Part shown: in pieces, positions 1-64,000 of the stretch
How positions within the stretch are numbered: position 1 is the stretch's first letter
Layout: every line of letters begins with the position of its first letter
NCBI GenBank assembly: GCA_001724265.1
Contig: MEDY01000064.1
Coordinates: forward strand, 62,001-126,000
From: Rhizaria sp. SCN 62-66
Lineage: Eukaryota
DNA: 64,000 nucleotides
Direction: 5' to 3'
Position numbers and translations under genes: made by a program
The notes under the pieces: model-generated
Database searches by the model: none
What the model was told of the DNA's origin: nothing
Seen by the model: only the letters and a program-made list of their open reading frames with translations

Positions 1-2968
1 TCTGCGCCAACATGACGGCCCAGAGCGTGTTGGTATGCAGGTACGGCGACACGAGGCCGTAGCTGACCTGCAGCGCAGGGGCGGCGTTGTTGTGCGCGCT
101 GCGCTTGGCGCCGATGATGAGGTTGCCGTCGCTGTCAAACTCGGGCTCCGCGCCGTTGCGACTCTTGCTATATTCGTCGTCGTTGTCGTTTCCGTTTCCG
201 TTGCCAACGTCATCGTCGAGTTCATTCTTGTTCTCCTTGCTTGCATCCACGCCCGCGTTGGCGTCAGCGGCACCGACGTCGTGAGTCGAGGCGCGTCCAT
301 CCCACACGCCAGCGGCGCTGCCGTCGGCGTTGACGTCCGCGGCGCCGACGAGGTGCGAGTCGGTGAACACGAGCGGGTCTGAGCCCACGCGCAGCGCCGA
401 GGCTGGCCCGCGCGCGGCCAGAGGGTCGTGTTCGTCGTAGCGCGTCAGCGGCCGCGCCATGGCGCCCACGCCGGCCGCATAGAGCCGGTGCAGCGACAGC
501 AGGCGCGCGCGGGCCAGCGCCGACTCGGCCGCCACAGCGACGGGCGCGGACAAGTCCGCAAAGTCGGTGGGGCTAGTGCTGAGGGCGGCGAACAGGCGCG
601 CGGCGTGCGACGCTGTGGCCCATAGCGCGCTCTGGTCGGCCTCCGCGCCGCTGCTGCCGCCGCGGCGGTTCTGGGCGACTGCGGCGCCGGGCGCGCCGAG
701 GAAGAGACAGGCCGCAAGCAGCGTGTCGGCGCTGACGCCGAGACGCGCGACCGAAGGCAGCGCGGACCACACCGCGCGCAGCGCCGCTTGCGAGGGCACC
801 CACCACTGCGGCGACGCCACCAGCGCGCGCGCAAGCTTGGCGGGGCTGCTCTTGGCGAGAGAGGCGGCGAGGGTCGCGCAGTCAGGCGCATAGGCGCGCG
901 TGATGGCGATGGCGTGGAGGGCGCCCAGCACGCTCTTGCGCGCGCCGCACAGCGCCACAGCCGTGTTGCCCAGGCCGATGAAGAGCGCGCTGGGCACAAG
1001 CGGGGCAGCGTCCTCGTCGGCGCCGCTGCTCGCGGGCACCGAGCCCTCGGCGACGCCCTCAGCGGCCGTGGCGTCGGCGTCGGCGGCGGCCTGAGTGCGC
1101 GCCTTCGCGGCGCACGCGGCGGCGCGGCTGGCGACCGCGGCGGCGGCGGCGGCGGTGCGCAGCGCAAGCGTTACCACGGCGTCGTCGAGGCGCTCGCCGG
1201 GCAGCGCGGCGGCCAGCGCGGGCGTGACGCGCAGCGGCGACAGCGGCGGCTGCAGGAGCGGCGCGAGCGCGGTCATCGCCACGGCGTGTGGCCCGGGGAC
1301 CGTGTGCGAGGTGACCGCGCTCAGGGGCGCCAGCGGCGGCGGCGCGCGCGCGTGCGGCAGCGACGCCACGACGTTCTGCGCGGCGAGCAGCAGCGCGCCA
1401 GCGGCTTCGGCAGACAGAGACACCGTCGTCGCCGCCAGTTGGCTTTGCGCGGCGACTGCCACAGAGACGAACGACTGCGGCTGGGGCGACTGAGCGCTGC
1501 GGAGCGTGGCTAGGTCGTCGACCCAGGCGCCCGAGAGCGCGCGCGAGCCGTCGAGCACCGCGGCGAGGGCGGCGGGCGACACGGGCGCGATCACGCCCGT
1601 CGCGGGGCCCGGGGCGGGGCTGTTGGCGGCCAGGTACAGCGCGGTCGTGCCGGACTCGCCGACCATGCCGGCCGTGTCGGCTGCGGCGGCGGCGGCCGAG
1701 GCGGCGCGCGGCAGTGGCGACGACAGCAGCGAGACGAGGTAGCTCTCGACGGCGTTCTCACTCTCCGTCTTCTCGCCCTTGTGCGCGGCGGTGGAGCTCT
1801 TGCCGTGGGGCAGCGCGACGCCGAGCAGCGAAGCCATGATCGCGCAGTCCTGGCCGCGATCCGGGTGCGCCGCCGCCACGGCCGCGAGCGCCGCCGCGGG
1901 CGCGACGCCGGCGAGCGCGGGGGCGGCGAGCTGCCGCAGCATGTCGGCCAGCACTATCTGCGCCGCCATCTCGGGCGTCAGCGCCGCAAGCGCCGCCGGC
2001 GACAGCACCGTGGTCAGCCGCGAATGGAAGAGCGTCGAGTACGCGCGCCACAGCCAACGCTCGGCGGCGCCGCCGCGAGCAGAGTCGGCGGGCGCGGCGT
2101 CGGGGCTGCGCGTCTGGGGACAGGCGCGCAGGAAGGCAGGCAGGGGCAGCGTGCCGCCGGCGGTGTAGAAGGCTACGAGATCCGCCGTGGGCATATCTGG
2201 CCGCAGCCGCGGCAGCACGGGCACGGAGACTGCGTCGGGGAGCGTCGCGGCGGCCGCGGCGGCGCTGGCGCGGGCGACCTGGGCCGCTGACGGGGGGCGC
2301 GAGGCGCCGGTGCTGCTGGCGCTGCTCGCGGTGTTGCTGGTGCTGTTTTTGTTGGTGCTGCGGCGGCGGGCGTTCGCCGCGCGGGGCTTGCCGCTGCGCA
2401 AACGGGGGCGCGCGCCGGTTGCGGTCGCAGTGGGTTGAGCAGTCTTGGCTTTCGCCTCGGCCTCCGCGTCGGCGGCTGCCTTGGCCGGGACACTGGTCGA
2501 GAAGGCTGCAGAGGCTGCCGAGAGCATCCCGACGGAGGATGACGAGGACGCCGAGACGGGAGAGCGCGCGAAGGTCGACATCGTGGCGCGGGGCGGCGCG
2601 GCGACGGGCCCCGCAGGTGCGTCAGTCGCAACAGCCGCGGCGGCGGAGGCGTTGGTTGCGGTGTGAAAGCTGCGGGGAAAGAAGGGCGCTAAGGTTGAGA
2701 ATCGAGACGCGGCGTGGCGCAGCATAAGCGAAGTGTAGACGCCGGGCGCGGCAAGGCTGCCCGCAAAGCTGCCGCTGCTCGAGGCGGCGGCGGCCGAGGC
2801 GGACGCGGCGGCGGTGCTGCTGCCGCTGCTGCTGCCGCCGCGGGCGATAAAGTCCGTCGCGGCGGGGTTCAGGCGTGACGCGACGGGCGCGGCCAAGACG
2901 CCCGTAGCGTGCGACACGCACGCAGAGGCGTGGCGCATCAGTGGCGTGCCGTAAGTGCGCAGAGACAT
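1..2968 (-). CDS. Ala-rich hypothetical protein, 3' end truncated by window edge (>989 aa), possibly organelle-targeted
   Basis: ATG at 2968 (MSLRTYGTPLMRHASACVSHATG...). The frame is open to base 1, so it has no stop and is absent from the ORF track. The Arg/Gly-rich plus-strand ORFs here are its in-register antisense shadows. N-terminus is R/S/A-rich and acid-poor. No family recognised. Confidence 0.75.
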   Translation of the reverse strand, partial: MSLRTYGTPLMRHASACVSHATGVLAAPVASRLNPAATDFIARGGSSSGSSTAAASASAAAASSSGSFAGSLAAPGVYTSLMLRHAASRFSTLAPFFPRSFHTATNASAAAAVATDAPAGPVAAPPRATMSTFARSPVSASSSSSVGMLSAASAAFSTSVPAKAAADAEAEAKAKTAQPTATATGARPRLRSGKPRAANARRRSTNKNSTSNTASSASSTGASRPPSAAQVARASAAAAAATLPDAVSVPVLPRLRPDMPTADLVAFYTAGGTLPLPAFLRACPQTRSPDAAPADSARGGAAERWLWRAYSTLFHSRLTTVLSPAALAALTPEMAAQIVLADMLRQLAAPALAGVAPAAALAAVAAAHPDRGQDCAIMASLLGVALPHGKSSTAAHKGEKTESENAVESYLVSLLSSPLPRAASAAAAAADTAGMVGESGTTALYLAANSPAPGPATGVIAPVSPAALAAVLDGSRALSGAWVDDLATLRSAQSPQPQSFVSVAVAAQSQLAATTVSLSAEAAGALLLAAQNVVASLPHARAPPPLAPLSAVTSHTVPGPHAVAMTALAPLLQPPLSPLRVTPALAAALPGERLDDAVVTLALRTAAAAAAVASRAAACAAKARTQAAADADATAAEGVAEGSVPASSGADEDAAPLVPSALFIGLGNTAVALCGARKSVLGALHAIAITRAYAPDCATLAASLAKSSPAKLARALVASPQWWVPSQAALRAVWSALPSVARLGVSADTLLAACLFLGAPGAAVAQNRRGGSSGAEADQSALWATASHAARLFAALSTSPTDFADLSAPVAVAAESALARARLLSLHRLYAAGVGAMARPLTRYDEHDPLAARGPASALRVGSDPLVFTDSHLVGAADVNADGSAAGVWDGRASTHDVGAADANAGVDASKENKNELDDDVGNGNGNDNDDEYSKSRNGAEPEFDSDGNLIIGAKRSAHNNAAPALQVSYGLVSPYLHTNTLWAVMLAQ

Positions 2969-3733
2969 TGTGCGGGGCGCGGAGGGGCGAGTGGCAGAGG
3001 GCGACGAAGCGCGGAGCGGGGTGGTGTCGGTTAAGACTTAGTTTCTGGGTGTCAAAAGGGGCACAACAAAAGCCAGTGCAACTATTACTGCGCGGATACA
3101 CATCAAAGCAAGAGTTATTATGTAAGAAAACGTTAGAAATCGCTATACAAAATGGCTTTGTGGCATATAAAGAGATGACAGTGGGTTACGGTTGTCGCGG
3201 AGTCACTGTCCACGCCCGATCGATTTTGACATCAATATCTCAATAATACCATCACGGTGTTGCACAGACATCGCGCAACACTAAAGAACCAAGTCTCTCA
3301 AAAATCATAATCAAAAACTGCGTTCATCAGTGATCATATCGATACATGGCGCATTACCATCGTCAGCGACGCGGGAGTGCGCTGATCAATCGACTGACTG
3401 ACCGACCGATCGACCACAGTCACCAAGTCACATAGATCTGGCCACAAACCCGTTTCGAGGCGGGTGGTGCGCCGCGGCGAGTTTGCAAGAAGGTCCTCAG
3501 AGTCGCTCTGTCCGTAGAATTCGTTATGAAAACAATATTCCTACTTCAATTGCCGTCCATCAAGTGCTCTGCTTTTAAACAAGTCTCTTATGTAGTCCCC
3601 ACGTTCCCACGCACTCCCTCCAACATTTCATTTGCCGTCATACCAACTCCTTCGCACTGCCCCGCGCTTCACTAGCTCCCACGCCTCACTACATCAACCT
3701 TTCTCTTTACGAACTCCTTTGCAGTCAGTGCCC

Positions 3734-5248
3734 ATGTCTTCCCAGCCGTCGCAAGGTCTGCAGTCCGCGAAGGACGCCGTGCTCGTTAAGTCCGTCGAAG
3801 TCGACCACAACCTGCCCCCCGTCAAGGGCTACGACTTCAACAACGGCATCAAGTACGAGGAGATTGTCAAGGCCATGTTCACCACGGGCTACCAGGCCAC
3901 TCACGTCGCGCGCGCCGTCAAGATCATCAACGACATGCTCGACTGGCGTCTGTCGGACGTGCCCATGACGGCCGAGGAGAAGGAGGAGGAGGCCGCCCTG
4001 CCCGAGGCTGACCGCACCGACCGTTCCCAGGTCAAGGCGACGGTGTTCCTGGGCTACACCTCGAACCTCGTGTCCTCGGGGCTGCGCGAGTCGATCCGCT
4101 ACCTGGCGCAGCACAAGCTGATCTCGTGCATCGTCACTACGGCGGGCGGCGTCGAGGAAGACTTCATCAAGTGCCTCGCACACACCCACGTCTCCGAGTT
4201 CACCGCCAACGGCGCCGAGCTCCGCAAGAAGGGGCTGAACCGCATCGGCAACCTCGTGATTGCGAACCAGAACTACTGTGACTTTGAGAACTGGCTCACG
4301 CCGATCCTGGACGTGATGGCCGACGAGCAGAACAGCGGAAAGGTCAAGTCGTGGACGCCTTCTGACATCATCCGCCGCCTCGGCAAGGAGATCAACAACG
4401 AGGAGAGCATCTACTACTGGTGCTACAAGAACGACATCCCGGTCTTTTGCCCTGCGCTCACTGACGGCAGCATGGGCGACATGCTCTATTTCCACTCGTT
4501 CAGCAAGCCCGGCATCACGGTCGACATCCTCGAGGACCTGCGCCGCGTCAACAACATGGCCGTGCAGGCTACGCGCTCCGGCATGGTCATTCTCGTACGT
4601 TGCGCACTATATTCACCATTAACGCTGTTTAGCAATGATCTTTTACTTGTTATTAGCTCTTTTATGCTATTTTATGTTTCTTAAGTTGTCGTGAATTTCA
4701 TTTTAGGTTCTCATGTGGTCTAATCTTTGTTGCGATATGTTTTTTTATTTTGTTTTGCCTACTTACAGGGCTCCGGCGTGATCAAGCATCACATCTGCAA
4801 CGCGAACCTGATGCGCAACGGCTCCGACTACGCCGTCTACGTCAACACCGCCCAGGAGTTCGACGGCTCCGATGCCGGCGCCACGTACGTACATTGCGCA
4901 ACACACTTATTTATGCGTACCTTATGTCTTGTCTCTTGCATCGACTGATTGGTTTACGTGTCTGTGTTTCAAGCAAGATGTTATCTTATTATAGCTTTAT
5001 CCATTTCATCATTTGTTCCCCCAATCTCACGTTTATTCTTCTTTATCTCCCTTGCTTGCGTGGACCATCACAGTCCCGACGAGGCCGTCTCTTGGGGCAA
5101 GATCACTGCGGGCGCGCAGTCGATCAAGGTTTTTGCCGACGCCACGATTGTGTTCCCGCTCATGGTGGCCCAGACCTTCGCGCGCGTCGTCGAGGAGCGC
5201 AAGGCCAAGGCCGCCGCTGAGGCCGCCGCCGCTGCCGACAAGCAGTAA
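3734..5248 (+). CDS. DHPS: Deoxyhypusine synthase (383 aa, 3 exons)
   Basis: Exons 3734-4594, 4769-4884, 5074-5248 with GTACGT..AG introns. Motifs: [60 protein letters not shown], catalytic-Lys motif EAVSWGKI. Stop TAA. Confidence 0.97.
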
Positions 5249-5701
5249 GCGAGCAGTAACCAACACAACACAATGATCCGTTGGACAACAAGCATCTATG
5301 GCTGCGCGCAACAGGTGAGAAAGTGACAAGCCAGTGAATAATGACTGCTTAGTTGCTAATCTCAACTGTTAAATCGCTGTTTGCCTCATGCTGTCGATGG
5401 GGGGAAGATTGAGTTACGTTTGAGTTTGTCTGAGATGGGTTATGTTATCTAGTAAGTACAGTATTAATTGAAACAGGACACGTAGTCACTGAGAGTCAAG
5501 TAATTATTAAAAATAAAAAACACACATTTTAACACATGACGCCCGTCAAAACTGATGTTGTATTGTAATTACATGTACAAGTGCGATACATGTGAGCTTC
5601 CCGCCGGTTTCTGCGTGTTGATTGGCCTGCAAATCACAGCATGGAGTTGCTGCCATGTTTATATCAGGTCAAAAACTGTTTTTGTGCCAATTGACATCGT
5701 T

Positions 5702-6951
5702 TCACTGTGCGTCAGAAGCGCAGGCGTTCTTGGCGCCGTAGTACGCGTCAATGGCGGCGAACACGGACTTGAAGTCGACATGCTTAGTCATCACGTGGCA
5801 CGTGCGCACTGCACGCTCAATGTCCTGCGTAAATATTGATAACAAAGTCGGATATAGAGTATTGTTAATAATAAAGTTGGTAATCTCAAGAAGTATGCGA
5901 AGACGAATACATTCAGACAGAAGCACAAACGTGCACAATTCCAAAATGTTGTTGGTGAGCAGACTGCGTAACCCCACGTACCTCCTCGGTCATGACGAGC
6001 GACGTCTTCGAGGGCTTGCGGAGCGCGCAGGAGATGGCGCACGCGCCGCCGCCGTCGTCCTCATTGCCGTCCTTGTCCGTGATCACTGGCACGAAGCCGT
6101 ACGGCGTAAAGTTAACCTTACTCGCCGTCACATTGCAGTCACCGCGGCTGCCGCTGCTGGTGTTGGCAGCGGCAGCCTCAGCAGTAAAGAACTTGGTGAC
6201 GTACTCCTTGCACTTGTCGTATGTGTGGTAAGATACCTTGCGGGGGATCTTGTTGAAAACGGCGCCAAGCACGGGGGCGCCGAAGCGCGCAAAGTACTCG
6301 CGGGCCATCACGGCCGAGTCGATGGCGTTGCCGACGCCGGGGCGGGAAACCAGCAGCACGGGCGCGCCGAGGAGCTGGGCAACGGAGCCGTTTGAGGTGC
6401 CGGTGCAGGAGCCGACGCCGGGGTAGCCCACGCCGTCGACAACGACCAGACGGCGGCCCTGAACGAGTGCAAGCAACGAATAAAATCAAGCAAATGCACG
6501 TTCAAATTGGTATTTCGTGATGATAAAAAGTAGCTAGTCATGAAGGTGTGTAAAGATGCATGAAGACAGGACAAGTTATGCACATTGGAGCGAGGCGAAA
6601 CTAAGAACGTACAGGTGTGTTGGCGAGAGCGTCAACAGCGGCGCTTATCTTGGCGAGACGGTCCTCGGCGGAGCCGTGCTTGCCATCGATGACCTCCTGC
6701 GTGTAGCCGGGGCGGTACAGGATGGGTCCGGTGCCCTCGTGCGCGATACCCTCGGACTCGCACCACTTCCACAGCAGCTGCACGTCCTCGCACTGCGTGC
6801 AGGGCTTGATGTACGCCAGCTCCTCGGGCTTGTAGCCAAGCTGCAGGGCCGCGGAGAGGAGACCCATGCACACGGATGTCTTGCCGACGCCTGATTCGTC
6901 GCCGCAGATGCAGACGATCTGGGCACGGGATGAGGCAGCAGGGGCAGACAT
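5702..6951 (-). CDS. Stand-alone P-loop NTPase of the dethiobiotin synthase / phosphotransacetylase N-terminal (AAA_26-like) type (312 aa, 3 exons)
   Basis: Exons 6951-6613, 6458-5982, 5824-5702. Motifs: GDESGVGKTSVCMGL (Walker A), LAYIKP, VVVDGVG, VLLVSRPGVGNAID, LGAVFNK. Stop TGA. Confidence 0.8.
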
Positions 6952-7424
6952 CTTGGGGTTGAAGATATACGCGTAAAAAAGGCAAGCTATGTTAAAATTC
7001 CTTGTAGAAAGATTACAAAACAAACCACACAGTACAAAACAAATGTTTAATTTCGAGTTGACGATGAATTCTGGCTGGTTGACTTCCTTCTCAGAGCGAC
7101 CTCAATTCGCTCACAAAACGGTTTAACGGTTTGCAATCACAAAAAAAGCGAATGTGTGGTCGTGTCACTAAAGCACGATTTTCGCAACAGAAATCTGGTC
7201 TCTCAAGGCAAATTTGGGAAGAAGCAATGTGTTAATCAATTTACATAACATGGGTGTAGTTTATTTCAAATATGCTTTGTATTCGTTGGATAAACCTGAC
7301 CTGACGTATTCACAGCTTGGCCTTCCTTGGCCCGCTCGTAGCCTTCTTTCACATGCAGCACACAATAAACGGACACAAACCAGCATAACAAAACACTAGA
7401 CGCACATCAAGCACAGAATAAAGC

Positions 7425-8173
7425 TCACTCCGCAGCCTTCGCCGCGCCAGTAGGCGCGGAGCCTTCAGCAGCAGCGCCAGCAGCAGCGCCAGCAGCAGGG
7501 GCGGCAGCAGGGGCGGCAGCGGGAGCAGGGGCGGTGTTGTTCGTGCCATTGGGGTCACCGCCCGTGGTCACAACAGCAGCGTTGTCCAGCGCCCGGCACA
7601 CAAAGCGCATGTCGGCTTCGATGACCTGGGACCAGTTGACGACGTCGCCAAGCTCCTTGAGCACGAGGTTGAGGTCTTTGTACATAGCGAGCCAGCGCTG
7701 CGACTGGCGCGCGAAGGCGGCCGCTTGCGTCTGCAGCACCTTGGCCTCGGCGTCGAGCTTCTGCTGCGCGGTGGAGACCGCGAGGGTAGACTAAAGCAAC
7801 AAGGAGCATCGCAAAGGCAAGCGGACAGATTGTGTGATGTTAGTGGAGTTCGTTAGAGATGAGATGCGAATTACAAAGAACATGAGAGCGAGGTCTTAAG
7901 ACGTACACGAGAGACGTCAGTGAGAATGCTTGAGGTGACATTCTCCACAGCGGCCATGGCACCGGCCTTGACCTTGTCTGTGAAATCGAAAAAACATCAG
8001 GAGAGAGTGAACAGAGTGTGAGATCAGTGGCTCAACAAGAGCACGCGAAGCAGAGACAGGATAAAAGGCTTGATGAAAAGAGGACGAAGCGGGGTGAGAG
8101 TGCACGTACCAAGATCGCGCCGGCGCTGAGCGGAGCCGCGGCGGTGCTCCTTGACAATATCGTTGAACGACAT
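7425..8173 (-). CDS. BLOC1S1: BLOC-1/BORC subunit 1 (GCN5L1 family), 166 aa, 3 exons
   Basis: Exons 8173-8110, 7977-7907, 7790-7425. Sequence IVKEH...QQKLDAEAKVLQ...FARQSQRWL...LKELGDVVNWSQVIEADM. Stop TGA. Confidence 0.88.
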
Positions 8174-8504
8174 TGTCTGTGTCTACACGCGATCAGAAGA
8201 GACGGATATGAGACACGGCGACGTGGGTGAGATCAGCTTGAATCAGAGAGAGTCTAGATAGGGTATACCAAGCGAGAAGAACAAATTATTTAAGGATCCA
8301 ACAGTTTGCTCAAGTGTCTACCACATCAAAGCAAAAACAAGGCGTTTGACGACCAATAAGGTGTACATATGCTTCGTAATGTTGGCTAAATCAACGCTCT
8401 ACGAGGGACCGAAAAATACTCGCTCTTTCGCTCACTCATCATCGCTTCATCACAACCTTGCTTCGTTGTTTTGGCTAAGTATCTCAGTCCAATAAGGCAC
8501 CAAC

Positions 8505-10484
8505 ATGTCTAGGTACGTAATCGTTGTGATTTTGGGTGTTTATACTTGTTTTTTGCGTCATACCCACGTGTGCATCATTATCTATTCGCTCTTTCTTATC
8601 TGCGCTCACGCAAGCCTCATCTTGACTCGCCCCTGTTGCCTTCCCCGACATTTCACAGTGAGAACGACAAGTCTAAGAACTCTGACAAGAAGGGTACGTA
8701 CAAAGACTTATTACACATATGAATATGTTGCCATCTTGCTATTATACTCAGATTTCATTGCTGTGCACTCTCCTCTGACTTCCGCTGCCTCTTGTGGTTG
8801 GTCAGCCGTTAGAGATGTTCGCATCTTCGCACTCTCAACCCCCACGCTCATCTCACATTCCATCACTGTGCTTATTCTTTCACGTTCCTTCCACATCAAC
8901 AGAGACCGCCGCCGAGGCGATGATGGCGACCCTGCTTGCGGCGCAGAACTCGAGCGCGCCCAACGCGGCCGAGCTGCAGAAGATCATGCAGGCTCTGTCC
9001 ATGTCCACCAAGGCCCCCACCTCCGCGGGCGCCATCCCCGACGCGCACAAGTTCTGGGACACGCAGCCCGTGCCGAAGATGTCTGCCAAGATTTCTGAGC
9101 ACGGCCCGTTCGAGACCAAGACGGTGGCCGACGTGCGCGCCGAGCCCTACCCGCTCGTCAAGGGCTTCACTTGGGAGACGATGGATCTTTCGGACCCGGC
9201 CGCAATGACCGACCTGTACGTGCTGCTGACGGAGAACTACGTCGAGGACGACTCGGCGACGTTCCGCTTTGACTACTCGCGCGACTTCCTGAACTGGGCG
9301 CTCACCCCGCCCGGCTTCCTGCCGCAGTGGCACCTCGGCGTGCGCACCACCGACGCGCACAAGCGCCTCTGCGCTTTCATCTCCGCCGTGCCCGCCCGCA
9401 CGCGCGCCTACGAGAAGGAGTTCCCGGCCGTGGAGATCAACTTCCTGTGCGTCCACAAGTCGCTCCGCTCCAAGCGCCTCGCCCCCGTGCTCATCAAGGA
9501 GATCACCCGCCGCGTCAACCTCCAGGTCCGTCCCATGCGCATCACCACTAAACAAGGATGTCTCATTCTATTCGCAAGATATCGCGGATATATTCTAATT
9601 TATTATGCTTTTACATCATATTAAAGTGCTTTATCATTTCGTGATAACGATATATGTCATTGTATACTCCCCACACATATCTCACTTTCATCGTTTTCTT
9701 CCTGCCTCTTGCGCCGCCACCACAGGACATTTGGCAGGCGTCGTACACTGCCGGCATTGTTATCCCCAAGCCCGTGGGCTCGTGCCAGTACTTCCACCGC
9801 TCGCTGGACATCCAGAAGCTGTGCCAGGTCGGCTTTACGCGCCTGCCCAGCCAGGTCTCAATGACGCTGGCGCGCCGCATGTACGCCGTGCCCGCGACGC
9901 CTGCGCTGCCTGGCGTGCGCCCCATGGAGCCGCGCGATGTGCCGCGCGTGACGGTGCTGCTCAACGCGGCGCTGGCCGCGCGCAAGCTCGTGCAGGTGTT
10001 CTCGGAGGAGGAGACGGCGCACTGGCTGCTGCCGCGCGCGGGGGTCATCTCCAGCTATGTCGTCTGCAACGGCAAGGCCGCCGCCAAGAAGGACGGCGAC
10101 GACGCTGAGAAGGCTGAGAAGGCTGAGAAGGCTGACGCGGCTGAGAGCGCCGAGGAGGGCAAGGGCGACGAGGTGACGGACTTCTTCTCCTTCTACTCGC
10201 TGCCTTCGACGATCAGCGGGAACCCGAAGCACAACCTGCTCAAGGCGGCGTACCAGTACTACCACGCGGCCACCACGGTCGCGCTCAAGGACCTTATGAC
10301 GGATGCGCTGCACTTTGCGCACAAGGAGGGCTTTGACGTGTTCAACGCGCTCACGCTCATGGACAACAAGTCCTTCCTGGAGGAGCTCAAGTTCAAGGCC
10401 GGCGACGGATACTTGCAGTACTACCTCTACAACTGGCAGTGCCCCACCATGGAGACCGAGGACGTCGGCCTCATCCTCCTCTAA
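8505..10484 (+). CDS. NMT: Glycylpeptide N-myristoyltransferase (474 aa, 4 exons including 8-nt and 35-nt coding exons)
   Basis: Exons 8505-8512, 8659-8693, 8903-9525, 9726-10484. Motifs: HKFWDTQPVP, LLTENYVEDD, FRFDYS, EINFLCVHKSLRSKRLAPVLIKEITRR, GFDVFNAL, GDGYLQYYLYNW. Stop TAA. Confidence 0.97.
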
Positions 10485-11120
10485 GCGCCACACTGCGAAG
10501 CGTCGCACTGCTCGTCACGCGGAACAGCGCGGAAAAGCGCACAGCAGCGCAAGGCACCTGAGGTGAATGTAAACAGTGATTGTGAGCAGTGACTGTGACA
10601 CTCTGACTGAGCGTGAGCAAACAGGCTCAGACAACGGGCGAAGCAACCTGACTGAAGGCGTGTCTCAACTGGACACAATGAGGCTCGAACCCAGTGTCTT
10701 TATTGTGCCTTAGCTGTTGTTGCGGTGTACCGTTGTCGCCGAAGTAGTCCCGAGTACATGTGCATGTTGTCTGTGTGTGAGGCTACGCATGTACAAGTAG
10801 AGAAAGTGAATGATCGTAACAGTAGTAATAACACGAATTTTATACATTTAGTTTTCATTAATCTTGTTGTCGACGCGTTCTTATCATTCCATATGCAGGT
10901 AATACATGTACTGACTAATTCTTTCTACAACACGTTGCTGTATTGTCTCAATATTATATTCTTAATCATATTTAAGCAATGTTACGTTCATGTTTGTTGT
11001 TTGACCACAATTCGCTCCATCAGTGAGCATGTTGAAATGCACTCACGTCGTTGTCACTGTTGCCGCAGGTGTTCTTTCACGGGTACAAGTCCGAAGTGAG
11101 ATTCGCTCGGTTCCCACTGC

Positions 11121-11432
11121 TTACTGCTTGTTGCCGCAGCATGGGGCAGCCTCCTTCTCGCCGCACTTGCAGTTAGGGCCGCACTTGCAGTTAGGGCCGC
11201 ACTTGCAGGCGGCGCTCTTGTCAGCGCTGCCGCAGGTGCAGGGGTCGCACTTGCAGTTAGGGCCGCACTTGCAGGCGGCGCTCTTGGCGGCCTTCTCGGT
11301 GCCACAGAGGCAGGGGTCGCACTTGCAGTTAGGGCCGCACTTGCACGCGGGGTTGTGCGCGCTCTGCTCGGCGCCGCACTTGCAGGGGTCGCACTTGCAG
11401 GGGTCGCACTTGCACGCGGGGTTGTGGGACAT
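11121..11432 (-). CDS. Metallothionein (103 aa, 26 Cys, four tandem modules of three CxC plus a terminal CC)
   Basis: Repeats of CKCGPNCKCDPCxCG. No aromatic residues. Internal DNA repeats (gcacttgcagttagggcc). Stop TAA. Confidence 0.88.
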   Translation of the reverse strand: MSHNPACKCDPCKCDPCKCGAEQSAHNPACKCGPNCKCDPCLCGTEKAAKSAACKCGPNCKCDPCTCGSADKSAACKCGPNCKCGPNCKCGEKEAAPCCGNKQ

Positions 11433-12091
11433 CGCTGGAGGGCTAGGGTAGAGACCAGCGACGCAGGGGCGGAAATTACAAAATTAAAAAGTGATACGGG
11501 GTACAAAGAGGCCGTTGATGTGTGGGAAGATGTGTGAGAGTGAGATTCCGTGATCTAAGCAAGCAGGCATGCGAGCGGGAGGAGTTTGTGTGTGTAGATG
11601 TGACGCGGAGAGGAATGCATGTTTGACAAGGCAAATGCAACGGTTTGAGTGTAAAAACGGAGGATTTAGAGCGATGATCACAATATCAACTCAGATGCGC
11701 GTCGGATATTGTGAATGTGCCGGATTTGTTTCAGTATATGCGTGGGAAGGATTGGTGGAGGGGACATGGACTTAAAGCAAGACCCATGATGTCGGAAAAG
11801 CGCACTGCGGATGGCATAGCGAGTCCATAAACAATGATAAATGAAAAGAATACGGGCGCGCTTCGTGCTGTCACGGGTGAGTATGTTTCATTGTGCCTGA
11901 CGGTCCTGGTGCGGCGTGTAGCCTTCTTTTAAATCGGTTTCTTCCCGCTCCATACACGTGACTTCGCTTGACCGACGCAACCGTAACACCTTTCTCACAA
12001 CATACTAAGGGTATTACATGAGATAACTAAACCACACCAATATCTGCCAATTTTGTTAGGCTATAATATTTAAATTCTGTCGCTTTCAGAC

Positions 12092-13951
12092 ATGTTTACA
12101 GCTCTCGCTGAGCCGTCTTACTGGGCTCGGGCCTTGCCCTCGACTCCCAGCTCAGAGAACGACTGTGCCAACCCACTCGCCACAGAGGATGCCGACACCG
12201 GGGGCTGGTGCAGCTCCTTATTTCCATCTTCATACACCGTGATGCATGCGCCCGTTGAGATTCTGCGCTCTGCCGCCCCCGTTGTGATTGCGAGCCGCAG
12301 TCTAACGCGCGACGCGTACGGTCCTTCGCCCCTGCTGCAGTTCCAACAACAGCAGCATCAGCAGCTGCCGTCGCAGCCGCACTCGCAGTATGACGCATAC
12401 GCAGTGTCACCTGTAGTGCGACACTCACCGCCCCCGCGCACCGTCTACGGCCCCGCTGTCATGAGCTCGCAGCCGCTCAACACGAGTAGCAGGAGTAGCT
12501 TGTCACTTTCGCAGCCGCAGCTGCAGTTGCAGCTGAGCCGCAGCTCGCCGGCGCAGTGCAACACCAGCGGCAGTGGTAGCCGCCTGCAGTCGCCCGGCTG
12601 CGCGCGGTCACTGAGCGCGCAGTCGTTCGGCCCTCCACAGCCGCAGTCAGCGGCGGCCGCAGCCGTGCACAGCAGTGCGCAACGAAGCACACGAGAGCTA
12701 CAAGATACACGGGAGCTACGGGACACACAGCTACGAGGCACCCGGGAGCAACGGAAAACACGGGCGCCTCTGGCGGCGGCGTCCTACGCGCAGAGGGCAA
12801 GCTCGCTCAGTGCGACAGCTGAGAGCTCAAACCTGGCAGGCACCCCGATAGACGCGATCATGAACCCCAAAGCCACAGCTTCTGTGCCTGCCGCCACAGC
12901 CGCGCAGTCTGCACATACCAATGTATCTGCGTCTGCGTTCACAGTCGCGGTGGATTCTGTGGCAGCTCAGGCCGTGTCTTCTGCGTTTGATTGCCGTGAC
13001 AGCAATGACACCATTGAGATCGCGGACGGCAGCGTATCTGACACTGCAAGTGCAGGCGCAGGCGCTCGTCCACGGGACCGCAGCGACCGCGACGGCACTT
13101 ACACTCCCACTCACAGTGACCGCGACCGCGACCGTGATCGTGAGCGCGACCGCAGTGAACGTAGCCGCGGTGAACGCGACCGTAGCGACCGGGACCGTGG
13201 GCGTGATAGTGTGCGTGCCACTGACCGTGACAGTGTCCGCAATGTCTTGCCAAGCAGCACTGACAGCATGTCCGTCAGCAGTGCCTCGCTGAGCAGGAAG
13301 ATCGTAAGCAGCGCTCTGGTGACTGCGGCTGGGAACAGTGGTGACGACTTGCTTGCGCTGTTCACCTCGCACAGCAAGAGCACTTCGAGTCAGCGTATCA
13401 GTGCAAGCTCGAACGCGAGCGGGCATGCTAGCAACTCATATTCTAGTAGGTTCAGCCAAACGAGCAGCAGCTATGCGCATGCCTACTCTGCCAGCCACAG
13501 GGACACTGCCCACACTGCTGATAATGCGATGCAGAACCCCTTTGAGGCGGCCGCCGCTGCTGCTGCTGCCACCGCCGCCGCAGTGCGAAGGGCGTCTAAG
13601 GGCCTTGGTTCCAACAGTACAAACACAAGCAGGGCTGTTAATCCCCAAACGAGCAGTGTCAGTTCGAGTAGCAATGTCCGCGTGGGCAGCTTAAGTCACT
13701 CCCATGTTTCCACAGCGACCAATCACACAGCTGCACAGACCACCGGCCCTACGAAGAGTATGCATTTCGCAGCGCGCGCTAGTGAGAATCCTCAGGTCGT
13801 CAATAGGCGCAGTGCGGCTTCTATCCCTGCTGCAAGCGCTGTCTCAGGTGTCTCTGTTTCTAGCTCAAGCTCGTCGCACGCTGCAGTGCTTGCCGCGGCT
13901 GAAGACAAGAAACGCGCACAGGAGGCAGAACTGGCTGCGTTCTTCAACTAA
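12092..13951 (+). CDS. Ser/Ala-rich low-complexity hypothetical protein with an RD/RE/RS dipeptide tract (619 aa)
   Basis: Single ORF with ATG after an AT-rich flank. Contains the tract DRDRDRDRERDRSERSRGERDRSDRD. Stop TAA. No family recognised. Confidence 0.7.
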   Translation: MFTALAEPSYWARALPSTPSSENDCANPLATEDADTGGWCSSLFPSSYTVMHAPVEILRSAAPVVIASRSLTRDAYGPSPLLQFQQQQHQQLPSQPHSQYDAYAVSPVVRHSPPPRTVYGPAVMSSQPLNTSSRSSLSLSQPQLQLQLSRSSPAQCNTSGSGSRLQSPGCARSLSAQSFGPPQPQSAAAAAVHSSAQRSTRELQDTRELRDTQLRGTREQRKTRAPLAAASYAQRASSLSATAESSNLAGTPIDAIMNPKATASVPAATAAQSAHTNVSASAFTVAVDSVAAQAVSSAFDCRDSNDTIEIADGSVSDTASAGAGARPRDRSDRDGTYTPTHSDRDRDRDRERDRSERSRGERDRSDRDRGRDSVRATDRDSVRNVLPSSTDSMSVSSASLSRKIVSSALVTAAGNSGDDLLALFTSHSKSTSSQRISASSNASGHASNSYSSRFSQTSSSYAHAYSASHRDTAHTADNAMQNPFEAAAAAAAATAAAVRRASKGLGSNSTNTSRAVNPQTSSVSSSSNVRVGSLSHSHVSTATNHTAAQTTGPTKSMHFAARASENPQVVNRRSAASIPAASAVSGVSVSSSSSSHAAVLAAAEDKKRAQEAELAAFFN

Positions 13952-14159
13952 GCAACCATGGTGCACGAGATAATCATTATTACATTAGCCTAAACAACCG
14001 AGTTATACATAGTCACTGAATTTATCGCCACTAAAGTGAGTCCAACTGCAAATTATATCGAATCTCTGTATTTTACATTGCTAAGTAGCCATAACTTGAA
14101 CTATATATAATCCGTTTTATATCTCGCACCTTCGGGAGTGACACACGCACCATCGTCCC

Positions 14160-16264
14160 TCAGAAGTCGAGGTACACGTCGAGCGGAAAGCTGACCATAG
14201 CTGCGAGCGCCTTGACGTCCTCGAGCGCGAGCGTCGTGGCAAGCTTCCAGTCCTCGACGGCCTCCGACCGGCCGGCGTCCGCGCGCACAAGCAGCTTGAG
14301 TCCCACGAGTCCTCGTAGACGCGCGGTCAGCAGCCCCCAGGGCAGCCCGGCCGCGGCGGGCGCGGGCCGCTGCGGGAACGGGTTGGCGACGAGCGTGGCG
14401 TTGTTGACGGCGCCCGTGTGCGCGTAGGACCCGGCGCCGAACCCGGAGTTGACGGTCTGTCCCTGCGGCGCCGTCACGGGCTTGCCGCAGAGCCCGAAGG
14501 CTAGCAGCGGGGGCACGCCGAAGTCGAGCAGCGCCGTCGTGACGTCGATGCCCGCCGTCGCCGCGCGCCCGCTGCTGGCCTGCGCGAGCGACGCCTCGAC
14601 CAGCGACGACGCGCCCGTGCCCGCGCCGCCACCAACGCCGCCGGTGTACTGATGCTGCGACAGCGAAAAGGATAGCGATTGCGACGGAGTGCCCGGTGCG
14701 TTCACATCGCCAGCACTTGCACCGCTGTTGTTGTTGCCCCCGTGGTAGCTGTTGCTGTTGCTGTTGCTGTTGCTGTGCGAGAGCGAGAGCTTGCGCGCCG
14801 TGAGCGGCGTCGCAAAGGCCCCCGCGACGGGCACCGCGAACACGCCGCCGAGCCCGCTCGCAGCCGACGCGCTGGGCGTGCCGAACGGCGACTGCGCGGC
14901 GCGCATCAGCCCGCCGCCGCCAACGCCGCCGCCGGGGGACTGTGCGCTGCGGCCGCCGCCAAGCCCGCCCAGCCCGGCCGCGAGCCCAGCCGTGACGCTG
15001 TTGCTGGCCGAGAGCAGCCGCAGCGGGTCGCCGCTGCGCGCGCTGGCCGCCGTGGCCGCCGCCGCCGCCGCCGCCGCGGCGACCGCGTGCGATCGCCCCG
15101 CCACCGTGGCGGTAAAGTTGACGAGGCTGACGTTGCGCGAGATGCTCTGGAAGATGGTCAGCAGGCGCTCCACGGGGAAGGGCTTCGCGCCCAGCAGCGC
15201 CGCCGATAGCACCGCGCGGCGCGTGGAAGAGAGCGCGTCGCTGCCGTGGCGCGCGCGGCGGCGCGGCGTCCCGGGGCCCGCGGCGCCGCCGCCGGTGGTG
15301 GCCGGCGGGAAGACGATTGCGTCGTCCTTGGGCGGGACGAGCGAGGCGAGCGTGGCTGCGAAGAGCAAGTACTGCGAGAAGAGCGGCAGCGCCAGCAGAG
15401 GCGCAATCGACGCGCTCGCGGGCAGCGGCGGCACAGGTAGCAGGGGCAGCAGCGGCTCGCCGACAGCGGGCGCAACAGCAGTGGAGCTCGCGCCTGCGTC
15501 GTTATTGCCGGCGCCGCTACTGCTCGACTTTGACTCGTCTGTGCCGTCGTTCAGAACATTAGCCTTTCCTGACTTGACTGTAGTCGGGGCTGACCGCAAC
15601 AAGCCGCCGCTATTCCGACCTTCTTCAGCGTCAGTCATCGCTACAGCACTCGCAGAGGCACTGCACTTCGACACATTCGCGCTGCTAGTCGCGGCCGCAC
15701 CGCCGTCGCCGGCCGCGGCGCCCTGCCTGGCCACGGCAGCCACAGCGGCGGGCGCGAGCGCGAAGACGCTGAGCACGCCCGCGAGCTGGGCCTCGCGCTG
15801 GTACAGGCACTGCGAGGCCGCCGTGACCAGCGGCGCGAGCGACTACCACAACACTGGCGGCAGCGCGCGCGCGGGCAGGAGCCGCGCCACCGCCGCTGCG
15901 ACTGCAGCAGGGTCTGCGTTACTGGCGTCAAACTCGATGTCCGGGCGAGCGTTCACACTGGACGAGTTACCACTGCCGCCGCTGCTGCAGCTGCTTGTGC
16001 TGTTTGCAGTAGCCGCGATGGAGACCGCGGCTTGTGTGTAGTGGTACGCGTACACGCACGCCGCAAGCGCTGGCAGGAGCGTGGTGGTGCTGAAATACAG
16101 CTCCCGGACGTCGTTGCAGCCGAGCGAGCAGACCGACAGCGTGAAAGCCACAAACGCGCGCACCACGGGCGGCTGCACCAGCGCCGACAGACGCAGCGCG
16201 GGGCCGCCCGGCGGCGCCAGCAGCGGGGGCAGCGTCGGCAGGACTAACGCAATCGGCGATGCAC

Positions 16265-16360
<96 letters not shown>

Positions 16361-17622
16361 GTTGTGACCACTGTTTGCGTTCGTGCCAGCTGACGACGGC
16401 GACGACGGAGCAGCGGCGCTTGCAGAGGACAACAAGGCTGACGGTGACGACGGTGTGGCGGGGCGCGATGCAAGAGTGCGACTGTGTGCCGGCGGGGTTG
16501 CGACGACACCGGCGATGGTGAAAGAGCGCGCCGAGTGCGGCCGCCGCGACTGCGACTGTGCCAGCTGCTGCTGTTGCTTGAGCTGCTCGTAGGCGGCCGA
16601 GTACGTCGGCAGCAGCTGTAGCAGCACGGGCAGCAGCGACGCCGGCGGGGCCGCGAGCGGGAGCAGGGGGTCCTGAGTCTGCAGCTTGCGGGCAATGATG
16701 TCAGTCAAGGCGTCTTCGGAGTAGGCAGGGAAACGTAGCGGAGTCACCTGCGAGAAAGAAAAAACACAAGGGTAAAATAATTAAATAAGACTTGTTTCCG
16801 ATACACAAACAAAGTTCCTGTTGTCCAAATAAACCCGTGAGATGCACATTCTTGCATTTGTCTCTGCGTACGTACCTCCATGCCGATGTCTTCCCCGAGC
16901 GAGGGCCAAATGCCGCGTGAGATAAACACAACGCCAATTGGGGCCGCCAGCACGTCGGCTAGCCGCACAAGCTGAGCGAGCATCGAGCCCAGCAGCGGCG
17001 CCACCGACGCCGCGCCGCCGCCGCTGCCGCTGACACCGCCGCTGTTACTGCCACCGAGGCGCCGCAGGCGCTGCGCGTCGTCGATGACGATGTAGAACGG
17101 ACTCGTCTCGCACAGCAGCGGTGGCGGCGCAGGGCGCGCGTTAGCCCGCGCCGCGGTGGCCGTGTCGCGCGCGGCGGCGAGCAGCGCGATAAGGTCGCCG
17201 ACGCGGTCCGGCTGCCGGTCGCGGTGGTTGCGGAAGTCGCCGTAGTCGCCGTCGACCAGCGGGGCCGCGGGATCCAGCAGCGCCGCCGCAACGGCCGCCA
17301 CGCGCGGGGCGGCGCCGCCAAAGTAGGGCAGCATGTCGTCGGCGAGCTGGGACAGCAGCGCGCGGTCGGAGCGCGCCGTGGCGAGGTCGAGGTGGCTGTG
17401 GGGCACTTTCAGCGCAGACAGAACGCTGCGGGTGAGTGCGGTCTTGCCCGTACCGCCGCGGCCGTAGATGTGCACGCACCGGGTCACAAGCGCCTTGCTG
17501 CTGAGGAGCAGGAGAAGGGAGTCGACCTGGTCCGAGCGGTGCGGCCACTGGGAGCTCAGCGCGGCTGCTGTCGCACTCAGGTTCATGTGCGACGAGCTGG
17601 ACGCAGCCAGTTTGGAAGACAT
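14160..17622 (-). CDS. ORC5: Origin recognition complex subunit 5 (~1110 aa if an in-frame TAG and a 1-nt frameshift are bypassed)
   Basis: Exons 17622-16876 and 16747-14160. Motifs: WPHRSDQVDSL, IYGRGGTGKT (Walker A), YIVIDDAQRL, LRFPAYS, CNDVREL, LW*SLAP..LYQRE, LPLFSQYLLFAA, LLGAKPFPVERLLTIFQSI, VSFPLDVYL. The frame breaks at the edge of the (AAC)31 tract near 16360. In-frame TAG at 15845-15843. Stop TGA. Confidence 0.85.
16266..16363 (-). repeat. (AAC)31 trinucleotide microsatellite inside ORC5 exon 2 (poly-Asn), with one imperfect unit
   Basis: Perfect GTT units at 16266-16358, then GT, then one more GTT. Confidence 0.95.
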
Positions 17623-17850
17623 ACACAAGGTTAGAACACAGAAATTTATGAGAATAAAGAAGCTGGCATGTGAACATACATATCAAAATTTCACTTAAAT
17701 TGACGATGATACCAGCGAGTTGGAGTTTGTCTTGTGTCTAACGGTCGGCGGGCAGAACGATGACCGCGTCGGGCGAGGGCGCAAAAAATCGTAGGCAGAG
17801 CAGACTGATGGCGTGTTCAAACGCTTGCTGTACGGAAACCATTACTCAAA

Positions 17851-19129
17851 ATGGCAACTAAGACGCATCAGTTCAAGGTACGCACACTTTTTGTTTTGCT
17901 TATCATTTCGATGTCGTCTGCTAAGGTCAAACTTCCTGCGCTATTCGACCTCGCGCGAGTCGGGCGACGATGCCCATTGCACACCTCTATCGTCACATTT
18001 TGCCATTCTCGTGCACATCTTGCTCTCCGTAAATTGCGCCGCGGGGCAACTTTCCAAGTTTTTTGCTGAGTCATGACTGTATGGTGCTTATTATAAGCTC
18101 AACAGTCATGATCTCATCGCGCTGCATACTTTCGAGGCTAACTGAGCCAGGATTGCAGTACCTTGCAACCGCCACAGTAGCCATTTGCGTCACTAATGCT
18201 CCGCACTTTACAGCTCTTGACACGGCTTACTCTAAGTTGCTCACCTTTGCGTTTCACCCCATCTGATCTTGCTGTCCCCATCGCACCACTCACTTGCGCC
18301 GCCACACTTGCAAACACCCTATCTCCTCTCTGCTGCTCACCGTGCCGCCTGCACTCCGCCGACTCACAGCTCGTGCTTGTCGGCGACACCGCCGTGGGCA
18401 AGTCCAGTCTCGTGCTGCGGTTCGTCAAGCGCCAGTTCTTCGAGTACCAGGAGAGCACGATCGGCGCCTCGTTCCTGACGCAGACGGTCAAGCTCGACAC
18501 GTGCAACGTCAAGTTCGAGATCTGGGACACTGCCGGTACGTGAGATAGCGCTGCATCATCGCATATGACGGACATATCCATCGATTCCTTGCTATGTCTT
18601 TTATTATCATTGAGCTTCCATTCATTTGTCTTTGCACATGCAGTGTTGATTACTCACTGTCTCTCACTCTCTACCTCTGTTACGAACGCAACACAACGTG
18701 TCCCCTGACGTACATCCACGCTTCCGTGCTGCAGGCCAAGAGCGCTACCACTCACTGGCGCCGATGTACTACCGCGACGCTGCAGCGGCCGTGATCGTGT
18801 ACGACATCACATCGGCGGCGTCGTATCAGCGCGCGCAGGCGTGGGCCAAGGAGATCCAGATGCAGGGCCACCACAACGTCATAATCGCGCTCGCGGGCAA
18901 CAAGCTCGACCTGGCCGAGCACCGCGCCGTGCCGCGCGATGAGGTCGAGGCCTACGCCAAGGAGGAGGGACTCAGCTTCTTCGAGACGAGCGCCAAAGAC
19001 AACATCAACGTCGACGACATCTTCCGCACCGTGGCCGAGCGTCTGCCCAAGGGTCCCGCGCCGCAGAAGGCCGCCAACACTGTCGTCATCGACGACAAGC
19101 AGGAGAAGAAGACCAGCTGCTGCAAGTAA
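17851..19129 (+). CDS. RAB5: Rab5-family small GTPase (195 aa, 3 exons)
   Basis: Exons 17851-17877, 18370-18535, 18735-19129. Motifs: [62 protein letters not shown]-terminal SCCK. Stop TAA. Confidence 0.95.
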
Positions 19130-20207
19130 ACCAACTGCCGATTGAACACTGGCGACGCACACTTTTGTGTACGCTTATTATCGTCCGTTCTATCTTTTCG
19201 TGTTACTTGTCGTCGGCGCTACGCGTCGTGCATTCATCCATTTTTGTGTATGTTGCTGTTGTTACTGTTGTTGTTGTTGTTCAAGTGAGTACTGTTCACA
19301 CACATGTGCGCCGCTGCGTTGCCCAAGTAGCTTGTCGCAGCTCCAACTGCTGCGACATGTGATGCTTTGCTTTCTCTTGATCCTTGTTGTGTTGCTGTTT
19401 TTCAAATGTTTCTCTGTGATTGTGCTGTTTCAGATATTATTTCTTTTTATGTGTTCAATGTTTTCTCTTTGTGCTTCATTTACACACACATACCGTGTGT
19501 ATGGGTGTCCTGTTTTGTTTGTTTCGTCTCGTTTTGTTTTTTACTCAACCGATACATATCCACTAAATTCAGTTCTGTTCATTGACATTATACGCATCCG
19601 TCCAATATGTTATATTTAGCATACGTCTCTTTGATTTCATAATGAACATTTTCACTGACCGCAGAATCAAGTTATGCAAACACACTCTGCACTGGTAAGA
19701 ATATTCGTAAGCTCGAGTCAAATAGCCATGCAGCATCGCGTTAATGGTAAATTATGTATATAACGAGGAGTCGATGCACGGACAACAAATTGTTGTGTTT
19801 AATAGTATTGTGAAGACAGCGCAACCGCAATCCACGAGCTTGTTTCAAAAAACCAACGGACAGATATGAAAAACAAAACAACAAAAAATAGATGCTACGT
19901 GACGCGTAGCATGTAGATAACGGTAGGACGGAATATTAGAGTGAACAGACAAACTGAACTGAAATAACAAACAAAGACAAAAAATAAACACAAAAAACAC
20001 ATCAACAAACAAACTAAAACTACATTCACGAACGCTTTGCAATTGGCTCCTTTCTGCGCGGCAAGTTGAAGCGACCTGAATGTTTGTCAGATTGATTGCG
20101 CTAATCGACTTCTTCGATGACAGTACGGTCGGTATCTATACTATACTCATAAAGAATACTTGAGTTGATTAAATATCTCAATATTTAACTTAAACACGAC
20201 TGCTTAC

Positions 20208-22235
20208 TTAGACGGAGTGGAAGCCGGTGACCCAGCGCACCTTGTCGCCGCCGTCGAGGAAGAGCTCGGCGCGGAAGTTTTGCGCCTTCAGCATGCCCGC
20301 AACGGCCACGGCCTGGTCCTGCGAGCCGACCTCGAGCACCACGCGCGGCACCTGCGACAACACGGCGCGCTCCACCGTCGCCGACAGCGGCGGCGCGGCC
20401 TCGGCGGCGGCTGCCGCGGCGGAGACGCCCAGCGACGTGTTGCCCGAGTGCGCGAAGGTCGGCGTGGGTGTCGACACGGCGTTGCGGAGCCAAATCTCTT
20501 CGATCGGCCGCAGCAGCCGCGGCGCGGTCCACGCGATGCGCTCGTAGAAGGCCAGCGCCAGCGTCTCGGCCTCCTCGGCGGTCGGCCAGTGCACCGACGC
20601 AGACATCGCGCAGGCGTGCGCGGCGGCCTCGGCGCGGAACGAGGCCGGCACGTTGGGCACCAGCGCGTCGCGGTTCTCCCAGTCGCGCACTTCGGGCGCC
20701 AGCGTGGAGTGCTCGGCCGCAGTCACGTAGGGCGGGTTTGAGACGAGCATGTCGAAGAGGCGCGACTTGGGCGACTGGGTCGCAGCCTGGAAGCGAAAAG
20801 CAAAAGAAACAAGAGAAGAGACAGCCATAGGGTATGTGAGATAATGATATAAAGATGCGGATCGATATGAGAGAATAATGAGAGAAGTTACAAGTCATAG
20901 CATGACATTGTAGATTCAAAAGAGGAAACGAGAAACGCAGGTCCAAGCTGAAACGCCTAGCATGCGTGAGTGCGCATATATGCAGCCCGATAAGATCAGT
21001 GCAATGCAAACGCGACAGTGAAATGAAGCGTACCTGCGGCATGCTGTGCGCCGTGAGCGTCGAAGTGTAGAAGTTGCCCTTGGCGTTACCGCGCGCTTGC
21101 AAGTCGAGCAGGCCCAGCGGCGCGGCCGGCGCACTCGCACCCTTCAACGCGCCGGCGGCGCCGCTGCCGCTGCCACTGCCGGCGGCGCCGTCGGGGTGCG
21201 GGTGCGTGCTGTCGTCCGACGCCATCGCCGTGGGGCTGCGGCGGTCCACGAAGACGTCGCAGTGCGAGAAGTAAGCGTTGAGCACGCCGTTGAGCGTGCC
21301 GTTCTCGCGCGCCAGGCGCACCGCGCGCTCGTCGGCGTCGGCACCCAGCACGTCGGCGAGCGGGAACTGCGACGCGAGCGCGAGCGCGATGCTGCCCGAG
21401 CCAGAGCACAGGTCGAGCAGGTTGAACGCCGGCGACTGGAGCGCGGACCGGGCGACGTTGTGCTGCGAACGGATCGCGTCGAAGCTGCCGTGGCGGAACT
21501 TGTGCACGGGGAAGCCGCGGATCGTGTCCTGGACGTCGGTGAGCGCGGCGGGCAGTGGGGCGCCCGTGGTGCGGCACTGCTCGAGCGCGCGGATGTGGGC
21601 GATGAGCCAGGCCGAGAGCTCCTCCGTCTCGGGCCGCGGAATCAGGATCGGCTGCCGCGTGCGGAGCTTCAGCGAACAGAAGCTCACGTCGCCGAGGATG
21701 TACTGCGCAAAGAGGGCACATCGGGGCGGAAAAGGAGGGAGGATGACGACAGGTTTGGCCAAGACAAGGGTGGGGGATTTGAATGAGCAGGGAACGTTTG
21801 AGACGATGTAGCGGGGGGAGGTGGATAACAAGCTGCACGGTTCAAGCATTGCAGACATAAGGAACTATGAATTACGAAGTCACTTTAAGATTAACGTTTT
21901 CTGCTTGGTTTGCTCCACACAAAAGGGACGATGGCCGAGAGTGAGGAGCACGGAAGATATGAGAAGCAATAACGCACCTGGAGCGGCTTGCGGGCATCGA
22001 TGCGGTCTGAGATCATCTTGTCAAAGTTCTCGCTCTGTGACGGGTTGAGCATCTTGCCGATCTCGATCTCCAGCTCCGGGATCGGGTTGCGCGCCTCGAC
22101 GGCGTCTTGCACGAGGTGGTGCTGACTCTTGCCCGCGGCGGCAGAGAGCATCCACCACGCCTCACGGGTCGCGTTGGACGTCACCGCGCTCAGACGGGAC
22201 ACAACGTCGCACACCTTGGTCTTAGCAGAAGCCAT
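20208..22235 (-). CDS. HEMK1: HemK/PrmC-family release-factor Gln N5-methyltransferase (probably mitochondrial HEMK1 type), ~501 aa
   Basis: Exons 22235-21978, 21702-21034, 20786-20208; the 5' end may extend further. Motifs: RKPLQYILG, ILIPRPETEEL, LDLCSGSGSIALALA, LVSNPPYV, EVRDWE..AL. Stop TAA. Confidence 0.88.
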
Positions 22236-22851
22236 GCGGAGTTCTGTAGGGAGCGAGACGGTCAGGAAAAAACAAATACAGACGGATGGAGGGTAGCGTG
22301 AGCAGGGTGGCGTGGGGAACAAAAGGGACTCTAAAGGAGACAAAGCACACTGAATGTTGCCCTATGAAATCAACATCAATAAGACAATAATATTAACACA
22401 CGTTAGTTCCGATCTTGTTGAACCTTAGAACCGCTATTATGCGTGGGGTTGCAGCGAAATGACCCACTATCTTCGAATCTATGCAAATGCTTCGCGGCTC
22501 ATTTGAAAGGAGTGTTTCCCGACTGGACTCGGGCACCACGCTCCCTGGCCGCTCAAAACGCATTTGTGGTCAAGTCGTTTCGGCGGTATTTTCAAGTAAA
22601 AGACGAGCAAAACAAGTTATATCTAATCCATATTCATGTATGTATGCGCTTGAATAATAACGCGCAGCTGTTTTAATTCAATCATGACGCGCGACAGCGC
22701 TCACTGTCACACAGCAACATAAGCATGCGTGCCCCATCACCAGACCTTCGACACACTCCTCACTTGCATTGTCTTGACTCTCAATCCTCGCGTCTCACTG
22801 CTCGAACTTAGCTTTTGATAATAAGGGTCTACGTTACGCGCGTAAAAAAAC

Positions 22852-24484
22852 TCACCGCAGGAGGTCGGAGACGGCCTCGGACATGTCGCGGCCGGGCCCG
22901 CCCTTCTTCTTGCCGTCGTCCTCGTCGTCGTCGTCGCTGTCGCTCATCTCGAACTCGCCCAGCATCACGCGCTTGATCTTGAGCAGCATTGCCACCGTCC
23001 ACGAGTCCAGCGGGTACGTCGCGTTGAACTCGCCGCACGTCTTGGTGTACGCGCGCACGCCGCTGGCGCCCTGTTGGAAGGCAGCCATGAGTTTCTTGAG
23101 GATCTCGCGCTCCTGCGACGCGGCCCACTTGGCCGACACGGCGCTCAGCACGTCGTCGTAGAACTGCGCGTTGGCCACGTCGTCCTGCATCGCCGAGTCG
23201 ACGAAGATGCACAGCTGCGCACGGAAGCACGCCGTGGTGATCTCCATCGGCGCGTTGCCCTCGACGACCACGGCCTTGAAGATCTCGGCGGCCTTCTTGT
23301 AGTTGCCGCGCTCAGCCATGTACCGGCCCTGCGTGGCGTGTGATTGTGATGCAGCCGCACACAAAAAGAGGAATACGTGCGATAAAATCGCATTGTCGAG
23401 GAGACAGAAGAGAAACACAAATGAGAGTATGATTGTGAACAAACACGCTTACAAATAGAGATAAACGTTACTTGTTCATAAGTTGCTATGATGAGCTATC
23501 TTTTGTCGCTGTCAAAACGTACCCGCGAGAGCTTGCATTGCGCGGCGGTGCTTGCAGCGCCCGCGGCGGCATATGCACCCTCGGCCGCCTCCCATGCGTC
23601 GATGGTGCCCTTGAGGTCTCCGGCGTCCTCGCACATCTGCGCCATCTTCTTGAAGATGATTCCCGCGCCGGTGAAGTTGTTCTCGCCCTGCTTCAACACC
23701 GCGGCCTCCACCATCGCAGCCTGTGCGGTCGCAGTGGGAGGACGATGACGCATTGCGCCGATTTTAGTTCAGTTCAGTTCAGTTGCGCGTTGAGGTTGAG
23801 TCAGGAGGGTGTCAATGAGTGAGAGATAAGATAAGGATGAAAAAATGGCATAGAACAACTAAGTGTGAGTGAAATGGATCTGATGGTCCGCATGCAAACT
23901 CATGTCGTTTCAACACATATCGGTGTTGGGTTTTAGCACCAAAGAGCGATATCCGAGTCTACTGCGCTCAACAAACAAGAATAATACATTATGAAGCATA
24001 AAGGCAGACATGTACCTGCGCCCTCTTGAGGTCGACGGCCTCAAGGATGCCACCGAGCTCCTCGTACTGCTTGGCAAGCTTGGCGTTAGAGCCGTCGCCG
24101 TTAGGGATGAGGTGCGTCTTGTAGACGTCGATCGAGGCCTCGAGCGCAGTGGCCGCCTTGTCAAAGGCGTCGCACTGCATGTACTGGTTGACGGCGCGCT
24201 CGAAGTACTCGATGGCGTCTGTGTAGCGCGACTTGCCCTTGAAGACGTTCTTCGAGGTCGCAGACGACTTGCCTTTCTCAAGATACTTGTCGCCAAGGGC
24301 CTCCGTGTCCACCTATGGGTAGTCGGAGGTTGTCGGAGGGCAAAAACAGGGTTGCAAAGGGGATGCATGTAAGCGAAGGGTCGGGGTTTACGGAAGGCGG
24401 GATTCAAAGAAGTGTATATGTCTTTATAGACTGATAACATGTGCAACGTACGGAAACAGTGCCGTTCTTGGCAATTGTAGTCAT
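22852..24484 (-). CDS. Divergent alpha-SNAP-like NSF attachment protein (334 aa, 4 exons)
   Basis: Exons 24484-24452, 24312-24016, 23720-23523, 23328-22852. Helical repeats (YTDAIEYFERAVNQY, GNYKKAAEIF). LDSWTVAMLLKIKR resembles alpha-SNAP LDQWLTTMLLRIKK. Acidic tail ending DLLR. Stop TGA. Confidence 0.75.
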
Positions 24485-24757
24485 GCTACAACGATGGGAT
24501 AATGTTTCGACAGAAATAAACGAGGATTAGTGGTGAGTGTTGAGGCTGAGAGTTACACATGGAGGGCGAACTTTCAAGAAGGATTAGGCAATCATTTTGT
24601 CATCTTTAAGAATGGTAATAAAACGGACAAAGCATAAAAGGAAGTCAGGTTTATCACATCCAAAAACTGTAGTCATAGACGGACGTTTATCAAGGGAACT
24701 GATCCCCCGCCCAGTGCCGAGAGCCAGTGACCAGACCAAGGACTCGAACCACAGCGA

Positions 24758-26436
24758 TAATAAAGATACCCTTTTGAGCTAAACTGGACGAAGTGTATTG
24801 GCGTGGTCTACTCGTAATCTGCTGAAGCCAGACTATTTCATTGGTCCAGCTGCTGCCTCGCCAGGCACTTCTTCAACAGATTCATATCTGCTCCTTGTTT
24901 GTGTCATATCCTGGTCAAAGGTGTTGGACGCTGTCACGCTGCGTAACAGACGGTGACATCAGCATCTTGCGCTCTTACAAACGGTGTTGTGAGTCTCAAT
25001 AGCAGTGAATTACATTTTTCTAGGAATTGTTAGAACATCTAGCTAATGGTCTTTCAATCAATGTCCAAGTTGTTGACGTACTTGAGATTTCCTGCGTCGT
25101 CCTAGACGTGGTTACTTCGCAGCTGCACAGTCACGCTGTTGCGAGCTTGGATTCCAACGCTTTGTGCGTGGTGGTCTTCTTCTTATCTTGTGATTTGTTG
25201 TTGTCATAATTGCTGTTATCATTTTGAATGCCTCTGACCGGGCGTATGGTTGTTTCGAAATATCTTTCTTCTGTTATTGGTAATATGCGAGTCTGCTCAC
25301 GGTCGTCGAGCTCGACGACGTGGCAGGAATTAAGACTCCCTTTTCTGCGAGGGTTTTCTGAGTTGTGTGATCGTAATTTTGTGGTTTTGTGCATTTTCTT
25401 ATCTTTAAATGATGCATTTTTCATTGTCATTATTTTATGTTCTCATCTAATAACATTGTGCTCTCAAATTTGTTCTTACCTTACTCCAGGCCAAATGCCT
25501 TGCAGGGCTGCTCCAACTTAGGGCCGCCAGGCGCTTTAGTGTTCATGTATGCGGTCATCTCAGCCGTGTCAATGTACTTGACATCGATGCCGTAGTGGTG
25601 GACTTGGTTGCGTACGGCGCACTCCTTGGTGTCGAAGTGCTTGGCCCGCCCATGGTGCTCGGGGTTCTGGATCGTGCCGATAGCGCTATTGTTGTCTGAC
25701 AGAGGCGCTTGCTACGGGTGGCTTCATTGATCAGTGACAGTGGTGCATGACATAGGCGGGTGTGGATTAAGTTAACTTTGCGTGCCTTTTTGTATGACTC
25801 CTCGTTCTTACTGTTGTTCATATCGGCCTTCTTCTCCGCGTTGTTGTTCTACGTCTTGCTAGTGACCGTTGCAGCTGTGACGGCGAGGGCGCACTGAGTC
25901 TGCCCCTTGAACACGCAGCCAGGGACAGCGACGATGCCCTCGAGGTCGATACACTCGGCGCGCATGACACTGCTGTCGTCGCGCTTCACCTGACCTTCCA
26001 GAATAGTGCGGCTCCAGACCGTCGCATCACTTCTGGACGGCCCTTTACGACCACTACCGCGTGCAAATGAGGCAGCACACTAAACAGGCGTCAGGGTTGT
26101 TGTGGCGCGCTGTCCGGCCAATCTCGAGGTAGAGGTCACTCGCAAAGTTGTCACGGAGCAACCTCTCTTCCTCCTGAAATGTTGGTCCTTACTACTGTGA
26201 ATCCCCGTGCCGGTAATTCACAGCAGCAAAGACCGACACCTCAGGAGGGTAACGTACTGGGCTCGTAACCTAATAAAGATGCATTTTGAGCGAAACTGGA
26301 ACCAGTATATTGCTGTGGTCTTCTCTTAATCTGCTGCAGCCAGAATATTTGATCGGTCCAGCTGCTGCCTTGCCATTGCCAGGCACGAGGTCAGTCAGTA
26401 AGCCACCCGTCAGTTGACTGGGAAGACATCTTAACA
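24758..26436 (-). mobile_element. Degenerate Ty1/copia LTR retrotransposon remnant
   Basis: Diverged direct repeats at ~26271-26436 and ~24758-24879; on the minus strand both begin TGTT and end ATCTTTATTA. GGTTACGAGCCCAG (26270-26257) follows the 5' repeat and resembles the half-tRNA-iMet PBS. A GAG-pre-integrase-like IHTRLCHAP motif lies near 25745-25770. The interior is frameshifted and has stops. Confidence 0.75.
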
Positions 26437-26896
26437 TTTCAGGAAACATATTTTATCCTGCTTTCGGGATGAGCCGAACAGAAAGTAACCATTTATTAAC
26501 ACGCACGGTGCCAATATGTACACAACAACACGCTATCTTAAATGTTGCCATATACGGTCGGGGTTCGAGTGTCGGCGGTTTCCCATCCGCACCAAGCTGG
26601 ATTGGACCAGTCACGATCGCTTGGATTACCATGATGATCTTAGCATTAACACACCGTGTAGACACAATTAAAAAATTGCAACCAGTTAGTCATGTTTTGA
26701 CACACATGTTATACGTTATCATACTTTGAATCGACTGTCTATTGAGGCTCCCACTTTATGGAAACGCTGATTGCTGACCTTAATCAAAGAAGGCATGCCT
26801 TTCTTGTTTCATTCCATTTTCAGACGCTTTCTCATCAACTAAGCACACATTTGCTAACTGTTTTCTTTACACACTTTAACACTGTGTACAATCAGA

Positions 26897-29800
26897 ATGC
26901 CAAGACTCTTCCAAAAGCCACATTCCCGGCTCCTGGGAGTAACTCTTGCTCTCCTGCTCTCCTCCTTTGCAGTGGGGACCATTGCAGCTTCTGGCGTCGC
27001 CGTCGCACCCACAGACGTGACATACACCTCCCGCTGCCTCTCAGTCGCCGACGCGGCCACTATTACGATCAATCCAGACCAGGACTACCTGTTGATCTCG
27101 TGTAATGACGAGGACGCATGGCCCACCACCTGCTCCGTAGACAACAGCTGCGGCCCTGGGACGACCACTCGCAACAATATCTACTGCCTGGACAGTACTA
27201 TGCTCACCGTCAAATATGTAGACGTCAGTAATAGCAATTCGTCGTTATGCAAATCCGACCTGCCGGCGACTTCTCGCTCGTGTCTCAACGTCGACGGCTG
27301 CGGCGGCGGCTTCGAGTGGCAGTGTGCGCTTCTGCCCAAGGAGAGTCCCACACTGAACGAGGACAGCGTCTTATGGGCCCCCTGCGATAGCGCACCCGTC
27401 GCGTTTTCGAAGCTCTCTTGTGGCGCAGCGTGCGGCACGGGCAAGCTGAACCGCGCCGCTCGTTGTGCGTTGATGTTCGACTCTGACAACATCCATGCCA
27501 CCTTGCCGTCGTTTTCGCACTCGTATCGCCGCCAGAACATGCTCACCTCGCCGTGTCTCCTGTCCGCACCGGTGCCTGAGTTGCAGCGCACGTGCATGAG
27601 CGCGGCCTGCTCGGCGCCGTCCTGGTACTGCAACAACCCCGATGACGCGACCGGGAGCTGGGGGTCGTGCTATCCGGAAATTGGCACTAAGTGCCAGGAA
27701 TACCGCTGCTACGACAAGAAATTCACCGCCCGGCGCAATGTCGCGTGCATGGACGGCGCGGGCACCCTCCCGCTGCCCGATAGCGCGTGTGCCGGCCAGA
27801 CTAAGCCGGAGACTGTGCTCGACTGTGCCCAGAACCGCGCCGACTGCGTGCTGCTGCGCACAGACGCGGACGTGTGCGAGGTCGACGGGACTGCGGTGAC
27901 GTGTCTGGAAGAGAGCACGACTGCGTTCACGACCGCGCCGTGCGTGAGTACAGAAGACTTTCGCTCTGTGAGCTCTAAGATGTGTCAACCAAGTGGGTGC
28001 AAACTCCTTGCATGCTCCGCCATAGCTGATGGGGCCACGTTCGAATGGGTGATGGACGAGGATGTCCCCTGCCCGGCGAAGCCGACACTCTTAGAGGAGT
28101 CCCAGTTCACTCTCTACACCTGCGCTGCTCGCACCTCCCAGGGTGACTTATTGTCTTCAGAGGTCGAGCCCAAGCTTTGCGTCGATGTGCCTGCCTCCAC
28201 CAACGCGTCGTTCACCAAGTGCACGTACGATACGACACTGTCGTGCAAGAACGGCGGTGTGACCGTGCCGATCATGCGCCCCAACGGTGTTGGCCAGCTG
28301 GCGAGGTTTGGTGCCTTCTGCGACTGCAAGGGCCCTTGGACCGGCGTGGACTGCGCAACACCACTCAAGGCCGAGATTACCGGATTCTGGTTCGATTTGG
28401 AGATAAATAAGTTGGCTTTCTGGCTTGAATACTCGGCTGACACCGGTATTTTCCGGATGCCCTCTTCGCAGCGGCCTGAACACCAGCACACCGTACACCT
28501 CACCCTCGAGCCCACCGACGGCTCGCCCGCCGTGACCCTAGCGCGCTATGAGCCCAACTACGCGGACAGTTTGAGGGAGGACATGTACCAGGTGTATAAG
28601 TCCATGCCACTCGGCTTATTGGGCAAGACCGTCAGCCTCCGTGCAACGATTGTACTAAATAATGTCACTGTCGCCACTAATGTGTCGACGGACGCGCAGT
28701 TCTTCGGCCGCTCGTGCGGCTGCGAGACCGAGCTGTGCAGCACCGAAACGGGCATGTGTGAGTGCCCCGGCGACTATGGCGGCGAAAACTGCGAGATCGA
28801 GCCCTGTGCCGCCATTGGCTGTAACCTGGCCACTTCCACTGGCTGCTTTGTCGACCCTACAACGCAGCTCGCGACGTGCCACTGCAAAAAAGACTCGAGT
28901 GGCAAGGCGCTTTTTACGGGCAAGGGTTGCGAGCAGCCGGTGACTAAGTGCAACGCTAACGGCAGCAAACCGGATTGCGCAAACAACGGCTACTATGCCG
29001 CGCGCTCTGACGGATCTGACGCGCTTATTTGCAACGTCAAATGTAGCTGCGCCGCTCCCTGGACGGGCGATACGTGTGAGACCTGTTCTAAGACCTGCCA
29101 CAATGGTGGCACCATTGACGCCGGCTGTAGCAAATGCAAGTGCAAGCCCGGTTACAGCGCCGACTCCGATTGCCAGTGCCGGTTTGTGACTCTGCGTTTT
29201 ACGGCCCTTATGGGCAAGTTCGCGACTGCGTGGATGACGAGTACGACCAAAATTGACAGTGATGAGGCCGCGGCAGGGCTGCGCAAGTTTCTTGTGAGCG
29301 AGATATACAAGCTCACCGACCTCATGAAGATTAGTCTGACTATTGCTGCTGCTCGCATCATCAGTACGAACGGCAAGAAGTTTACTGTCGAGATCGATGT
29401 CACGCACGAGCACTCATGCTCTGCAGGCTGGACGCAAACCAGGCCGGAGAATCAGGAGACACTTGTCATTTCAAACCCGGTGCTTGCTTACCCTCTTTAC
29501 GCCCCCCGTGCGGAAGCGAGTCGCGCTGTGCACAAAACGTTTGCCAACAACAAGAACGGCTTCGCGGTTCGCAGTACAGTTGCCGACAGCCAGATTCTCG
29601 CAGCGGAGCCCGTTCGTACAATGCGCAGCGGCCCTGGCGTGTTCCAGACTCTCGCGACCACTGGTTACGGCGGCAGCGTACTGACCGTGTACAACGGTAT
29701 AAACAACCTGCGCGCCGCGTTTGGCTCCGACTCGACCGCACTGGCCGACAGCGGCATCGACTGGTTGGACACAAACTCGGATCTTACGATTACTGACGCG

Positions 29801-30070
29801 GCTGCGGAAGCCGGGGACGATGTCCCCAAGTCTGTCATTGCAGGAAGTGGCACTGGGAGCGGTGGCAGCGACGAGACGACGACTATCGTGCTCGCGACTG
29901 TGCTGTCAGTCGTGGGCGTTTTGATCATTGTGTTTCTACTGGTGTGCTACGCCAAGAAGCTTCTGTGCTTCAAGAAGAGTAATCGTGTTGCAGACGAGGA
30001 CCCTGAGAGTGGGAGCCGCGGCCACACGTCTGCGACTCCCCGCGGCGACATTCAGATGATGGATGTCTAA
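26897..30070 (+). CDS. Type I membrane protein with TSP1-like and EGF-like Cys-rich repeats (1057 aa, intronless)
   Basis: Signal peptide LLGVTLALLLSSFAVG. TSR-like motifs CSVDNSCGPGTTTR..C, CGAACGTGKLNRAARC, WGSC..RRNVAC. EGF-like motifs CKNGG..CDCKGPWTGVDC, CECPGDYGGENC, CSCAAPWTGDTC. TM helix IVLATVLSVVGVLIIVFLLVCY. Short tail. Stop TAA. Confidence 0.85.
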   Translation: MPRLFQKPHSRLLGVTLALLLSSFAVGTIAASGVAVAPTDVTYTSRCLSVADAATITINPDQDYLLISCNDEDAWPTTCSVDNSCGPGTTTRNNIYCLDSTMLTVKYVDVSNSNSSLCKSDLPATSRSCLNVDGCGGGFEWQCALLPKESPTLNEDSVLWAPCDSAPVAFSKLSCGAACGTGKLNRAARCALMFDSDNIHATLPSFSHSYRRQNMLTSPCLLSAPVPELQRTCMSAACSAPSWYCNNPDDATGSWGSCYPEIGTKCQEYRCYDKKFTARRNVACMDGAGTLPLPDSACAGQTKPETVLDCAQNRADCVLLRTDADVCEVDGTAVTCLEESTTAFTTAPCVSTEDFRSVSSKMCQPSGCKLLACSAIADGATFEWVMDEDVPCPAKPTLLEESQFTLYTCAARTSQGDLLSSEVEPKLCVDVPASTNASFTKCTYDTTLSCKNGGVTVPIMRPNGVGQLARFGAFCDCKGPWTGVDCATPLKAEITGFWFDLEINKLAFWLEYSADTGIFRMPSSQRPEHQHTVHLTLEPTDGSPAVTLARYEPNYADSLREDMYQVYKSMPLGLLGKTVSLRATIVLNNVTVATNVSTDAQFFGRSCGCETELCSTETGMCECPGDYGGENCEIEPCAAIGCNLATSTGCFVDPTTQLATCHCKKDSSGKALFTGKGCEQPVTKCNANGSKPDCANNGYYAARSDGSDALICNVKCSCAAPWTGDTCETCSKTCHNGGTIDAGCSKCKCKPGYSADSDCQCRFVTLRFTALMGKFATAWMTSTTKIDSDEAAAGLRKFLVSEIYKLTDLMKISLTIAAARIISTNGKKFTVEIDVTHEHSCSAGWTQTRPENQETLVISNPVLAYPLYAPRAEASRAVHKTFANNKNGFAVRSTVADSQILAAEPVRTMRSGPGVFQTLATTGYGGSVLTVYNGINNLRAAFGSDSTALADSGIDWLDTNSDLTITDAAAEAGDDVPKSVIAGSGTGSGGSDETTTIVLATVLSVVGVLIIVFLLVCYAKKLLCFKKSNRVADEDPESGSRGHTSATPRGDIQMMDV

Positions 30071-30969
30071 GCCTCTCAATGGTGAAAAATTCGGAGTTTG
30101 ACTTTTGCTTTATTGTTGGTAGAACAACTACCATGACGCCACTCTGGCGATAGTATTATTTTTTGTTTATTAACCCAACTACAAAATGTACGAACTATTT
30201 GTAGCTGGATTGCTGCGCCACGCAAGCTTTGCTGTTCTAAATCGATCTTCTTTGTTCTTCTGTTTTGCAATTCACCCCATTTCGTACTTTCAAGTTCTTT
30301 CAGAATCAACGGCCACAACAAAACTGTGAGCGCGTCTCCAGTTGCGCTGTGTTCGATCCTTGGATCGACGATTAGATAAGTCGGTTCTTTGCTCGAACAT
30401 GATTTCATGCACTTCGCTGCGACAATTGCCGTCACGATTCATGATGTGCTGTTGTGTAGACGAGTCAGTTTGATTTACATGTTCTACAGAAATGCACTGC
30501 GTAATTCAAGTTGTTTCTTGCTCTAAACCCATTTTCGCAAAATACATACTCCGAACTATTACGTTCTACGACTGTTCAAGTCACGCTAGCATGTATCAAT
30601 GCTGAGAAACACACCACACCAAACGCAGTGACCTAAAAAAATTGGGATGAATAGTCAAAAACGTGTTTTCTACGTGATTGTGTGGTCTAATTGTAAATTT
30701 AGTGACATCGATTTGCTGCGTCGCACGTTTTCATGTACAATTGCTGCGGTGCTCGTCGGTTGGTCTGGCGGCTGGTTGGGGGTCCAATCGAAAAGGCTTC
30801 GAGCGATTCAAAAAAACATCGCTGATGTGACTAGCGTCTTCCGTCTATGATAATTTATACGATGATTTGAGATAATATTTGCATTAAAAATGCCATATCC
30901 AATTTTATATCTTTGAGTTTGAGCTAAATATTGCATTCTCCCGCACTTTGTTTCATAGCCGTTTTCCTC

Positions 30970-32502
30970 ATGTCGTCGGCGTCGACTGCCGCATCCGACG
31001 CGCATATCACGTCTTCCTCAAGCGAACCTGAGTTCCGCTTCACTGCACTGCCGACTTCAGCCGCGTTTCCGAACTCCCTCGCACTGTCGGACGTGCAGGG
31101 CTTGCTCGCCAAGTGGGGCGTCGGCCAGTCGCTGTGCTGCGCCAAGTTCCGCTACGACGTGCCCCTCGCGCCTTCCAACGCCGCGCAAACGGCGCAGTTC
31201 ATCCGCGACCTCTTCGCGTCGCCCGCGTTCCTTGCATCCCCCGCCGCGCAAGTCGCGCACTTGCGCCCCGCACCCACGCGCGCCGGCGTCGTTACCAAGG
31301 GCTGGGTCCGTCTCTCCTGCAGTGATACTGCCACGGGCGCGTCTTCGTCCGGCCCCTCGTGTCTGCACGGGGACGCCCCGATCATCCTGACTCCGAAGCC
31401 GGCGATGGTGACCTCACTGTCATTTCTGGACCCGCTCGTCGAGGCCGGCCTTGTGTCCCGCGACTGGGACGCCTCTCGCACAGTAATCGCTCCCAACTCC
31501 AGCTCGGGCGCTCTCGCCAAGCAGCAGAAGCAGCAGCCGCAGTCGGCCGCGACGCCGGCCGCCGCGGCGCAGACGTACCTGGACCTGTCTCAGTCGGTTA
31601 CGGGCGCGGGCCGACTCTCGCAGCGCTTCGAGGACTTCATCGGCTCGATCCGCGTCGCCGACGGGCTGCGCGAGTGCCTCTTCGACTCGTCGTCGGAGCA
31701 CTACGCGCTGCTGTCTCGGCAGACGCGCGCGGAGCTGCTGCCTGCGCTGCTGGCGCTGCTGGCCGCTGGCTCGGGGCTCTCGCAGAGCGACGACGCTTTG
31801 CTGCCGTACAGTGACATCGCGCGCCGCCTGTACCGCGACCTGGTGTGCCCGCGGCGCAATCCGCACACGGGCCAGATCGAGGTCGCCAGCGCTGTCTTCG
31901 CCGTCACTGGGGGCGCCGTGAGGGTGGACGAGGACAGCTTCGCGCTCACCGCGGCCGCGTGCTCGGCCAACGCGGCCGCGAAGGCTGAGGCCAAGGCCAA
32001 GGTCAAGGCTGAGGCTGAGGTTGCTGCGACTGGGGCTGCGGCTGCTGCCAAGAAGGCTGAGGCTGATGGCGAGGCGGAGAGCGAGGGTGCGTCGCTTGTT
32101 AGCTTTGTGGGCGACGGTGATCTCACCAACGACGCTGACGCTAATCCCGACGCATCTGTGGCAACGAAGCCCACGGCGACTGCGAGTGCGGGTGAGACCA
32201 AGGCTGTTGCGCCCGCGTTCTACGCGCCTCTGTTCCCCCCCGCCAGCCCGGTCGGCTGGACTGGCGGCGCCTCTCTGCCCGCCACTGCTGACGCCACCGC
32301 TCCCGCGCCCGCGCTCTCCGCTGTGCCCGGCGTGTCCGTGACCGTGGGTACCGCTGGTGCGGGCGCGAGTGCGGGTGACCGTGGGCGGCCGGGACAGGCG
32401 ACCGTCGGCGCGCCAGGCCCGCTGGACGCGTGCTGGGTCAGTGTGACGCCGGAGACTAAAACGGTGGCGTACCTCTACTTCAAGCACTACGCGGTGTATT
32501 GA
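30970..32502 (+). CDS. CFAP300: Cilia- and flagella-associated protein 300 (C11orf70/DNAAF17), 510 aa with Ala-rich insertions
   Basis: Motifs: LLAKWG..AKFRYD..FIRDLF, LRECLFDSSSEHYALLS..RAELL, LSQSDD..YSDIARRLYRDLV..RRNPHTGQIEVASAVF. Stop TGA. Confidence 0.82.
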   Translation: MSSASTAASDAHITSSSSEPEFRFTALPTSAAFPNSLALSDVQGLLAKWGVGQSLCCAKFRYDVPLAPSNAAQTAQFIRDLFASPAFLASPAAQVAHLRPAPTRAGVVTKGWVRLSCSDTATGASSSGPSCLHGDAPIILTPKPAMVTSLSFLDPLVEAGLVSRDWDASRTVIAPNSSSGALAKQQKQQPQSAATPAAAAQTYLDLSQSVTGAGRLSQRFEDFIGSIRVADGLRECLFDSSSEHYALLSRQTRAELLPALLALLAAGSGLSQSDDALLPYSDIARRLYRDLVCPRRNPHTGQIEVASAVFAVTGGAVRVDEDSFALTAAACSANAAAKAEAKAKVKAEAEVAATGAAAAAKKAEADGEAESEGASLVSFVGDGDLTNDADANPDASVATKPTATASAGETKAVAPAFYAPLFPPASPVGWTGGASLPATADATAPAPALSAVPGVSVTVGTAGAGASAGDRGRPGQATVGAPGPLDACWVSVTPETKTVAYLYFKHYAVY

Positions 32503-33051
32503 GCTATTGAACTATTGAACGATTCAATGACGGCTTGAGCTGCACTCTTAGCAGCTCACGTTTTTGCGGTATCTCTTATTGTATCCGAACATATACTTTC
32601 ACAAAACTACAAATCTCACATCATATTGATATGCACTGATTATATTGAATCTGAGTTCAATAAAAGGCCATGATTTAGCAAAAAGTGCTTCTGAAGATGG
32701 GGTGTGTTGAGAGGACACAAGATTAGTAATGGAGTTACTTTTATTACTAAATAGCATCGGTGCTCGATATGCAGAAACACCTTTAAATGATTAATTAGAT
32801 AGACATATGTTATTGACACTAATGGGCGACTTAAACAAGACAATGGTTACTTTACAAATGTCTTTGCACAAGATATACGTGAGCAACATTACTCGCGCAC
32901 AATTCAACAAGCCATCAACAGTCATGGAGAGTAAGAATCACAAACTTAAATCGTTAATAAAATGAACAAAAACGCACCCAAGGCAAGTTAGACAGAGTTT
33001 TCCGAGTCGAAACCCATGGATGGTGTTGCGACACTCACGAGTTGTTTTTCT

Positions 33052-35157
33052 TTACTCGAGCACCTCGGAGAACTCTTCCTCGGTCGGCTTGCGCAGCCGG
33101 CGCGCGCCGCCCTTGCCGCCGGCAATGCCAACGGGCCCCGCGCCGGATACCACCGCGCCACCGCTGCCGTTGCCCGCACTGCGGCCGCCGCCGCTGCCGT
33201 TGCCGCCGCCGTTGCTGTGGCGGTTGGGGGCGAACTGCGCCTCGGTGCTGCCCTCGCCCATGGCCGCCGTGGAGGCCAGCCCGCCCGTGGCCGCGCGCAG
33301 CATTGCGTCAGCGAGCTCCGCGCCCGACCAGCGCTGGTGCATCAGCGTAGAGACGCCGAGGCGTTGCTCCTGGCGCTGGACGAGGTTCACGTAAGCCAGC
33401 ATGTAGTCCTTGGCGTACGCGCGCGCGAAGTGCGTGGTGATGAGCGAGTTGGCGTGGAACCCGGCAAGCGTGATAAACTGCCATACAAACCCCGCGCGGC
33501 CAAGCTCGAGCTGGAAGTCCCGGATTTGACTGTCCGACAGTCCCGCGGCGTCCCAGTTGAACGACGGCGAGAGGTTGTATGCGAGCATCTTGCCGGGCCA
33601 GCGTGCGCGCACGGCCCGCGCGAAGGCCTGCGCCTCGGCCAGCACGGGCGACTTGGTCTCCATCCAGATCACGTCGCAATACGGCGCATAGGCCACCGCG
33701 CGTGCGATGCAGTAGTCGACGCCGCCGCGCACGCGGTAGTAGCCCTCTACGGACCGCGGCTTCTCGCAGCACCAGTATGGGTCGACGCCCAGCTGCTGCG
33801 CCAGCTCCCGCTGCGCCGCCAGCGACAGGCCCCGGTGGCGCGCGCCCCAGTCGGCCAGGCACTGCGCCTTGTTGGCAACCGCGGGCGACTCGGCGATGGC
33901 GCGCGCCACGGTCTCGGGGTAGGTCGCCAGCCCGGCCTTGCGCTCCCACTGCGCGCTCAGCTTCGCGCGGCGCGGCGCAGAGTCCTCACAGGCGGCACCG
34001 GCGGCCGCGGCGGACTCGGCAAGTTCGCGGAGCAGCGCGTTAAGCCCCTGCTGGTTGGGGTTGGTGCTGCCGAGGATGAAGGCCGCGTCGATATCGTCGA
34101 CGTTATTGTTGAGCAGGGTCGCCGCCTCGGCGTCGGTGCGGGCGACGATCACCGTCTGCGTCCGCATGATGTCGCACTGCAGCCGCGCCGCGGCCAAGCG
34201 CGTGATGTGCTCGCGGACGGGCACGAGGACCTTACCGGCGTTGTGTCCACATTTCTTGGTGCCGGCCTGCTGGTCCTCGATGTGGATGCCCGCGGCGCCC
34301 GCCTCGACCATGAGCTTCGTCAGCCGCATCACGCTCGACACGCCGCCGTGGCCTGCGTCCGCGTCGGCGATGATCGGCCGGTAGTAGTCCACAAAGGGCT
34401 CCTCGCTCTCACCCGTCGCGCGCGCCCACGACCGCGCCTCGCGCTGCTTGCGCGCGTGGAAGTCTTGCGCGCGGAACAGCTGGTCGACTTTTTTCGGAAC
34501 TGTGTCGTACGGGTAGTCCGCCAGATCGGGCCCGGGTTCGTTGATGGAGCTGGCCGTGGAGGAGCACTGCCAGCCGGAAACGTAAACGGTTGAAAGAGAG
34601 GGCGCCATCTGGATCACCTGCACGGGGTCGAGTGCGCCGAACGTGTGCGAGAACTGGCCTTGCGCGCTCAGCGTCGAGAGCAGCTCCCACAGCTTCACGG
34701 CGGGCGCGGCACCGTTGTACCCACCACCGGCGGCCAGAGATGTAAACGCCGCCGCAGTGCCGTTAACACCGCCACTGCTGCTGCTGCTGCTGCTGCGCGA
34801 GCTGCCGCCGGCGTCGTAGAGCGGGAGCGGGGAGGTGAGACGCGCGACGTCCTCGGCCGTGTAGGGCCGCTTGGTGTCGGCGAAGCGCGGCTGCGACATA
34901 AACGCAGCGGCGGAGGACACGGCAGCCGCAAACGCGGAGTCCTCCTCGGCGGCCGTGCTGGGAATAGATAGGCCCGCGGCGGCGGCGACGTTGAGCGAGG
35001 CACTGACGTGACGGCCGCCACTCTGGTCGCCACTGCTGTGCGAGTTGTGACTCAGCCCGCGCTCGAGGATGAGGCCCGGGTGCTTGGCGAGTGCCGAAAC
35101 GGGGCCAGCCGCGCCTGTGTGACCCAAGAGGGTGTTCAGACGCGAGTGAGGGTTCAT
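33052..35157 (-). CDS. ICL: Isocitrate lyase, eukaryotic long form (701 aa, intronless)
   Basis: Motifs: [45 protein letters not shown], catalytic [42 protein letters not shown]. Stop TAA. Confidence 0.97.
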
Positions 35158-35636
35158 CGCGCGACTGTAATGATGTGTGGTGGCGAGGGCAAAGAGTCAG
35201 TGACGAAGTGAGTTGGACGATTAGGATGATGACAATGCAGCGATGAGAAAACATTATATAGGAGTATAAATACAAACACGTTGTTTTAGAAAACAGTGCA
35301 CATTGACTGCACGTAATGAACCTAGAGTTTACTTTGCTGCTTTCGAATACGTCCTGTCCAAAAGCTTTCAACGATCTAGGTCTCGTTGGGTCTTGCGAAA
35401 TGCACGGCAAAAAAACATGTCTTGTGCGAGGTCTAGAATCCGTCAACAGCAGTGTGTGCATTTTGCCACAATAATTAGAGTACAATCTAGTATTATACAT
35501 TCATTATGCATTGCATTTCCTTTGTGATGCTGATCATATCTTTCTTTTTGTGTGGCTCTGTCGCCGCGTCACTTCAACCTCCCACGACTTGCACTCGACT
35601 CTGACTTGCATCCTTCCTCGCAGACACATACGCTCA

Positions 35637-38504
35637 ATGAGCGTATTCTCCGGCTCTGCTGCCATCCTTGGCGACATGCGTTCTGCTGAGCACAAGGAGA
35701 TCCTGTCTCCTGACGCCATCCAGGTACGAGACACCACTGCTCACACTCAATCTCTCCTCGACGATAATCTGCAACAATGTTTGAATTGAGTCTATACCAT
35801 CGCGAGACTGTGTCATGCACTTAAACTAGACTTGCATTTGTAAATATGTGGCTAGTTTATTACTACAATGCAACGTGCCGAGCAGTATCACATCTTCTAA
35901 GTTTCCTAATGCACTTGAACAAGCCTAGGACTTCGCTCACCTCTGGTCTTACCTCTTCTCTTCGCTTCACGTGCATGTCTTGTCTGCAGTTCCTCGGCGA
36001 GCTCCACGTGCTATTCAACGCCCGCCGCAAGGACCTTCTCGAGGCGCGTCTCCGCCGCCGTGCGCAGGGCTCCCTGTCACTGACGCCGCTCGCGTCCCCC
36101 GGTGCCGTTGCCGCGGCCGATGTGCACCACCTGTCGGCGCAGAGCAGTTTCAGCGCGAACCCGGCGATGCAGCTTAACTTCCTGCCCGAGACTGCGTCAG
36201 TGCGCAAAGACCCTTCTTGGCGCGTGGCTTCCATCCCGGCGGACCTGCAGGACCGCCACGTCGAGATCACGGGCCCCGTGGACCGCAAAATGGTGATCAA
36301 CGCTCTGAACAGCGGCGCGCAGGTGTTCATGGCCGACTTCGAAGACTCGCACGCGCCGACCTGGGAGGGCACTATTGCGGGGCAGTATAACCTCAAGTAC
36401 GCCGTCCGCGGCACTCTGTCACTGACTGTGCCTGCCTCTACTAACGCTGGCGCTGGCTCTGCGACTGCAGCCAAGGCGAAGACGTACGAGCTGAACAAGA
36501 CAGGCCGCCTGGCGACGCTGATGGTGCGCCCACGCGGTTGGCACTTGCATGAGAATCACGTTCTCTTCGACGGCGAGCCTGCGTCCGCGTCCCTGTGCGA
36601 CTTCGGCCTGTACTTTTACCACAACGCTGCCGCGCTCGTCGCCAAGGGCTCGGGGCCCTACTTCTACCTCCCCAAGATGGAGTCGTACCTCGAGGCGCGG
36701 CTGTGGAACGACGTCTTTGCGTACGCGCAGCAGCGGCTCGGCATCCCGTACGGGACCGTGCGCGCGACGTGTCTGATCGAGACGCTACCTGCGGTGGTGC
36801 AGATCGAGGAGATTTTGTACGAACTCCGCCACCACAGCGCCGGGCTCAACTGCGGCCGCTGGGACTACATCTTCAGCGCGATCAAGACGCTCGGCCGCAA
36901 CACCAACACGAGCAACAGCAGCGCCACCAGCCGCAGCAGCGGTGTGAATGCGAACGGAGTGAGTCTTGCAGAAGCGCAGGCCTTGGGCGCGTTCGTGCTG
37001 CCCGACCGGCAGGCCGTGACGATGACGGTGCCGTGGATGGCGGCGTACGTGCAGCAGTTGGTTGCGACCTGCCACCGCCGCGGCGCGCACGCCATGGGCG
37101 GGATGAGCGCGCAGATCCCCATCAAGGGCGACGACGCCGCCAACGCCGCCGCCATGGACCGCGTGCGCGCCGACAAGCTGCGCGAAGTGACCGCGGGCCA
37201 CGACGGCACGTGGGTCGCGCACCCGGCCCTGATTCCGGTCGCCAAGGAGGTGTTCAACCGGCACATGAAGACTGCTAACCAGATCCCCGAGGAGGCCCTC
37301 AGCGCGCGCAGTCGGGCTGAGGGTACTGCTCAGGACCACTACTACGGCGCCGCTCCTGTCGTGGCTTCGAAGCCGGGTGGTGCGATCTTCGTGCCTGATG
37401 GTTACTTCAACACTGGCAACACGAGCACGAACGCGAGTAATGTGAGTGGTTTTGTTAAGAGTTACCACGATGTGACTGCGACGTGCAGCGACGGCAACAA
37501 CCACAGCGCAAGTGCGCACAGTGCAAGCGCATACGACTTGTTTGCCGTTTCCACTTCTGCGCACGCATTGAGCAACAGCACGGGCAACGTCAACAACAAC
37601 TCGAATCTTGGAGCTGCTGGCATCTTCGGTGTCACCGGTCATCCTCACAGCACAAGTGGCCAGAGCACGTCCAGTCACGCCACCAACGCAGGTGGTGTTG
37701 CGTGCGCTGGCGTTTGGGGCGCTGGCTCTGCGGCCGCTGCTCACAGTCACCACGACCGCATCGGGTCCAATAACGTGATCGGCGTCGACTACAACAACAC
37801 CAACTCGGGTACGTGTGCACTTCAAGAACACTACTAGAGTTTTTTTCGATTAAAGCTTTATTTCTGTATTCTACTTGTCTTCGAAGTTTTGGTTAAATTG
37901 ATTTAATTTTGCATTCGTCTTCTTTTACGTCGCTCAGATGCGATCGCCACGCAGCTCTCGACGCCCAGCGGCGGCGACGTCACGCTGCCTGGTATCCGCA
38001 ACTCAGTCTCCGTTGCCGTACAGTACATGGAGGCCTTCCTGCGCGGCATCGGCTGCATCCCCGTCAATAACATGATGGAGGACGCCGCGACGGCCGAGAT
38101 CTGCCGCGTGCAGCTCTGGCAGTACCGCGCGCACGGCATCCGCACCGTCTGCGGGACCAAGGTCGACGCGGCGCTGCTCAAGAGCATTGTCGCGGAGCAC
38201 GAGACGGCGACGCGGACCGCGATGGGGGTTGAGAAGTACAACAAGTCAAAGTAAGTCACACGATCATTTCGGCCCATGCAATCATTTCGATAGCTCGCTC
38301 TTGTGTCTGGTATGTGTGTATGAACCGATCTTAACTCGAAACGATTTGTACCTTCTGTTTTCACTTTGGCACTTTTGTTTTTGTAGGTTTGCGCTTGCTC
38401 ACAGTCTCCTGCTGGATTCGCTGCTGAGTGTGGAACTTGACGACTTTATCACATCCAAGTGCTACCCATACATCTGCACTGTGGCTGTCCCTGCTAAGCT
38501 CTAA
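35637..38504 (+). CDS. MLS: Malate synthase A, glyoxysomal (778 aa, 4 exons, C-terminal PTS1 -AKL)
   Basis: Exons 35637-35723, 35990-37808, 37938-38250, 38387-38504. Motifs: [89 protein letters not shown]. Stop TAA. Confidence 0.97.
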
Positions 38505-38722
38505 GTTTCATCGCAAACTTCCTGCGCGCGCCTGCTGCTTAGCACCAGCGAGTGCGACTTAAATTTGTAATATGTTCACGCGCACTATTTGAAACGGAAG
38601 ATCGGGGTTGATCACGTTTAATCGATTGTATTTTTTCGGACGAGAAAGATTTCCATGCAATACACTACTTGTATTTCTATTGTAACCGGTAACTAGACAA
38701 CATCACATTGCAGATTTTCCAA

Positions 38723-41700
38723 TCATTTTTTCCCTGCCGTCTCGCTCTCAAGCCGCCGGAAGAACCCCGCCAGTTTCCCGTGTACCTCTCCGTAACCAGC
38801 GCCGCGCACCATGTCCCTCGCGATCCACCCCGGCAGCAGCGCAGACACCGCTGGGCTCGAGTACCGGCTGTCGAGCAGCACGATCGCGGCGTAGTCGCGC
38901 GCGTGGCGCACGGCACGGCCAATCGATTGGTTCACAGAGCGCATGCAGAGGTTCTCGTAGTAACGCTCGCCAAGCGACTTGGGATTGGCGTTGCTCGCTG
39001 AGCTCGGATCGCTCGACAACTGGTGTTGCTGGTCCAAGCGACGCATTTTTTCCCGCAACTCGGGGTCATGACGATTCGGATACGGCATTCCAACCACAAC
39101 AACACACCTACACAGACATATTAAGACGAACAAAACGATTTTTTTGAAAAATGTTAGGTTCTTTGGTGCAAAAACGTAACTTGCATGAGAAGACAATATA
39201 AACAGTTTGTGGGACATACCGTGCTAACTCATCAGAGAAGTTGATGCCTTCACTCATCTTACCACCCATTACGCAAAAGAGCATGGCACCCGTCTGGGAT
39301 TGTGGCGGCGCGTCGACCTGCGTCTTCGATTGCAACTGGCGAGCTGCGACTGAGTATGCGTCGAATAGTGCTGCAAGGTCACTTGAGTCACGAGGCTCAC
39401 GGAAGATCTGAGATTCGCAAAATAGATAATGGGATCAAAAGTACATGAGAAATAATCGCAATTGGTACTATGTGATTATAAAGTGTTATGAAAAGGCAAA
39501 CCTACCTTCTTTTTGCGCTCAACCGTATCCCACATCGATACACCATCAGTAGCACCTGCACCCGCACCAGCTGGCACCATACTGCTGCTGACAGTGTTGT
39601 TGATTTGTGCCACAGCCGCACCGGTCGCCGTGTGCGTCTTGAGGTACTTCACCGCCTGCTGCTCAAACGCGTACGACGGGAAGAACACGACAACGCCGTG
39701 TGGCACCACACGCGTCAGATTCGCCAGTGTGGCCCCCAGCTCGCGCAGCAGTACAGGATCCCCGCGCTTGGCAAACGAGAACGACAGCGGCGTATGTGTA
39801 GCGGCATGCAGCGGGCCGCGCGAGAGGGCGGCAACAAGGACGCGGTCCGGCGCAATCACGTGACCGCACGCAAACGAGGTGATACGCTTGGGCGGAAGAG
39901 TTGCTTCGCGAGGCGTGGCAACACTCGTTGCAGCTGATAAGCTCGTTGGCGTTGCAGCGTTAGTGGTGCCCTCAGCAGCACTCGTTGTCTCGGACGCAGC
40001 CACTGGTGCTGATGGCTGAGTGTCGCCCCGCAACTGTTGTTCCAACAGTGCAAACGGTTGCATTGTGCCACCCGCAAGTACGATTGCGCGCGCCTGTGAC
40101 GCGACAGTCTCAAACGCAGGCCCCGCATTGAGCGCCACAAGCCGCGCAGACCACAAGGCTTTAGGGTTCGCCCGCGCAGTCGCTGGTGCAGGCGAACTTG
40201 CACTGTTCACGCCAGTCGTCACAGAAACAGTGGGTAGTGGCGTTCGGCGCAGCAAAATGCGTCCGTCGCTGTCTGGGCTGCGGAGGGAGCGAATGAGGTC
40301 AACTGTGGCTCGCGCCGCCGTGATCTGGAAAAGGCGCGCTGCTGCGGGCGTGTTGACTGAAAATAAACGATGAAGAGATGGTAATTAGACAAGAAATAAA
40401 TAAGCGATGTACGACTTATAAAACAAATTTGGATGGAAATGAAATCATAAGAATTTGAAAATGAACGCACCTTCTGGTGCTACCCAGGCCAATACATCGT
40501 CTTTTTCCTCGACAGTATTCGTAACAGCGTTGTTGTTGTTGGCATCTGGCTCCTGCTTCGTGAGAAACAAACCACGCGACTTGCCCGGCTCTGTCGGATC
40601 GCAAGGCTTCTTGGTGCTAATGCGATTGGCCAGCCCTGTTGCTGCCACGACGTCGCTCGGTAGCGCCTTCAAAGTTGCAGCGTTGATGCGAGCAACAACA
40701 CTGTCTTCGTCATCGAGCGCGCGACAGCTGCGAACATTGCTGTCGGTGGCAAGACGCGCACGCTTTGATGCGGGACCAGCGCTTCCAGTCTCATTGATAG
40801 TATCTTTTGCAGAAGGGAGTCCAAACCATGACGCATCGTCGGTAGGAGCACTTTGCGTACTCGCAGTCGTATTGATGATGCAACGAGTGGAGTCAATGTG
40901 CTCGATAAAACCGATCAATTTCCGCATTAACATCGATTTGTCGACCCAAGCACATAACGTGAACAGGTTGATGTTGTCGATGTTGGCAGCTACGCTCAGA
41001 ACATTGGGCCGGACAAGCAACGCTGTCTCATCTTCGTTGCTGCTGATACCCAACTCGGCATTAACATCTGTGCCCGCGCGCGTATCAGTGGTACTTAAAC
41101 TCACAGCAGGAGAACTCAAACCGCTTGCACTATCGTCTAAAGGCCTCCCATCCACTCCGCACCACTGGTCACTGGTCAAAAGATCAAACAATGCGCTCAC
41201 AACATTGACGAGCTGCGCAATGTACATGCGATTCTCCGCGCTCAGCCTCGAACTATAGCGCGCCTGATACGCCCTCAGCTGCCTGCGCGCGCAAAAGAGC
41301 TGCCCTGCGGTCGCGCCCGCGCTAGAGAGTGAGTGAATCGTCTCAACCAGATTGTGCGCCTCATCAACGACGATGACGTTGCCCTTAAGCGGGATCCCCA
41401 GCGCCTCGCGCGTGGGCCCGTGAAACAGCGCGGCGTAGGGCGCCAGCACCACGTCGGCCTCGGCCACGGCGTCACGCGACGCGTAATACCCGCACGCCTT
41501 GGCTGCAGTGCCCAGCGCGGTGATTTGCTCCAGGTCCATGACTTCGCTGGTAATAAGCTGGCGAAACGAGAACTGTGACTGCGGGCGCAAGTATGGGCAG
41601 CCACCTGTTTCGCGAGCCCCAGTTGCACTGTCACTAGCAGTTAAGTCACTCTCACCAAGGTCATCTTTAGTGATATTGCGGCTCTGAACGACGCCGTTTT

Positions 41701-43372
41701 GGGACGTGATTTTCGCAACCTTGTTTGGCTTTGACTGGCGGAGCTCGCTGCACTTGTCATTAATCGCTTCGGCCGAGCCAAGCGCCCTCACCGCAGGGTT
41801 CGTGCACAGCACAGCACGCGAGCCCAGCGACACGACCCGCAGATCCGTGTAAGGAGCCGTCGCCACGGCGGATCCAGGGGGAAACACACCATTAACGACT
41901 TTGCGCACTTCGCCAATCACCTGCGCAATCTGGCTGTGCGTGCGCGAGCAATAGATCAGCTTAGGCGTCATCGGTAGCAGCGACTCGGACGTCGCGCCGT
42001 CGCGCGTCAACGGCTTGTGTCCGCTGAGGTGGCCGAGACACTCCAGAACAGGCTTTAACAGCGCGCCAACGGTTGGGTATTGCATGATAACAGCGGATGA
42101 CAACGCGCCTACATTCGTTGTATCCCTGTCCTGGTCACTGTCACGGTCAGCGACGCAGTGGTTGCTCACAGGGCTCGGGTTGGTGATGCCAAGCGCCCGG
42201 TAAGCACTTTCGCGGCCTTCCTCTTGGGCCCGCTTGGTTTCCTCCGCATCGGTCTTGGCGCTGGCCGCCGCAGCGTCAGCCTCAGCAACGGCCTTGACCG
42301 CAGCCGCGACTGTGGTGATGATAGCGAGCGCAGCGTCGGTGTCGTCTGCGCCCGTGACCGTGCGCAAGAGCCACAGGTTTAGCCCCGCGTGCGTCGCGGC
42401 CGCGGCAGAAACAAACCCCGCGGCTGCGGTCATCGCGGCCGACGCGGCGGCGGATGCGGCGGCGGCGGCATCGGTGGCGGTGACCGCCGCTGCAGCGGCG
42501 GAGACCGATGCCATTGCCGCCGCCGTCGCCGATGAAAGCGGCGAATTCAGAGAAAGACCAAGAGCGCTGGCCAGCGACCCCATCGAGGAGCCTGCACCTT
42601 GAGAGTCCTCGGACATCGCAGTGTCTGCAAGAAGATACGCCGCGTCGCTGATTGCGCTCTCTACCGCAATCGCAGGCGCACCACTCGCTGCGTTTTGCCG
42701 ACCCTTGTTAATATTGTTCTTGCTGTTGCCGAAGCTGGTGTTCAGTCGGTACGAGGACCCCTCCGTGCGCAGGTCGTCCGCAATCTGCGCGAGTGTCCCG
42801 TGCCCGCCCGCGGAGCTCGCGCCGGCACAGTCGGCCACGAGGGGCGCACGCGTGTTGCGAGCGGCGACGAGCTGCTGCCGCACATTGCTGCCCAGGCGTT
42901 GCAGCGCACGACGCACCAGTGCGAGCAAGTGCAGGCGCTGGGCGCGGGTCTCTGCCTCCTGGTCCGCGACGGACTCGAAGAGCCAGTCGGGGATATCGCT
43001 GTCAGTAGATGATGATGATAATGAGGATGTGTGGGTCGAGGAGTCAGCACCATGAGTGCTTCCGGGCTATTGTAATACTGGGTCTATAGCGTTGCCATAC
43101 GCGTAGGCAGGAAAACGATGGAAAATCCAGTGCAGCGCTGCGCAGAGGATGGAGAGAGACTTGCCGGTGCCGGTGGGCGACTCGACAATGCCCACTGTCC
43201 CCGAGTCGATTGCGGTGTAGATCGCACGCATCAGGCCCGTTTGGACATTGTAGGGTGTCGAGTACGCAAACGGGATTGCGGGTGTGTTTGACGCATCTGT
43301 AACTGTTTGCAGCGGGGGCGCCGCCGATGTTGGAACTGGCGGTCCGTTAAGGGCCGGGGCGACTCCAGACAT
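38723..43372 (-). CDS. DDX11: DDX11/CHL1 Fe-S DNA helicase (1441 aa if the in-frame TAG at codon 102 is read)
   Basis: Exons 43372-40471, 40356-39506, 39407-39220, 39107-38723. Motifs: [29 protein letters not shown], four Fe-S Cys (LCTN, DKC, GCPY, ACGYY), [41 protein letters not shown]. In-frame TAG at 43069-43067. Stop TGA. Confidence 0.92.
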
Positions 43373-44204
43373 CGGAGATGTCTTGGCCTGACTTCAATGG
43401 GGACGACGCGAATAATGCTATGTGAGTCACAAACAACGTGTCCAAAAATATAATTACATTGTAGTTTTAAATGCACACTTTCGGGCTCTAAAATAATACT
43501 CGCACTTGTATAGACGGATCATTTACTGATATATCGCATCGTAACGATCGCAGACAATGGCGCGAGATGGGTCAACGATTATTTCATGTAAGCGAAGTGG
43601 GTGATTTTAGGATACCCCGACTTCAGGTTTGCAGCTCTTAACGCAAAAATAAAGGGACATATGCTAAATCTTAGTGTGTAAATTTAGCATGCACTATGAA
43701 TGTCTTCTGCATTTGTTCACATGATGTATCCTTCAAAATCAGCTACCCATACTGACTTTTATGAGGTTATGGTCGCACGGATATCATAGATGATACGTCA
43801 GATTAAAGTAGTGTGTTTATCTATTGATTGCAAATACGACAATTGCATCTTTAACTTGACAAGTGTCGGTTCCAATCTGTTCATTCGTAAGATGCAATTT
43901 TGCAGTGACACATCTGCGTTTGAATGGAGTTTATTGCATCAAGGACTCATATGATGTTGTTGCAACCACAGTATACACATCAATACCAGCATTCAATTAA
44001 CATGCATCGAAGTTGACCAAATTAATCCTTATTTGATCGAGATATCGGACAAAATGTGAACTTGACCAGCGACGGCCCACGCACCGAGTAATCCTTTTAG
44101 TCTGCTTCTAAAATTTTGCCAGCAATGCGGTCCGATCCGGTTAGTGACCTCTTGGCGTTGATCGTGAAATCTCCGCCTCCATTTGTTGTGTACAACTACG
44201 AACA

Positions 44205-46453
44205 ATGTTATCATCATCCCGCTCTACGAGCAAGCTTTCTACTACCATTTCCCGTGCGGTTTCCTCCGCGGCGGCGTCTGTTCAGACTGTTTTGCAGTCG
44301 GCCCCCGCTCGTGGCTTTGGATCTGCCGTTGAGAAGCAGGCTCTTGGCCCCAAGTCCGCCGCTCTCGTCGACATCGAGGAGAAATATGCCGCCCACAACT
44401 ACCACCCCCTTCCTGTCGTCTTTGCTGAGGCGCATGGCTGCCGTGTCACGTACGTCTATCCCATCATCTCCGTCGTATTGAGCTGACCTGCCCTTTCCCC
44501 GATGTTGTGATCGTTCTGCATTTCAAGTAGTTGCACCTTTTTACATCGAGATTTCTTTATGCAAGAACTTGCGTATTAATGAACACACAATATTGTAGCC
44601 GATAGTACCTTAGTTTTATTGAATCTATGTGAATTAATTCCACAAGGGGACTTCATGATGACCAGGCGATGGATGGCTAGCATGGGGCGTGGCTGGCAAG
44701 AGCGTGACGACTGCCGTGAACCCACCCACCTTTTGCTGCGTTCCTTGTTGCCACGGCATGGGTTGTTGCTCAGCTGTGGTATAATGCGCCCGTAGTTAAC
44801 GGATGCGCTGCCGTCGATTGGGTACCCGCGATACCCGCTGCAGCCAACAACCCCAAGTGTGGGGGTGTGATAGGGCGTGATATCAACATCACCAGAGCTA
44901 CGACGCCAACTACTCCGGGTTTCGGCAACAACTCTCCGTATCTCGTGCCCATTCTGCAATCACTTGGCTGAGCGTAGTTCTGGATCATTTAGAGTGCATA
45001 TCTTTCTTCAATCACATTCATACTTAGTCACTCACGCACGCTACACTGTAATCGCCCTTCAAAACTCTGCACATCTACAGCGACCCCGATGGCAAGGAGT
45101 ACTACGACTTCCTCTCTAGCTACTCCGCCGTTAACCAGGGCCACCAGCACCCGCGCATTGTTAAGGCCCTCGTCGACCAGGTCGGCCGCGTCGCCCTCTC
45201 TTCCCGTGCCTTTTACAACGACAAGCTGCCCGAGTTCTCCAAGTTCGTCACCGAGTTCTTCGGCTACGAGCGCGTACGTCTCAATTATACTCTCACTGCA
45301 CATGTTTCTTTTGTAAACGATCTGATTTTTGTTTGCACACTCGTCCATGTCTTTCGTTCACATCATACTGAACCTCTTCCTTCACATCACGACATCACAC
45401 CACATCACATCACGATCGACTGACTGACTACAGATGCTGCCCATGAATACCGGCGCCGAGGCCGTCGAGACGGGCCTCAAGATCGCCCGCAAGTACGCCT
45501 ACGAGCGCCGCGGCGTGCCGGCGAACGAGGCCGTGATCCTCTCGGCGTGCGGCTGCTTCCACGGCCGCACGCTGCAGGCCATCTCGATGAGCTGCGACCC
45601 CGAGGCCGTGCTCAACTTCGGGCCCCTGGTGCCCGGTCACGACAAGGTGCAGTACAACGACCTGGCGCACCTCGAGGCCAAGCTCAAGCAGCACCAGGGC
45701 CGCGTCGCCGCGTTCATCGTCGAGCCCATCCAAGGTGAGGCGGGCGTCTTCGTCCCCAACGACGGCTACATTAAGGGAGCGCAAGAGCTGTGCCGCAAGT
45801 ATGGCGCGCTCCTCATTGCCGACGAGGTCCAGACGGGCATCGCGCGCACCGGCAAGCTCCTCGCTTCTGACTACGACGGCATCAAGCCCGACATTGTGCT
45901 GCTCGGCAAGGCCGTCTCCGGCGGGCTCTATCCCGTCTCGCTCGTGCTCACCAGCGACGAGATCATGTCGGTCATCACGCCCGGCACACACGGCAGCACC
46001 TTCGGCGGCAACCCGCTGGCGTGCGCCGTGGCGCAGACGGCGCTCGAGGTTGTGCGCGACGAGGACCTGGCGAACCGCGCGTTCAAGCTGGGCAACACGT
46101 TCCGCGCCGCGCTGCAGGAGGTCGTCAACGAGAAGGACAGTCTGCTAACGCAGGTCCGTGGCAAGGGCCTGCTTAACGCCATCGTGCTCAAGACCGAGGG
46201 CGTGGAGCGCTCGGCGTGGGACCTGTGTTTGCTGCTCAAGCACCGCGGTTTGCTTGCGAAGCCGACCCACGGCAACATCATCCGCCTCGCGCCGCCGCTG
46301 GTCATGTCTGAGGACCAGGTCGCGGACTGCATCGGCATCCTCAAGGGCGCGATTCACGACATCCGCACCATCCCGCGCACCGAGATCCCCGGCGCTGAGC
46401 CCGTGCACAAGCACCACAAGGACCACCCTTGCACGCGCTGCGAGAAGCTCTAA
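44205..46453 (+). CDS. OAT: Ornithine aminotransferase, mitochondrial (485 aa, 3 exons)
   Basis: Exons 44205-44449, 45081-45273, 45434-46453. Presequence-like N-terminus. Motifs: [51 protein letters not shown]-Lys motif [18 protein letters not shown]. Stop TAA. Confidence 0.97.
44645..44990 (+). ncRNA. Candidate structured intronic RNA in OAT intron 1 (family unassigned)
   Basis: GC-rich island in an AT-rich intron with several stems visible by eye: 44712-18/44752-58, 44760-82/44831-53, 44786-93/44799-808, 44892-902/44973-83. ATGATGA at 44655 and CTGA at 44968. Confidence 0.5.
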
Positions 46454-46974
46454 GTTTGACAACGATGAGCGTGTCGGCGATGGGCGACTGCGCTCTGTGA
46501 GCGGATGGATGTGACCGTGTGTGTGAACGCAAACGTTATAATGTCAGATATGCATTGGTTACCGATGTATCATTTTGTTTCAGTGTTTATAGTTGTTTTG
46601 CTCCTCTTTTAGGAGCTTTATTCACATATTATGAATAATATCAATCCACAGTGCGATGTTTCAGAGCGTCGTGGACGGAGAGCGACACGTGCTAATTGTA
46701 GCTCCTGTCATAGCGTAACGCTGATGGAAATGGTTAGGTCTTTTTGTTTATTTATACGATCTTATCAGTAGTATTAATATCTTCCGGTGCAGTCGTGATG
46801 ACTGTATTTATCGTTTTAACTACGAATATCTTTTGATGCGATTAAGCATCTTATAACAACAAAATACAACTTAAACAAAAGTGAAATGAACAAAAATCGA
46901 GAACAACTGCGTTCGCGACAAGTATGACTAGCTTGCTGTGACATATCGCCTTATGGGTGCCAATCGTGTTGTTC

Positions 46975-49053
46975 TTAGTGACTCTTGGCGCCCTTGCCTG
47001 CACTGCTCTTGTTGCTGTTGCTCTTCGCAATGTTGCGAACAGTCGCACCAAAGGCACTCGTCGACTTGTTGCCACTTGCACTGGCGTTGCTAGCGCTCGC
47101 CTTCTTGGCGCTAGTGTTGGCGGGCATGGCGCCAGCAGCCTTCATGCTCTTGTATGCGTTGATTGCAGCGGCCTTGTTTGCTTCAAGCACTTTGGCCGCC
47201 GCAATATTCGCCTTGCTACTGGCAGCGACGCCGGCGGGCTTCTTGCTCGCAGCAGTCTTAGCACCGCTCTTCGCGCTGCCCGTGATCTGGCCGGCGCTCT
47301 TAGCCTTGCTCGCCGTCAGCGTGTTGATCTTGCTCACCGCTGCACCAGTGGCGGTGCGGCGGCCGCGGCGGGGAGCGGCTTTGATCTTGGCCACGCCGCC
47401 AGTCACGGTTATGTCGACAACAACCGGGCTTGCGTTGCGCAAGGGCTTAAAGGCGTTGACGGCGCTGAACGTGGGTGTAATATGGAACGCATGCGCGCCA
47501 GCGTCCTCGCTCTGGCCAAACGACAGCTTGGTGTTCGTGTTAGAGGCAGCGCTCTTCCCGCTGGTGTTGAGGCGAACATTGTCAGCAACTAGAAACCTCT
47601 TAAGAGCTGCGCCTGTGATGGCGCTGTCAGCACCCTTGCTGGTGCTACTCTTGCTGTTGCTCGCCGTTGCGCTGTATGCATGCGATGGAGATTGTGACCG
47701 CTGCTGCGTTGACTGCGCGTGCACCGGTGATCGCGAACGCGATGCCGCGGACTGGGCGCGCGGTACCGACTGTGAGCGCATCTGCGCACCCTTCTGGCTT
47801 GACTTAGCGCCTGCAGCGGTCTTCTCTGGCGGCGTGAGCTGAAGCTTGCTCCAGTCAAGACTTGCCCCCGCCGTCTGTGAGGCCGTGTCGACACGCGGCT
47901 GCGAGCGCGACCGCGCGTATTGCGCCGTCGTCGGCGACTGAGACCGGGACCGCAACTGCGACTGAAGCTGGGGCTGTGGCGGCGAGCTTGACTTGGCGCG
48001 GCGGCCCCTGCGCGGGGCCATGCCGAGCGCTTCGCGTGGGGAGGATGCAAACGTCTCGACGATGCCGACGCCTCGGATTCCGCTCAGGTCGCCGACCCCA
48101 AGGATCTCGGCGTTGTAGCCGCTCAAGTTGAACTCGCTGTCCATGTCCACAGCAGCGCCATTCTTGGCGCCCGCTTTGCGGTTTGAGTTCATGCTGGCGC
48201 TAGTGCTCTTGTTTGCCGCTGCAGCTGTTGCAGTTTGGCCGGCAGGTGTAGCGCCAAATGAGTCGAGGCCCCACTCCCAGTCCCAGTCCAGCTCGCCGAA
48301 ACTCTCCTCGTCGCGGTCCCCACTATGGTCGAGATCGTCAGTTGCGCGCATCCGATTATTACTGCGCCCGCGCTCGGCCGCGGCGTCGGCGCCGTACTCG
48401 CGCTCACGGGGGCGGCCGCGTGTTCCACTGGCATCAGCTGCGTAGCCGACGACGGGCTTTGCGGCGGTGGTTCCGGGGCGAGCAGCGTTGATATCGCTCT
48501 TGATGTTCTTGCTGCCGGCAATGGTGTCCTTGTTCGCAGCGCTCATTTGAGGAGTCACGCTCACGTTGAACTTGATGCCGTTTGCCGCAACTGACTTGTT
48601 GGCGAGCGCTGCGGCAACGGCGTCCTTGATGGATTGCGACAAGTCCCGGGCAATGTCCTTGGAGCGGGCCTTCGAGTCGCCCAAGGGCGAGCCAGTGAAC
48701 GCCGCCGCAGTCCTCATTGACTGCTGCTGCGCCGAGAGGCCCGTAGCGGTAGTTGCGCTCTCACTGGCTCTGGCACTCATCTCGCCACGGGCGGCACTGC
48801 TGTTTCGAGTGCTCGCGTTGGCCTTGGACTTGTTGGCGCCAGTTTCAGCGCGTGAAACCAATGACATCCCGTCAGGCAGGCGTTGGTTGGCAGGAGTTTG
48901 CTGCTTCAAGTGCAGAGAGTGGTGCGCCGTGTTGGCGTTGGCGCGAGCAATGCGAGCCGCGGCTGCGGTTGCTCCCGCGCGGGCCTCGGAGGCGAGGCGC
49001 GACGCCTCGCGGGCGTTATGGAGTCCAATCGTGCGACGGATTCCGCCCCTCAT
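46975..49053 (-). CDS. Basic Ala/Ser/Lys-rich low-complexity protein with RSQS repeats and an H1-tail-like C-terminus (692 aa)
   Basis: Long GC-rich ORF. Repeats RSRSQSP, RSRSQP, RSQSVP, RSQSP. C-terminus AKSGAKTAASKKPA..SAKKASA. 5' end uncertain. Stop TAA. Confidence 0.72.
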   Translation of the reverse strand: MRGGIRRTIGLHNAREASRLASEARAGATAAAARIARANANTAHHSLHLKQQTPANQRLPDGMSLVSRAETGANKSKANASTRNSSAARGEMSARASESATTATGLSAQQQSMRTAAAFTGSPLGDSKARSKDIARDLSQSIKDAVAAALANKSVAANGIKFNVSVTPQMSAANKDTIAGSKNIKSDINAARPGTTAAKPVVGYAADASGTRGRPREREYGADAAAERGRSNNRMRATDDLDHSGDRDEESFGELDWDWEWGLDSFGATPAGQTATAAAANKSTSASMNSNRKAGAKNGAAVDMDSEFNLSGYNAEILGVGDLSGIRGVGIVETFASSPREALGMAPRRGRRAKSSSPPQPQLQSQLRSRSQSPTTAQYARSRSQPRVDTASQTAGASLDWSKLQLTPPEKTAAGAKSSQKGAQMRSQSVPRAQSAASRSRSPVHAQSTQQRSQSPSHAYSATASNSKSSTSKGADSAITGAALKRFLVADNVRLNTSGKSAASNTNTKLSFGQSEDAGAHAFHITPTFSAVNAFKPLRNASPVVVDITVTGGVAKIKAAPRRGRRTATGAAVSKINTLTASKAKSAGQITGSAKSGAKTAASKKPAGVAASSKANIAAAKVLEANKAAAINAYKSMKAAGAMPANTSAKKASASNASASGNKSTSAFGATVRNIAKSNSNKSSAGKGAKSH

Positions 49054-49458
49054 GGACTACATATGCGGTGGAGCAAATCAAGAGCAGTCCAAAGCAAGAA
49101 ATGGGTGGGTCATCAGGAGCACAGTTGAGGTGACTGAAAAGGGTGGGAACGTAAATATGGACGTGTATAAATTATAAAGGACACAAGCGCAACTTAATTA
49201 AAACTCGGCTTCAAGTTAGCCAAAAGCTTTAATGTACATACAAATGAATACAAAGGCGTCGTGTTAGTCTAGATACTGAACCGTCAGTGGGTGAAATTTG
49301 TTGCTTGACCGCTCACAGTCACGGTCACCAGGACAGCTCACAGTCAAACCAGTCTTCGACTGCATCACAGCTGACTGAATTGGAAAGGGTACATTTACGG
49401 TTGTGCGAGCCAATGATTATACACTCGACTTGAGCAACATGTCACTCGCGGTCACAAC

Positions 49459-50767
49459 TTAAATGAGCTGAGAATACTCGAGAGCGAGCTTGGCACCGAA
49501 CTTGGCGTTGTTCTTCACAAGCGCAATATCTACAAATCAAAACAAAAACAAATAAACACGCATTGTGTTAGCACAACGTATCCAGAAATGCTTAGCTACA
49601 TATGAAATCTATGTTTACACAACGATTAGGAGTAAACATGTCAACGTACTGGAGGTGAGCGACTCGCCGCCCGAGAGCTCGTTAACGCGCTTAAGCAAGA
49701 ACGGGGTCGAGTCCTTGCCAATGATGCCCTGCTCGACGCTCTCCTGCAGCGCCTGCGTGATAGCCTTGGTGACACCCTCAGTGTCGGCGGCCTCCTCCTT
49801 GGGGATGGGGCACGCGAAGAGCATACCCGACTGGAGGTTGAGAAGCGCGTTGGCCACCATCATCTTGGCGCCCTGCAGCGGCGTCGCAATCGTCAGCGGT
49901 GACGCGCAGCCGCTGTCAGGAGTGAAGAACGCCGGGAAGATCTTGCTGCCCACGGTCGCCACTGTCACGCCCTGCGTCTCGAGCACCTCGAGCGTCTTGG
50001 GGATGTCGAGGATGCTCTTGACGCCGGCGCAAACGACCGCCACTGGCGTGCGGCCCAGCTCGGAGAGATCCGCCGAGATGTCCATCGTCGCCTCGGCGCC
50101 GCGGTGCACGCCGCCGATGCCGCCCGTGACGAAGACACGGATGCCCGCGAGGTGCGCGAGGTACATGGTCGCCGCGACCGTGGTGGCGCCGTGGCCCTTC
50201 TCCGCCATCACGATCGGCAGGTCGCGGCGAGAGCACTTGCGGCACTGCGCGCCATGCTGCGCGAGTGTCTTCAGGTCGGCGGGGTCTAGGCCGATGCGGA
50301 CCTCGCCGTGCAGGATTGCGATCGTCGCGGGGACGGCGCCGTTAGAGCGAACCTGATAGAAAGAGATGTGACGCGGAGATGTGAGTTTACGATAAACAGC
50401 TCAGGTGAAACAAGACGATCGTATATGGGCTTAAAGAAACAAAAGAGATACATGTGCAGAGTGGTCATTTTTTTGGCTTGCAATTTGATAATCTAGAACG
50501 TACGACGTCCTCGACCTCGATGGCAGTCTGCAGGTTCTGCGGGTAGGGCATGCCGTGGCTGATGATGGTCGACTCAAGCGCGACAACGGGCTTGCCAGCA
50601 CGCAGAGCGGCAGAAACCTCGCGGCTAAAGATCAGACGGACGTTTGCCTTGGGTTGGAAGCGGCGGCGGGCAGCGCAGGGCTCGGCCGTGACGGTCGCGG
50701 GAGCTGTGGCGACAGGAGTCGACTGCATCATACCGAGAAGCACGTTAAGACGCTTCTGAGGCTGCAT
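49459..50767 (-). CDS. psuG: Pseudouridine-5'-phosphate glycosidase (PsuG/IndA family), 345 aa, 3 exons
   Basis: Exons 50767-50504, 50352-49650, 49529-49459. Motifs: [87 protein letters not shown]. Stop TAA. Confidence 0.95.
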
Positions 50768-51334
50768 TCTGTTCTATATAAAATGTAAAAGAAGATTAAT
50801 TAAATATGTGTTACGGTATACCTACTAGTATAAGTCATATGTGCACTGACGGATTTCTGGGACTGTTTAACCGAGCTGAAATCAGACAGCTGACGGCATC
50901 ACCCACGGCTGCGGAGGTGCAACCGGGTCACAACTGAGACATCACGTAAAACAACACGGTGGAGGGGAAGACGAACATTAATAAGAATATAATTTGCACT
51001 TACTGAACAATACTTTGGGTACACCTCCTGCATAATACTTACATTGTCTTATTACGATCAAACATATCGTACACAGTGTCTGATTTCCTTTGGCGCGCAC
51101 CGCTCTCAACCAGCACCTAGACATTCGCGGCAGATATCTCTATGTAGCAACTGATTCAGCTTGCTTGACTCACACAACACGTTCATGTATCACTTTTGTT
51201 TTTAGAAATAATCAGATCATTCTAATATCGGTTGGGTTGTTATCAGTTGACCTTTTCGTCCACACTTCACCTGATCTATTGCGCCTTCGCGCCGAAGCCG
51301 CCGCGCTCGCTGCCCCTCTGGCGTTAATCACAAG

Positions 51335-54300
51335 ATGTTTACCATCACACGCTACACCCCCGACGAGGCGGTTGCCTCCATGCGTGACCCCTCGCTGCAG
51401 TCCGAGCTCCCTGTGACTGCGCCGCTGCCGTACGCGGTCTGGAGCCCTGCCAGCTTCGAGTTCCAGCTCGACATCGCTACCCGCGCCTACGAGACCGGCC
51501 TGCTCGCGCTCGCTCAGAAGCAGCCCCGCAAGGCGCTCGCGCACTTTAACGCGGTGCTCAGTCTGCCGTTTGCCGCGCACGCGCCCGTTGCGCCGCTGTT
51601 TGCGCACCTGCGCGGTCTGACCCTCGCTGCGGCGCGCGACGCCTGCGTGCGCACGGCGGTCGCGTCTCTGTCTACGGCCGAGACCAGGCACAAAGCGCTT
51701 GAGGCTCACCGTGACGCTGATAGCAGTGCGAGCGAGGAGCGTCGCTCTGGTTATGATGCTGCGTGCAGTGCTTTTGTGACTCCTGTGACCGAAAGCGCGA
51801 GTGCCACAATTCTTGCTGACTACGCCTTAGACGTTGCGCTTACTTCTGCCTCGCAGGTGCCGACGTTGCGTGGCAAGCGCTCTATGCTGCTTGCGCGCGG
51901 CGGTGAGAGTGCGCCGCAAGTGCGCGTTGCTACCAGCGGTGATCTGTTTGACAAGGAGTATGACTTTCACGGCACGTACTCGCTGACAAACCCGTCATTC
52001 GCACAGCAACACGGCCAAGAACAATTCAATGAAGATAACATGCTTAGCGCCGTCAATAACGTAATGCTCGACGCGAAGACTGACCCTCTTGTGAGTATTG
52101 AGACTCTGTGCGCGCGCGGCTGCAACGTGTACGGCGTGCCGCCGCCGCGCGCGTGGGCCCGCTCAGAGCGCGTGCGCCTCACTGCGACTGTGAACGCTGC
52201 TAAGACGCTCCAGAAGACTAAACCTGCAACACCCGTCACTGTTGTTAGCAGCCCTGCTACCACCACTGCCAGTGACAACAATGCTGATGAAACCGGCGAT
52301 GTAACAGCGATACATGACAACGGCAGTGTGGGTGAGAGTCAAGTTGCTCCGGCACTGCCTGTTGTGCTCCCAGCAGGCCCGCTGCCTGCGCCGCCGCCGC
52401 TAACTCCCCCGCAGCACCGGCTGCTGGCGTCTGCTCTGCGCAACGCGGCGCTGGCCCACGAGCAGCTGGCCGCGGTCTGGGGTGACACCTTGCGCACCGT
52501 CTCTCAAGCAACGCTCAGCCACACTGAGGATTCCCACAGCGAGGACTCTGAGCACGCCAATACGGCCCCCACTGTGCCGAGCTCGCTTGATGCTGCGAGC
52601 CTCATGCTGTTGCACTCTATCGCGGCCTCTGCGACCGCCACGGCAGCGCTGCTATTCACGACGCCGCTGCCCCAGCCTGCGCCCGCGCCGCCTCTGCCGC
52701 CCGTGGCCGCCGCTGCTGCGCAGGTTTTACTCACGGCCACATCGTTTTCTGGTGTTTTCCCGACATCTTGTCTATTTTTGCTGCAAACCAGCAGCAGCCA
52801 AAATCACAAATCCATCGTTGACCTGACTTCTCGTGCGGCTTGCCCTTGCTCGCGCGCCGCGCCCACAGTCAGCAGTCGCAGCTACACGAGTGTGGACTCC
52901 CCCGCGGGGACCACATGCCGCTGTGACGGCTCGTGCCTTGAGGCAGGTGACTGCGCGTGCGGCTGCGGCTCCGACTGCGGCAGCCGCGGCGGCGACTGTG
53001 CCGATCTTCTGCACACTGAGATGACTCCGTTCGAGGACGCACGGCGCTGGCTCGTGCGCGACCGCTGGCTACTCTGGCGCCACCGCTACTATGCGCAACA
53101 GCAGCTGCTTCCTGCAATGTCGCAGGCTGCGGCGGCCTCGTTTCTCTCCTCTGGCGCCGCTGCCGCCGCGCCGCCGTCGCTGCGGTCGCTGCTGCTCCCG
53201 GTGGGCGCCACCTCCGGGCCCGCGGTCGGCGCGGACGCCGTGGTGGTCGTTGGCGGCCAGCGTGTGCGCTCGCTGCCGGTCACAGTTGCAGCAGGATCTG
53301 TGACAGATTTGCCGCTATGGCGTCTACTAGGACTGATCCTGTTGCGCTCTGTGCTGCCGTTTGTTGCCGCTGCGGCGCCGGTGTCTGTCGCTGCAGTAAC
53401 TACTGCTGTTGATGACCATGCGATTGATGATCACGAGATGCAAAACGCACCTCTGTGGTTACAGCCGACTGGCCCCGCCTCTGTGCCCGTTGCTGTGGCC
53501 GGGCCGTCTCTACACGCACTTGCAGCCGCAGTTAAGCCAATGCTGCTCGCGTCACTTGTCGCATGTGCCAGCGGCTCAAGTTCTCGCTTTCATAACCGTA
53601 TCTTGGCTGGCAATACTTTTTCTCTCGTCAACAGTCATTTAGCTCGACTTCCCGCAGCACACGCCTGTTTAACGACGGCGTCATACTGTCTGAACTATCT
53701 TGCCACTGGCTCCATCTCAGCCACAAATGGCCAGAACGCCAGCCTTGGTGCTGATGCTTCATCTTTACGCGTTGTATCAGCCGCGCTGAACGCAGCTGCG
53801 CTGCGCTCCGACTCCACAGCCGCCTCAACACTGGCGCACATGGTGCTGGCACTGCTGAGCAACGCGAGGACAGGTACCATGATTGCGAGCGAAGCCGGTG
53901 CAGGCGTCAGGGCTATGGCAGCCCTGTCGTGGGCTGAGCCGAGCGCAACCACTGCGGACAGTAATGTAACTGTTGGTGGTGTTGAAGTCGCAGCATTGGC
54001 CACAGCTGAGGCGGTCGCGAATGCGGTCGCTCTTGCCGCGACTATCACTGTTGACAGTCATGTTGCCGCTCTTCTACACTGGGTGGCTAACGTTCGCTCA
54101 AACACCGCGACAAGCAGCACGGCCTCTGGTTCTTTCACTACGGAGACATCTGATATCAAACATAGCACGGTTACAATTAGCGCCAAGAGTAAGGGCAATC
54201 GGGAAAAAACCAGTCGCGTATCGGTCTCCGCTTGTTCCAGTGATGTTATCGATGATAATGGCAATATGGACTGGGGCTCACTGCTGTCTGATCCACTCAC

Positions 54301-57300
54301 GCAGTCTGGCGTGACGATGGGCGATGACCCTGATACCGCGATGTCTGCATCACACAGCATTGCTGTCAACGGAGAGGCTTCTGCCGCTGTAAACGGGATG
54401 ATGGCCCAATGGGTTCACTCTCGTGGCATCAACCGTGCGACTACTGTGGCTGAAGTGGGTTCGCCTTTGGTAGCATCATCATCCCCGACCGCAATCACGG
54501 CCGAGTCCGACGTTTGGGGTTGGGCCTTGTATTGCCTCACTCTTGACCCGTTCCATGCTGCGCAATACTACCTCAGCAACACATACGGTCAGTACAGTGG
54601 GTCGCGTTTGAGCCCTCGCATCGGCTGTTTTGCACAGTATCACAATTATGTTGCGAGTGCGCTCAGTTCTGACAGCCGGATCGTCCTTAAGTTTCCTCCA
54701 GCTGCAATCGATGCCATCGGTCACAATGTTGTCGATAGCGCGTTTAAGCCTGATATCGAGCTGGTTTGTGAGGTCTCGTTGCCAGCAAAGGCGACGGCCT
54801 CCGTCTTTTCGACGCACGATGCCACCGATGAAAGCAGCGCTGATATCGCACCGAAGCCGTTGTGGAAAATGCTGCCGTTACTCCGACTATCCCAAACACA
54901 GACCTCCTCAGCAGTTACTACCTCGCATGGAGACATTGGAAACCACGCGCGCGTGATGTCCCACATCACCTCTACAGTGGCAAAGTCTACGTCGGCGAAC
55001 AGCGAAGATAACGAAGAAAACGATGCTCTTAGTATTGTTCTATGGTCGCAACTGCTCTCCACGCTGGCTCTCACGGCGGAGAATAACTCTGCGTCAATGT
55101 GCACAACAGTCGCATCCACTGTATCAATGAATGTTGACTCAAAGAACCACAACAACGACAAATCTAGTCAGCAACAGCAGCAACAAAAGATGGTATCTTT
55201 GAGCGGCCGCGAGTTGTACTATGCTAGCGGCCGTCGCCGCAATGCCAGCCTTACTGCTGGCCTGCTATCATTGCCTCTCCAAGTGCGTGTGGGTCTACAC
55301 AATGAAACAAACGACGGTGACGCCGTCACAACGAGGATGACTGACTCTGCATCTGCAGCAGTTGTTGTCCCAAGTCATGCTGATCATGCGCTTCGGGATG
55401 CCGATGTTGCTATGCCGGTTATGTTTGGTGTTGTTCCCACGCCTATCTGCGTATCCGCGGCTGCAGTTACTGTCCCAACTCTGATGCGACCCGTCGAAGA
55501 GAAATCAGTGAGCGACATTGTCAAGTTGGCGGAAACAACATCTGTCGATAGCACAGTTGTTTCGATGAGTGATGGCGAAGCAAGAGACTCCGTCACCGCA
55601 CTTGTTGACACTGCATCTAAGACGGGTGCGATGAGCGCTACTGAGGCGTTGTTTAAAGCGACAGCTGATGCCATAACTGATGATCTCACAAACACTATGA
55701 TCGACCAACCTGATGAGGCAAATAATGTTGCATCTCGCCCCAGAACTCCGGTCCCCGTTATGGAAATGACGGATGCTCTTCAGGACAACGATTTCGCAGC
55801 AACAGCTGATGAGACTGTGAGTCCGGACACCGCTCTTACGACGGCGACTGAGACTGACGCCTGCACCGCTGTGGCCGTGGATAGCGAGAACGCTGACAGC
55901 AATGTTCGTCGCACTGGCCGTCTGCGTCGCCAGGTTACGTCCTTTGATGGCAGCGTTGCTTCGGAGAACGAAACTACATCCGAGGCGGGTGACAATAGCA
56001 ATGAGGAATCGGAGAGTGTTGGCGACAGTACTGATGATGACGAGGATGAAGGTTGGGTCACGTTTTCTCGTCCACACGCGCTACGCGCGGGCCTATCTAG
56101 TATCCGTAATGCTAGTAAGCCTAGCAGTCAAACAAAATCGCGCAAAGGCTCCGCAACAAGCATGGTCAACGATGACGATGATGACAACGATGTCGATGCA
56201 GCAGCTCGTACTGTCAGTGATGACAACAGTGATGATGACGACGACATCAAAGTGTACATCTCTTCTCTGGGCACTCACGCGACTGCGCGCGCCAGAATGG
56301 CGACCAATGCCACTGCAGTCACGTTCCTCACCCCTGCACATGACTTGCTGGAGCCTGCGGTCATTGCCGACATGTGTGCAGACGAGGACCTGACTGCACT
56401 TAACCGGCCGAGCCTGCTCAGCATCAGCAGTGATAGTGGAAGCAAGACTGCGATTGCATGCGCGGTGAAGGCGTTACAAGCGAACGCGAAGGAGCAACAG
56501 CTCGCTCTGGACTCAAATAGTGACGACGACAGCTGCAATGTTGTTCGCACCGCGATGGTGCTGGCGTGTGCGGACGCACCGGCATCTGATGATTCTGTTC
56601 CTGCCGGAAATGCAATCGGAGGCTCGACAAAGGATGGTAGTGACTGTTCGAGCGATAGTGATGACGTAGCCGTTTCAGTGCCGTTGTTGCAGTCAGTTAT
56701 TACACCCATCTCGTTCGCTGAGCGTATCAATAACGTCGGCGTCCAACGTGGTGCTCGCAGCAAGACTGATTGGTCCCGTGTCTCCACTCTACTTGGATTG
56801 GATAGCCAATCCAGCCCATCCTCTTGGCGCGCATACTTTGCCAACGGAGCACCACAGTCAGGGACGCAGTCGTTGTCATTGCCTCTGCGCGCTGCTGGTT
56901 TGTTGACGCACCTTGCTATCAGCGTCGTTCCGACTGCCGCGTTTGCACCTATCGCTGATTCTACCATGGGTTTTGTCCGAGAGGGCGTGAATGATACGTC
57001 CCGTGATCTCTGGCGCAGCGTCTTGACGTCAGCACCTTTACGCTCGCTTGCGCCACTCGCTCGCATTGTCGTCAGCACTGGCGTTCTGACCGCGAATCAG
57101 CTTACCGCTGAGTATGATGCCTTCGGAGTGAATAACAGCGATCGCGAAACTTATTCTGCCAAAACTGGTGTTGCAGTTGTGAAGGCTGCACTTACTGCAC
57201 AACTTATGGCTGAGGTACTTCTGAGTTCGACTAATTCCATTGATGGCGCCTCCAGCAACAGCAGCAACGTCAGCTTAGCCGCAGCACGGACAAATGATGC

Positions 57301-60300
57301 AGTTGATACAAACTGTATCACTGTGACTGCAGGTATCGATGGAACGACGCCAATCTTCTCACTGCCTGCCATCGCATCTGACTGTCACGATGATAATCAC
57401 AAGCTCGGAGGTGGTCCGGACAAGTCAAACACGGCTACGAAGCCTCGCATAAGCAAGTCAAAGCGTGGTAACGGTAATAATCAGCCAGTCCATGCCAACT
57501 CCACAACACAGTCTTCTTTCACAGTTAATCCTCTTGCGGGTATGTCCACGCAATGCAGCAATGTTCTCTTCAATGGCGCACACCCTGACGTTGTCAAGGA
57601 TATTCTTGATCAAGCTCGTACGTTTGTCAAGGCGGTACAATCTCTCACATCTCGCATCGTCGCCGTAGCGGCCATCAGCAGTGAGGATGGCGACTGGCAG
57701 CTCCTTTCAGCGCTTGCACTCACCATCTCCACACGAGCACGACTCTCCGCATACACGCTCTGCTTCGTCGAGGCGCAGACCGCCGCTCAGATTGCTGCGA
57801 CTGCAAACGTCGATGACAGTCCTGAACGTCATTGTGATCCACCTTCGTTTGAATCGACTGCAGCTGCAGCCGCTCTCGAGGTTGTCGTTGGTGCTGCCAG
57901 CGATATCGGCCAAGACACTCTATTGCTCGATCGCCGGCAGGCTCTACTCGACGCAACAACTGCGTTGACTCTGCAACCCACTGATGAGTCACCTTCCGCG
58001 CGCGCCGCTGCTGCAGCAGCCGCAGCTGACGCCGCACTGGCGGAGCTTGAATCTGCACTCATTGCGTTACCGTCTTCGTTCAAGACTGTATACGTCCCTG
58101 TGGCGCCGCCGCTGCCCGTGACAGCTTCGCCCGTGTCCGCGAATGGTACGATGTCGATTGCACGTGTGCGCGCACGTGCTGCGGCTCGGGCTCGCGCACG
58201 TGCGACTGCAGTTGCTGAGCAGGCTGTGTCGGATGCTGTATGTATTGCAACTGCGACAATGCCGCTTAAGGTTTTTGTCTCCTCGCATATCCCGGATGCG
58301 ATCAAGAGCAGCAAATCAGATGTTGCAACTATAACAGATGATCCCAGTGTTCATGTCGCTGCCGAGTCTGACAAGCAGTGGACATGCTCATGGGCAGTAG
58401 TTGCGCAGCCTCTGACCATGTTTTCGCAAGCGAACTCACTTTCATCCCTCACAGCATATGCGTTGTCTCTGACCCCTGGATCTCGCGCTGCTGTGGTGGC
58501 TGTCGCAGCGTGTCTCGCTCAAGGCGCCCGCCGCGCCGCTGCTGCAGCAACGCTGCATCACGCCCCTCTTATGGAGAGCCCGGTTCTCGCCTCACACAGT
58601 GACCATGATCGAGCATTGATTGTTGAACCGACTGTTCCCATCCGTCAAGAGCTTGCACCCGTCATTTCTCTTGCTCGTTCTGTGATCACCGCCATGTCAG
58701 GGTCCTTCAGTACTTCATCAAGTACCAGCGCAACCTTACCTGAGTTTGCGCTTGCCATGTACTTACTCGCAGCCCAACTATCCTCTCTGCAAATCATTGT
58801 GTTGACGGCGACCGCACTGCCTTCTATCGCAACAGCAACAGGCAATGGGGTTTCTGTTCCCTTGGATCCCCTTGCATTTGCGCATGCAACTGCCATGAGT
58901 TTTGATGAAGCTTATGTGTCGGAGTCCTCTTCATCGGCGTCAGCGTCTGCAACAAAAGCAACGCCGAACTCAGGTGTCACTGATGTCTCCGTGAGTACGT
59001 TCTTTAGCCTTAGCCATGCTGTATCGTCTCTGCAAGATGTTGTTACTGTTCTGACAGCAACTCCACCGCAGCATGGTGACTCTGGCGCAGGCGCTTTATA
59101 TAGGGCCTCGCTCGCTGCCGCAGCCACTGCAGATGCTTCGGCAATGTTAGTCTCCATCTGCTCCAACGCAGCTGTGAACTCTGACGAGAGTCGCAAATCG
59201 TCACATCCTCACGTTTCGAATGTGACGGAGGCGGGTGCCGATGCCGAGGCTGACGCAGACAGCGAGCCAGACGTCGCAGCGCGCGCTGCTGCTGCTGCTG
59301 CACTGTTTGCGAGCGTATGTGCGCTTCCTATGGCGGATGACCCAGCGAGTGCTGTCGCTGTGGTCGCAGCGCAAGCGGACAGCGGTCGTCTGCTTTCGCT
59401 CCTACCGCAACCGTGGGTTGCCGTAACCCCGAGTACAGATGCTGATACTGTGGGCGTGTCTGCGGACGCTGCTAAGATTGTGAAATCTATCATGCTTCAT
59501 CAAATTGCGTCTCCGTTATACGCCCTGTTGATGAAGTCTCTTGTGCTATCACGTTGTTCGCTGATGCCCGCAATCACTTCCGAGCCCACCTCAGAAACCA
59601 CGGCTGTTCCTACAGTCACCCTAACACGATATCTTGTTGCTGGTCTTGTGCCCCGTGTTTTGTCGTGCGCATTTGCTGCTCACAGCGCTATCAGTTCGCT
59701 GACCAGCATTGCGAAGAAGCAACAGAGTGCTGATGCAGGCGAGACCGCTCACTGGACGCTACTCACTCTATCGCACTTGCCGCGCACGCCTCTTTCAGTT
59801 ATTAAGTGGCTCCGTGGAAACGCGCACTTGCTCTTCATGCGTTCATCCAGCTCCCGGACTGAGCAAACGAACACTAGCAGGTGTAGTGCAATGGGTAACG
59901 GCAGTAACAATATCCTCTCATTCCGCAACATGGCGACTTCATACATCCAGAATAGCAGCGCAAATCAGGGGTCTTCTGTTATCGCTGCGGCTGAGTCGGC
60001 CGTGCGTCGCTCAGCGTGCGCACTGGTACTCCCTAACGCCGCTCGCTCCTTGACTCGTGCGCTCGCTGCTGCAACTGTGCTTCCGGTCACGGCGACGATG
60101 ACTGGGGCTGATGTAGAGCCGTTTGCTCTCGCGCTAGGTTCCACTCAAGTGCGGACGCCGGCGCTTGCGCTTGTGACAAACCTGTCGACCAATATGCTCG
60201 CCGACAGTGCAGCGCTTTGTCCGCTCACAGTCGCTCCGACCGCGCGACTGCCCGCCAATAACGCATCTGTCGTTATTGCTACATTTGCCAGCGCCGTTTC

Positions 60301-63300
60301 CAAGACTGCTGGTCGTGTCTTGCCACACCTAGATCCGCTGCCGTATCCGCCTCAAGCGGTCCTGCCTGATGAAGCGAACCCAATTGCTGCATCAGCACTT
60401 GCCGCCAACACTGCGGCTGCTGCGGCAGCAGCGGCTGCTGCAGCTGCGATGTCGATGGGGACTGGGGATGGCGTTAACTCTGCTGCTAGCGATCTGACTG
60501 GCCTTGGTGCCAATAGCGCGATGATTGGCGGTGCAAAGAAAGGAGACGACGTCTACCACACACCGTGGGCACTGGGACCAGCGTCGGCGACGCCGCTGTT
60601 GCCGTCGCTGCCATACTGCGCGGCACCGCAGATGCAGCAGCAATTGCAACCTACCCCACACCTTTTGCCTGCGCATGCACGCGCTACAGCTGCGGCTGCA
60701 GTTGCTTTTCAGCTGCTATGTGGTGCTTTGCCTGAAACCAAAAGCACTATGTCCAACTCTGGCTCCAGCCTCAGGACTGGCTCGGGCATGGGCGCACTTG
60801 CCGCTGCCATTGAGGCAGCATCCGCGTTGAGGTTGAAGCGCGTGTTTGCGCTTGCCACTGTGCATATTGCGCAAACTCTTGCTGCCCGTGCTCGAAATAC
60901 GCTGTTTATGTTGCTTCTGCATTGGGATGCGAGCCCACAGGTCGTGCGTGGAAGTCAGGTTCCCCCAATGCAAAGCGGTGCCATTGAGATGCGTGGGAGT
61001 AAGTGGGTCCTGACATCGTCCCCGTGTGCGATGTACTCAGCGTATGTGACGTCTCCGGTGCTGACAAGGGAGGACGCGATGGCAGCACTCTCATCCGTTG
61101 CGAAGAGCTCTCTGCTAGTCTCTGCTGACTCCGATAACGCATCATCTTCATCTGCTGTGCCGTTTGTCGCGGCGTCGCAGCCGCGACAGAAAATCTCACC
61201 GGTCGTTTATGAGCTGCCTTCGCCGCCGGCTCTGCTTGTAATCCTTCGCCACGGTCTCTCGACAGGGGCGCTGCACCCTCACGCTGCAGAGGTGTTATCA
61301 CGTTTGCTTACAACTTCCTTGCGCTCGATCCTATCCACCGTCACTGAAGGCATCGATACCAACGTCTATAACAAGTTAGTCTCCACTCTGTCAGACTGTC
61401 CCCTTACTGTGCCTGCTGAACTGTACCTTGCGTCATCTGCGCGCGTTTTAACGACACTTCTGACAGAGCGGCGGTACGAGCAGCTATGTAGCGACATGCA
61501 GACAGCGCACTCCCAATCACAATCATACTCACAGATGCAATCGAACACTGCTAGTATGACCTCAAAGGGAGTATGCGCTTCTGTTTCTTGTCCTAGCACG
61601 CTAGAATGGGCGTCAATTGCTGCGGCCGTGGTATTGCCTCCACTGTCGATGCCGCTAACACTCGCGCCTATGAATGGACGCTCAACACCGCTGTATAGGT
61701 TCAATGTACGTGCCTGTGGTGATGATAGCAACGGGTTCGTCCCTCGGCCTCAGTTCGCTTCAGCACTAACTGCTGTTACGGGTGCACCAGTCAAGGCCAT
61801 GAGCACAAGCACAGCTGATGATGTGGCAGTTGCAGGCCTTGAGTCGGTATCTACCTCTACTGCTTCTGGTGGTGGCTTGAGTGCGAGTGTCACATCTACC
61901 TTCACTGCCCATGTCAGTGCAGCACAAGCCCAACTTCAAGCTCAGCTTGAGTTCTTGAGCAGGCAAGGAGACAAAGACTACGACTTCCAGCTTGAGCTTG
62001 GCGAAGTGTGTGCTGCGCTCAAAGATATGACCAGCATGCACCCCACAGCCGCCGCAGTCTCCGCGTCCGCTGCTGCCGCGGCAGCGTCACACGCCCAGGT
62101 AAGCAGCGTTGGCTCTACATCTTCTTTTAGTGCAGGCAGTAGCGTTGCTGGGCTCGATGCAGTCGTACCGGGTCTCTCAACACTACTTCTTGCAACGACA
62201 AGTGCTCGTCTGCATAGTACAGTTGATGACATGTCTTACGCAACATTGTCAAAGGACGATAAGGCTGAGCTCGCAAGTGCGCTCTCGGATCTGCCCGCGC
62301 TCGCCGCCGCTGCTCTGACACGGCTACAGACGCCGCTTCTGCAGGCAGGTTCTCACTCACCTTCGCGGTCATTTACATTGGCGCAGGCGCATGCGCGGGT
62401 TTTTGCACTGTCTGCCATTTCGTCGGCTGCTGCAGCCAAGGCATTCGAAGAGGCTGATCGCATTCTACCAATGACTATCGCTCGGCGCCTTGACACTCCA
62501 CCTGCGCCGTTTGCATCGAACAATTTCTCTGCGACAACCCTACCGGGTGTGAACAATGCCGAGCCTCTCGCGGCCGCTGTTGAGGCAGGTACAACACTCC
62601 ATACAATTGCGATGCCGCGACTTCCTCTGCTGTCGACTAAGACATTCGTCTCAGCTCTGAGCGCAATCTCGCTTGTGCAGTCACACTTGCAAGAGTTGAC
62701 TGGATCTGGGTCTACGACAAACCATTCGGACAATTTAGAGTCACGAGCCACAGGTTCTGCCTTGTCATCAGCTGTGACAGCGACACTATCCGCTGCCATT
62801 GCCGCAGTATTGAAGCCTGGCACTGTCGTCTTTTCTCCGTTTCACATCCGTGGCTCGACCACAGCTGCACGCGTCAATGTGCTCTCATCTCTGTCACCTG
62901 CTGTGGTTGACGCAGGGCTTGTTGCTGCAGACGATGCTATCTGGGGAGGGCGCTCTCTATCTCACTCCTACATTGCACCTGTCGGTCTTATGGACAGCAG
63001 CGCGGTTGATGGAAGCGCAGAGACGCCCGAGTCGCGTGCGGCTGCAGATATAAGGGCGCGACTCATCTTCACAACACTCATTGTGGAACGTGCACGGTTC
63101 ACCTCGTACCAACGTGGCTGTGCTCTAGCGTTGTGGGCCGCCAAACTTGCGCTTGCGTGCGCGAGTGCAACTATCGCTTTGTGTCCGAACGCGACCGTCT
63201 GTGAGGTTGAAGCAGGCGATGCGTGTGCGTTGGTCGCGATTGCAGCTGCGGTAAGGGCGTTGCAGCACAGGGTTTCTGTTCTTCGCGCGCGCATGCGTAC

Positions 63301-64000
63301 AGTTACAGCTGCTTTAGGTGGACTTGCGTTGGGAGATGATATTGGCAATTCATCAACACCGTTATCAACCGCTGTCTCTGATATGGCGACGCCGTCTATA
63401 AACAACACGTTAGCTTCCTCAGCGTCCGCCATCGTCCCGTCTGCGGCGATTGTTAGCACAACTGTAACGGATGGTTTAACCTCAGCTCTTACTACAGAAG
63501 CTGCCGCAATTCATCGCCACGCCGTCGCACTTGTTGCAAGTACCAACTGCATCGATGTCATCTCTACTGATGCTGGAGGCAACGATAGCGCGCTCATTAG
63601 TCTTGTCGCCAATGCATACCGCATGATCGACTCATCAGCAGCAACTTCTTACACACCGTTGATTGGTGACACCTCGTCAGCTGTTGCAGCGTTATCCCGT
63701 TGGTGGGGCGCACCACTCGCAACTGCTCTTTTTGCTACGGCCTCAATCATCACAGAATCAGCCTCCCGGCTCGGTTTCAGTCTGAATCGCCGTGTCACAA
63801 TCCCATACCCGTGCCGTCTCCCTTCGCTCATGAACACCAGCAGCTCAGAGAACTTACAAAAACAACAAAATGCCCGTGACGAGCTGTGGCATTGGCAGCC
63901 ACTGTCGCTGCAAGGGAAAGCGGCCGAACGCCGCATGCGCACAGCCGCCGACTGGCTGTGCTCTGCCCTGTCTATGCTTGCTCAAGCGCACGCGACCGCT
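51335..64000 (+). CDS. CABIN1: Giant Cabin1/Hir3-like protein (>4220 aa, one uninterrupted frame, 3' end beyond the window)
   Basis: ATG at 51335. No ORF-track entry ends in this frame, and spot checks along it were open, so it runs to the window end. N-terminus MFTITR...FEFQLDIATRAYETGLLALAQKQPRKALAHFNAVLSLP resembles the Cabin1 N-terminal TPR-like helix (plant-type, from memory). The CDS is secure; the family call is moderate. Confidence 0.62.
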   Translation, partial: MFTITRYTPDEAVASMRDPSLQSELPVTAPLPYAVWSPASFEFQLDIATRAYETGLLALAQKQPRKALAHFNAVLSLPFAAHAPVAPLFAHLRGLTLAAARDACVRTAVASLSTAETRHKALEAHRDADSSASEERRSGYDAACSAFVTPVTESASATILADYALDVALTSASQVPTLRGKRSMLLARGGESAPQVRVATSGDLFDKEYDFHGTYSLTNPSFAQQHGQEQFNEDNMLSAVNNVMLDAKTDPLVSIETLCARGCNVYGVPPPRAWARSERVRLTATVNAAKTLQKTKPATPVTVVSSPATTTASDNNADETGDVTAIHDNGSVGESQVAPALPVVLPAGPLPAPPPLTPPQHRLLASALRNAALAHEQLAAVWGDTLRTVSQATLSHTEDSHSEDSEHANTAPTVPSSLDAASLMLLHSIAASATATAALLFTTPLPQPAPAPPLPPVAAAAAQVLLTATSFSGVFPTSCLFLLQTSSSQNHKSIVDLTSRAACPCSRAAPTVSSRSYTSVDSPAGTTCRCDGSCLEAGDCACGCGSDCGSRGGDCADLLHTEMTPFEDARRWLVRDRWLLWRHRYYAQQQLLPAMSQAAAASFLSSGAAAAAPPSLRSLLLPVGATSGPAVGADAVVVVGGQRVRSLPVTVAAGSVTDLPLWRLLGLILLRSVLPFVAAAAPVSVAAVTTAVDDHAIDDHEMQNAPLWLQPTGPASVPVAVAGPSLHALAAAVKPMLLASLVACASGSSSRFHNRILAGNTFSLVNSHLARLPAAHACLTTASYCLNYLATGSISATNGQNASLGADASSLRVVSAALNAAALRSDSTAASTLAHMVLALLSNARTGTMIASEAGAGVRAMAALSWAEPSATTADSNVTVGGVEVAALATAEAVANAVALAATITVDSHVAALLHWVANVRSNTATSSTASGSFTTETSDIKHSTVTISAKSKGNREKTSRVSVSACSSDVIDDNGNMDWGSLLSDPLTQSGVTMGDDPDTAMSASHSIAVNGEASAAVNGMMAQWVHSRGINRATTVAEVGSPLVASSSPTAITAESDVWGWALYCLTLDPFHAAQYYLSNTYGQYSGSRLSPRIGCFAQYHNYVASALSSDSRIVLKFPPAAIDAIGHNVVDSAFKPDIELVCEVSLPAKATASVFSTHDATDESSADIAPKPLWKMLPLLRLSQTQTSSAVTTSHGDIGNHARVMSHITSTVAKSTSANSEDNEENDALSIVLWSQLLSTLALTAENNSASMCTTVASTVSMNVDSKNHNNDKSSQQQQQQKMVSLSGRELYYASGRRRNASLTAGLLSLPLQVRVGLHNETNDGDAVTTRMTDSASAAVVVPSHADHALRDADVAMPVMFGVVPTPICVSAAAVTVPTLMRPVEEKSVSDIVKLAETTSVDSTVVSMSDGEARDSVTALVDTASKTGAMSATEALFKATADAITDDLTNTMIDQPDEANNVASRPRTPVPVMEMTDALQDNDFAATADETVSPDTALTTATETDACTAVAVDSENADSNVRRTGRLRRQVTSFDGSVASENETTSEAGDNSNEESESVGDSTDDDEDEGWVTFSRPHALRAGLSSIRNASKPSSQTKSRKGSATSMVNDDDDDNDVDAAARTVSDDNSDDDDDIKVYISSLGTHATARARMATNATAVTFLTPAHDLLEPAVIADMCADEDLTALNRPSLLSISSDSGSKTAIACAVKALQANAKEQQLALDSNSDDDSCNVVRTAMVLACADAPASDDSVPAGNAIGGSTKDGSDCSSDSDDVAVSVPLLQSVITPISFAERINNVGVQRGARSKTDWSRVSTLLGLDSQSSPSSWRAYFANGAPQSGTQSLSLPLRAAGLLTHLAISVVPTAAFAPIADSTMGFVREGVNDTSRDLWRSVLTSAPLRSLAPLARIVVSTGVLTANQLTAEYDAFGVNNSDRETYSAKTGVAVVKAALTAQLMAEVLLSSTNSIDGASSNSSNVSLAAARTNDAVDTNCITVTAGIDGTTPIFSLPAIASDCHDDNHKLGGGPDKSNTATKPRISKSKRGNGNNQPVHANSTTQSSFTVNPLAGMSTQCSNVLFNGAHPDVVKDILDQARTFVKAVQSLTSRIVAVAAISSEDGDWQLLSALALTISTRARLSAYTLCFVEAQTAAQIAATANVDDSPERHCDPPSFESTAAAAALEVVVGAASDIGQDTLLLDRRQALLDATTALTLQPTDESPSARAAAAAAAADAALAELESALIALPSSFKTVYVPVAPPLPVTASPVSANGTMSIARVRARAAARARARATAVAEQAVSDAVCIATATMPLKVFVSSHIPDAIKSSKSDVATITDDPSVHVAAESDKQWTCSWAVVAQPLTMFSQANSLSSLTAYALSLTPGSRAAVVAVAACLAQGARRAAAAATLHHAPLMESPVLASHSDHDRALIVEPTVPIRQELAPVISLARSVITAMSGSFSTSSSTSATLPEFALAMYLLAAQLSSLQIIVLTATALPSIATATGNGVSVPLDPLAFAHATAMSFDEAYVSESSSSASASATKATPNSGVTDVSVSTFFSLSHAVSSLQDVVTVLTATPPQHGDSGAGALYRASLAAAATADASAMLVSICSNAAVNSDESRKSSHPHVSNVTEAGADAEADADSEPDVAARAAAAAALFASVCALPMADDPASAVAVVAAQADSGRLLSLLPQPWVAVTPSTDADTVGVSADAAKIVKSIMLHQIASPLYALLMKSLVLSRCSLMPAITSEPTSETTAVPTVTLTRYLVAGLVPRVLSCAFAAHSAISSLTSIAKKQQSADAGETAHWTLLTLSHLPRTPLSVIKWLRGNAHLLFMRSSSSRTEQTNTSRCSAMGNGSNNILSFRNMATSYIQNSSANQGSSVIAAAESAVRRSACALVLPNAARSLTRALAAATVLPVTATMTGADVEPFALALGSTQVRTPALALVTNLSTNMLADSAALCPLTVAPTARLPANNASVVIATFASAVSKTAGRVLPHLDPLPYPPQAVLPDEANPIAASALAANTAAAAAAAAAAAAMSMGTGDGVNSAASDLTGLGANSAMIGGAKKGDDVYHTPWALGPASATPLLPSLPYCAAPQMQQQLQPTPHLLPAHARATAAAAVAFQLLCGALPETKSTMSNSGSSLRTGSGMGALAAAIEAASALRLKRVFALATVHIAQTLAARARNTLFMLLLHWDASPQVVRGSQVPPMQSGAIEMRGSKWVLTSSPCAMYSAYVTSPVLTREDAMAALSSVAKSSLLVSADSDNASSSSAVPFVAASQPRQKISPVVYELPSPPALLVILRHGLSTGALHPHAAEVLSRLLTTSLRSILSTVTEGIDTNVYNKLVSTLSDCPLTVPAELYLASSARVLTTLLTERRYEQLCSDMQTAHSQSQSYSQMQSNTASMTSKGVCASVSCPSTLEWASIAAAVVLPPLSMPLTLAPMNGRSTPLYRFNVRACGDDSNGFVPRPQFASALTAVTGAPVKAMSTSTADDVAVAGLESVSTSTASGGGLSASVTSTFTAHVSAAQAQLQAQLEFLSRQGDKDYDFQLELGEVCAALKDMTSMHPTAAAVSASAAAAAASHAQVSSVGSTSSFSAGSSVAGLDAVVPGLSTLLLATTSARLHSTVDDMSYATLSKDDKAELASALSDLPALAAAALTRLQTPLLQAGSHSPSRSFTLAQAHARVFALSAISSAAAAKAFEEADRILPMTIARRLDTPPAPFASNNFSATTLPGVNNAEPLAAAVEAGTTLHTIAMPRLPLLSTKTFVSALSAISLVQSHLQELTGSGSTTNHSDNLESRATGSALSSAVTATLSAAIAAVLKPGTVVFSPFHIRGSTTAARVNVLSSLSPAVVDAGLVAADDAIWGGRSLSHSYIAPVGLMDSSAVDGSAETPESRAAADIRARLIFTTLIVERARFTSYQRGCALALWAAKLALACASATIALCPNATVCEVEAGDACALVAIAAAVRALQHRVSVLRARMRTVTAALGGLALGDDIGNSSTPLSTAVSDMATPSINNTLASSASAIVPSAAIVSTTVTDGLTSALTTEAAAIHRHAVALVASTNCIDVISTDAGGNDSALISLVANAYRMIDSSAATSYTPLIGDTSSAVAALSRWWGAPLATALFATASIITESASRLGFSLNRRVTIPYPCRLPSLMNTSSSENLQKQQNARDELWHWQPLSLQGKAAERRMRTAADWLCSALSMLAQAHATA

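Follow-up and report, generated by a model that had tools for sequence, protein, structure and literature searches.

In-frame UAG codons in two genes of an uncultured wastewater eukaryote: reassignment weighed against a standard genetic code

Known UAG reassignments and the stop codons of the window

In the rhizarian exLh, where UAG encodes Leu, 384 UAG codons lie in 71 genes at conserved Leu positions, and in Iotanema spirale, where it encodes Gln, 204 lie in 126 genes at conserved Gln positions; terminators divide TAA:TGA 56:15 and 104:15, respectively (71 and 119 gene ends; PMC5304391). Known UAG reassignments thus hold 1.6-5.4 UAG per gene. In phyllopharyngean ciliates UAG is present in 78-91% of genes; scoring covered thousands of conserved sites, and two assemblies have predicted suppressor tRNAs (PMC11687900). 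The stretch of DNA analyzed here (the window; 64 kb in all) comes from a eukaryotic metagenome contig with 57% GC and AT-rich, GT-AG introns. As these sources portray them, exLh and Iotanema resemble the window in that TAG is absent from terminators, UAA outnumbers UGA, and an RNA-supported in-frame TAG interrupts a conserved gene, but they differ from it in UAG content, the window holding at most two TAGs in ~20 genes, the secure one at a variable position. The ciliate code was likewise inferred from metagenome-assembled genomes and keeps UAA and UGA as stops, whereas UAG occurs in most genes of these ciliates as against at most two TAGs in this window. Per gene, TAG is here at least 16 times rarer than in any UAG reassignment described in the available parts of the two reports (PMC5304391, PMC11687900). 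An established UAG reassignment is excluded. Reassignment is typically recognized by many in-frame UAGs at one conserved residue; the window offers one secure site, in ORC5, and one ambiguous site, in DDX11, and the in-frame UAG of ORC5, the site covered by the RNA-library comparison, is supported by it.

The organism, an uncultured, deep-branching wastewater eukaryote, has turned up repeatedly between 2015 and 2025 in data sets from bioreactors and wastewater. A close relative is absent from the searches: isocitrate lyase (ICL) identity does not exceed 64%, and no ORC5 matches fall between 100% and 49%. Of 63 loci on metagenome contigs with the 62%-identical ICL (P0019), none belongs to the window's organism, the best being 64% identical to the window ICL; ORC5 gave 258 pattern matches among metagenome contigs, searched for the organism or its close relatives, and 224 among genome contigs, with none confirmed in either set.

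Complete gene models, re-derived independently, number 18 and end in TAA (12) or TGA (6), never in TAG (Table 1), the same tally as in an earlier, sequence-only reading of this DNA. That reading took the lack of TAG as evidence for a changed code; the lack is not, however, beyond chance. When the in-frame stops that come next after the 18 real ones serve as a neutral control, TAG accounts for just 5 of 54 (9%), so that 0 of 18 has P = 0.17 and is not significant (P = 0.018 at 20% TAG usage). ORF pieces that end in TAG all stop just inside an intron (MS, 37835; SNAP, 23496; AAA_26-like, 6601; DDX11, 39108). The base that follows a real stop (+4) is a purine in 17 of 18 genes and G in 14 of 18, whereas it is a pyrimidine at both internal TAGs (TAG-T in ORC5, TAG-C in DDX11).

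An unbiased scan for internal stops covered 268 stops with 40 open codons on each side. In identified genes, read on their sense strand, coding-like flanks were found at the ORC5 and DDX11 TAGs and at no TAA or TGA, which bears out the earlier statement that the gene models contain neither of these codons in frame; the contexts quoted for the two TAGs, VLW*SLAP and PVLQ*PGS, also lie where they had been placed. The 4241-codon ORF, previously described as longer than 4200 codons and free of TAG, indeed contains none, and internal TAG density in the window comes to at most two in ~16,000 codons and ~20 genes (at most 0.1 per gene). A third TAG at 25851, between two coding-like ORF pieces, was not counted; Pfam returned nothing there at E ≤ 0.01.

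Table 1. Positions of terminators, in-frame TAGs and associated features in the window
Feature	Position	Strand	Details
Deoxyhypusine synthase stop	5246..5248	+	TAA
AAA_26-like gene stop	5702..5704	-	TGA
GCN5L1/BLOC1S1-like gene stop	7425..7427	-	TGA
N-myristoyltransferase (NMT) stop	10482..10484	+	TAA
Metallothionein-like gene stop	11121..11123	-	TAA
ORF 12074 stop	13949..13951	+	TAA; without Pfam family
ORC5 gene	14160..17622	-	exon 1, AAA+ domain; intron 16748-16875
ORC5 stop	14160-14162	-	TGA
ORC5 in-frame TAG	15843..15845	-	codons TGG TAG TCG (VLW*SLAP)
(AAC)n microsatellite, ORC5 frame changes	16262..16372	-	irregular first unit (CAC AAC AC AAC...); three-frame translation
Rab-type GTPase stop	19127..19129	+	TAA; protein end ..SCCK
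HemK-like methyltransferase stop	20208..20210	-	TAA
SNAP-family gene stop	22852..22854	-	TGA
ORF 26858 stop	30068..30070	+	TAA; Cys-rich membrane protein, without Pfam family
CFAP300 stop	32500..32502	+	TGA
Isocitrate lyase (ICL) stop	33052..33054	-	TAA
Malate synthase (MS) stop	38502..38504	+	TAA; past second intron 38251-38386; protein end ..PAKL
DDX11/CHL1-like helicase gene	38723..43372	-	at least 4 exons
DDX11 stop	38723-38725	-	TGA
Candidate in-frame intron with DDX11 TAG	42999..43100	-	102 nt; GTATGG...CTACTGACAG
DDX11 in-frame TAG	43067..43069	-	codons CAA TAG CCC (PVLQ*PGS)
Class-III aminotransferase stop	46451..46453	+	TAA
ORF 46975 stop	46975..46977	-	TAA; without Pfam family
Indigoidine_A-like (pseudouridine-5'-phosphate glycosidase) gene stop	49459..49461	-	TAA

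A candidate intron around the DDX11 TAG

The DDX11 gene matches the Pfam families DEAD_2 (E = 1.7e-40) and, in its last exon, Helicase_C_2 (E = 2.7e-26). Its TAG sits in an unconserved linker, and alignments to solved relatives (PDB) end at AALHW, 19 residues upstream; the conserved frame thus does not resume immediately past the TAG, as had been proposed. A 101-aa ORF ending exactly at the TAG is on record (P0132, one contig) and is the sole match among proteins of up to 317 aa, none of which spans the codon. With the TAG rendered as Q, L, K, E, Y, W or S, the first exon found no exact match in the collection for any of the seven versions, a comparison in which any other difference also counts as a miss.

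Like an in-frame (3n) intron, the segment that contains this TAG runs from GT to AG over 102 nt, holds a single in-frame stop, falls in an unconserved linker, and has a GC content below that of the exons on either side. Of 10 listed GT..AG pairs that keep the frame, it was judged the one intron-like in both length and site sequence: its 5' site, GTATGG, equals that of the verified DDX11 intron 4 (GTATGT) save at +6, and its 3' end, CTACTGACAG, resembles those of OAT introns. Unlike the introns read here, it has G at +6, where T stands in 16 of 16 (GT-N-N-G-T; 11 of the 16 came from a pattern search permitting solely sites of this type), and its GC of 0.48 is above that of most introns, at the top of their range (0.29-0.49). 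The codon score of the segment, 3.16 over 33 codons, lies between the classes, nearer to introns than to exons, with 6% of coding windows lower and 20% of intron windows higher. As judged from its composition and splice sites, the segment may be a 102-nt GT-AG intron or coding sequence, the two fitting about equally well.

A genuine TAG and a frame change in ORC5

ORC5 matches AAA_16 (Pfam, E = 8.5e-13) and ORC5_C (E = 1.9e-16). Walker-type motifs upstream of its TAG look intact, the 560 open codons downstream include the ORC5_C domain, and the C-terminus, DVYLDF, resembles that of homologues ending in KYLYDF. The TAG falls within a conserved helix block, L-[YHLW]-x-x-[IL]..LY.RE, in a column that reads K/S/R/R/A in five homologues (MAFFT, with hand-picked fragments of 5 among 7 sequences taken from 11 HMMER matches); a position this variable gives no signal for the residue at the TAG. 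These 11, from a full HMMER search that used the ORC5 segment as query, comprise the window's own ORF and 10 distant ORC5 proteins, the latter aligned over the C-terminal domain only. PDB alignments of ORC5 stop short of the TAG, and in a word-based homologue search around it none of 8000 scored candidates passed, low-complexity words having probably swamped the search. Introns that would remove the TAG were considered and rejected: the candidates have a GC of 0.68-0.78 and all lack the consensus 5' site, and their excision would delete conserved residues.

Confirmation of the internal TAGs in reads had been called for, and for ORC5 the codon is reproduced in an RNA-library contig (X4 record 22; polyA, from another study) that covers 15667-16000 with 0 differences. 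Variant rows at 15843-15845 are absent from four runs, although X2 and X3 agree in all figures and so may represent a single data set. The DNA runs X1-X3 contain 93-98% of the sampled words. The contig and read comparison spanned 3000-22999 and thus the ORC5 site, from which the DDX11 site lies ~27 kb off. RNA-library contigs cover four parts of ORC5, and depth over the TAG is 4.3 compared with 3-5.7 over the neighboring NMT gene, so there is no sign of transcript decay. ORFs on record from 2+2 contigs all begin past the TAG. The ORC5 TAG is genuine, is present in an RNA-library contig, and lies within a conserved block.

The gene had been described as otherwise intact with one in-frame TAG; the TAG part of this description stands, whereas intactness does not, because the frame changes at the (AAC)n repeat without a consensus intron. 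The codon-usage profile switches frame near 16390, and the exon 2 block RFPAYSEDALTDII is not in the frame of the conserved block that follows it, VVRAFVAFTLSV... (E = 7e-4); BLASTP of exon 2 against P0010 returned nothing meaningful, and MAFFT nonetheless aligned the block. All 170 frame-restoring GT/GC..AG pairs between the blocks lack the consensus 5' site; the most promising of them (16394-16264, GTCAGC..AACAG) encloses 131 nt with a GC of 0.40. The TAG and the frame change place two ORF-breaking features within ~550 nt. Like a recently disabled gene (a unitary pseudogene), ORC5 has one nonsense codon and one break of frame in an otherwise open, transcribed sequence, and it carries the two ORF lesions expected of a pseudogene, the second of which could instead reflect an atypical intron or faulty assembly. 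Unlike a disabled gene, ORC5 is normally essential, and its transcript depth is unreduced; relaxed constraint or lost expression is not apparent, given the RNA-library contigs and the intact 560-codon ORF with its ORC5_C domain.

Standard code, leaky stop or codon capture

On balance, we lean toward a standard code, in which ORC5 is damaged or leaky, as likelier than UAG reading as an amino acid. The standard stop codons would be in use, TAA-G and TGA-G being strongly favored, and the lack of TAG terminators would be a sampling effect of 18 genes. The TAG in ORC5 would be a true premature stop that has reached fixation in the population and is carried by the transcript; together with the frame change, it would mean that this copy either was recently disabled or yields full-length protein through low-level read-through only. 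The DDX11 TAG would most simply be removed with the 102-nt in-frame intron. We infer both the loss or leakiness of ORC5 and the splicing of the DDX11 segment. The proximity of two ORF-breaking features in ORC5 suggests the standard-code reading. Counted against it are (i) the ORC5 frame, open for 560 codons with a good ORC5_C match; (ii) the steady ORC5 transcript level; (iii) the identity of both internal stops, each a TAG, with no TAA or TGA inside any gene; (iv) the pyrimidine after both TAGs; (v) the +6 G and the GC of the DDX11 candidate intron; and (vi) the normally essential role of ORC5, of which no second copy is visible.

Two readings in which UAG is translated, a nascent and a leaky stage, are less likely. 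The former posits the earliest phase of codon capture, in which UAG has been lost from gene ends, has ceased to terminate efficiently or to be read by eRF1 and, with a suppressor tRNA, has returned as a rare sense codon (~1 per 10,000 codons); Gln or Lys would fit the ORC5 position best. The absence of TAG from all 18 terminators is in keeping with this, as are a TAA:TGA ratio of 12:6 comparable to 56:15 in exLh and 104:15 in Iotanema in the available data (PMC5304391), the ORC5 TAG in a conserved block that needs a residue and its presence in an RNA library, and the restriction of internal stops in genes to TAG. The ORFs that begin past the ORC5 TAG are counted on the same side. We nevertheless consider capture unlikely: usage is at most 0.1 per gene versus at least 1.6 in every case described in the accessible portions of the literature, the 4241-codon ORF is devoid of TAG, the stop tally lacks significance, the ORC5 position is variable, and the frame change needs a separate explanation. 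ARAGORN, moreover, found no tRNA gene in the 64-kb window, in which Rfam matches and an eRF1 gene are likewise absent. A leaky UAG, similarly improbable in our estimate, would be read through by near-cognate tRNAs at weak contexts (TAG then a pyrimidine), often enough to supply replication factors of low abundance, among them ORC5 and also DDX11 should its TAG be exonic, while strong TAA-G and TGA-G signals would be selected at true ends. The +4 bases agree with this, as do an ORC5 transcript depth similar to that of neighbors and the preservation of the downstream ORF and domain; yet no context rule can be founded on two sites, the frame change is left unexplained, and it would be unusual for an essential gene to have a leaky stop fixed. 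To our knowledge, neither internal TAG lies in a known read-through motif (CARYYA-type or CUAG-type), which also counts against leakiness.

Errors of metagenome assembly could in principle account for the TAGs, the frame change, or both, an explanation to which we give very little credence. The frame changes at the edge of a microsatellite longer than 100 nt, which short reads resolve poorly, and none of the 32 contig pieces listed (there are 3,478 further pieces) spans the repeat. Against an artefact, a different study reproduced the ORC5 TAG without differences in its RNA-library contig, the four runs (perhaps three data sets, if X2 and X3 are one) hold no variant at the codon, and the 2+2 contigs record ORFs starting past it; a de Bruijn path across a 3-nt repeat should, in addition, keep the phase of its flanks. 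What stands of the proposed reassignment is the ORC5 site; a possibly intronic DDX11 TAG, a non-significant tally, a second lesion in ORC5, and the rarity of TAG weaken the remainder of the proposal, and 64 kb does not suffice to demonstrate that TAG is read as an amino acid.

If UAG is being captured, the organism would show a step predicted by theory, in which a codon disappears and then rarely reappears; we know of no nuclear genome in which this intermediate has been seen, the described cases all being past it. Under the standard-code reading that we favor, a small tally and a TAG or two in frame on a single contig give no grounds for assigning a non-standard table to an uncultured eukaryote, and introns of 3n length that keep the frame, like frame breaks at microsatellites, can look like recoding.

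The organism and its genes

The window is a eukaryotic contig with a GC content of 52-69% across 4-kb bins; AT-rich introns, bounded by GT-AG and about 100-260 nt in length, break up its long ORFs. It occurs in public bioreactor, wastewater and activated-sludge metagenome runs dated 2015 to 2025, one polyA metatranscriptome among them; the organism recurs nearly unchanged across several studies of 2015-2025, fuel-cell metagenomes too, with 0 differences in most contig pieces. Its isocitrate lyase shares at most 64% identity with any of 5.8 billion proteins, which argues that the organism has no sequenced close relative. The top named match is Spongospora (59%), chytrids and stramenopiles are level at 55-59%, and placement in the tree appears not to be possible.

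Genes were identified by Pfam, three-frame reading and a codon-usage score, and 18 complete models were rebuilt. Isocitrate lyase adjoins malate synthase in divergent transcription; among the listed isocitrate lyase matches, some amoebae and metagenome proteins have both enzymes fused, and the malate synthase C terminus, AKL, is what we take to be a peroxisomal targeting signal. A small Cys-rich gene weakly matches plant-type metallothionein families (Metallothio_2, E=1.9e-06), and three tandem DNA repeats of 66-72 nt lie under it. One open frame, which continues past the window end and has a positive codon-usage score (962), encodes a giant protein that fits no Pfam family at an E-value cut-off of 0.001. 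The window holds no tRNA genes (ARAGORN and Rfam scans) and no eRF1 gene. Unusually little variation is seen at the 5' splice sites: GTACGT opens 11 of the 16 introns read and GTCCGT, GTGCGT, GTAAGT, GTAGGT and GTATGT one each, giving G at +5 and T at +6 in 16/16, a sample biased by the 11 introns that came from a pattern search admitting only such sites. Nine of the 16 were read directly at ORF breaks, four of these also being among the pattern-search eleven.

Coordinates of the features discussed, in window numbering
Feature	Position	Strand	Detail
Cys-rich gene	11121-11483	-	CKCDPCKC-type repeats
ORC5 TAG	15845-15843	-	TGG TAG TCG
RNA-library contig over ORC5 TAG	15667-16000		334 nt
ORC5 (AAC)n microsatellite	16262-16372	-	>100 nt, first unit irregular
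ORC5 frame switch	near 16390	-	start of (AAC)n repeat
Least bad frame-restoring pair in ORC5	16394-16264	-	GTCAGC..AACAG, 131 nt, GC 0.40
Direct repeat, ~110 nt	24765-24875 and 26275-26385		1512 nt apart, ~85% identity
Unassigned ORF pieces	25481-26079	-	three, coding-like codon usage
TAG between two of these pieces	25851-25849	-	
Isocitrate lyase (-) and malate synthase (+)	33052-38504	-/+	
TAG at long-ORF end, malate synthase	37835	+	just within intron beginning GTACGT
Malate synthase true end	38502	+	..PAKL-TAA
DDX11 terminator	38723	-	TGA, beyond two more introns
DDX11 candidate intron	43100-42999	-	102 nt, GT..AG
DDX11 TAG	43069-43067	-	CAA TAG CCC
Giant open frame	51275-64000	+	4241 codons

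Terminators and internal stops

The rebuilt models end in TAA (12: deoxyhypusine synthase, NMT, the metallothionein-like gene, ORF 12074, Rab GTPase, HemK-like methyltransferase, ORF 26858, isocitrate lyase, malate synthase, class-III aminotransferase, ORF 46975 and an Indigoidine_A-like gene) or TGA (6: an AAA_26-like gene, GCN5L1, ORC5, SNAP, CFAP300 and DDX11), never in TAG, the same tally that the sequence-only reading had reached. In malate synthase an apparent TAA beyond the intronic TAG overlaps a GTAAGT 5' site, and the remaining TAG-ended ORF pieces all halt just within an intron. Among the next three in-frame stops 3' of each real stop, taken as a control (n=54), TGA accounts for 28, TAA for 21 and TAG for 5 (9%). 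At this frequency the probability of 0/18 TAG is 0.17; at a usage of about 20%, the order of magnitude for many eukaryotes, it is 0.018. The absence of TAG terminators is suggestive at best and not significant. The base after the real stop is G in 14/18 and a purine in 17/18, a strong G preference.

An unbiased scan covered 268 stops, each with 40 open codons on either side, and the best six by coding-like flanks comprise five TAG and one TGA. The ORC5 and DDX11 sites are two of these; another three lie antisense to NMT, the HemK-like gene and the left-end ORF, and the last is a TAG between two unassigned ORF pieces, neither of which has Pfam support. No TAA or TGA interrupts any identified gene, as had been read from the sequence. 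The two unassigned pieces are parted only by the TAG, a third lies in another frame, and the last of them recalls, as we see it, the C-terminal tail of Ty1/copia Pol, with no match in Pfam; together they may be a degraded mobile element. The direct repeat flanks these pieces.

The in-frame TAGs of ORC5 and DDX11

When five distant ORC5 proteins are aligned by MAFFT, LW-TAG-SLAPLVTAASQCLYQRE falls opposite KLYKFIAPE..LLLRE, KLHRHIQAY..LYLRE and similar blocks, with L and R invariant and the TAG aligned to K, S, R, R and A. Since residues stand opposite it in all five homologues, an amino acid is expected at the site, which is variable and uninformative on which residue. From the TAG, 560 open codons run to the TGA, with the ORC5_C domain in frame (Pfam, E=1.9e-16). 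Introns that would remove the TAG were rejected: none of the in-frame GT..AG pairs, with a GC content of 0.68-0.78, starts with a consensus 5' site, and conserved residues would be lost with several of them. The TAG is borne out, with 0 differences at depth 4.3, by a contig from X4, a polyA RNA library of a study other than the window's likely source. All 8 listed X4 pieces skip both introns mapped in the compared range, which fits RNA, short of proof. No variant at the site occurs in four runs, of which X2, X3 and X5 have no piece over it among those listed (X2 and X3, whose figures are identical, may be the same data set). ORFs of 492 and 538 aa that start 3' of the TAG are recorded from 2+2 contigs, none reaching 5' of it. 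Given the RNA contig, the absence of variants and these ORFs, the ORC5 TAG is not an assembly error.

ORC5 had been taken to be otherwise intact, but its conserved blocks lie in different frames on either side of an (AAC)n repeat. Exon 1 is spliced to exon 2 in phase, and the exon 2 block LRFPAYSEDALTDIIA aligns to the homologues' HFPEYSKEELVEILA and HFDAYSEDQMRRILE; the next conserved block, PPVVRAFVAFTLSVCSLGCNDVRELYF, matches one distant homologue (P0010) at E=7e-4, yet its frame differs from that of exon 2. The codon-usage profile switches frame where the repeat starts. None of 170 frame-restoring GT/GC..AG pairs has the organism's 5' site pattern, and no piece among those listed crosses the repeat. 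The change may reflect a genuine deletion of 1 nt, an unusual intron or a fault in the assembly; a pair of lesions within a single gene speaks more for damage than for a changed code.

DDX11 aligns with the structures of FANCJ, XPD and CHL1 as far as ..CAALHW, 19 residues short of the TAG, and again from IYCSRTHSQ, ~370 residues on. The TAG therefore sits in an unconserved linker, and the conserved frame does not resume right after it, contrary to what had been proposed. Among 10 in-frame pairs listed, one unit around the TAG was judged intron-like: its 5' site (GTATGG) has GTATG in common with verified DDX11 intron 4 (GTATGT), its 3' end CTACTGACAG is similar to those of two aminotransferase introns, ..ATCTACAG and ..CTGACTACAG, and DDX11 introns 3 and 4 are likewise about 100-110 nt long. 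It has G at +6, whereas all the introns read have T, and a GC content of 0.48, against 0.29-0.49 in 13 introns. Its codon score with the TAG left out is 3.16 over 33 codons; the score falls below this in 6% of 899 coding windows and above it in 20% of 311 intron windows, which favors an intron roughly twofold. The chances that this putative intron is spliced would be about even or slightly better.

Readings of the internal TAG codons

PMC5304391 gives 384 in-frame UAG codons in 71 genes for the rhizarian exLh (ends UAA 56, UGA 15) and 204 in 126 genes for Iotanema spirale (ends UAA 104, UGA 15); in UAG-reassigned phyllopharyngean ciliates, PMC11687900 places UAG in 78-91% of genes. The window, in contrast, has TAG in at most two of ~20 genes over roughly 16,000 codons, an upper bound summed from ORF pieces, and the giant ORF contains none, a caveat already attached to the proposal that UAG is read as an amino acid. 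With TAG far rarer than in these precedents, an established reassignment is excluded; of that proposal, only a nascent or leaky stage is possible.

The weights that we give to the readings are judgements, not computed posteriors. TAG ends none of the 18 genes, which favors a changed or leaky UAG, but the tally lacks significance. A pyrimidine follows both internal TAGs, whereas 17/18 true stops precede a purine, which points the same way; an intron, however, accounts about equally well for the DDX11 site. The ORC5 TAG is secure and expressed, with an intact domain downstream, yet the gene carries a second lesion, and although TAG is the sole stop type found internally, every precedent has vastly more of it. 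We consider nascent sense use of UAG unlikely and general UAG leakiness doubtful to the same degree; an artefact is very improbable. Because the prior for a reassignment of a not-yet-described kind is low, and given the points on both sides, we lean towards an organism that uses the standard code and whose ORC5 is damaged or poorly expressed.

What the first reader, a model, noticed from the sequence alone, without database searches (positions are those of the whole stretch)
43040..43100. In-frame TAG at codon 102 of DDX11, between helicase motif I and the rest of the enzyme
Seen: the minus strand reads GAC CCA GTA TTA CAA TAG CCC GGA AGC. The same frame continues to the CHL1-type IPDWL motif and on for ~860 more codons of exon 1, with all Fe-S cysteines and helicase motifs intact. 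Termination here would cut Walker A off the helicase, so the codon is probably decoded or removed. Frame-preserving GT-AG alternatives are a 12-nt GTATTACAATAG and a 42-nt GTATGG..GGAAG. Both are far shorter than the ~100+ nt introns in this window and lack a pyrimidine tract; a real 12-nt intron would itself be extraordinary. CAA-UAG-C is also a leaky readthrough context.
Basis: partly seen in the sequence, partly recalled or inferred. Interest (0 to 1): 0.72.

Follow-up and report, generated by a model that had tools for sequence, protein, structure and literature searches.

The report
Protist reads UAG stop as glutamate
The 'premature stop' in this DNA-helicase gene is one sign of a genome-wide change: this uncultured wastewater protist has almost stopped using UAG to end genes, scatters it sparsely inside genes (even inside its own release-factor gene) and carries a tRNA that most likely reads it as glutamate, a code variant I could not find in print.

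Summary
The TAG (43067-43069, minus strand, DDX11 codon 102) is real: independent DNA contigs carry it unchanged. It is not a DDX11-specific trick. In an 886-kb sample of the genome, coding sequence continues after 19 of 29 TAGs, against 0 of 77 TAAs and 1 of 63 TGAs. No clear gene end is a TAG (about 120 TAA/TGA ends). The only eRF1 gene found has an in-frame TAG where 109 of 120 homologues have Glu. The genome holds one tRNA gene with a CUA anticodon; it is closest to the organism's own tRNA-Glu(CUC) and carries Glu identity elements. No UUA tRNA was found. Best reading: UAG is a rare sense codon (about 1 per 5,000-6,000 codons), probably Glu, while UAA and UGA remain stops. The residue rests mainly on the tRNA; profile scores exclude Leu/Tyr/Trp but barely separate Glu from Lys/Gln. 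eRF1 keeps its UAG-sensing residues, so UAG may still be ambiguous, and the TAG in eRF1 could be a feedback sensor (inferred). Spliced RNA and proteomics are lacking.

The parts
43067..43069 (-). In-frame TAG, DDX11 codon 102, in a variable linker between the helix after Walker A and the PDW helix
   Evidence: The AlphaFold model puts it in a coil of pLDDT about 50 between confident helices.
38723..43372 (-). DDX11/Chl1 gene: exons 43372-40471, 40356-39506, 39407-39220, 39107-38723; ends in TGA
   Evidence: Exon limits were read from GT/AG sites and homology, not from spliced reads.
42999..43100 (-). Candidate 102-nt frame-preserving GT-AG intron covering the TAG (rival, about 10%)
   Evidence: GC 0.48 and T 0.24, against GC 0.28-0.33 and T 0.39-0.50 in the gene's three real introns; it would shorten the W-to-W linker to 13 aa; 47 homologues have 19-45.
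15843..15845 (-). Second in-frame TAG in the window, in ORC5, followed by 560 open codons that hold ORC5_C
   Evidence: Weaker support, because the same gene changes frame in an (AAC)n tract near 16360 and no reads were laid there.
14160..17622 (-). ORC5 gene (AAA exon, intron 16875-16748, ORC5_C exon); ends in TGA

Best explanation
The organism (an uncultured flagellate, probably rhizarian, from bioreactor and wastewater metagenomes) uses a variant nuclear code. UAA and UGA terminate; UAG is a rare sense codon read by a single-copy tRNA(CUA) derived from tRNA-Glu, so DDX11 is made full length with (most likely) Glu102 in a floppy linker. Shown: the TAG is in the DNA; TAG lies inside coding sequence in many genes and almost never at gene ends; eRF1 itself needs it read; the tRNA gene exists with Glu features. 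Inferred: the tRNA is expressed and charged with Glu; TAGs arose as point mutations from neighbouring codons at tolerant sites; and eRF1 competes weakly enough for read-through to dominate.
For: Stops after 60 or more strongly coding codons in 886,400 bases: coding continues after TAG 19 of 29, TAA 0 of 77, TGA 1 of 63. Of the other 10 TAGs, by my inspection 3 are read-ins to introns, 4 are internal, 1 has a doubtful frame, and 2 are followed by 8 or 16 coding-like codons and then TGA. That leaves 0 clear terminal TAG against about 70 TAA and about 50 TGA. eRF1 (G000:C63, the only strong eRF1 locus) has TAG at human E107: 109 of 120 homologues E, 10 D, 1 V, 0 Q, 0 K. The same TAG is in metagenome contig L163. 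The tRNA(CUA) at G000:C84:76008-76080 scores 58 bits in Rfam tRNA, has a T-run terminator behind it, and lies between Vps39 and formin genes. Its best match among the organism's tRNAs that I recovered is tRNA-Glu(CUC), 47 of 73. It shares the U1-A72/C2-G71/C3-G70/C4-G69 acceptor stem with both own tRNA-Glu, and has U11-A24, U13-G22:A46 and no base 47, which PMC9976931 lists as major Glu determinants in E. coli. Summed Pfam bits over 5 sites: E 410.9, K 409.6, Q 409.3, S 406.7, Y 403.4, L 401.1, W 398.8. No tRNA-like hit with a UUA anticodon among 29 pattern matches, judged by eye.
Against: No spliced mRNA, tRNA expression or peptide was seen. Only 5 of 36 sites lie in Pfam domains, and 4 of them are variable; E leads K and Q by only 1.3-1.6 bits. 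The closest eRF1 relative has V at 107, so that column is not fixed in this lineage. The flanks of the 36 sites do not look like typical Glu sites (E -3.2 bits, L +4.2, Q -34.7). Two TAGs in a mobile-element-like ORF (L222) and several in poly-Gln runs stand where Gln is expected. The anticodon has lost C36, a strong Glu determinant in E. coli. eRF1 keeps E55, Y125 and N129, and human T32S terminates normally at all three stops (PMC3632111), so loss of UAG recognition is not shown. The genome is a metagenome bin, and its SSU contig looks foreign.
Confidence: 0.7

Rival explanations
1. UAG is a genome-wide sense codon but gives Gln (or a Glu/Gln mix), because GlnRS charges the CUA anticodon despite the Glu-type body.
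For: Q scores only 1.6 bits below E over 5 sites. TAGs occur in poly-Gln runs (L120, L134, L100) and opposite Gln twice in L222. UAG=Gln is the commonest known change (PMC11687900). Mischarging of amber suppressors by GlnRS is recalled, not checked.
Against: The organism's tRNA-Gln(CUG/UUG) have a different acceptor stem, U73 and no A46. 0 of 120 eRF1 homologues have Q at 107. If TAG were a synonym one transition away from CAG, most sites should look like Gln sites; they score -34.7 bits for Q, with E minus Q = +31 against a median of -107 for true Gln samples.
Confidence: 0.14
2. The code change is real, but the DDX11 TAG itself is removed by an ordinary 102-nt intron (43100-42999).
For: It is GT-AG, its length is typical and a multiple of 3, and it has a CTGAC branch-like motif. 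Its acceptor score is above all 79 decoys and above 25% of modelled introns, and the stretch scores slightly non-coding (-0.25). The unspliced linker (47 aa) is just longer than in any homologue (maximum 45).
Against: The spliced linker would be 13 aa against 19-45 in 47 of 47 measurable homologues, and 27 in the closest relative P0255, which has no room for such an intron. The donor is weak (86% of modelled introns score higher). GC and T content differ from the gene's three real introns, and other exon-1 windows score as low (-0.18, -0.21). X5 retains the stretch, but that is uninformative.
Confidence: 0.1
3. Standard code: the TAGs are nonsense alleles, pseudogenes, assembly errors or local leaky stops, and the tRNA(CUA) is a minor suppressor or a pseudogene.
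For: TAG is 4-5 times rarer than the rarest sense codon and mostly lies in poorly conserved stretches. ORC5 also carries a frame change in a microsatellite. eRF1 keeps its UAG-sensing residues.
Against: Random damage would give in-frame TAA and TGA too (0 of 77 and 1 of 63). The essential eRF1 gene has the TAG in two assemblies. TAG is missing from gene ends, and there is no shared read-through context.
Confidence: 0.04

Closest known systems
Rhizarian exLh (Sainouroidea; UAG=Leu) and Iotanema spirale (UAG=Gln); Panek et al. 2017, PMC5304391 (passages read)
   Same: UAG is sense while UAA and UGA remain stops; a CUA tRNA was predicted; eRF1 is changed at T32 in Iotanema (T32G; here T32S). This organism also appears rhizarian (weak tree).
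   Different: The residue is probably Glu; the tRNA gene is actually in the assembly; eRF1 L69 is intact (L69A in exLh); UAG is very rare; eRF1's own gene carries a UAG.
Phyllopharyngean ciliates (UAG=Leu or Gln), Protocruzia tuzeti (Gln), Scotinosphaera (Ser), as listed in McGowan et al. 2024, PMC11687900 (passages read)
   Same: UAG-only reassignment through a tRNA(CUA) derived from a canonical isoacceptor.
   Different: None of the UAG-only cases listed there is Glu; this organism is not a ciliate (introns of about 100-200 nt, GC-rich exons).
Oligohymenophorea sp. PL0344 (UAG=Glu, UAA=Lys; PMC10553269, passages read); peritrichs and Blastocrithidia (UAR=Glu; passage and PMC12153298 listing)
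   Same: UAG decoded as Glu; in PL0344 by tRNA-Glu-derived tRNA(CUA) genes.
   Different: There UAA is reassigned too, and PL0344 has 10 tRNA(CUA) genes; here UAA is the main stop, one tRNA(CUA) was found and no UUA tRNA.
Release-factor autoregulation: plant eRF1-1 read-through/NMD circuit (PMC5397192, abstract only); bacterial RF2 frameshift at an internal UGA (recalled)
   Same: A release factor's own mRNA senses termination strength.
   Different: Here the sensor would be an in-frame UAG in the N-domain coding sequence of eRF1, competing with a tRNA. No such regulation was tested.

Membership tests
UAG-only stop-to-sense nuclear codes | In-frame UAG inside many intact genes | tested here: met
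   19 of 29 strict cases; 36 curated sites; eRF1, 5 kinase domains and 2 helicases among them
UAG-only stop-to-sense nuclear codes | UAA and UGA remain terminators and are not in frame | tested here: met
   TAA 0 of 77 and TGA 1 of 63 followed by coding sequence; about 120 gene ends
UAG-only stop-to-sense nuclear codes | UAG lost from gene ends | tested here: met
   0 clear and 2 ambiguous among about 120 ends in an 886-kb sample, about 2.5% of the genome
UAG-only stop-to-sense nuclear codes | Cognate tRNA(CUA), no tRNA(UUA) | tested here: met
   One tRNA(CUA) gene; no UUA tRNA by pattern. Intron-bearing or unassembled genes would be missed.
UAG-only stop-to-sense nuclear codes | UAG aligns to one conserved residue at many sites | tested here: inconclusive
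   Only 5 scorable sites; E > K > Q within 1.6 bits; only eRF1 107 is a conserved column
UAG-only stop-to-sense nuclear codes | eRF1 altered so that it no longer reads UAG | tested here: inconclusive
   T32S, G57S and L124M seen in 0 of 120 homologues, T58K in 1 of 120; but E55, Y125 and N129 are kept and human T32S is neutral
UAG-only stop-to-sense nuclear codes | UAG present in mature mRNA and translated | not testable with these tools
   The only RNA run laid shows unspliced contigs; no proteomics
Programmed, gene-specific read-through | Leaky context (UAG-CARYYA or +4 C) shared by the sites, with UAG otherwise a normal stop | tested here: not met
   +4 base C 14, G 10, A 8, T 4; the eRF1 site is TAG-A; TAG is not a normal stop
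Pyrrolysine system | tRNA-Pyl body and pylS/BCD genes | not tested
   ARAGORN's 'Pyl' label follows from the anticodon alone; the body aligns as a normal cloverleaf closest to tRNA-Glu. pyl genes were not searched.
DDX11/Chl1 helicases | Walker A, Fe-S cysteines, DEAH, helicase C domain | tested here: met

The most novel reading that the evidence does not exclude
This lineage is caught in the 'ambiguous intermediate' stage of a UAG-to-Glu reassignment. One tRNA-Glu(CUA) competes with an eRF1 that still partly recognises UAG. UAG has been purged from gene ends and is tolerated only sparsely inside genes, and the UAG in eRF1's own N-domain acts as a negative-feedback sensor (more eRF1, more self-termination), a eukaryotic counterpart of bacterial RF2 autoregulation. 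In support: eRF1 exon 2 has GC3 0.89 and none of six rare codons checked, yet holds a TAG, while 16,313 dynein codons hold none; by my estimate a chance of a few percent for one gene. Against: it is one gene, and the closest relative has Val at that site.
Probability: 0.3. Interest if true: 0.92.

Novelty: new variant of a known kind. Interest (0 to 1): 0.8.

Why it matters
UAA and UAG almost always change meaning together. The few UAG-only nuclear codes in print give Leu, Gln or Ser. A UAG=Glu code with UAA kept as the main stop would be a new table, and probably a second independent reassignment in Rhizaria. Here the tRNA gene, the eRF1 gene and the codon statistics all come from one genome. 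The very low usage suggests an early stage, which makes the old question of how a stop codon is captured (codon capture or ambiguous intermediate) testable. Such sparse recoding would be missed by ordinary annotation: an estimated 1,300-1,500 codons genome-wide would be called premature stops. An eRF1/tRNA pair that favours UAG read-through while keeping UAA/UGA termination is also of interest for genetic-code expansion.

Tried and rejected
12- and 42-nt introns: rejected on length and acceptor scores. A-to-G editing: no other letter at the site in any contig, but contigs cannot show editing well. RNA evidence: X5 contigs are unspliced at known introns, so they say nothing on splicing; L163 is unspliced DNA. 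Family searches as a source of TAG sites gave little, and many 'TAG inside' flags were intron 3' ends. Of 142 kinase matches, 9 had TAG only; 5 were internal and 4 were acceptors. The kinesin, SNF2 and dynein flags examined were acceptors; ABC (20 matches) and SMC (13) had none. The PDB search placed the Brr2/ASCC3-like site at a variable position and found no ORC5 match. The flank-composition test could not name the residue. Dynein's lack of TAG is explained by its general avoidance of rare codons (ATA 2, AGA 2, TTA 1 in 16,313). Lineage: the quick DDX47 tree puts the query in a clade of unnamed environmental sequences beside chlorarachniophytes, with weak support; polyubiquitin is not assembled, so the cercozoan junction test failed; the SSU rRNA (L141) could not be compared with named sequences. 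No relative's eRF1 locus with flanks was recovered, so the spread of the code is unknown. Dropped before the count of 36: L057 -5403 and L139 +9425 (doubtful frame); 8 sites were added by inspection; 11 kinase regions were fetched because they were TAG-flagged, which inflates the rate slightly. A further 200 kb of random sample could not be obtained, so the counts rest on about 2.5% of the genome. Literature searches that found no UAG=Glu/UAA=stop nuclear code; the library lacks most subscription journals, and no supplements were opened.

Full report
Observation. The window is G000:C64:62001-126000 of a 34.9-Mb, 714-contig eukaryotic assembly. DDX11/Chl1 runs on the minus strand from 43372 to a TGA at 38725-38723, with three introns. 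Codon 102 (43067-43069) is TAG, and the frame continues for about 865 codons. Walker A, the Fe-S cysteines and DEAH are intact. Public runs that hold the stretch are mostly bioreactor, wastewater and activated-sludge metagenomes. DNA contigs of X2 and X3/X4 cross the TAG with no difference. The RNA-library run X5 also keeps it, but X5 contigs pass unspliced through introns 1 and 2, so they may be DNA or pre-mRNA. In an AlphaFold model the codon lies in a coil of pLDDT about 50 between two confident helices, so almost any residue would be tolerated and DDX11 cannot name it.

The TAG is not alone. The same window has a second in-frame TAG in ORC5 (15843-15845). That gene also shifts frame in an (AAC)n tract, so it is weak evidence. 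The search for eRF1 found one strong locus, and it has a TAG inside the N-domain; a second, weaker locus looks like pelota by my reading (not tested). The codon aligns without a gap to human E107. Among 120 homologues 109 have E, 10 D and 1 V, the V being in the closest relative P0005 (84% identical). A metagenome contig, L163, has the identical exon with the TAG.

Genome-wide counts. I trained coding and non-coding Markov models on homology-confirmed and long ORFs and classified every stop codon in 886,400 bases, about 2.5% of the genome. After at least 60 strongly coding codons, coding sequence continued beyond 19 of 29 TAGs, 0 of 77 TAAs and 1 of 63 TGAs. I inspected the other 10 TAGs. Three lie just inside introns, one of them in a methionine aminopeptidase that resumes after the acceptor. 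Four are internal, one has a doubtful frame, and two are followed by 8 and 16 coding-like codons and a TGA. After removing about 7 TAA and 11 TGA intron read-ins by eye, about 120 gene ends remain, and none is clearly TAG. I curated 36 internal TAGs (28 of 30 automatic candidates plus 8 by inspection) in about 190,000 coding codons, roughly 1 per 5,000-6,000, against 1 per 1,330 for ATA, the rarest sense codon. The base after them shows no read-through context.

The decoder. A pattern search for tRNA-like sequence with a CTA anticodon gave 4 matches at 3 places, one of them a tRNA: G000:C84:76008-76080, a 73-nt cloverleaf followed by a T-run. It is single-copy by BLAST and lies between Vps39 and formin genes, so it is not on a bacterial contig. 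Against the organism's other tRNAs that I recovered it is closest to tRNA-Glu(CUC), 47 of 73 identical. It shares the first four acceptor pairs with both tRNA-Glu and the G73 discriminator with tRNA-Glu(UUC). It has U11-A24, U13-G22:A46 and no residue 47, named as major tRNA-Glu determinants of E. coli in PMC9976931 (passage); numbering is by my reading of the cloverleaf, and transfer to a eukaryotic GluRS is inference. The same passage lists C36 as a strong determinant, which the CUA anticodon lacks. The organism's tRNA-Gln genes differ in acceptor stem, discriminator and position 46. No UUA-anticodon tRNA was seen among 29 pattern matches.

Which residue. Only five TAGs fall in Pfam domains. 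Reading them as each single-base neighbour gave summed bits E 410.9, K 409.6, Q 409.3, S 406.7, Y 403.4, L 401.1, W 398.8. Leu, Tyr and Trp are disfavoured; Glu leads narrowly. A flank-composition test, which recovered the true residue in 218-294 of 300 control samples, matched no residue for the 36 sites (L +4.2, E -3.2, K -11.4, S -22.3, Q -34.7 bits). That pattern fits TAGs that arose by point mutation from several codons at tolerant sites, and it argues against Gln, where CAG-derived sites should dominate. Against Glu: TAGs in poly-Gln runs, and two opposite Gln in a mobile-element-like ORF. I put Glu at about 0.8 given that UAG is sense.

eRF1. It carries T32S, G57S and L124M (each 0 of 120 homologues), T58K (1 of 120, the close relative), L126M and K130Q. 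Iotanema has T32G, and T32 contacts the G of UAG according to PMC5304391 (passage). But human T32S terminates normally, and E55, Y125 and N129, tied to UAG recognition, are all kept (PMC3632111, passages; PMC4381064, passages). Loss of UAG recognition is therefore not shown. Partial competition would explain the rarity of in-frame UAG, and it would turn the UAG in eRF1's own mRNA into a feedback sensor. That exon has GC3 0.89 and none of six rare codons checked, while 16,313 dynein codons of similar bias have no TAG. Plants regulate eRF1 by read-through at the terminal stop (PMC5397192, abstract); the bacterial RF2 parallel is recalled. This part is inference from one gene.

The local rival. 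A 102-nt GT-AG (43100-42999) keeps the frame and has a fair acceptor. However, its donor is weak, it is GC-richer and T-poorer than the gene's three real introns, and it would cut the W-to-W linker to 13 residues against 19-45 in all 47 measurable homologues and 27 in the nearest relative. The unspliced length, 47, is slightly above that range, in a protein that is about 95 residues longer than its relative over the aligned part of exon 1. The intron model is noisy and partly circular. I leave this rival at about 10%; it would not touch the code change.

Lineage and prior art. A quick DDX47 tree places the organism among unnamed environmental sequences next to Bigelowiella and Amorphochlora, outside animals, plants and stramenopiles, with weak support; at least 11 dynein heavy-chain loci and CFAP300 indicate a flagellate. 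'Probably rhizarian' is as far as the data go. Known UAG-only codes give Leu (exLh, TARA ciliates), Gln (Iotanema, Hartmannula, Trochilia, Protocruzia) or Ser (Scotinosphaera); UAG=Glu is known only with UAA also reassigned (PL0344, peritrichs, Blastocrithidia). Six searches found no UAG=Glu/UAA=stop code; the library is incomplete. The scan's earlier notes hold nothing on this genome and only phage amber-gate analogues.

Verdict. UAG as a sense codon in this organism: about 0.95. Glu as the residue: about 0.8. DDX11's TAG read rather than spliced out: about 0.9. Together about 0.7. A new variant of a known kind, interest 0.8; 0.9 if the ambiguous state and eRF1 feedback hold.

Noticed in passing
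window 16300-16370 (-): ORC5 exon 2 changes frame in or near an (AAC)n microsatellite: a likely assembly slip, otherwise a broken gene.
   Followed up: partly
window 33052-35196 (-) and 35825-37837 (+): Isocitrate lyase and malate synthase genes lie head to head: a glyoxylate-cycle gene pair with a probable shared promoter.
   Followed up: no
window 51275-64000 (+): Single open frame of more than 4,240 codons running off the window; low-complexity, not identified.
   Followed up: no
L222 (G000:C681:1000-5500): Virus- or transposon-like ORF with an internal repeat, a captured host ubiquitin domain and a Peptidase_S74 chaperone domain; it and a neighbouring ORF carry in-frame TAGs but no TAA/TGA.
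   Followed up: partly
L141 (G000:C706:4459-8903): The only SSU rRNA in the bin is AT-rich, divergent and has several large insertions that look like group I introns; by recall it resembles heterolobosean rDNA and may be a contaminant of the bin.
   Followed up: no
L220, L223, L224: Host ubiquitin starts MSMQIFVK, with Ser before the canonical Met, and has A-N for G-K at 9-10; the extra Ser recalls the cercozoan polyubiquitin insertion (recalled), but the polyubiquitin array is not assembled.
   Followed up: partly
genome-wide: The dominant intron donor is GTACGY (GTACGT, GTACGC, GTACGA in 55 of 87 modelled introns) rather than GTAAGT/GTGAGT.
   Followed up: no
L097 (G000:C47:89440-89928): The eIF4A-III-like helicase has QPGTGKT where the family usually has QSGTGKT (recalled), just before Walker A.
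   Followed up: no
P0005: The closest eRF1 relative shares T58K, M34V, F114V and L188P but keeps T32 and G57; its code is unknown and it would help date the change.
   Followed up: no
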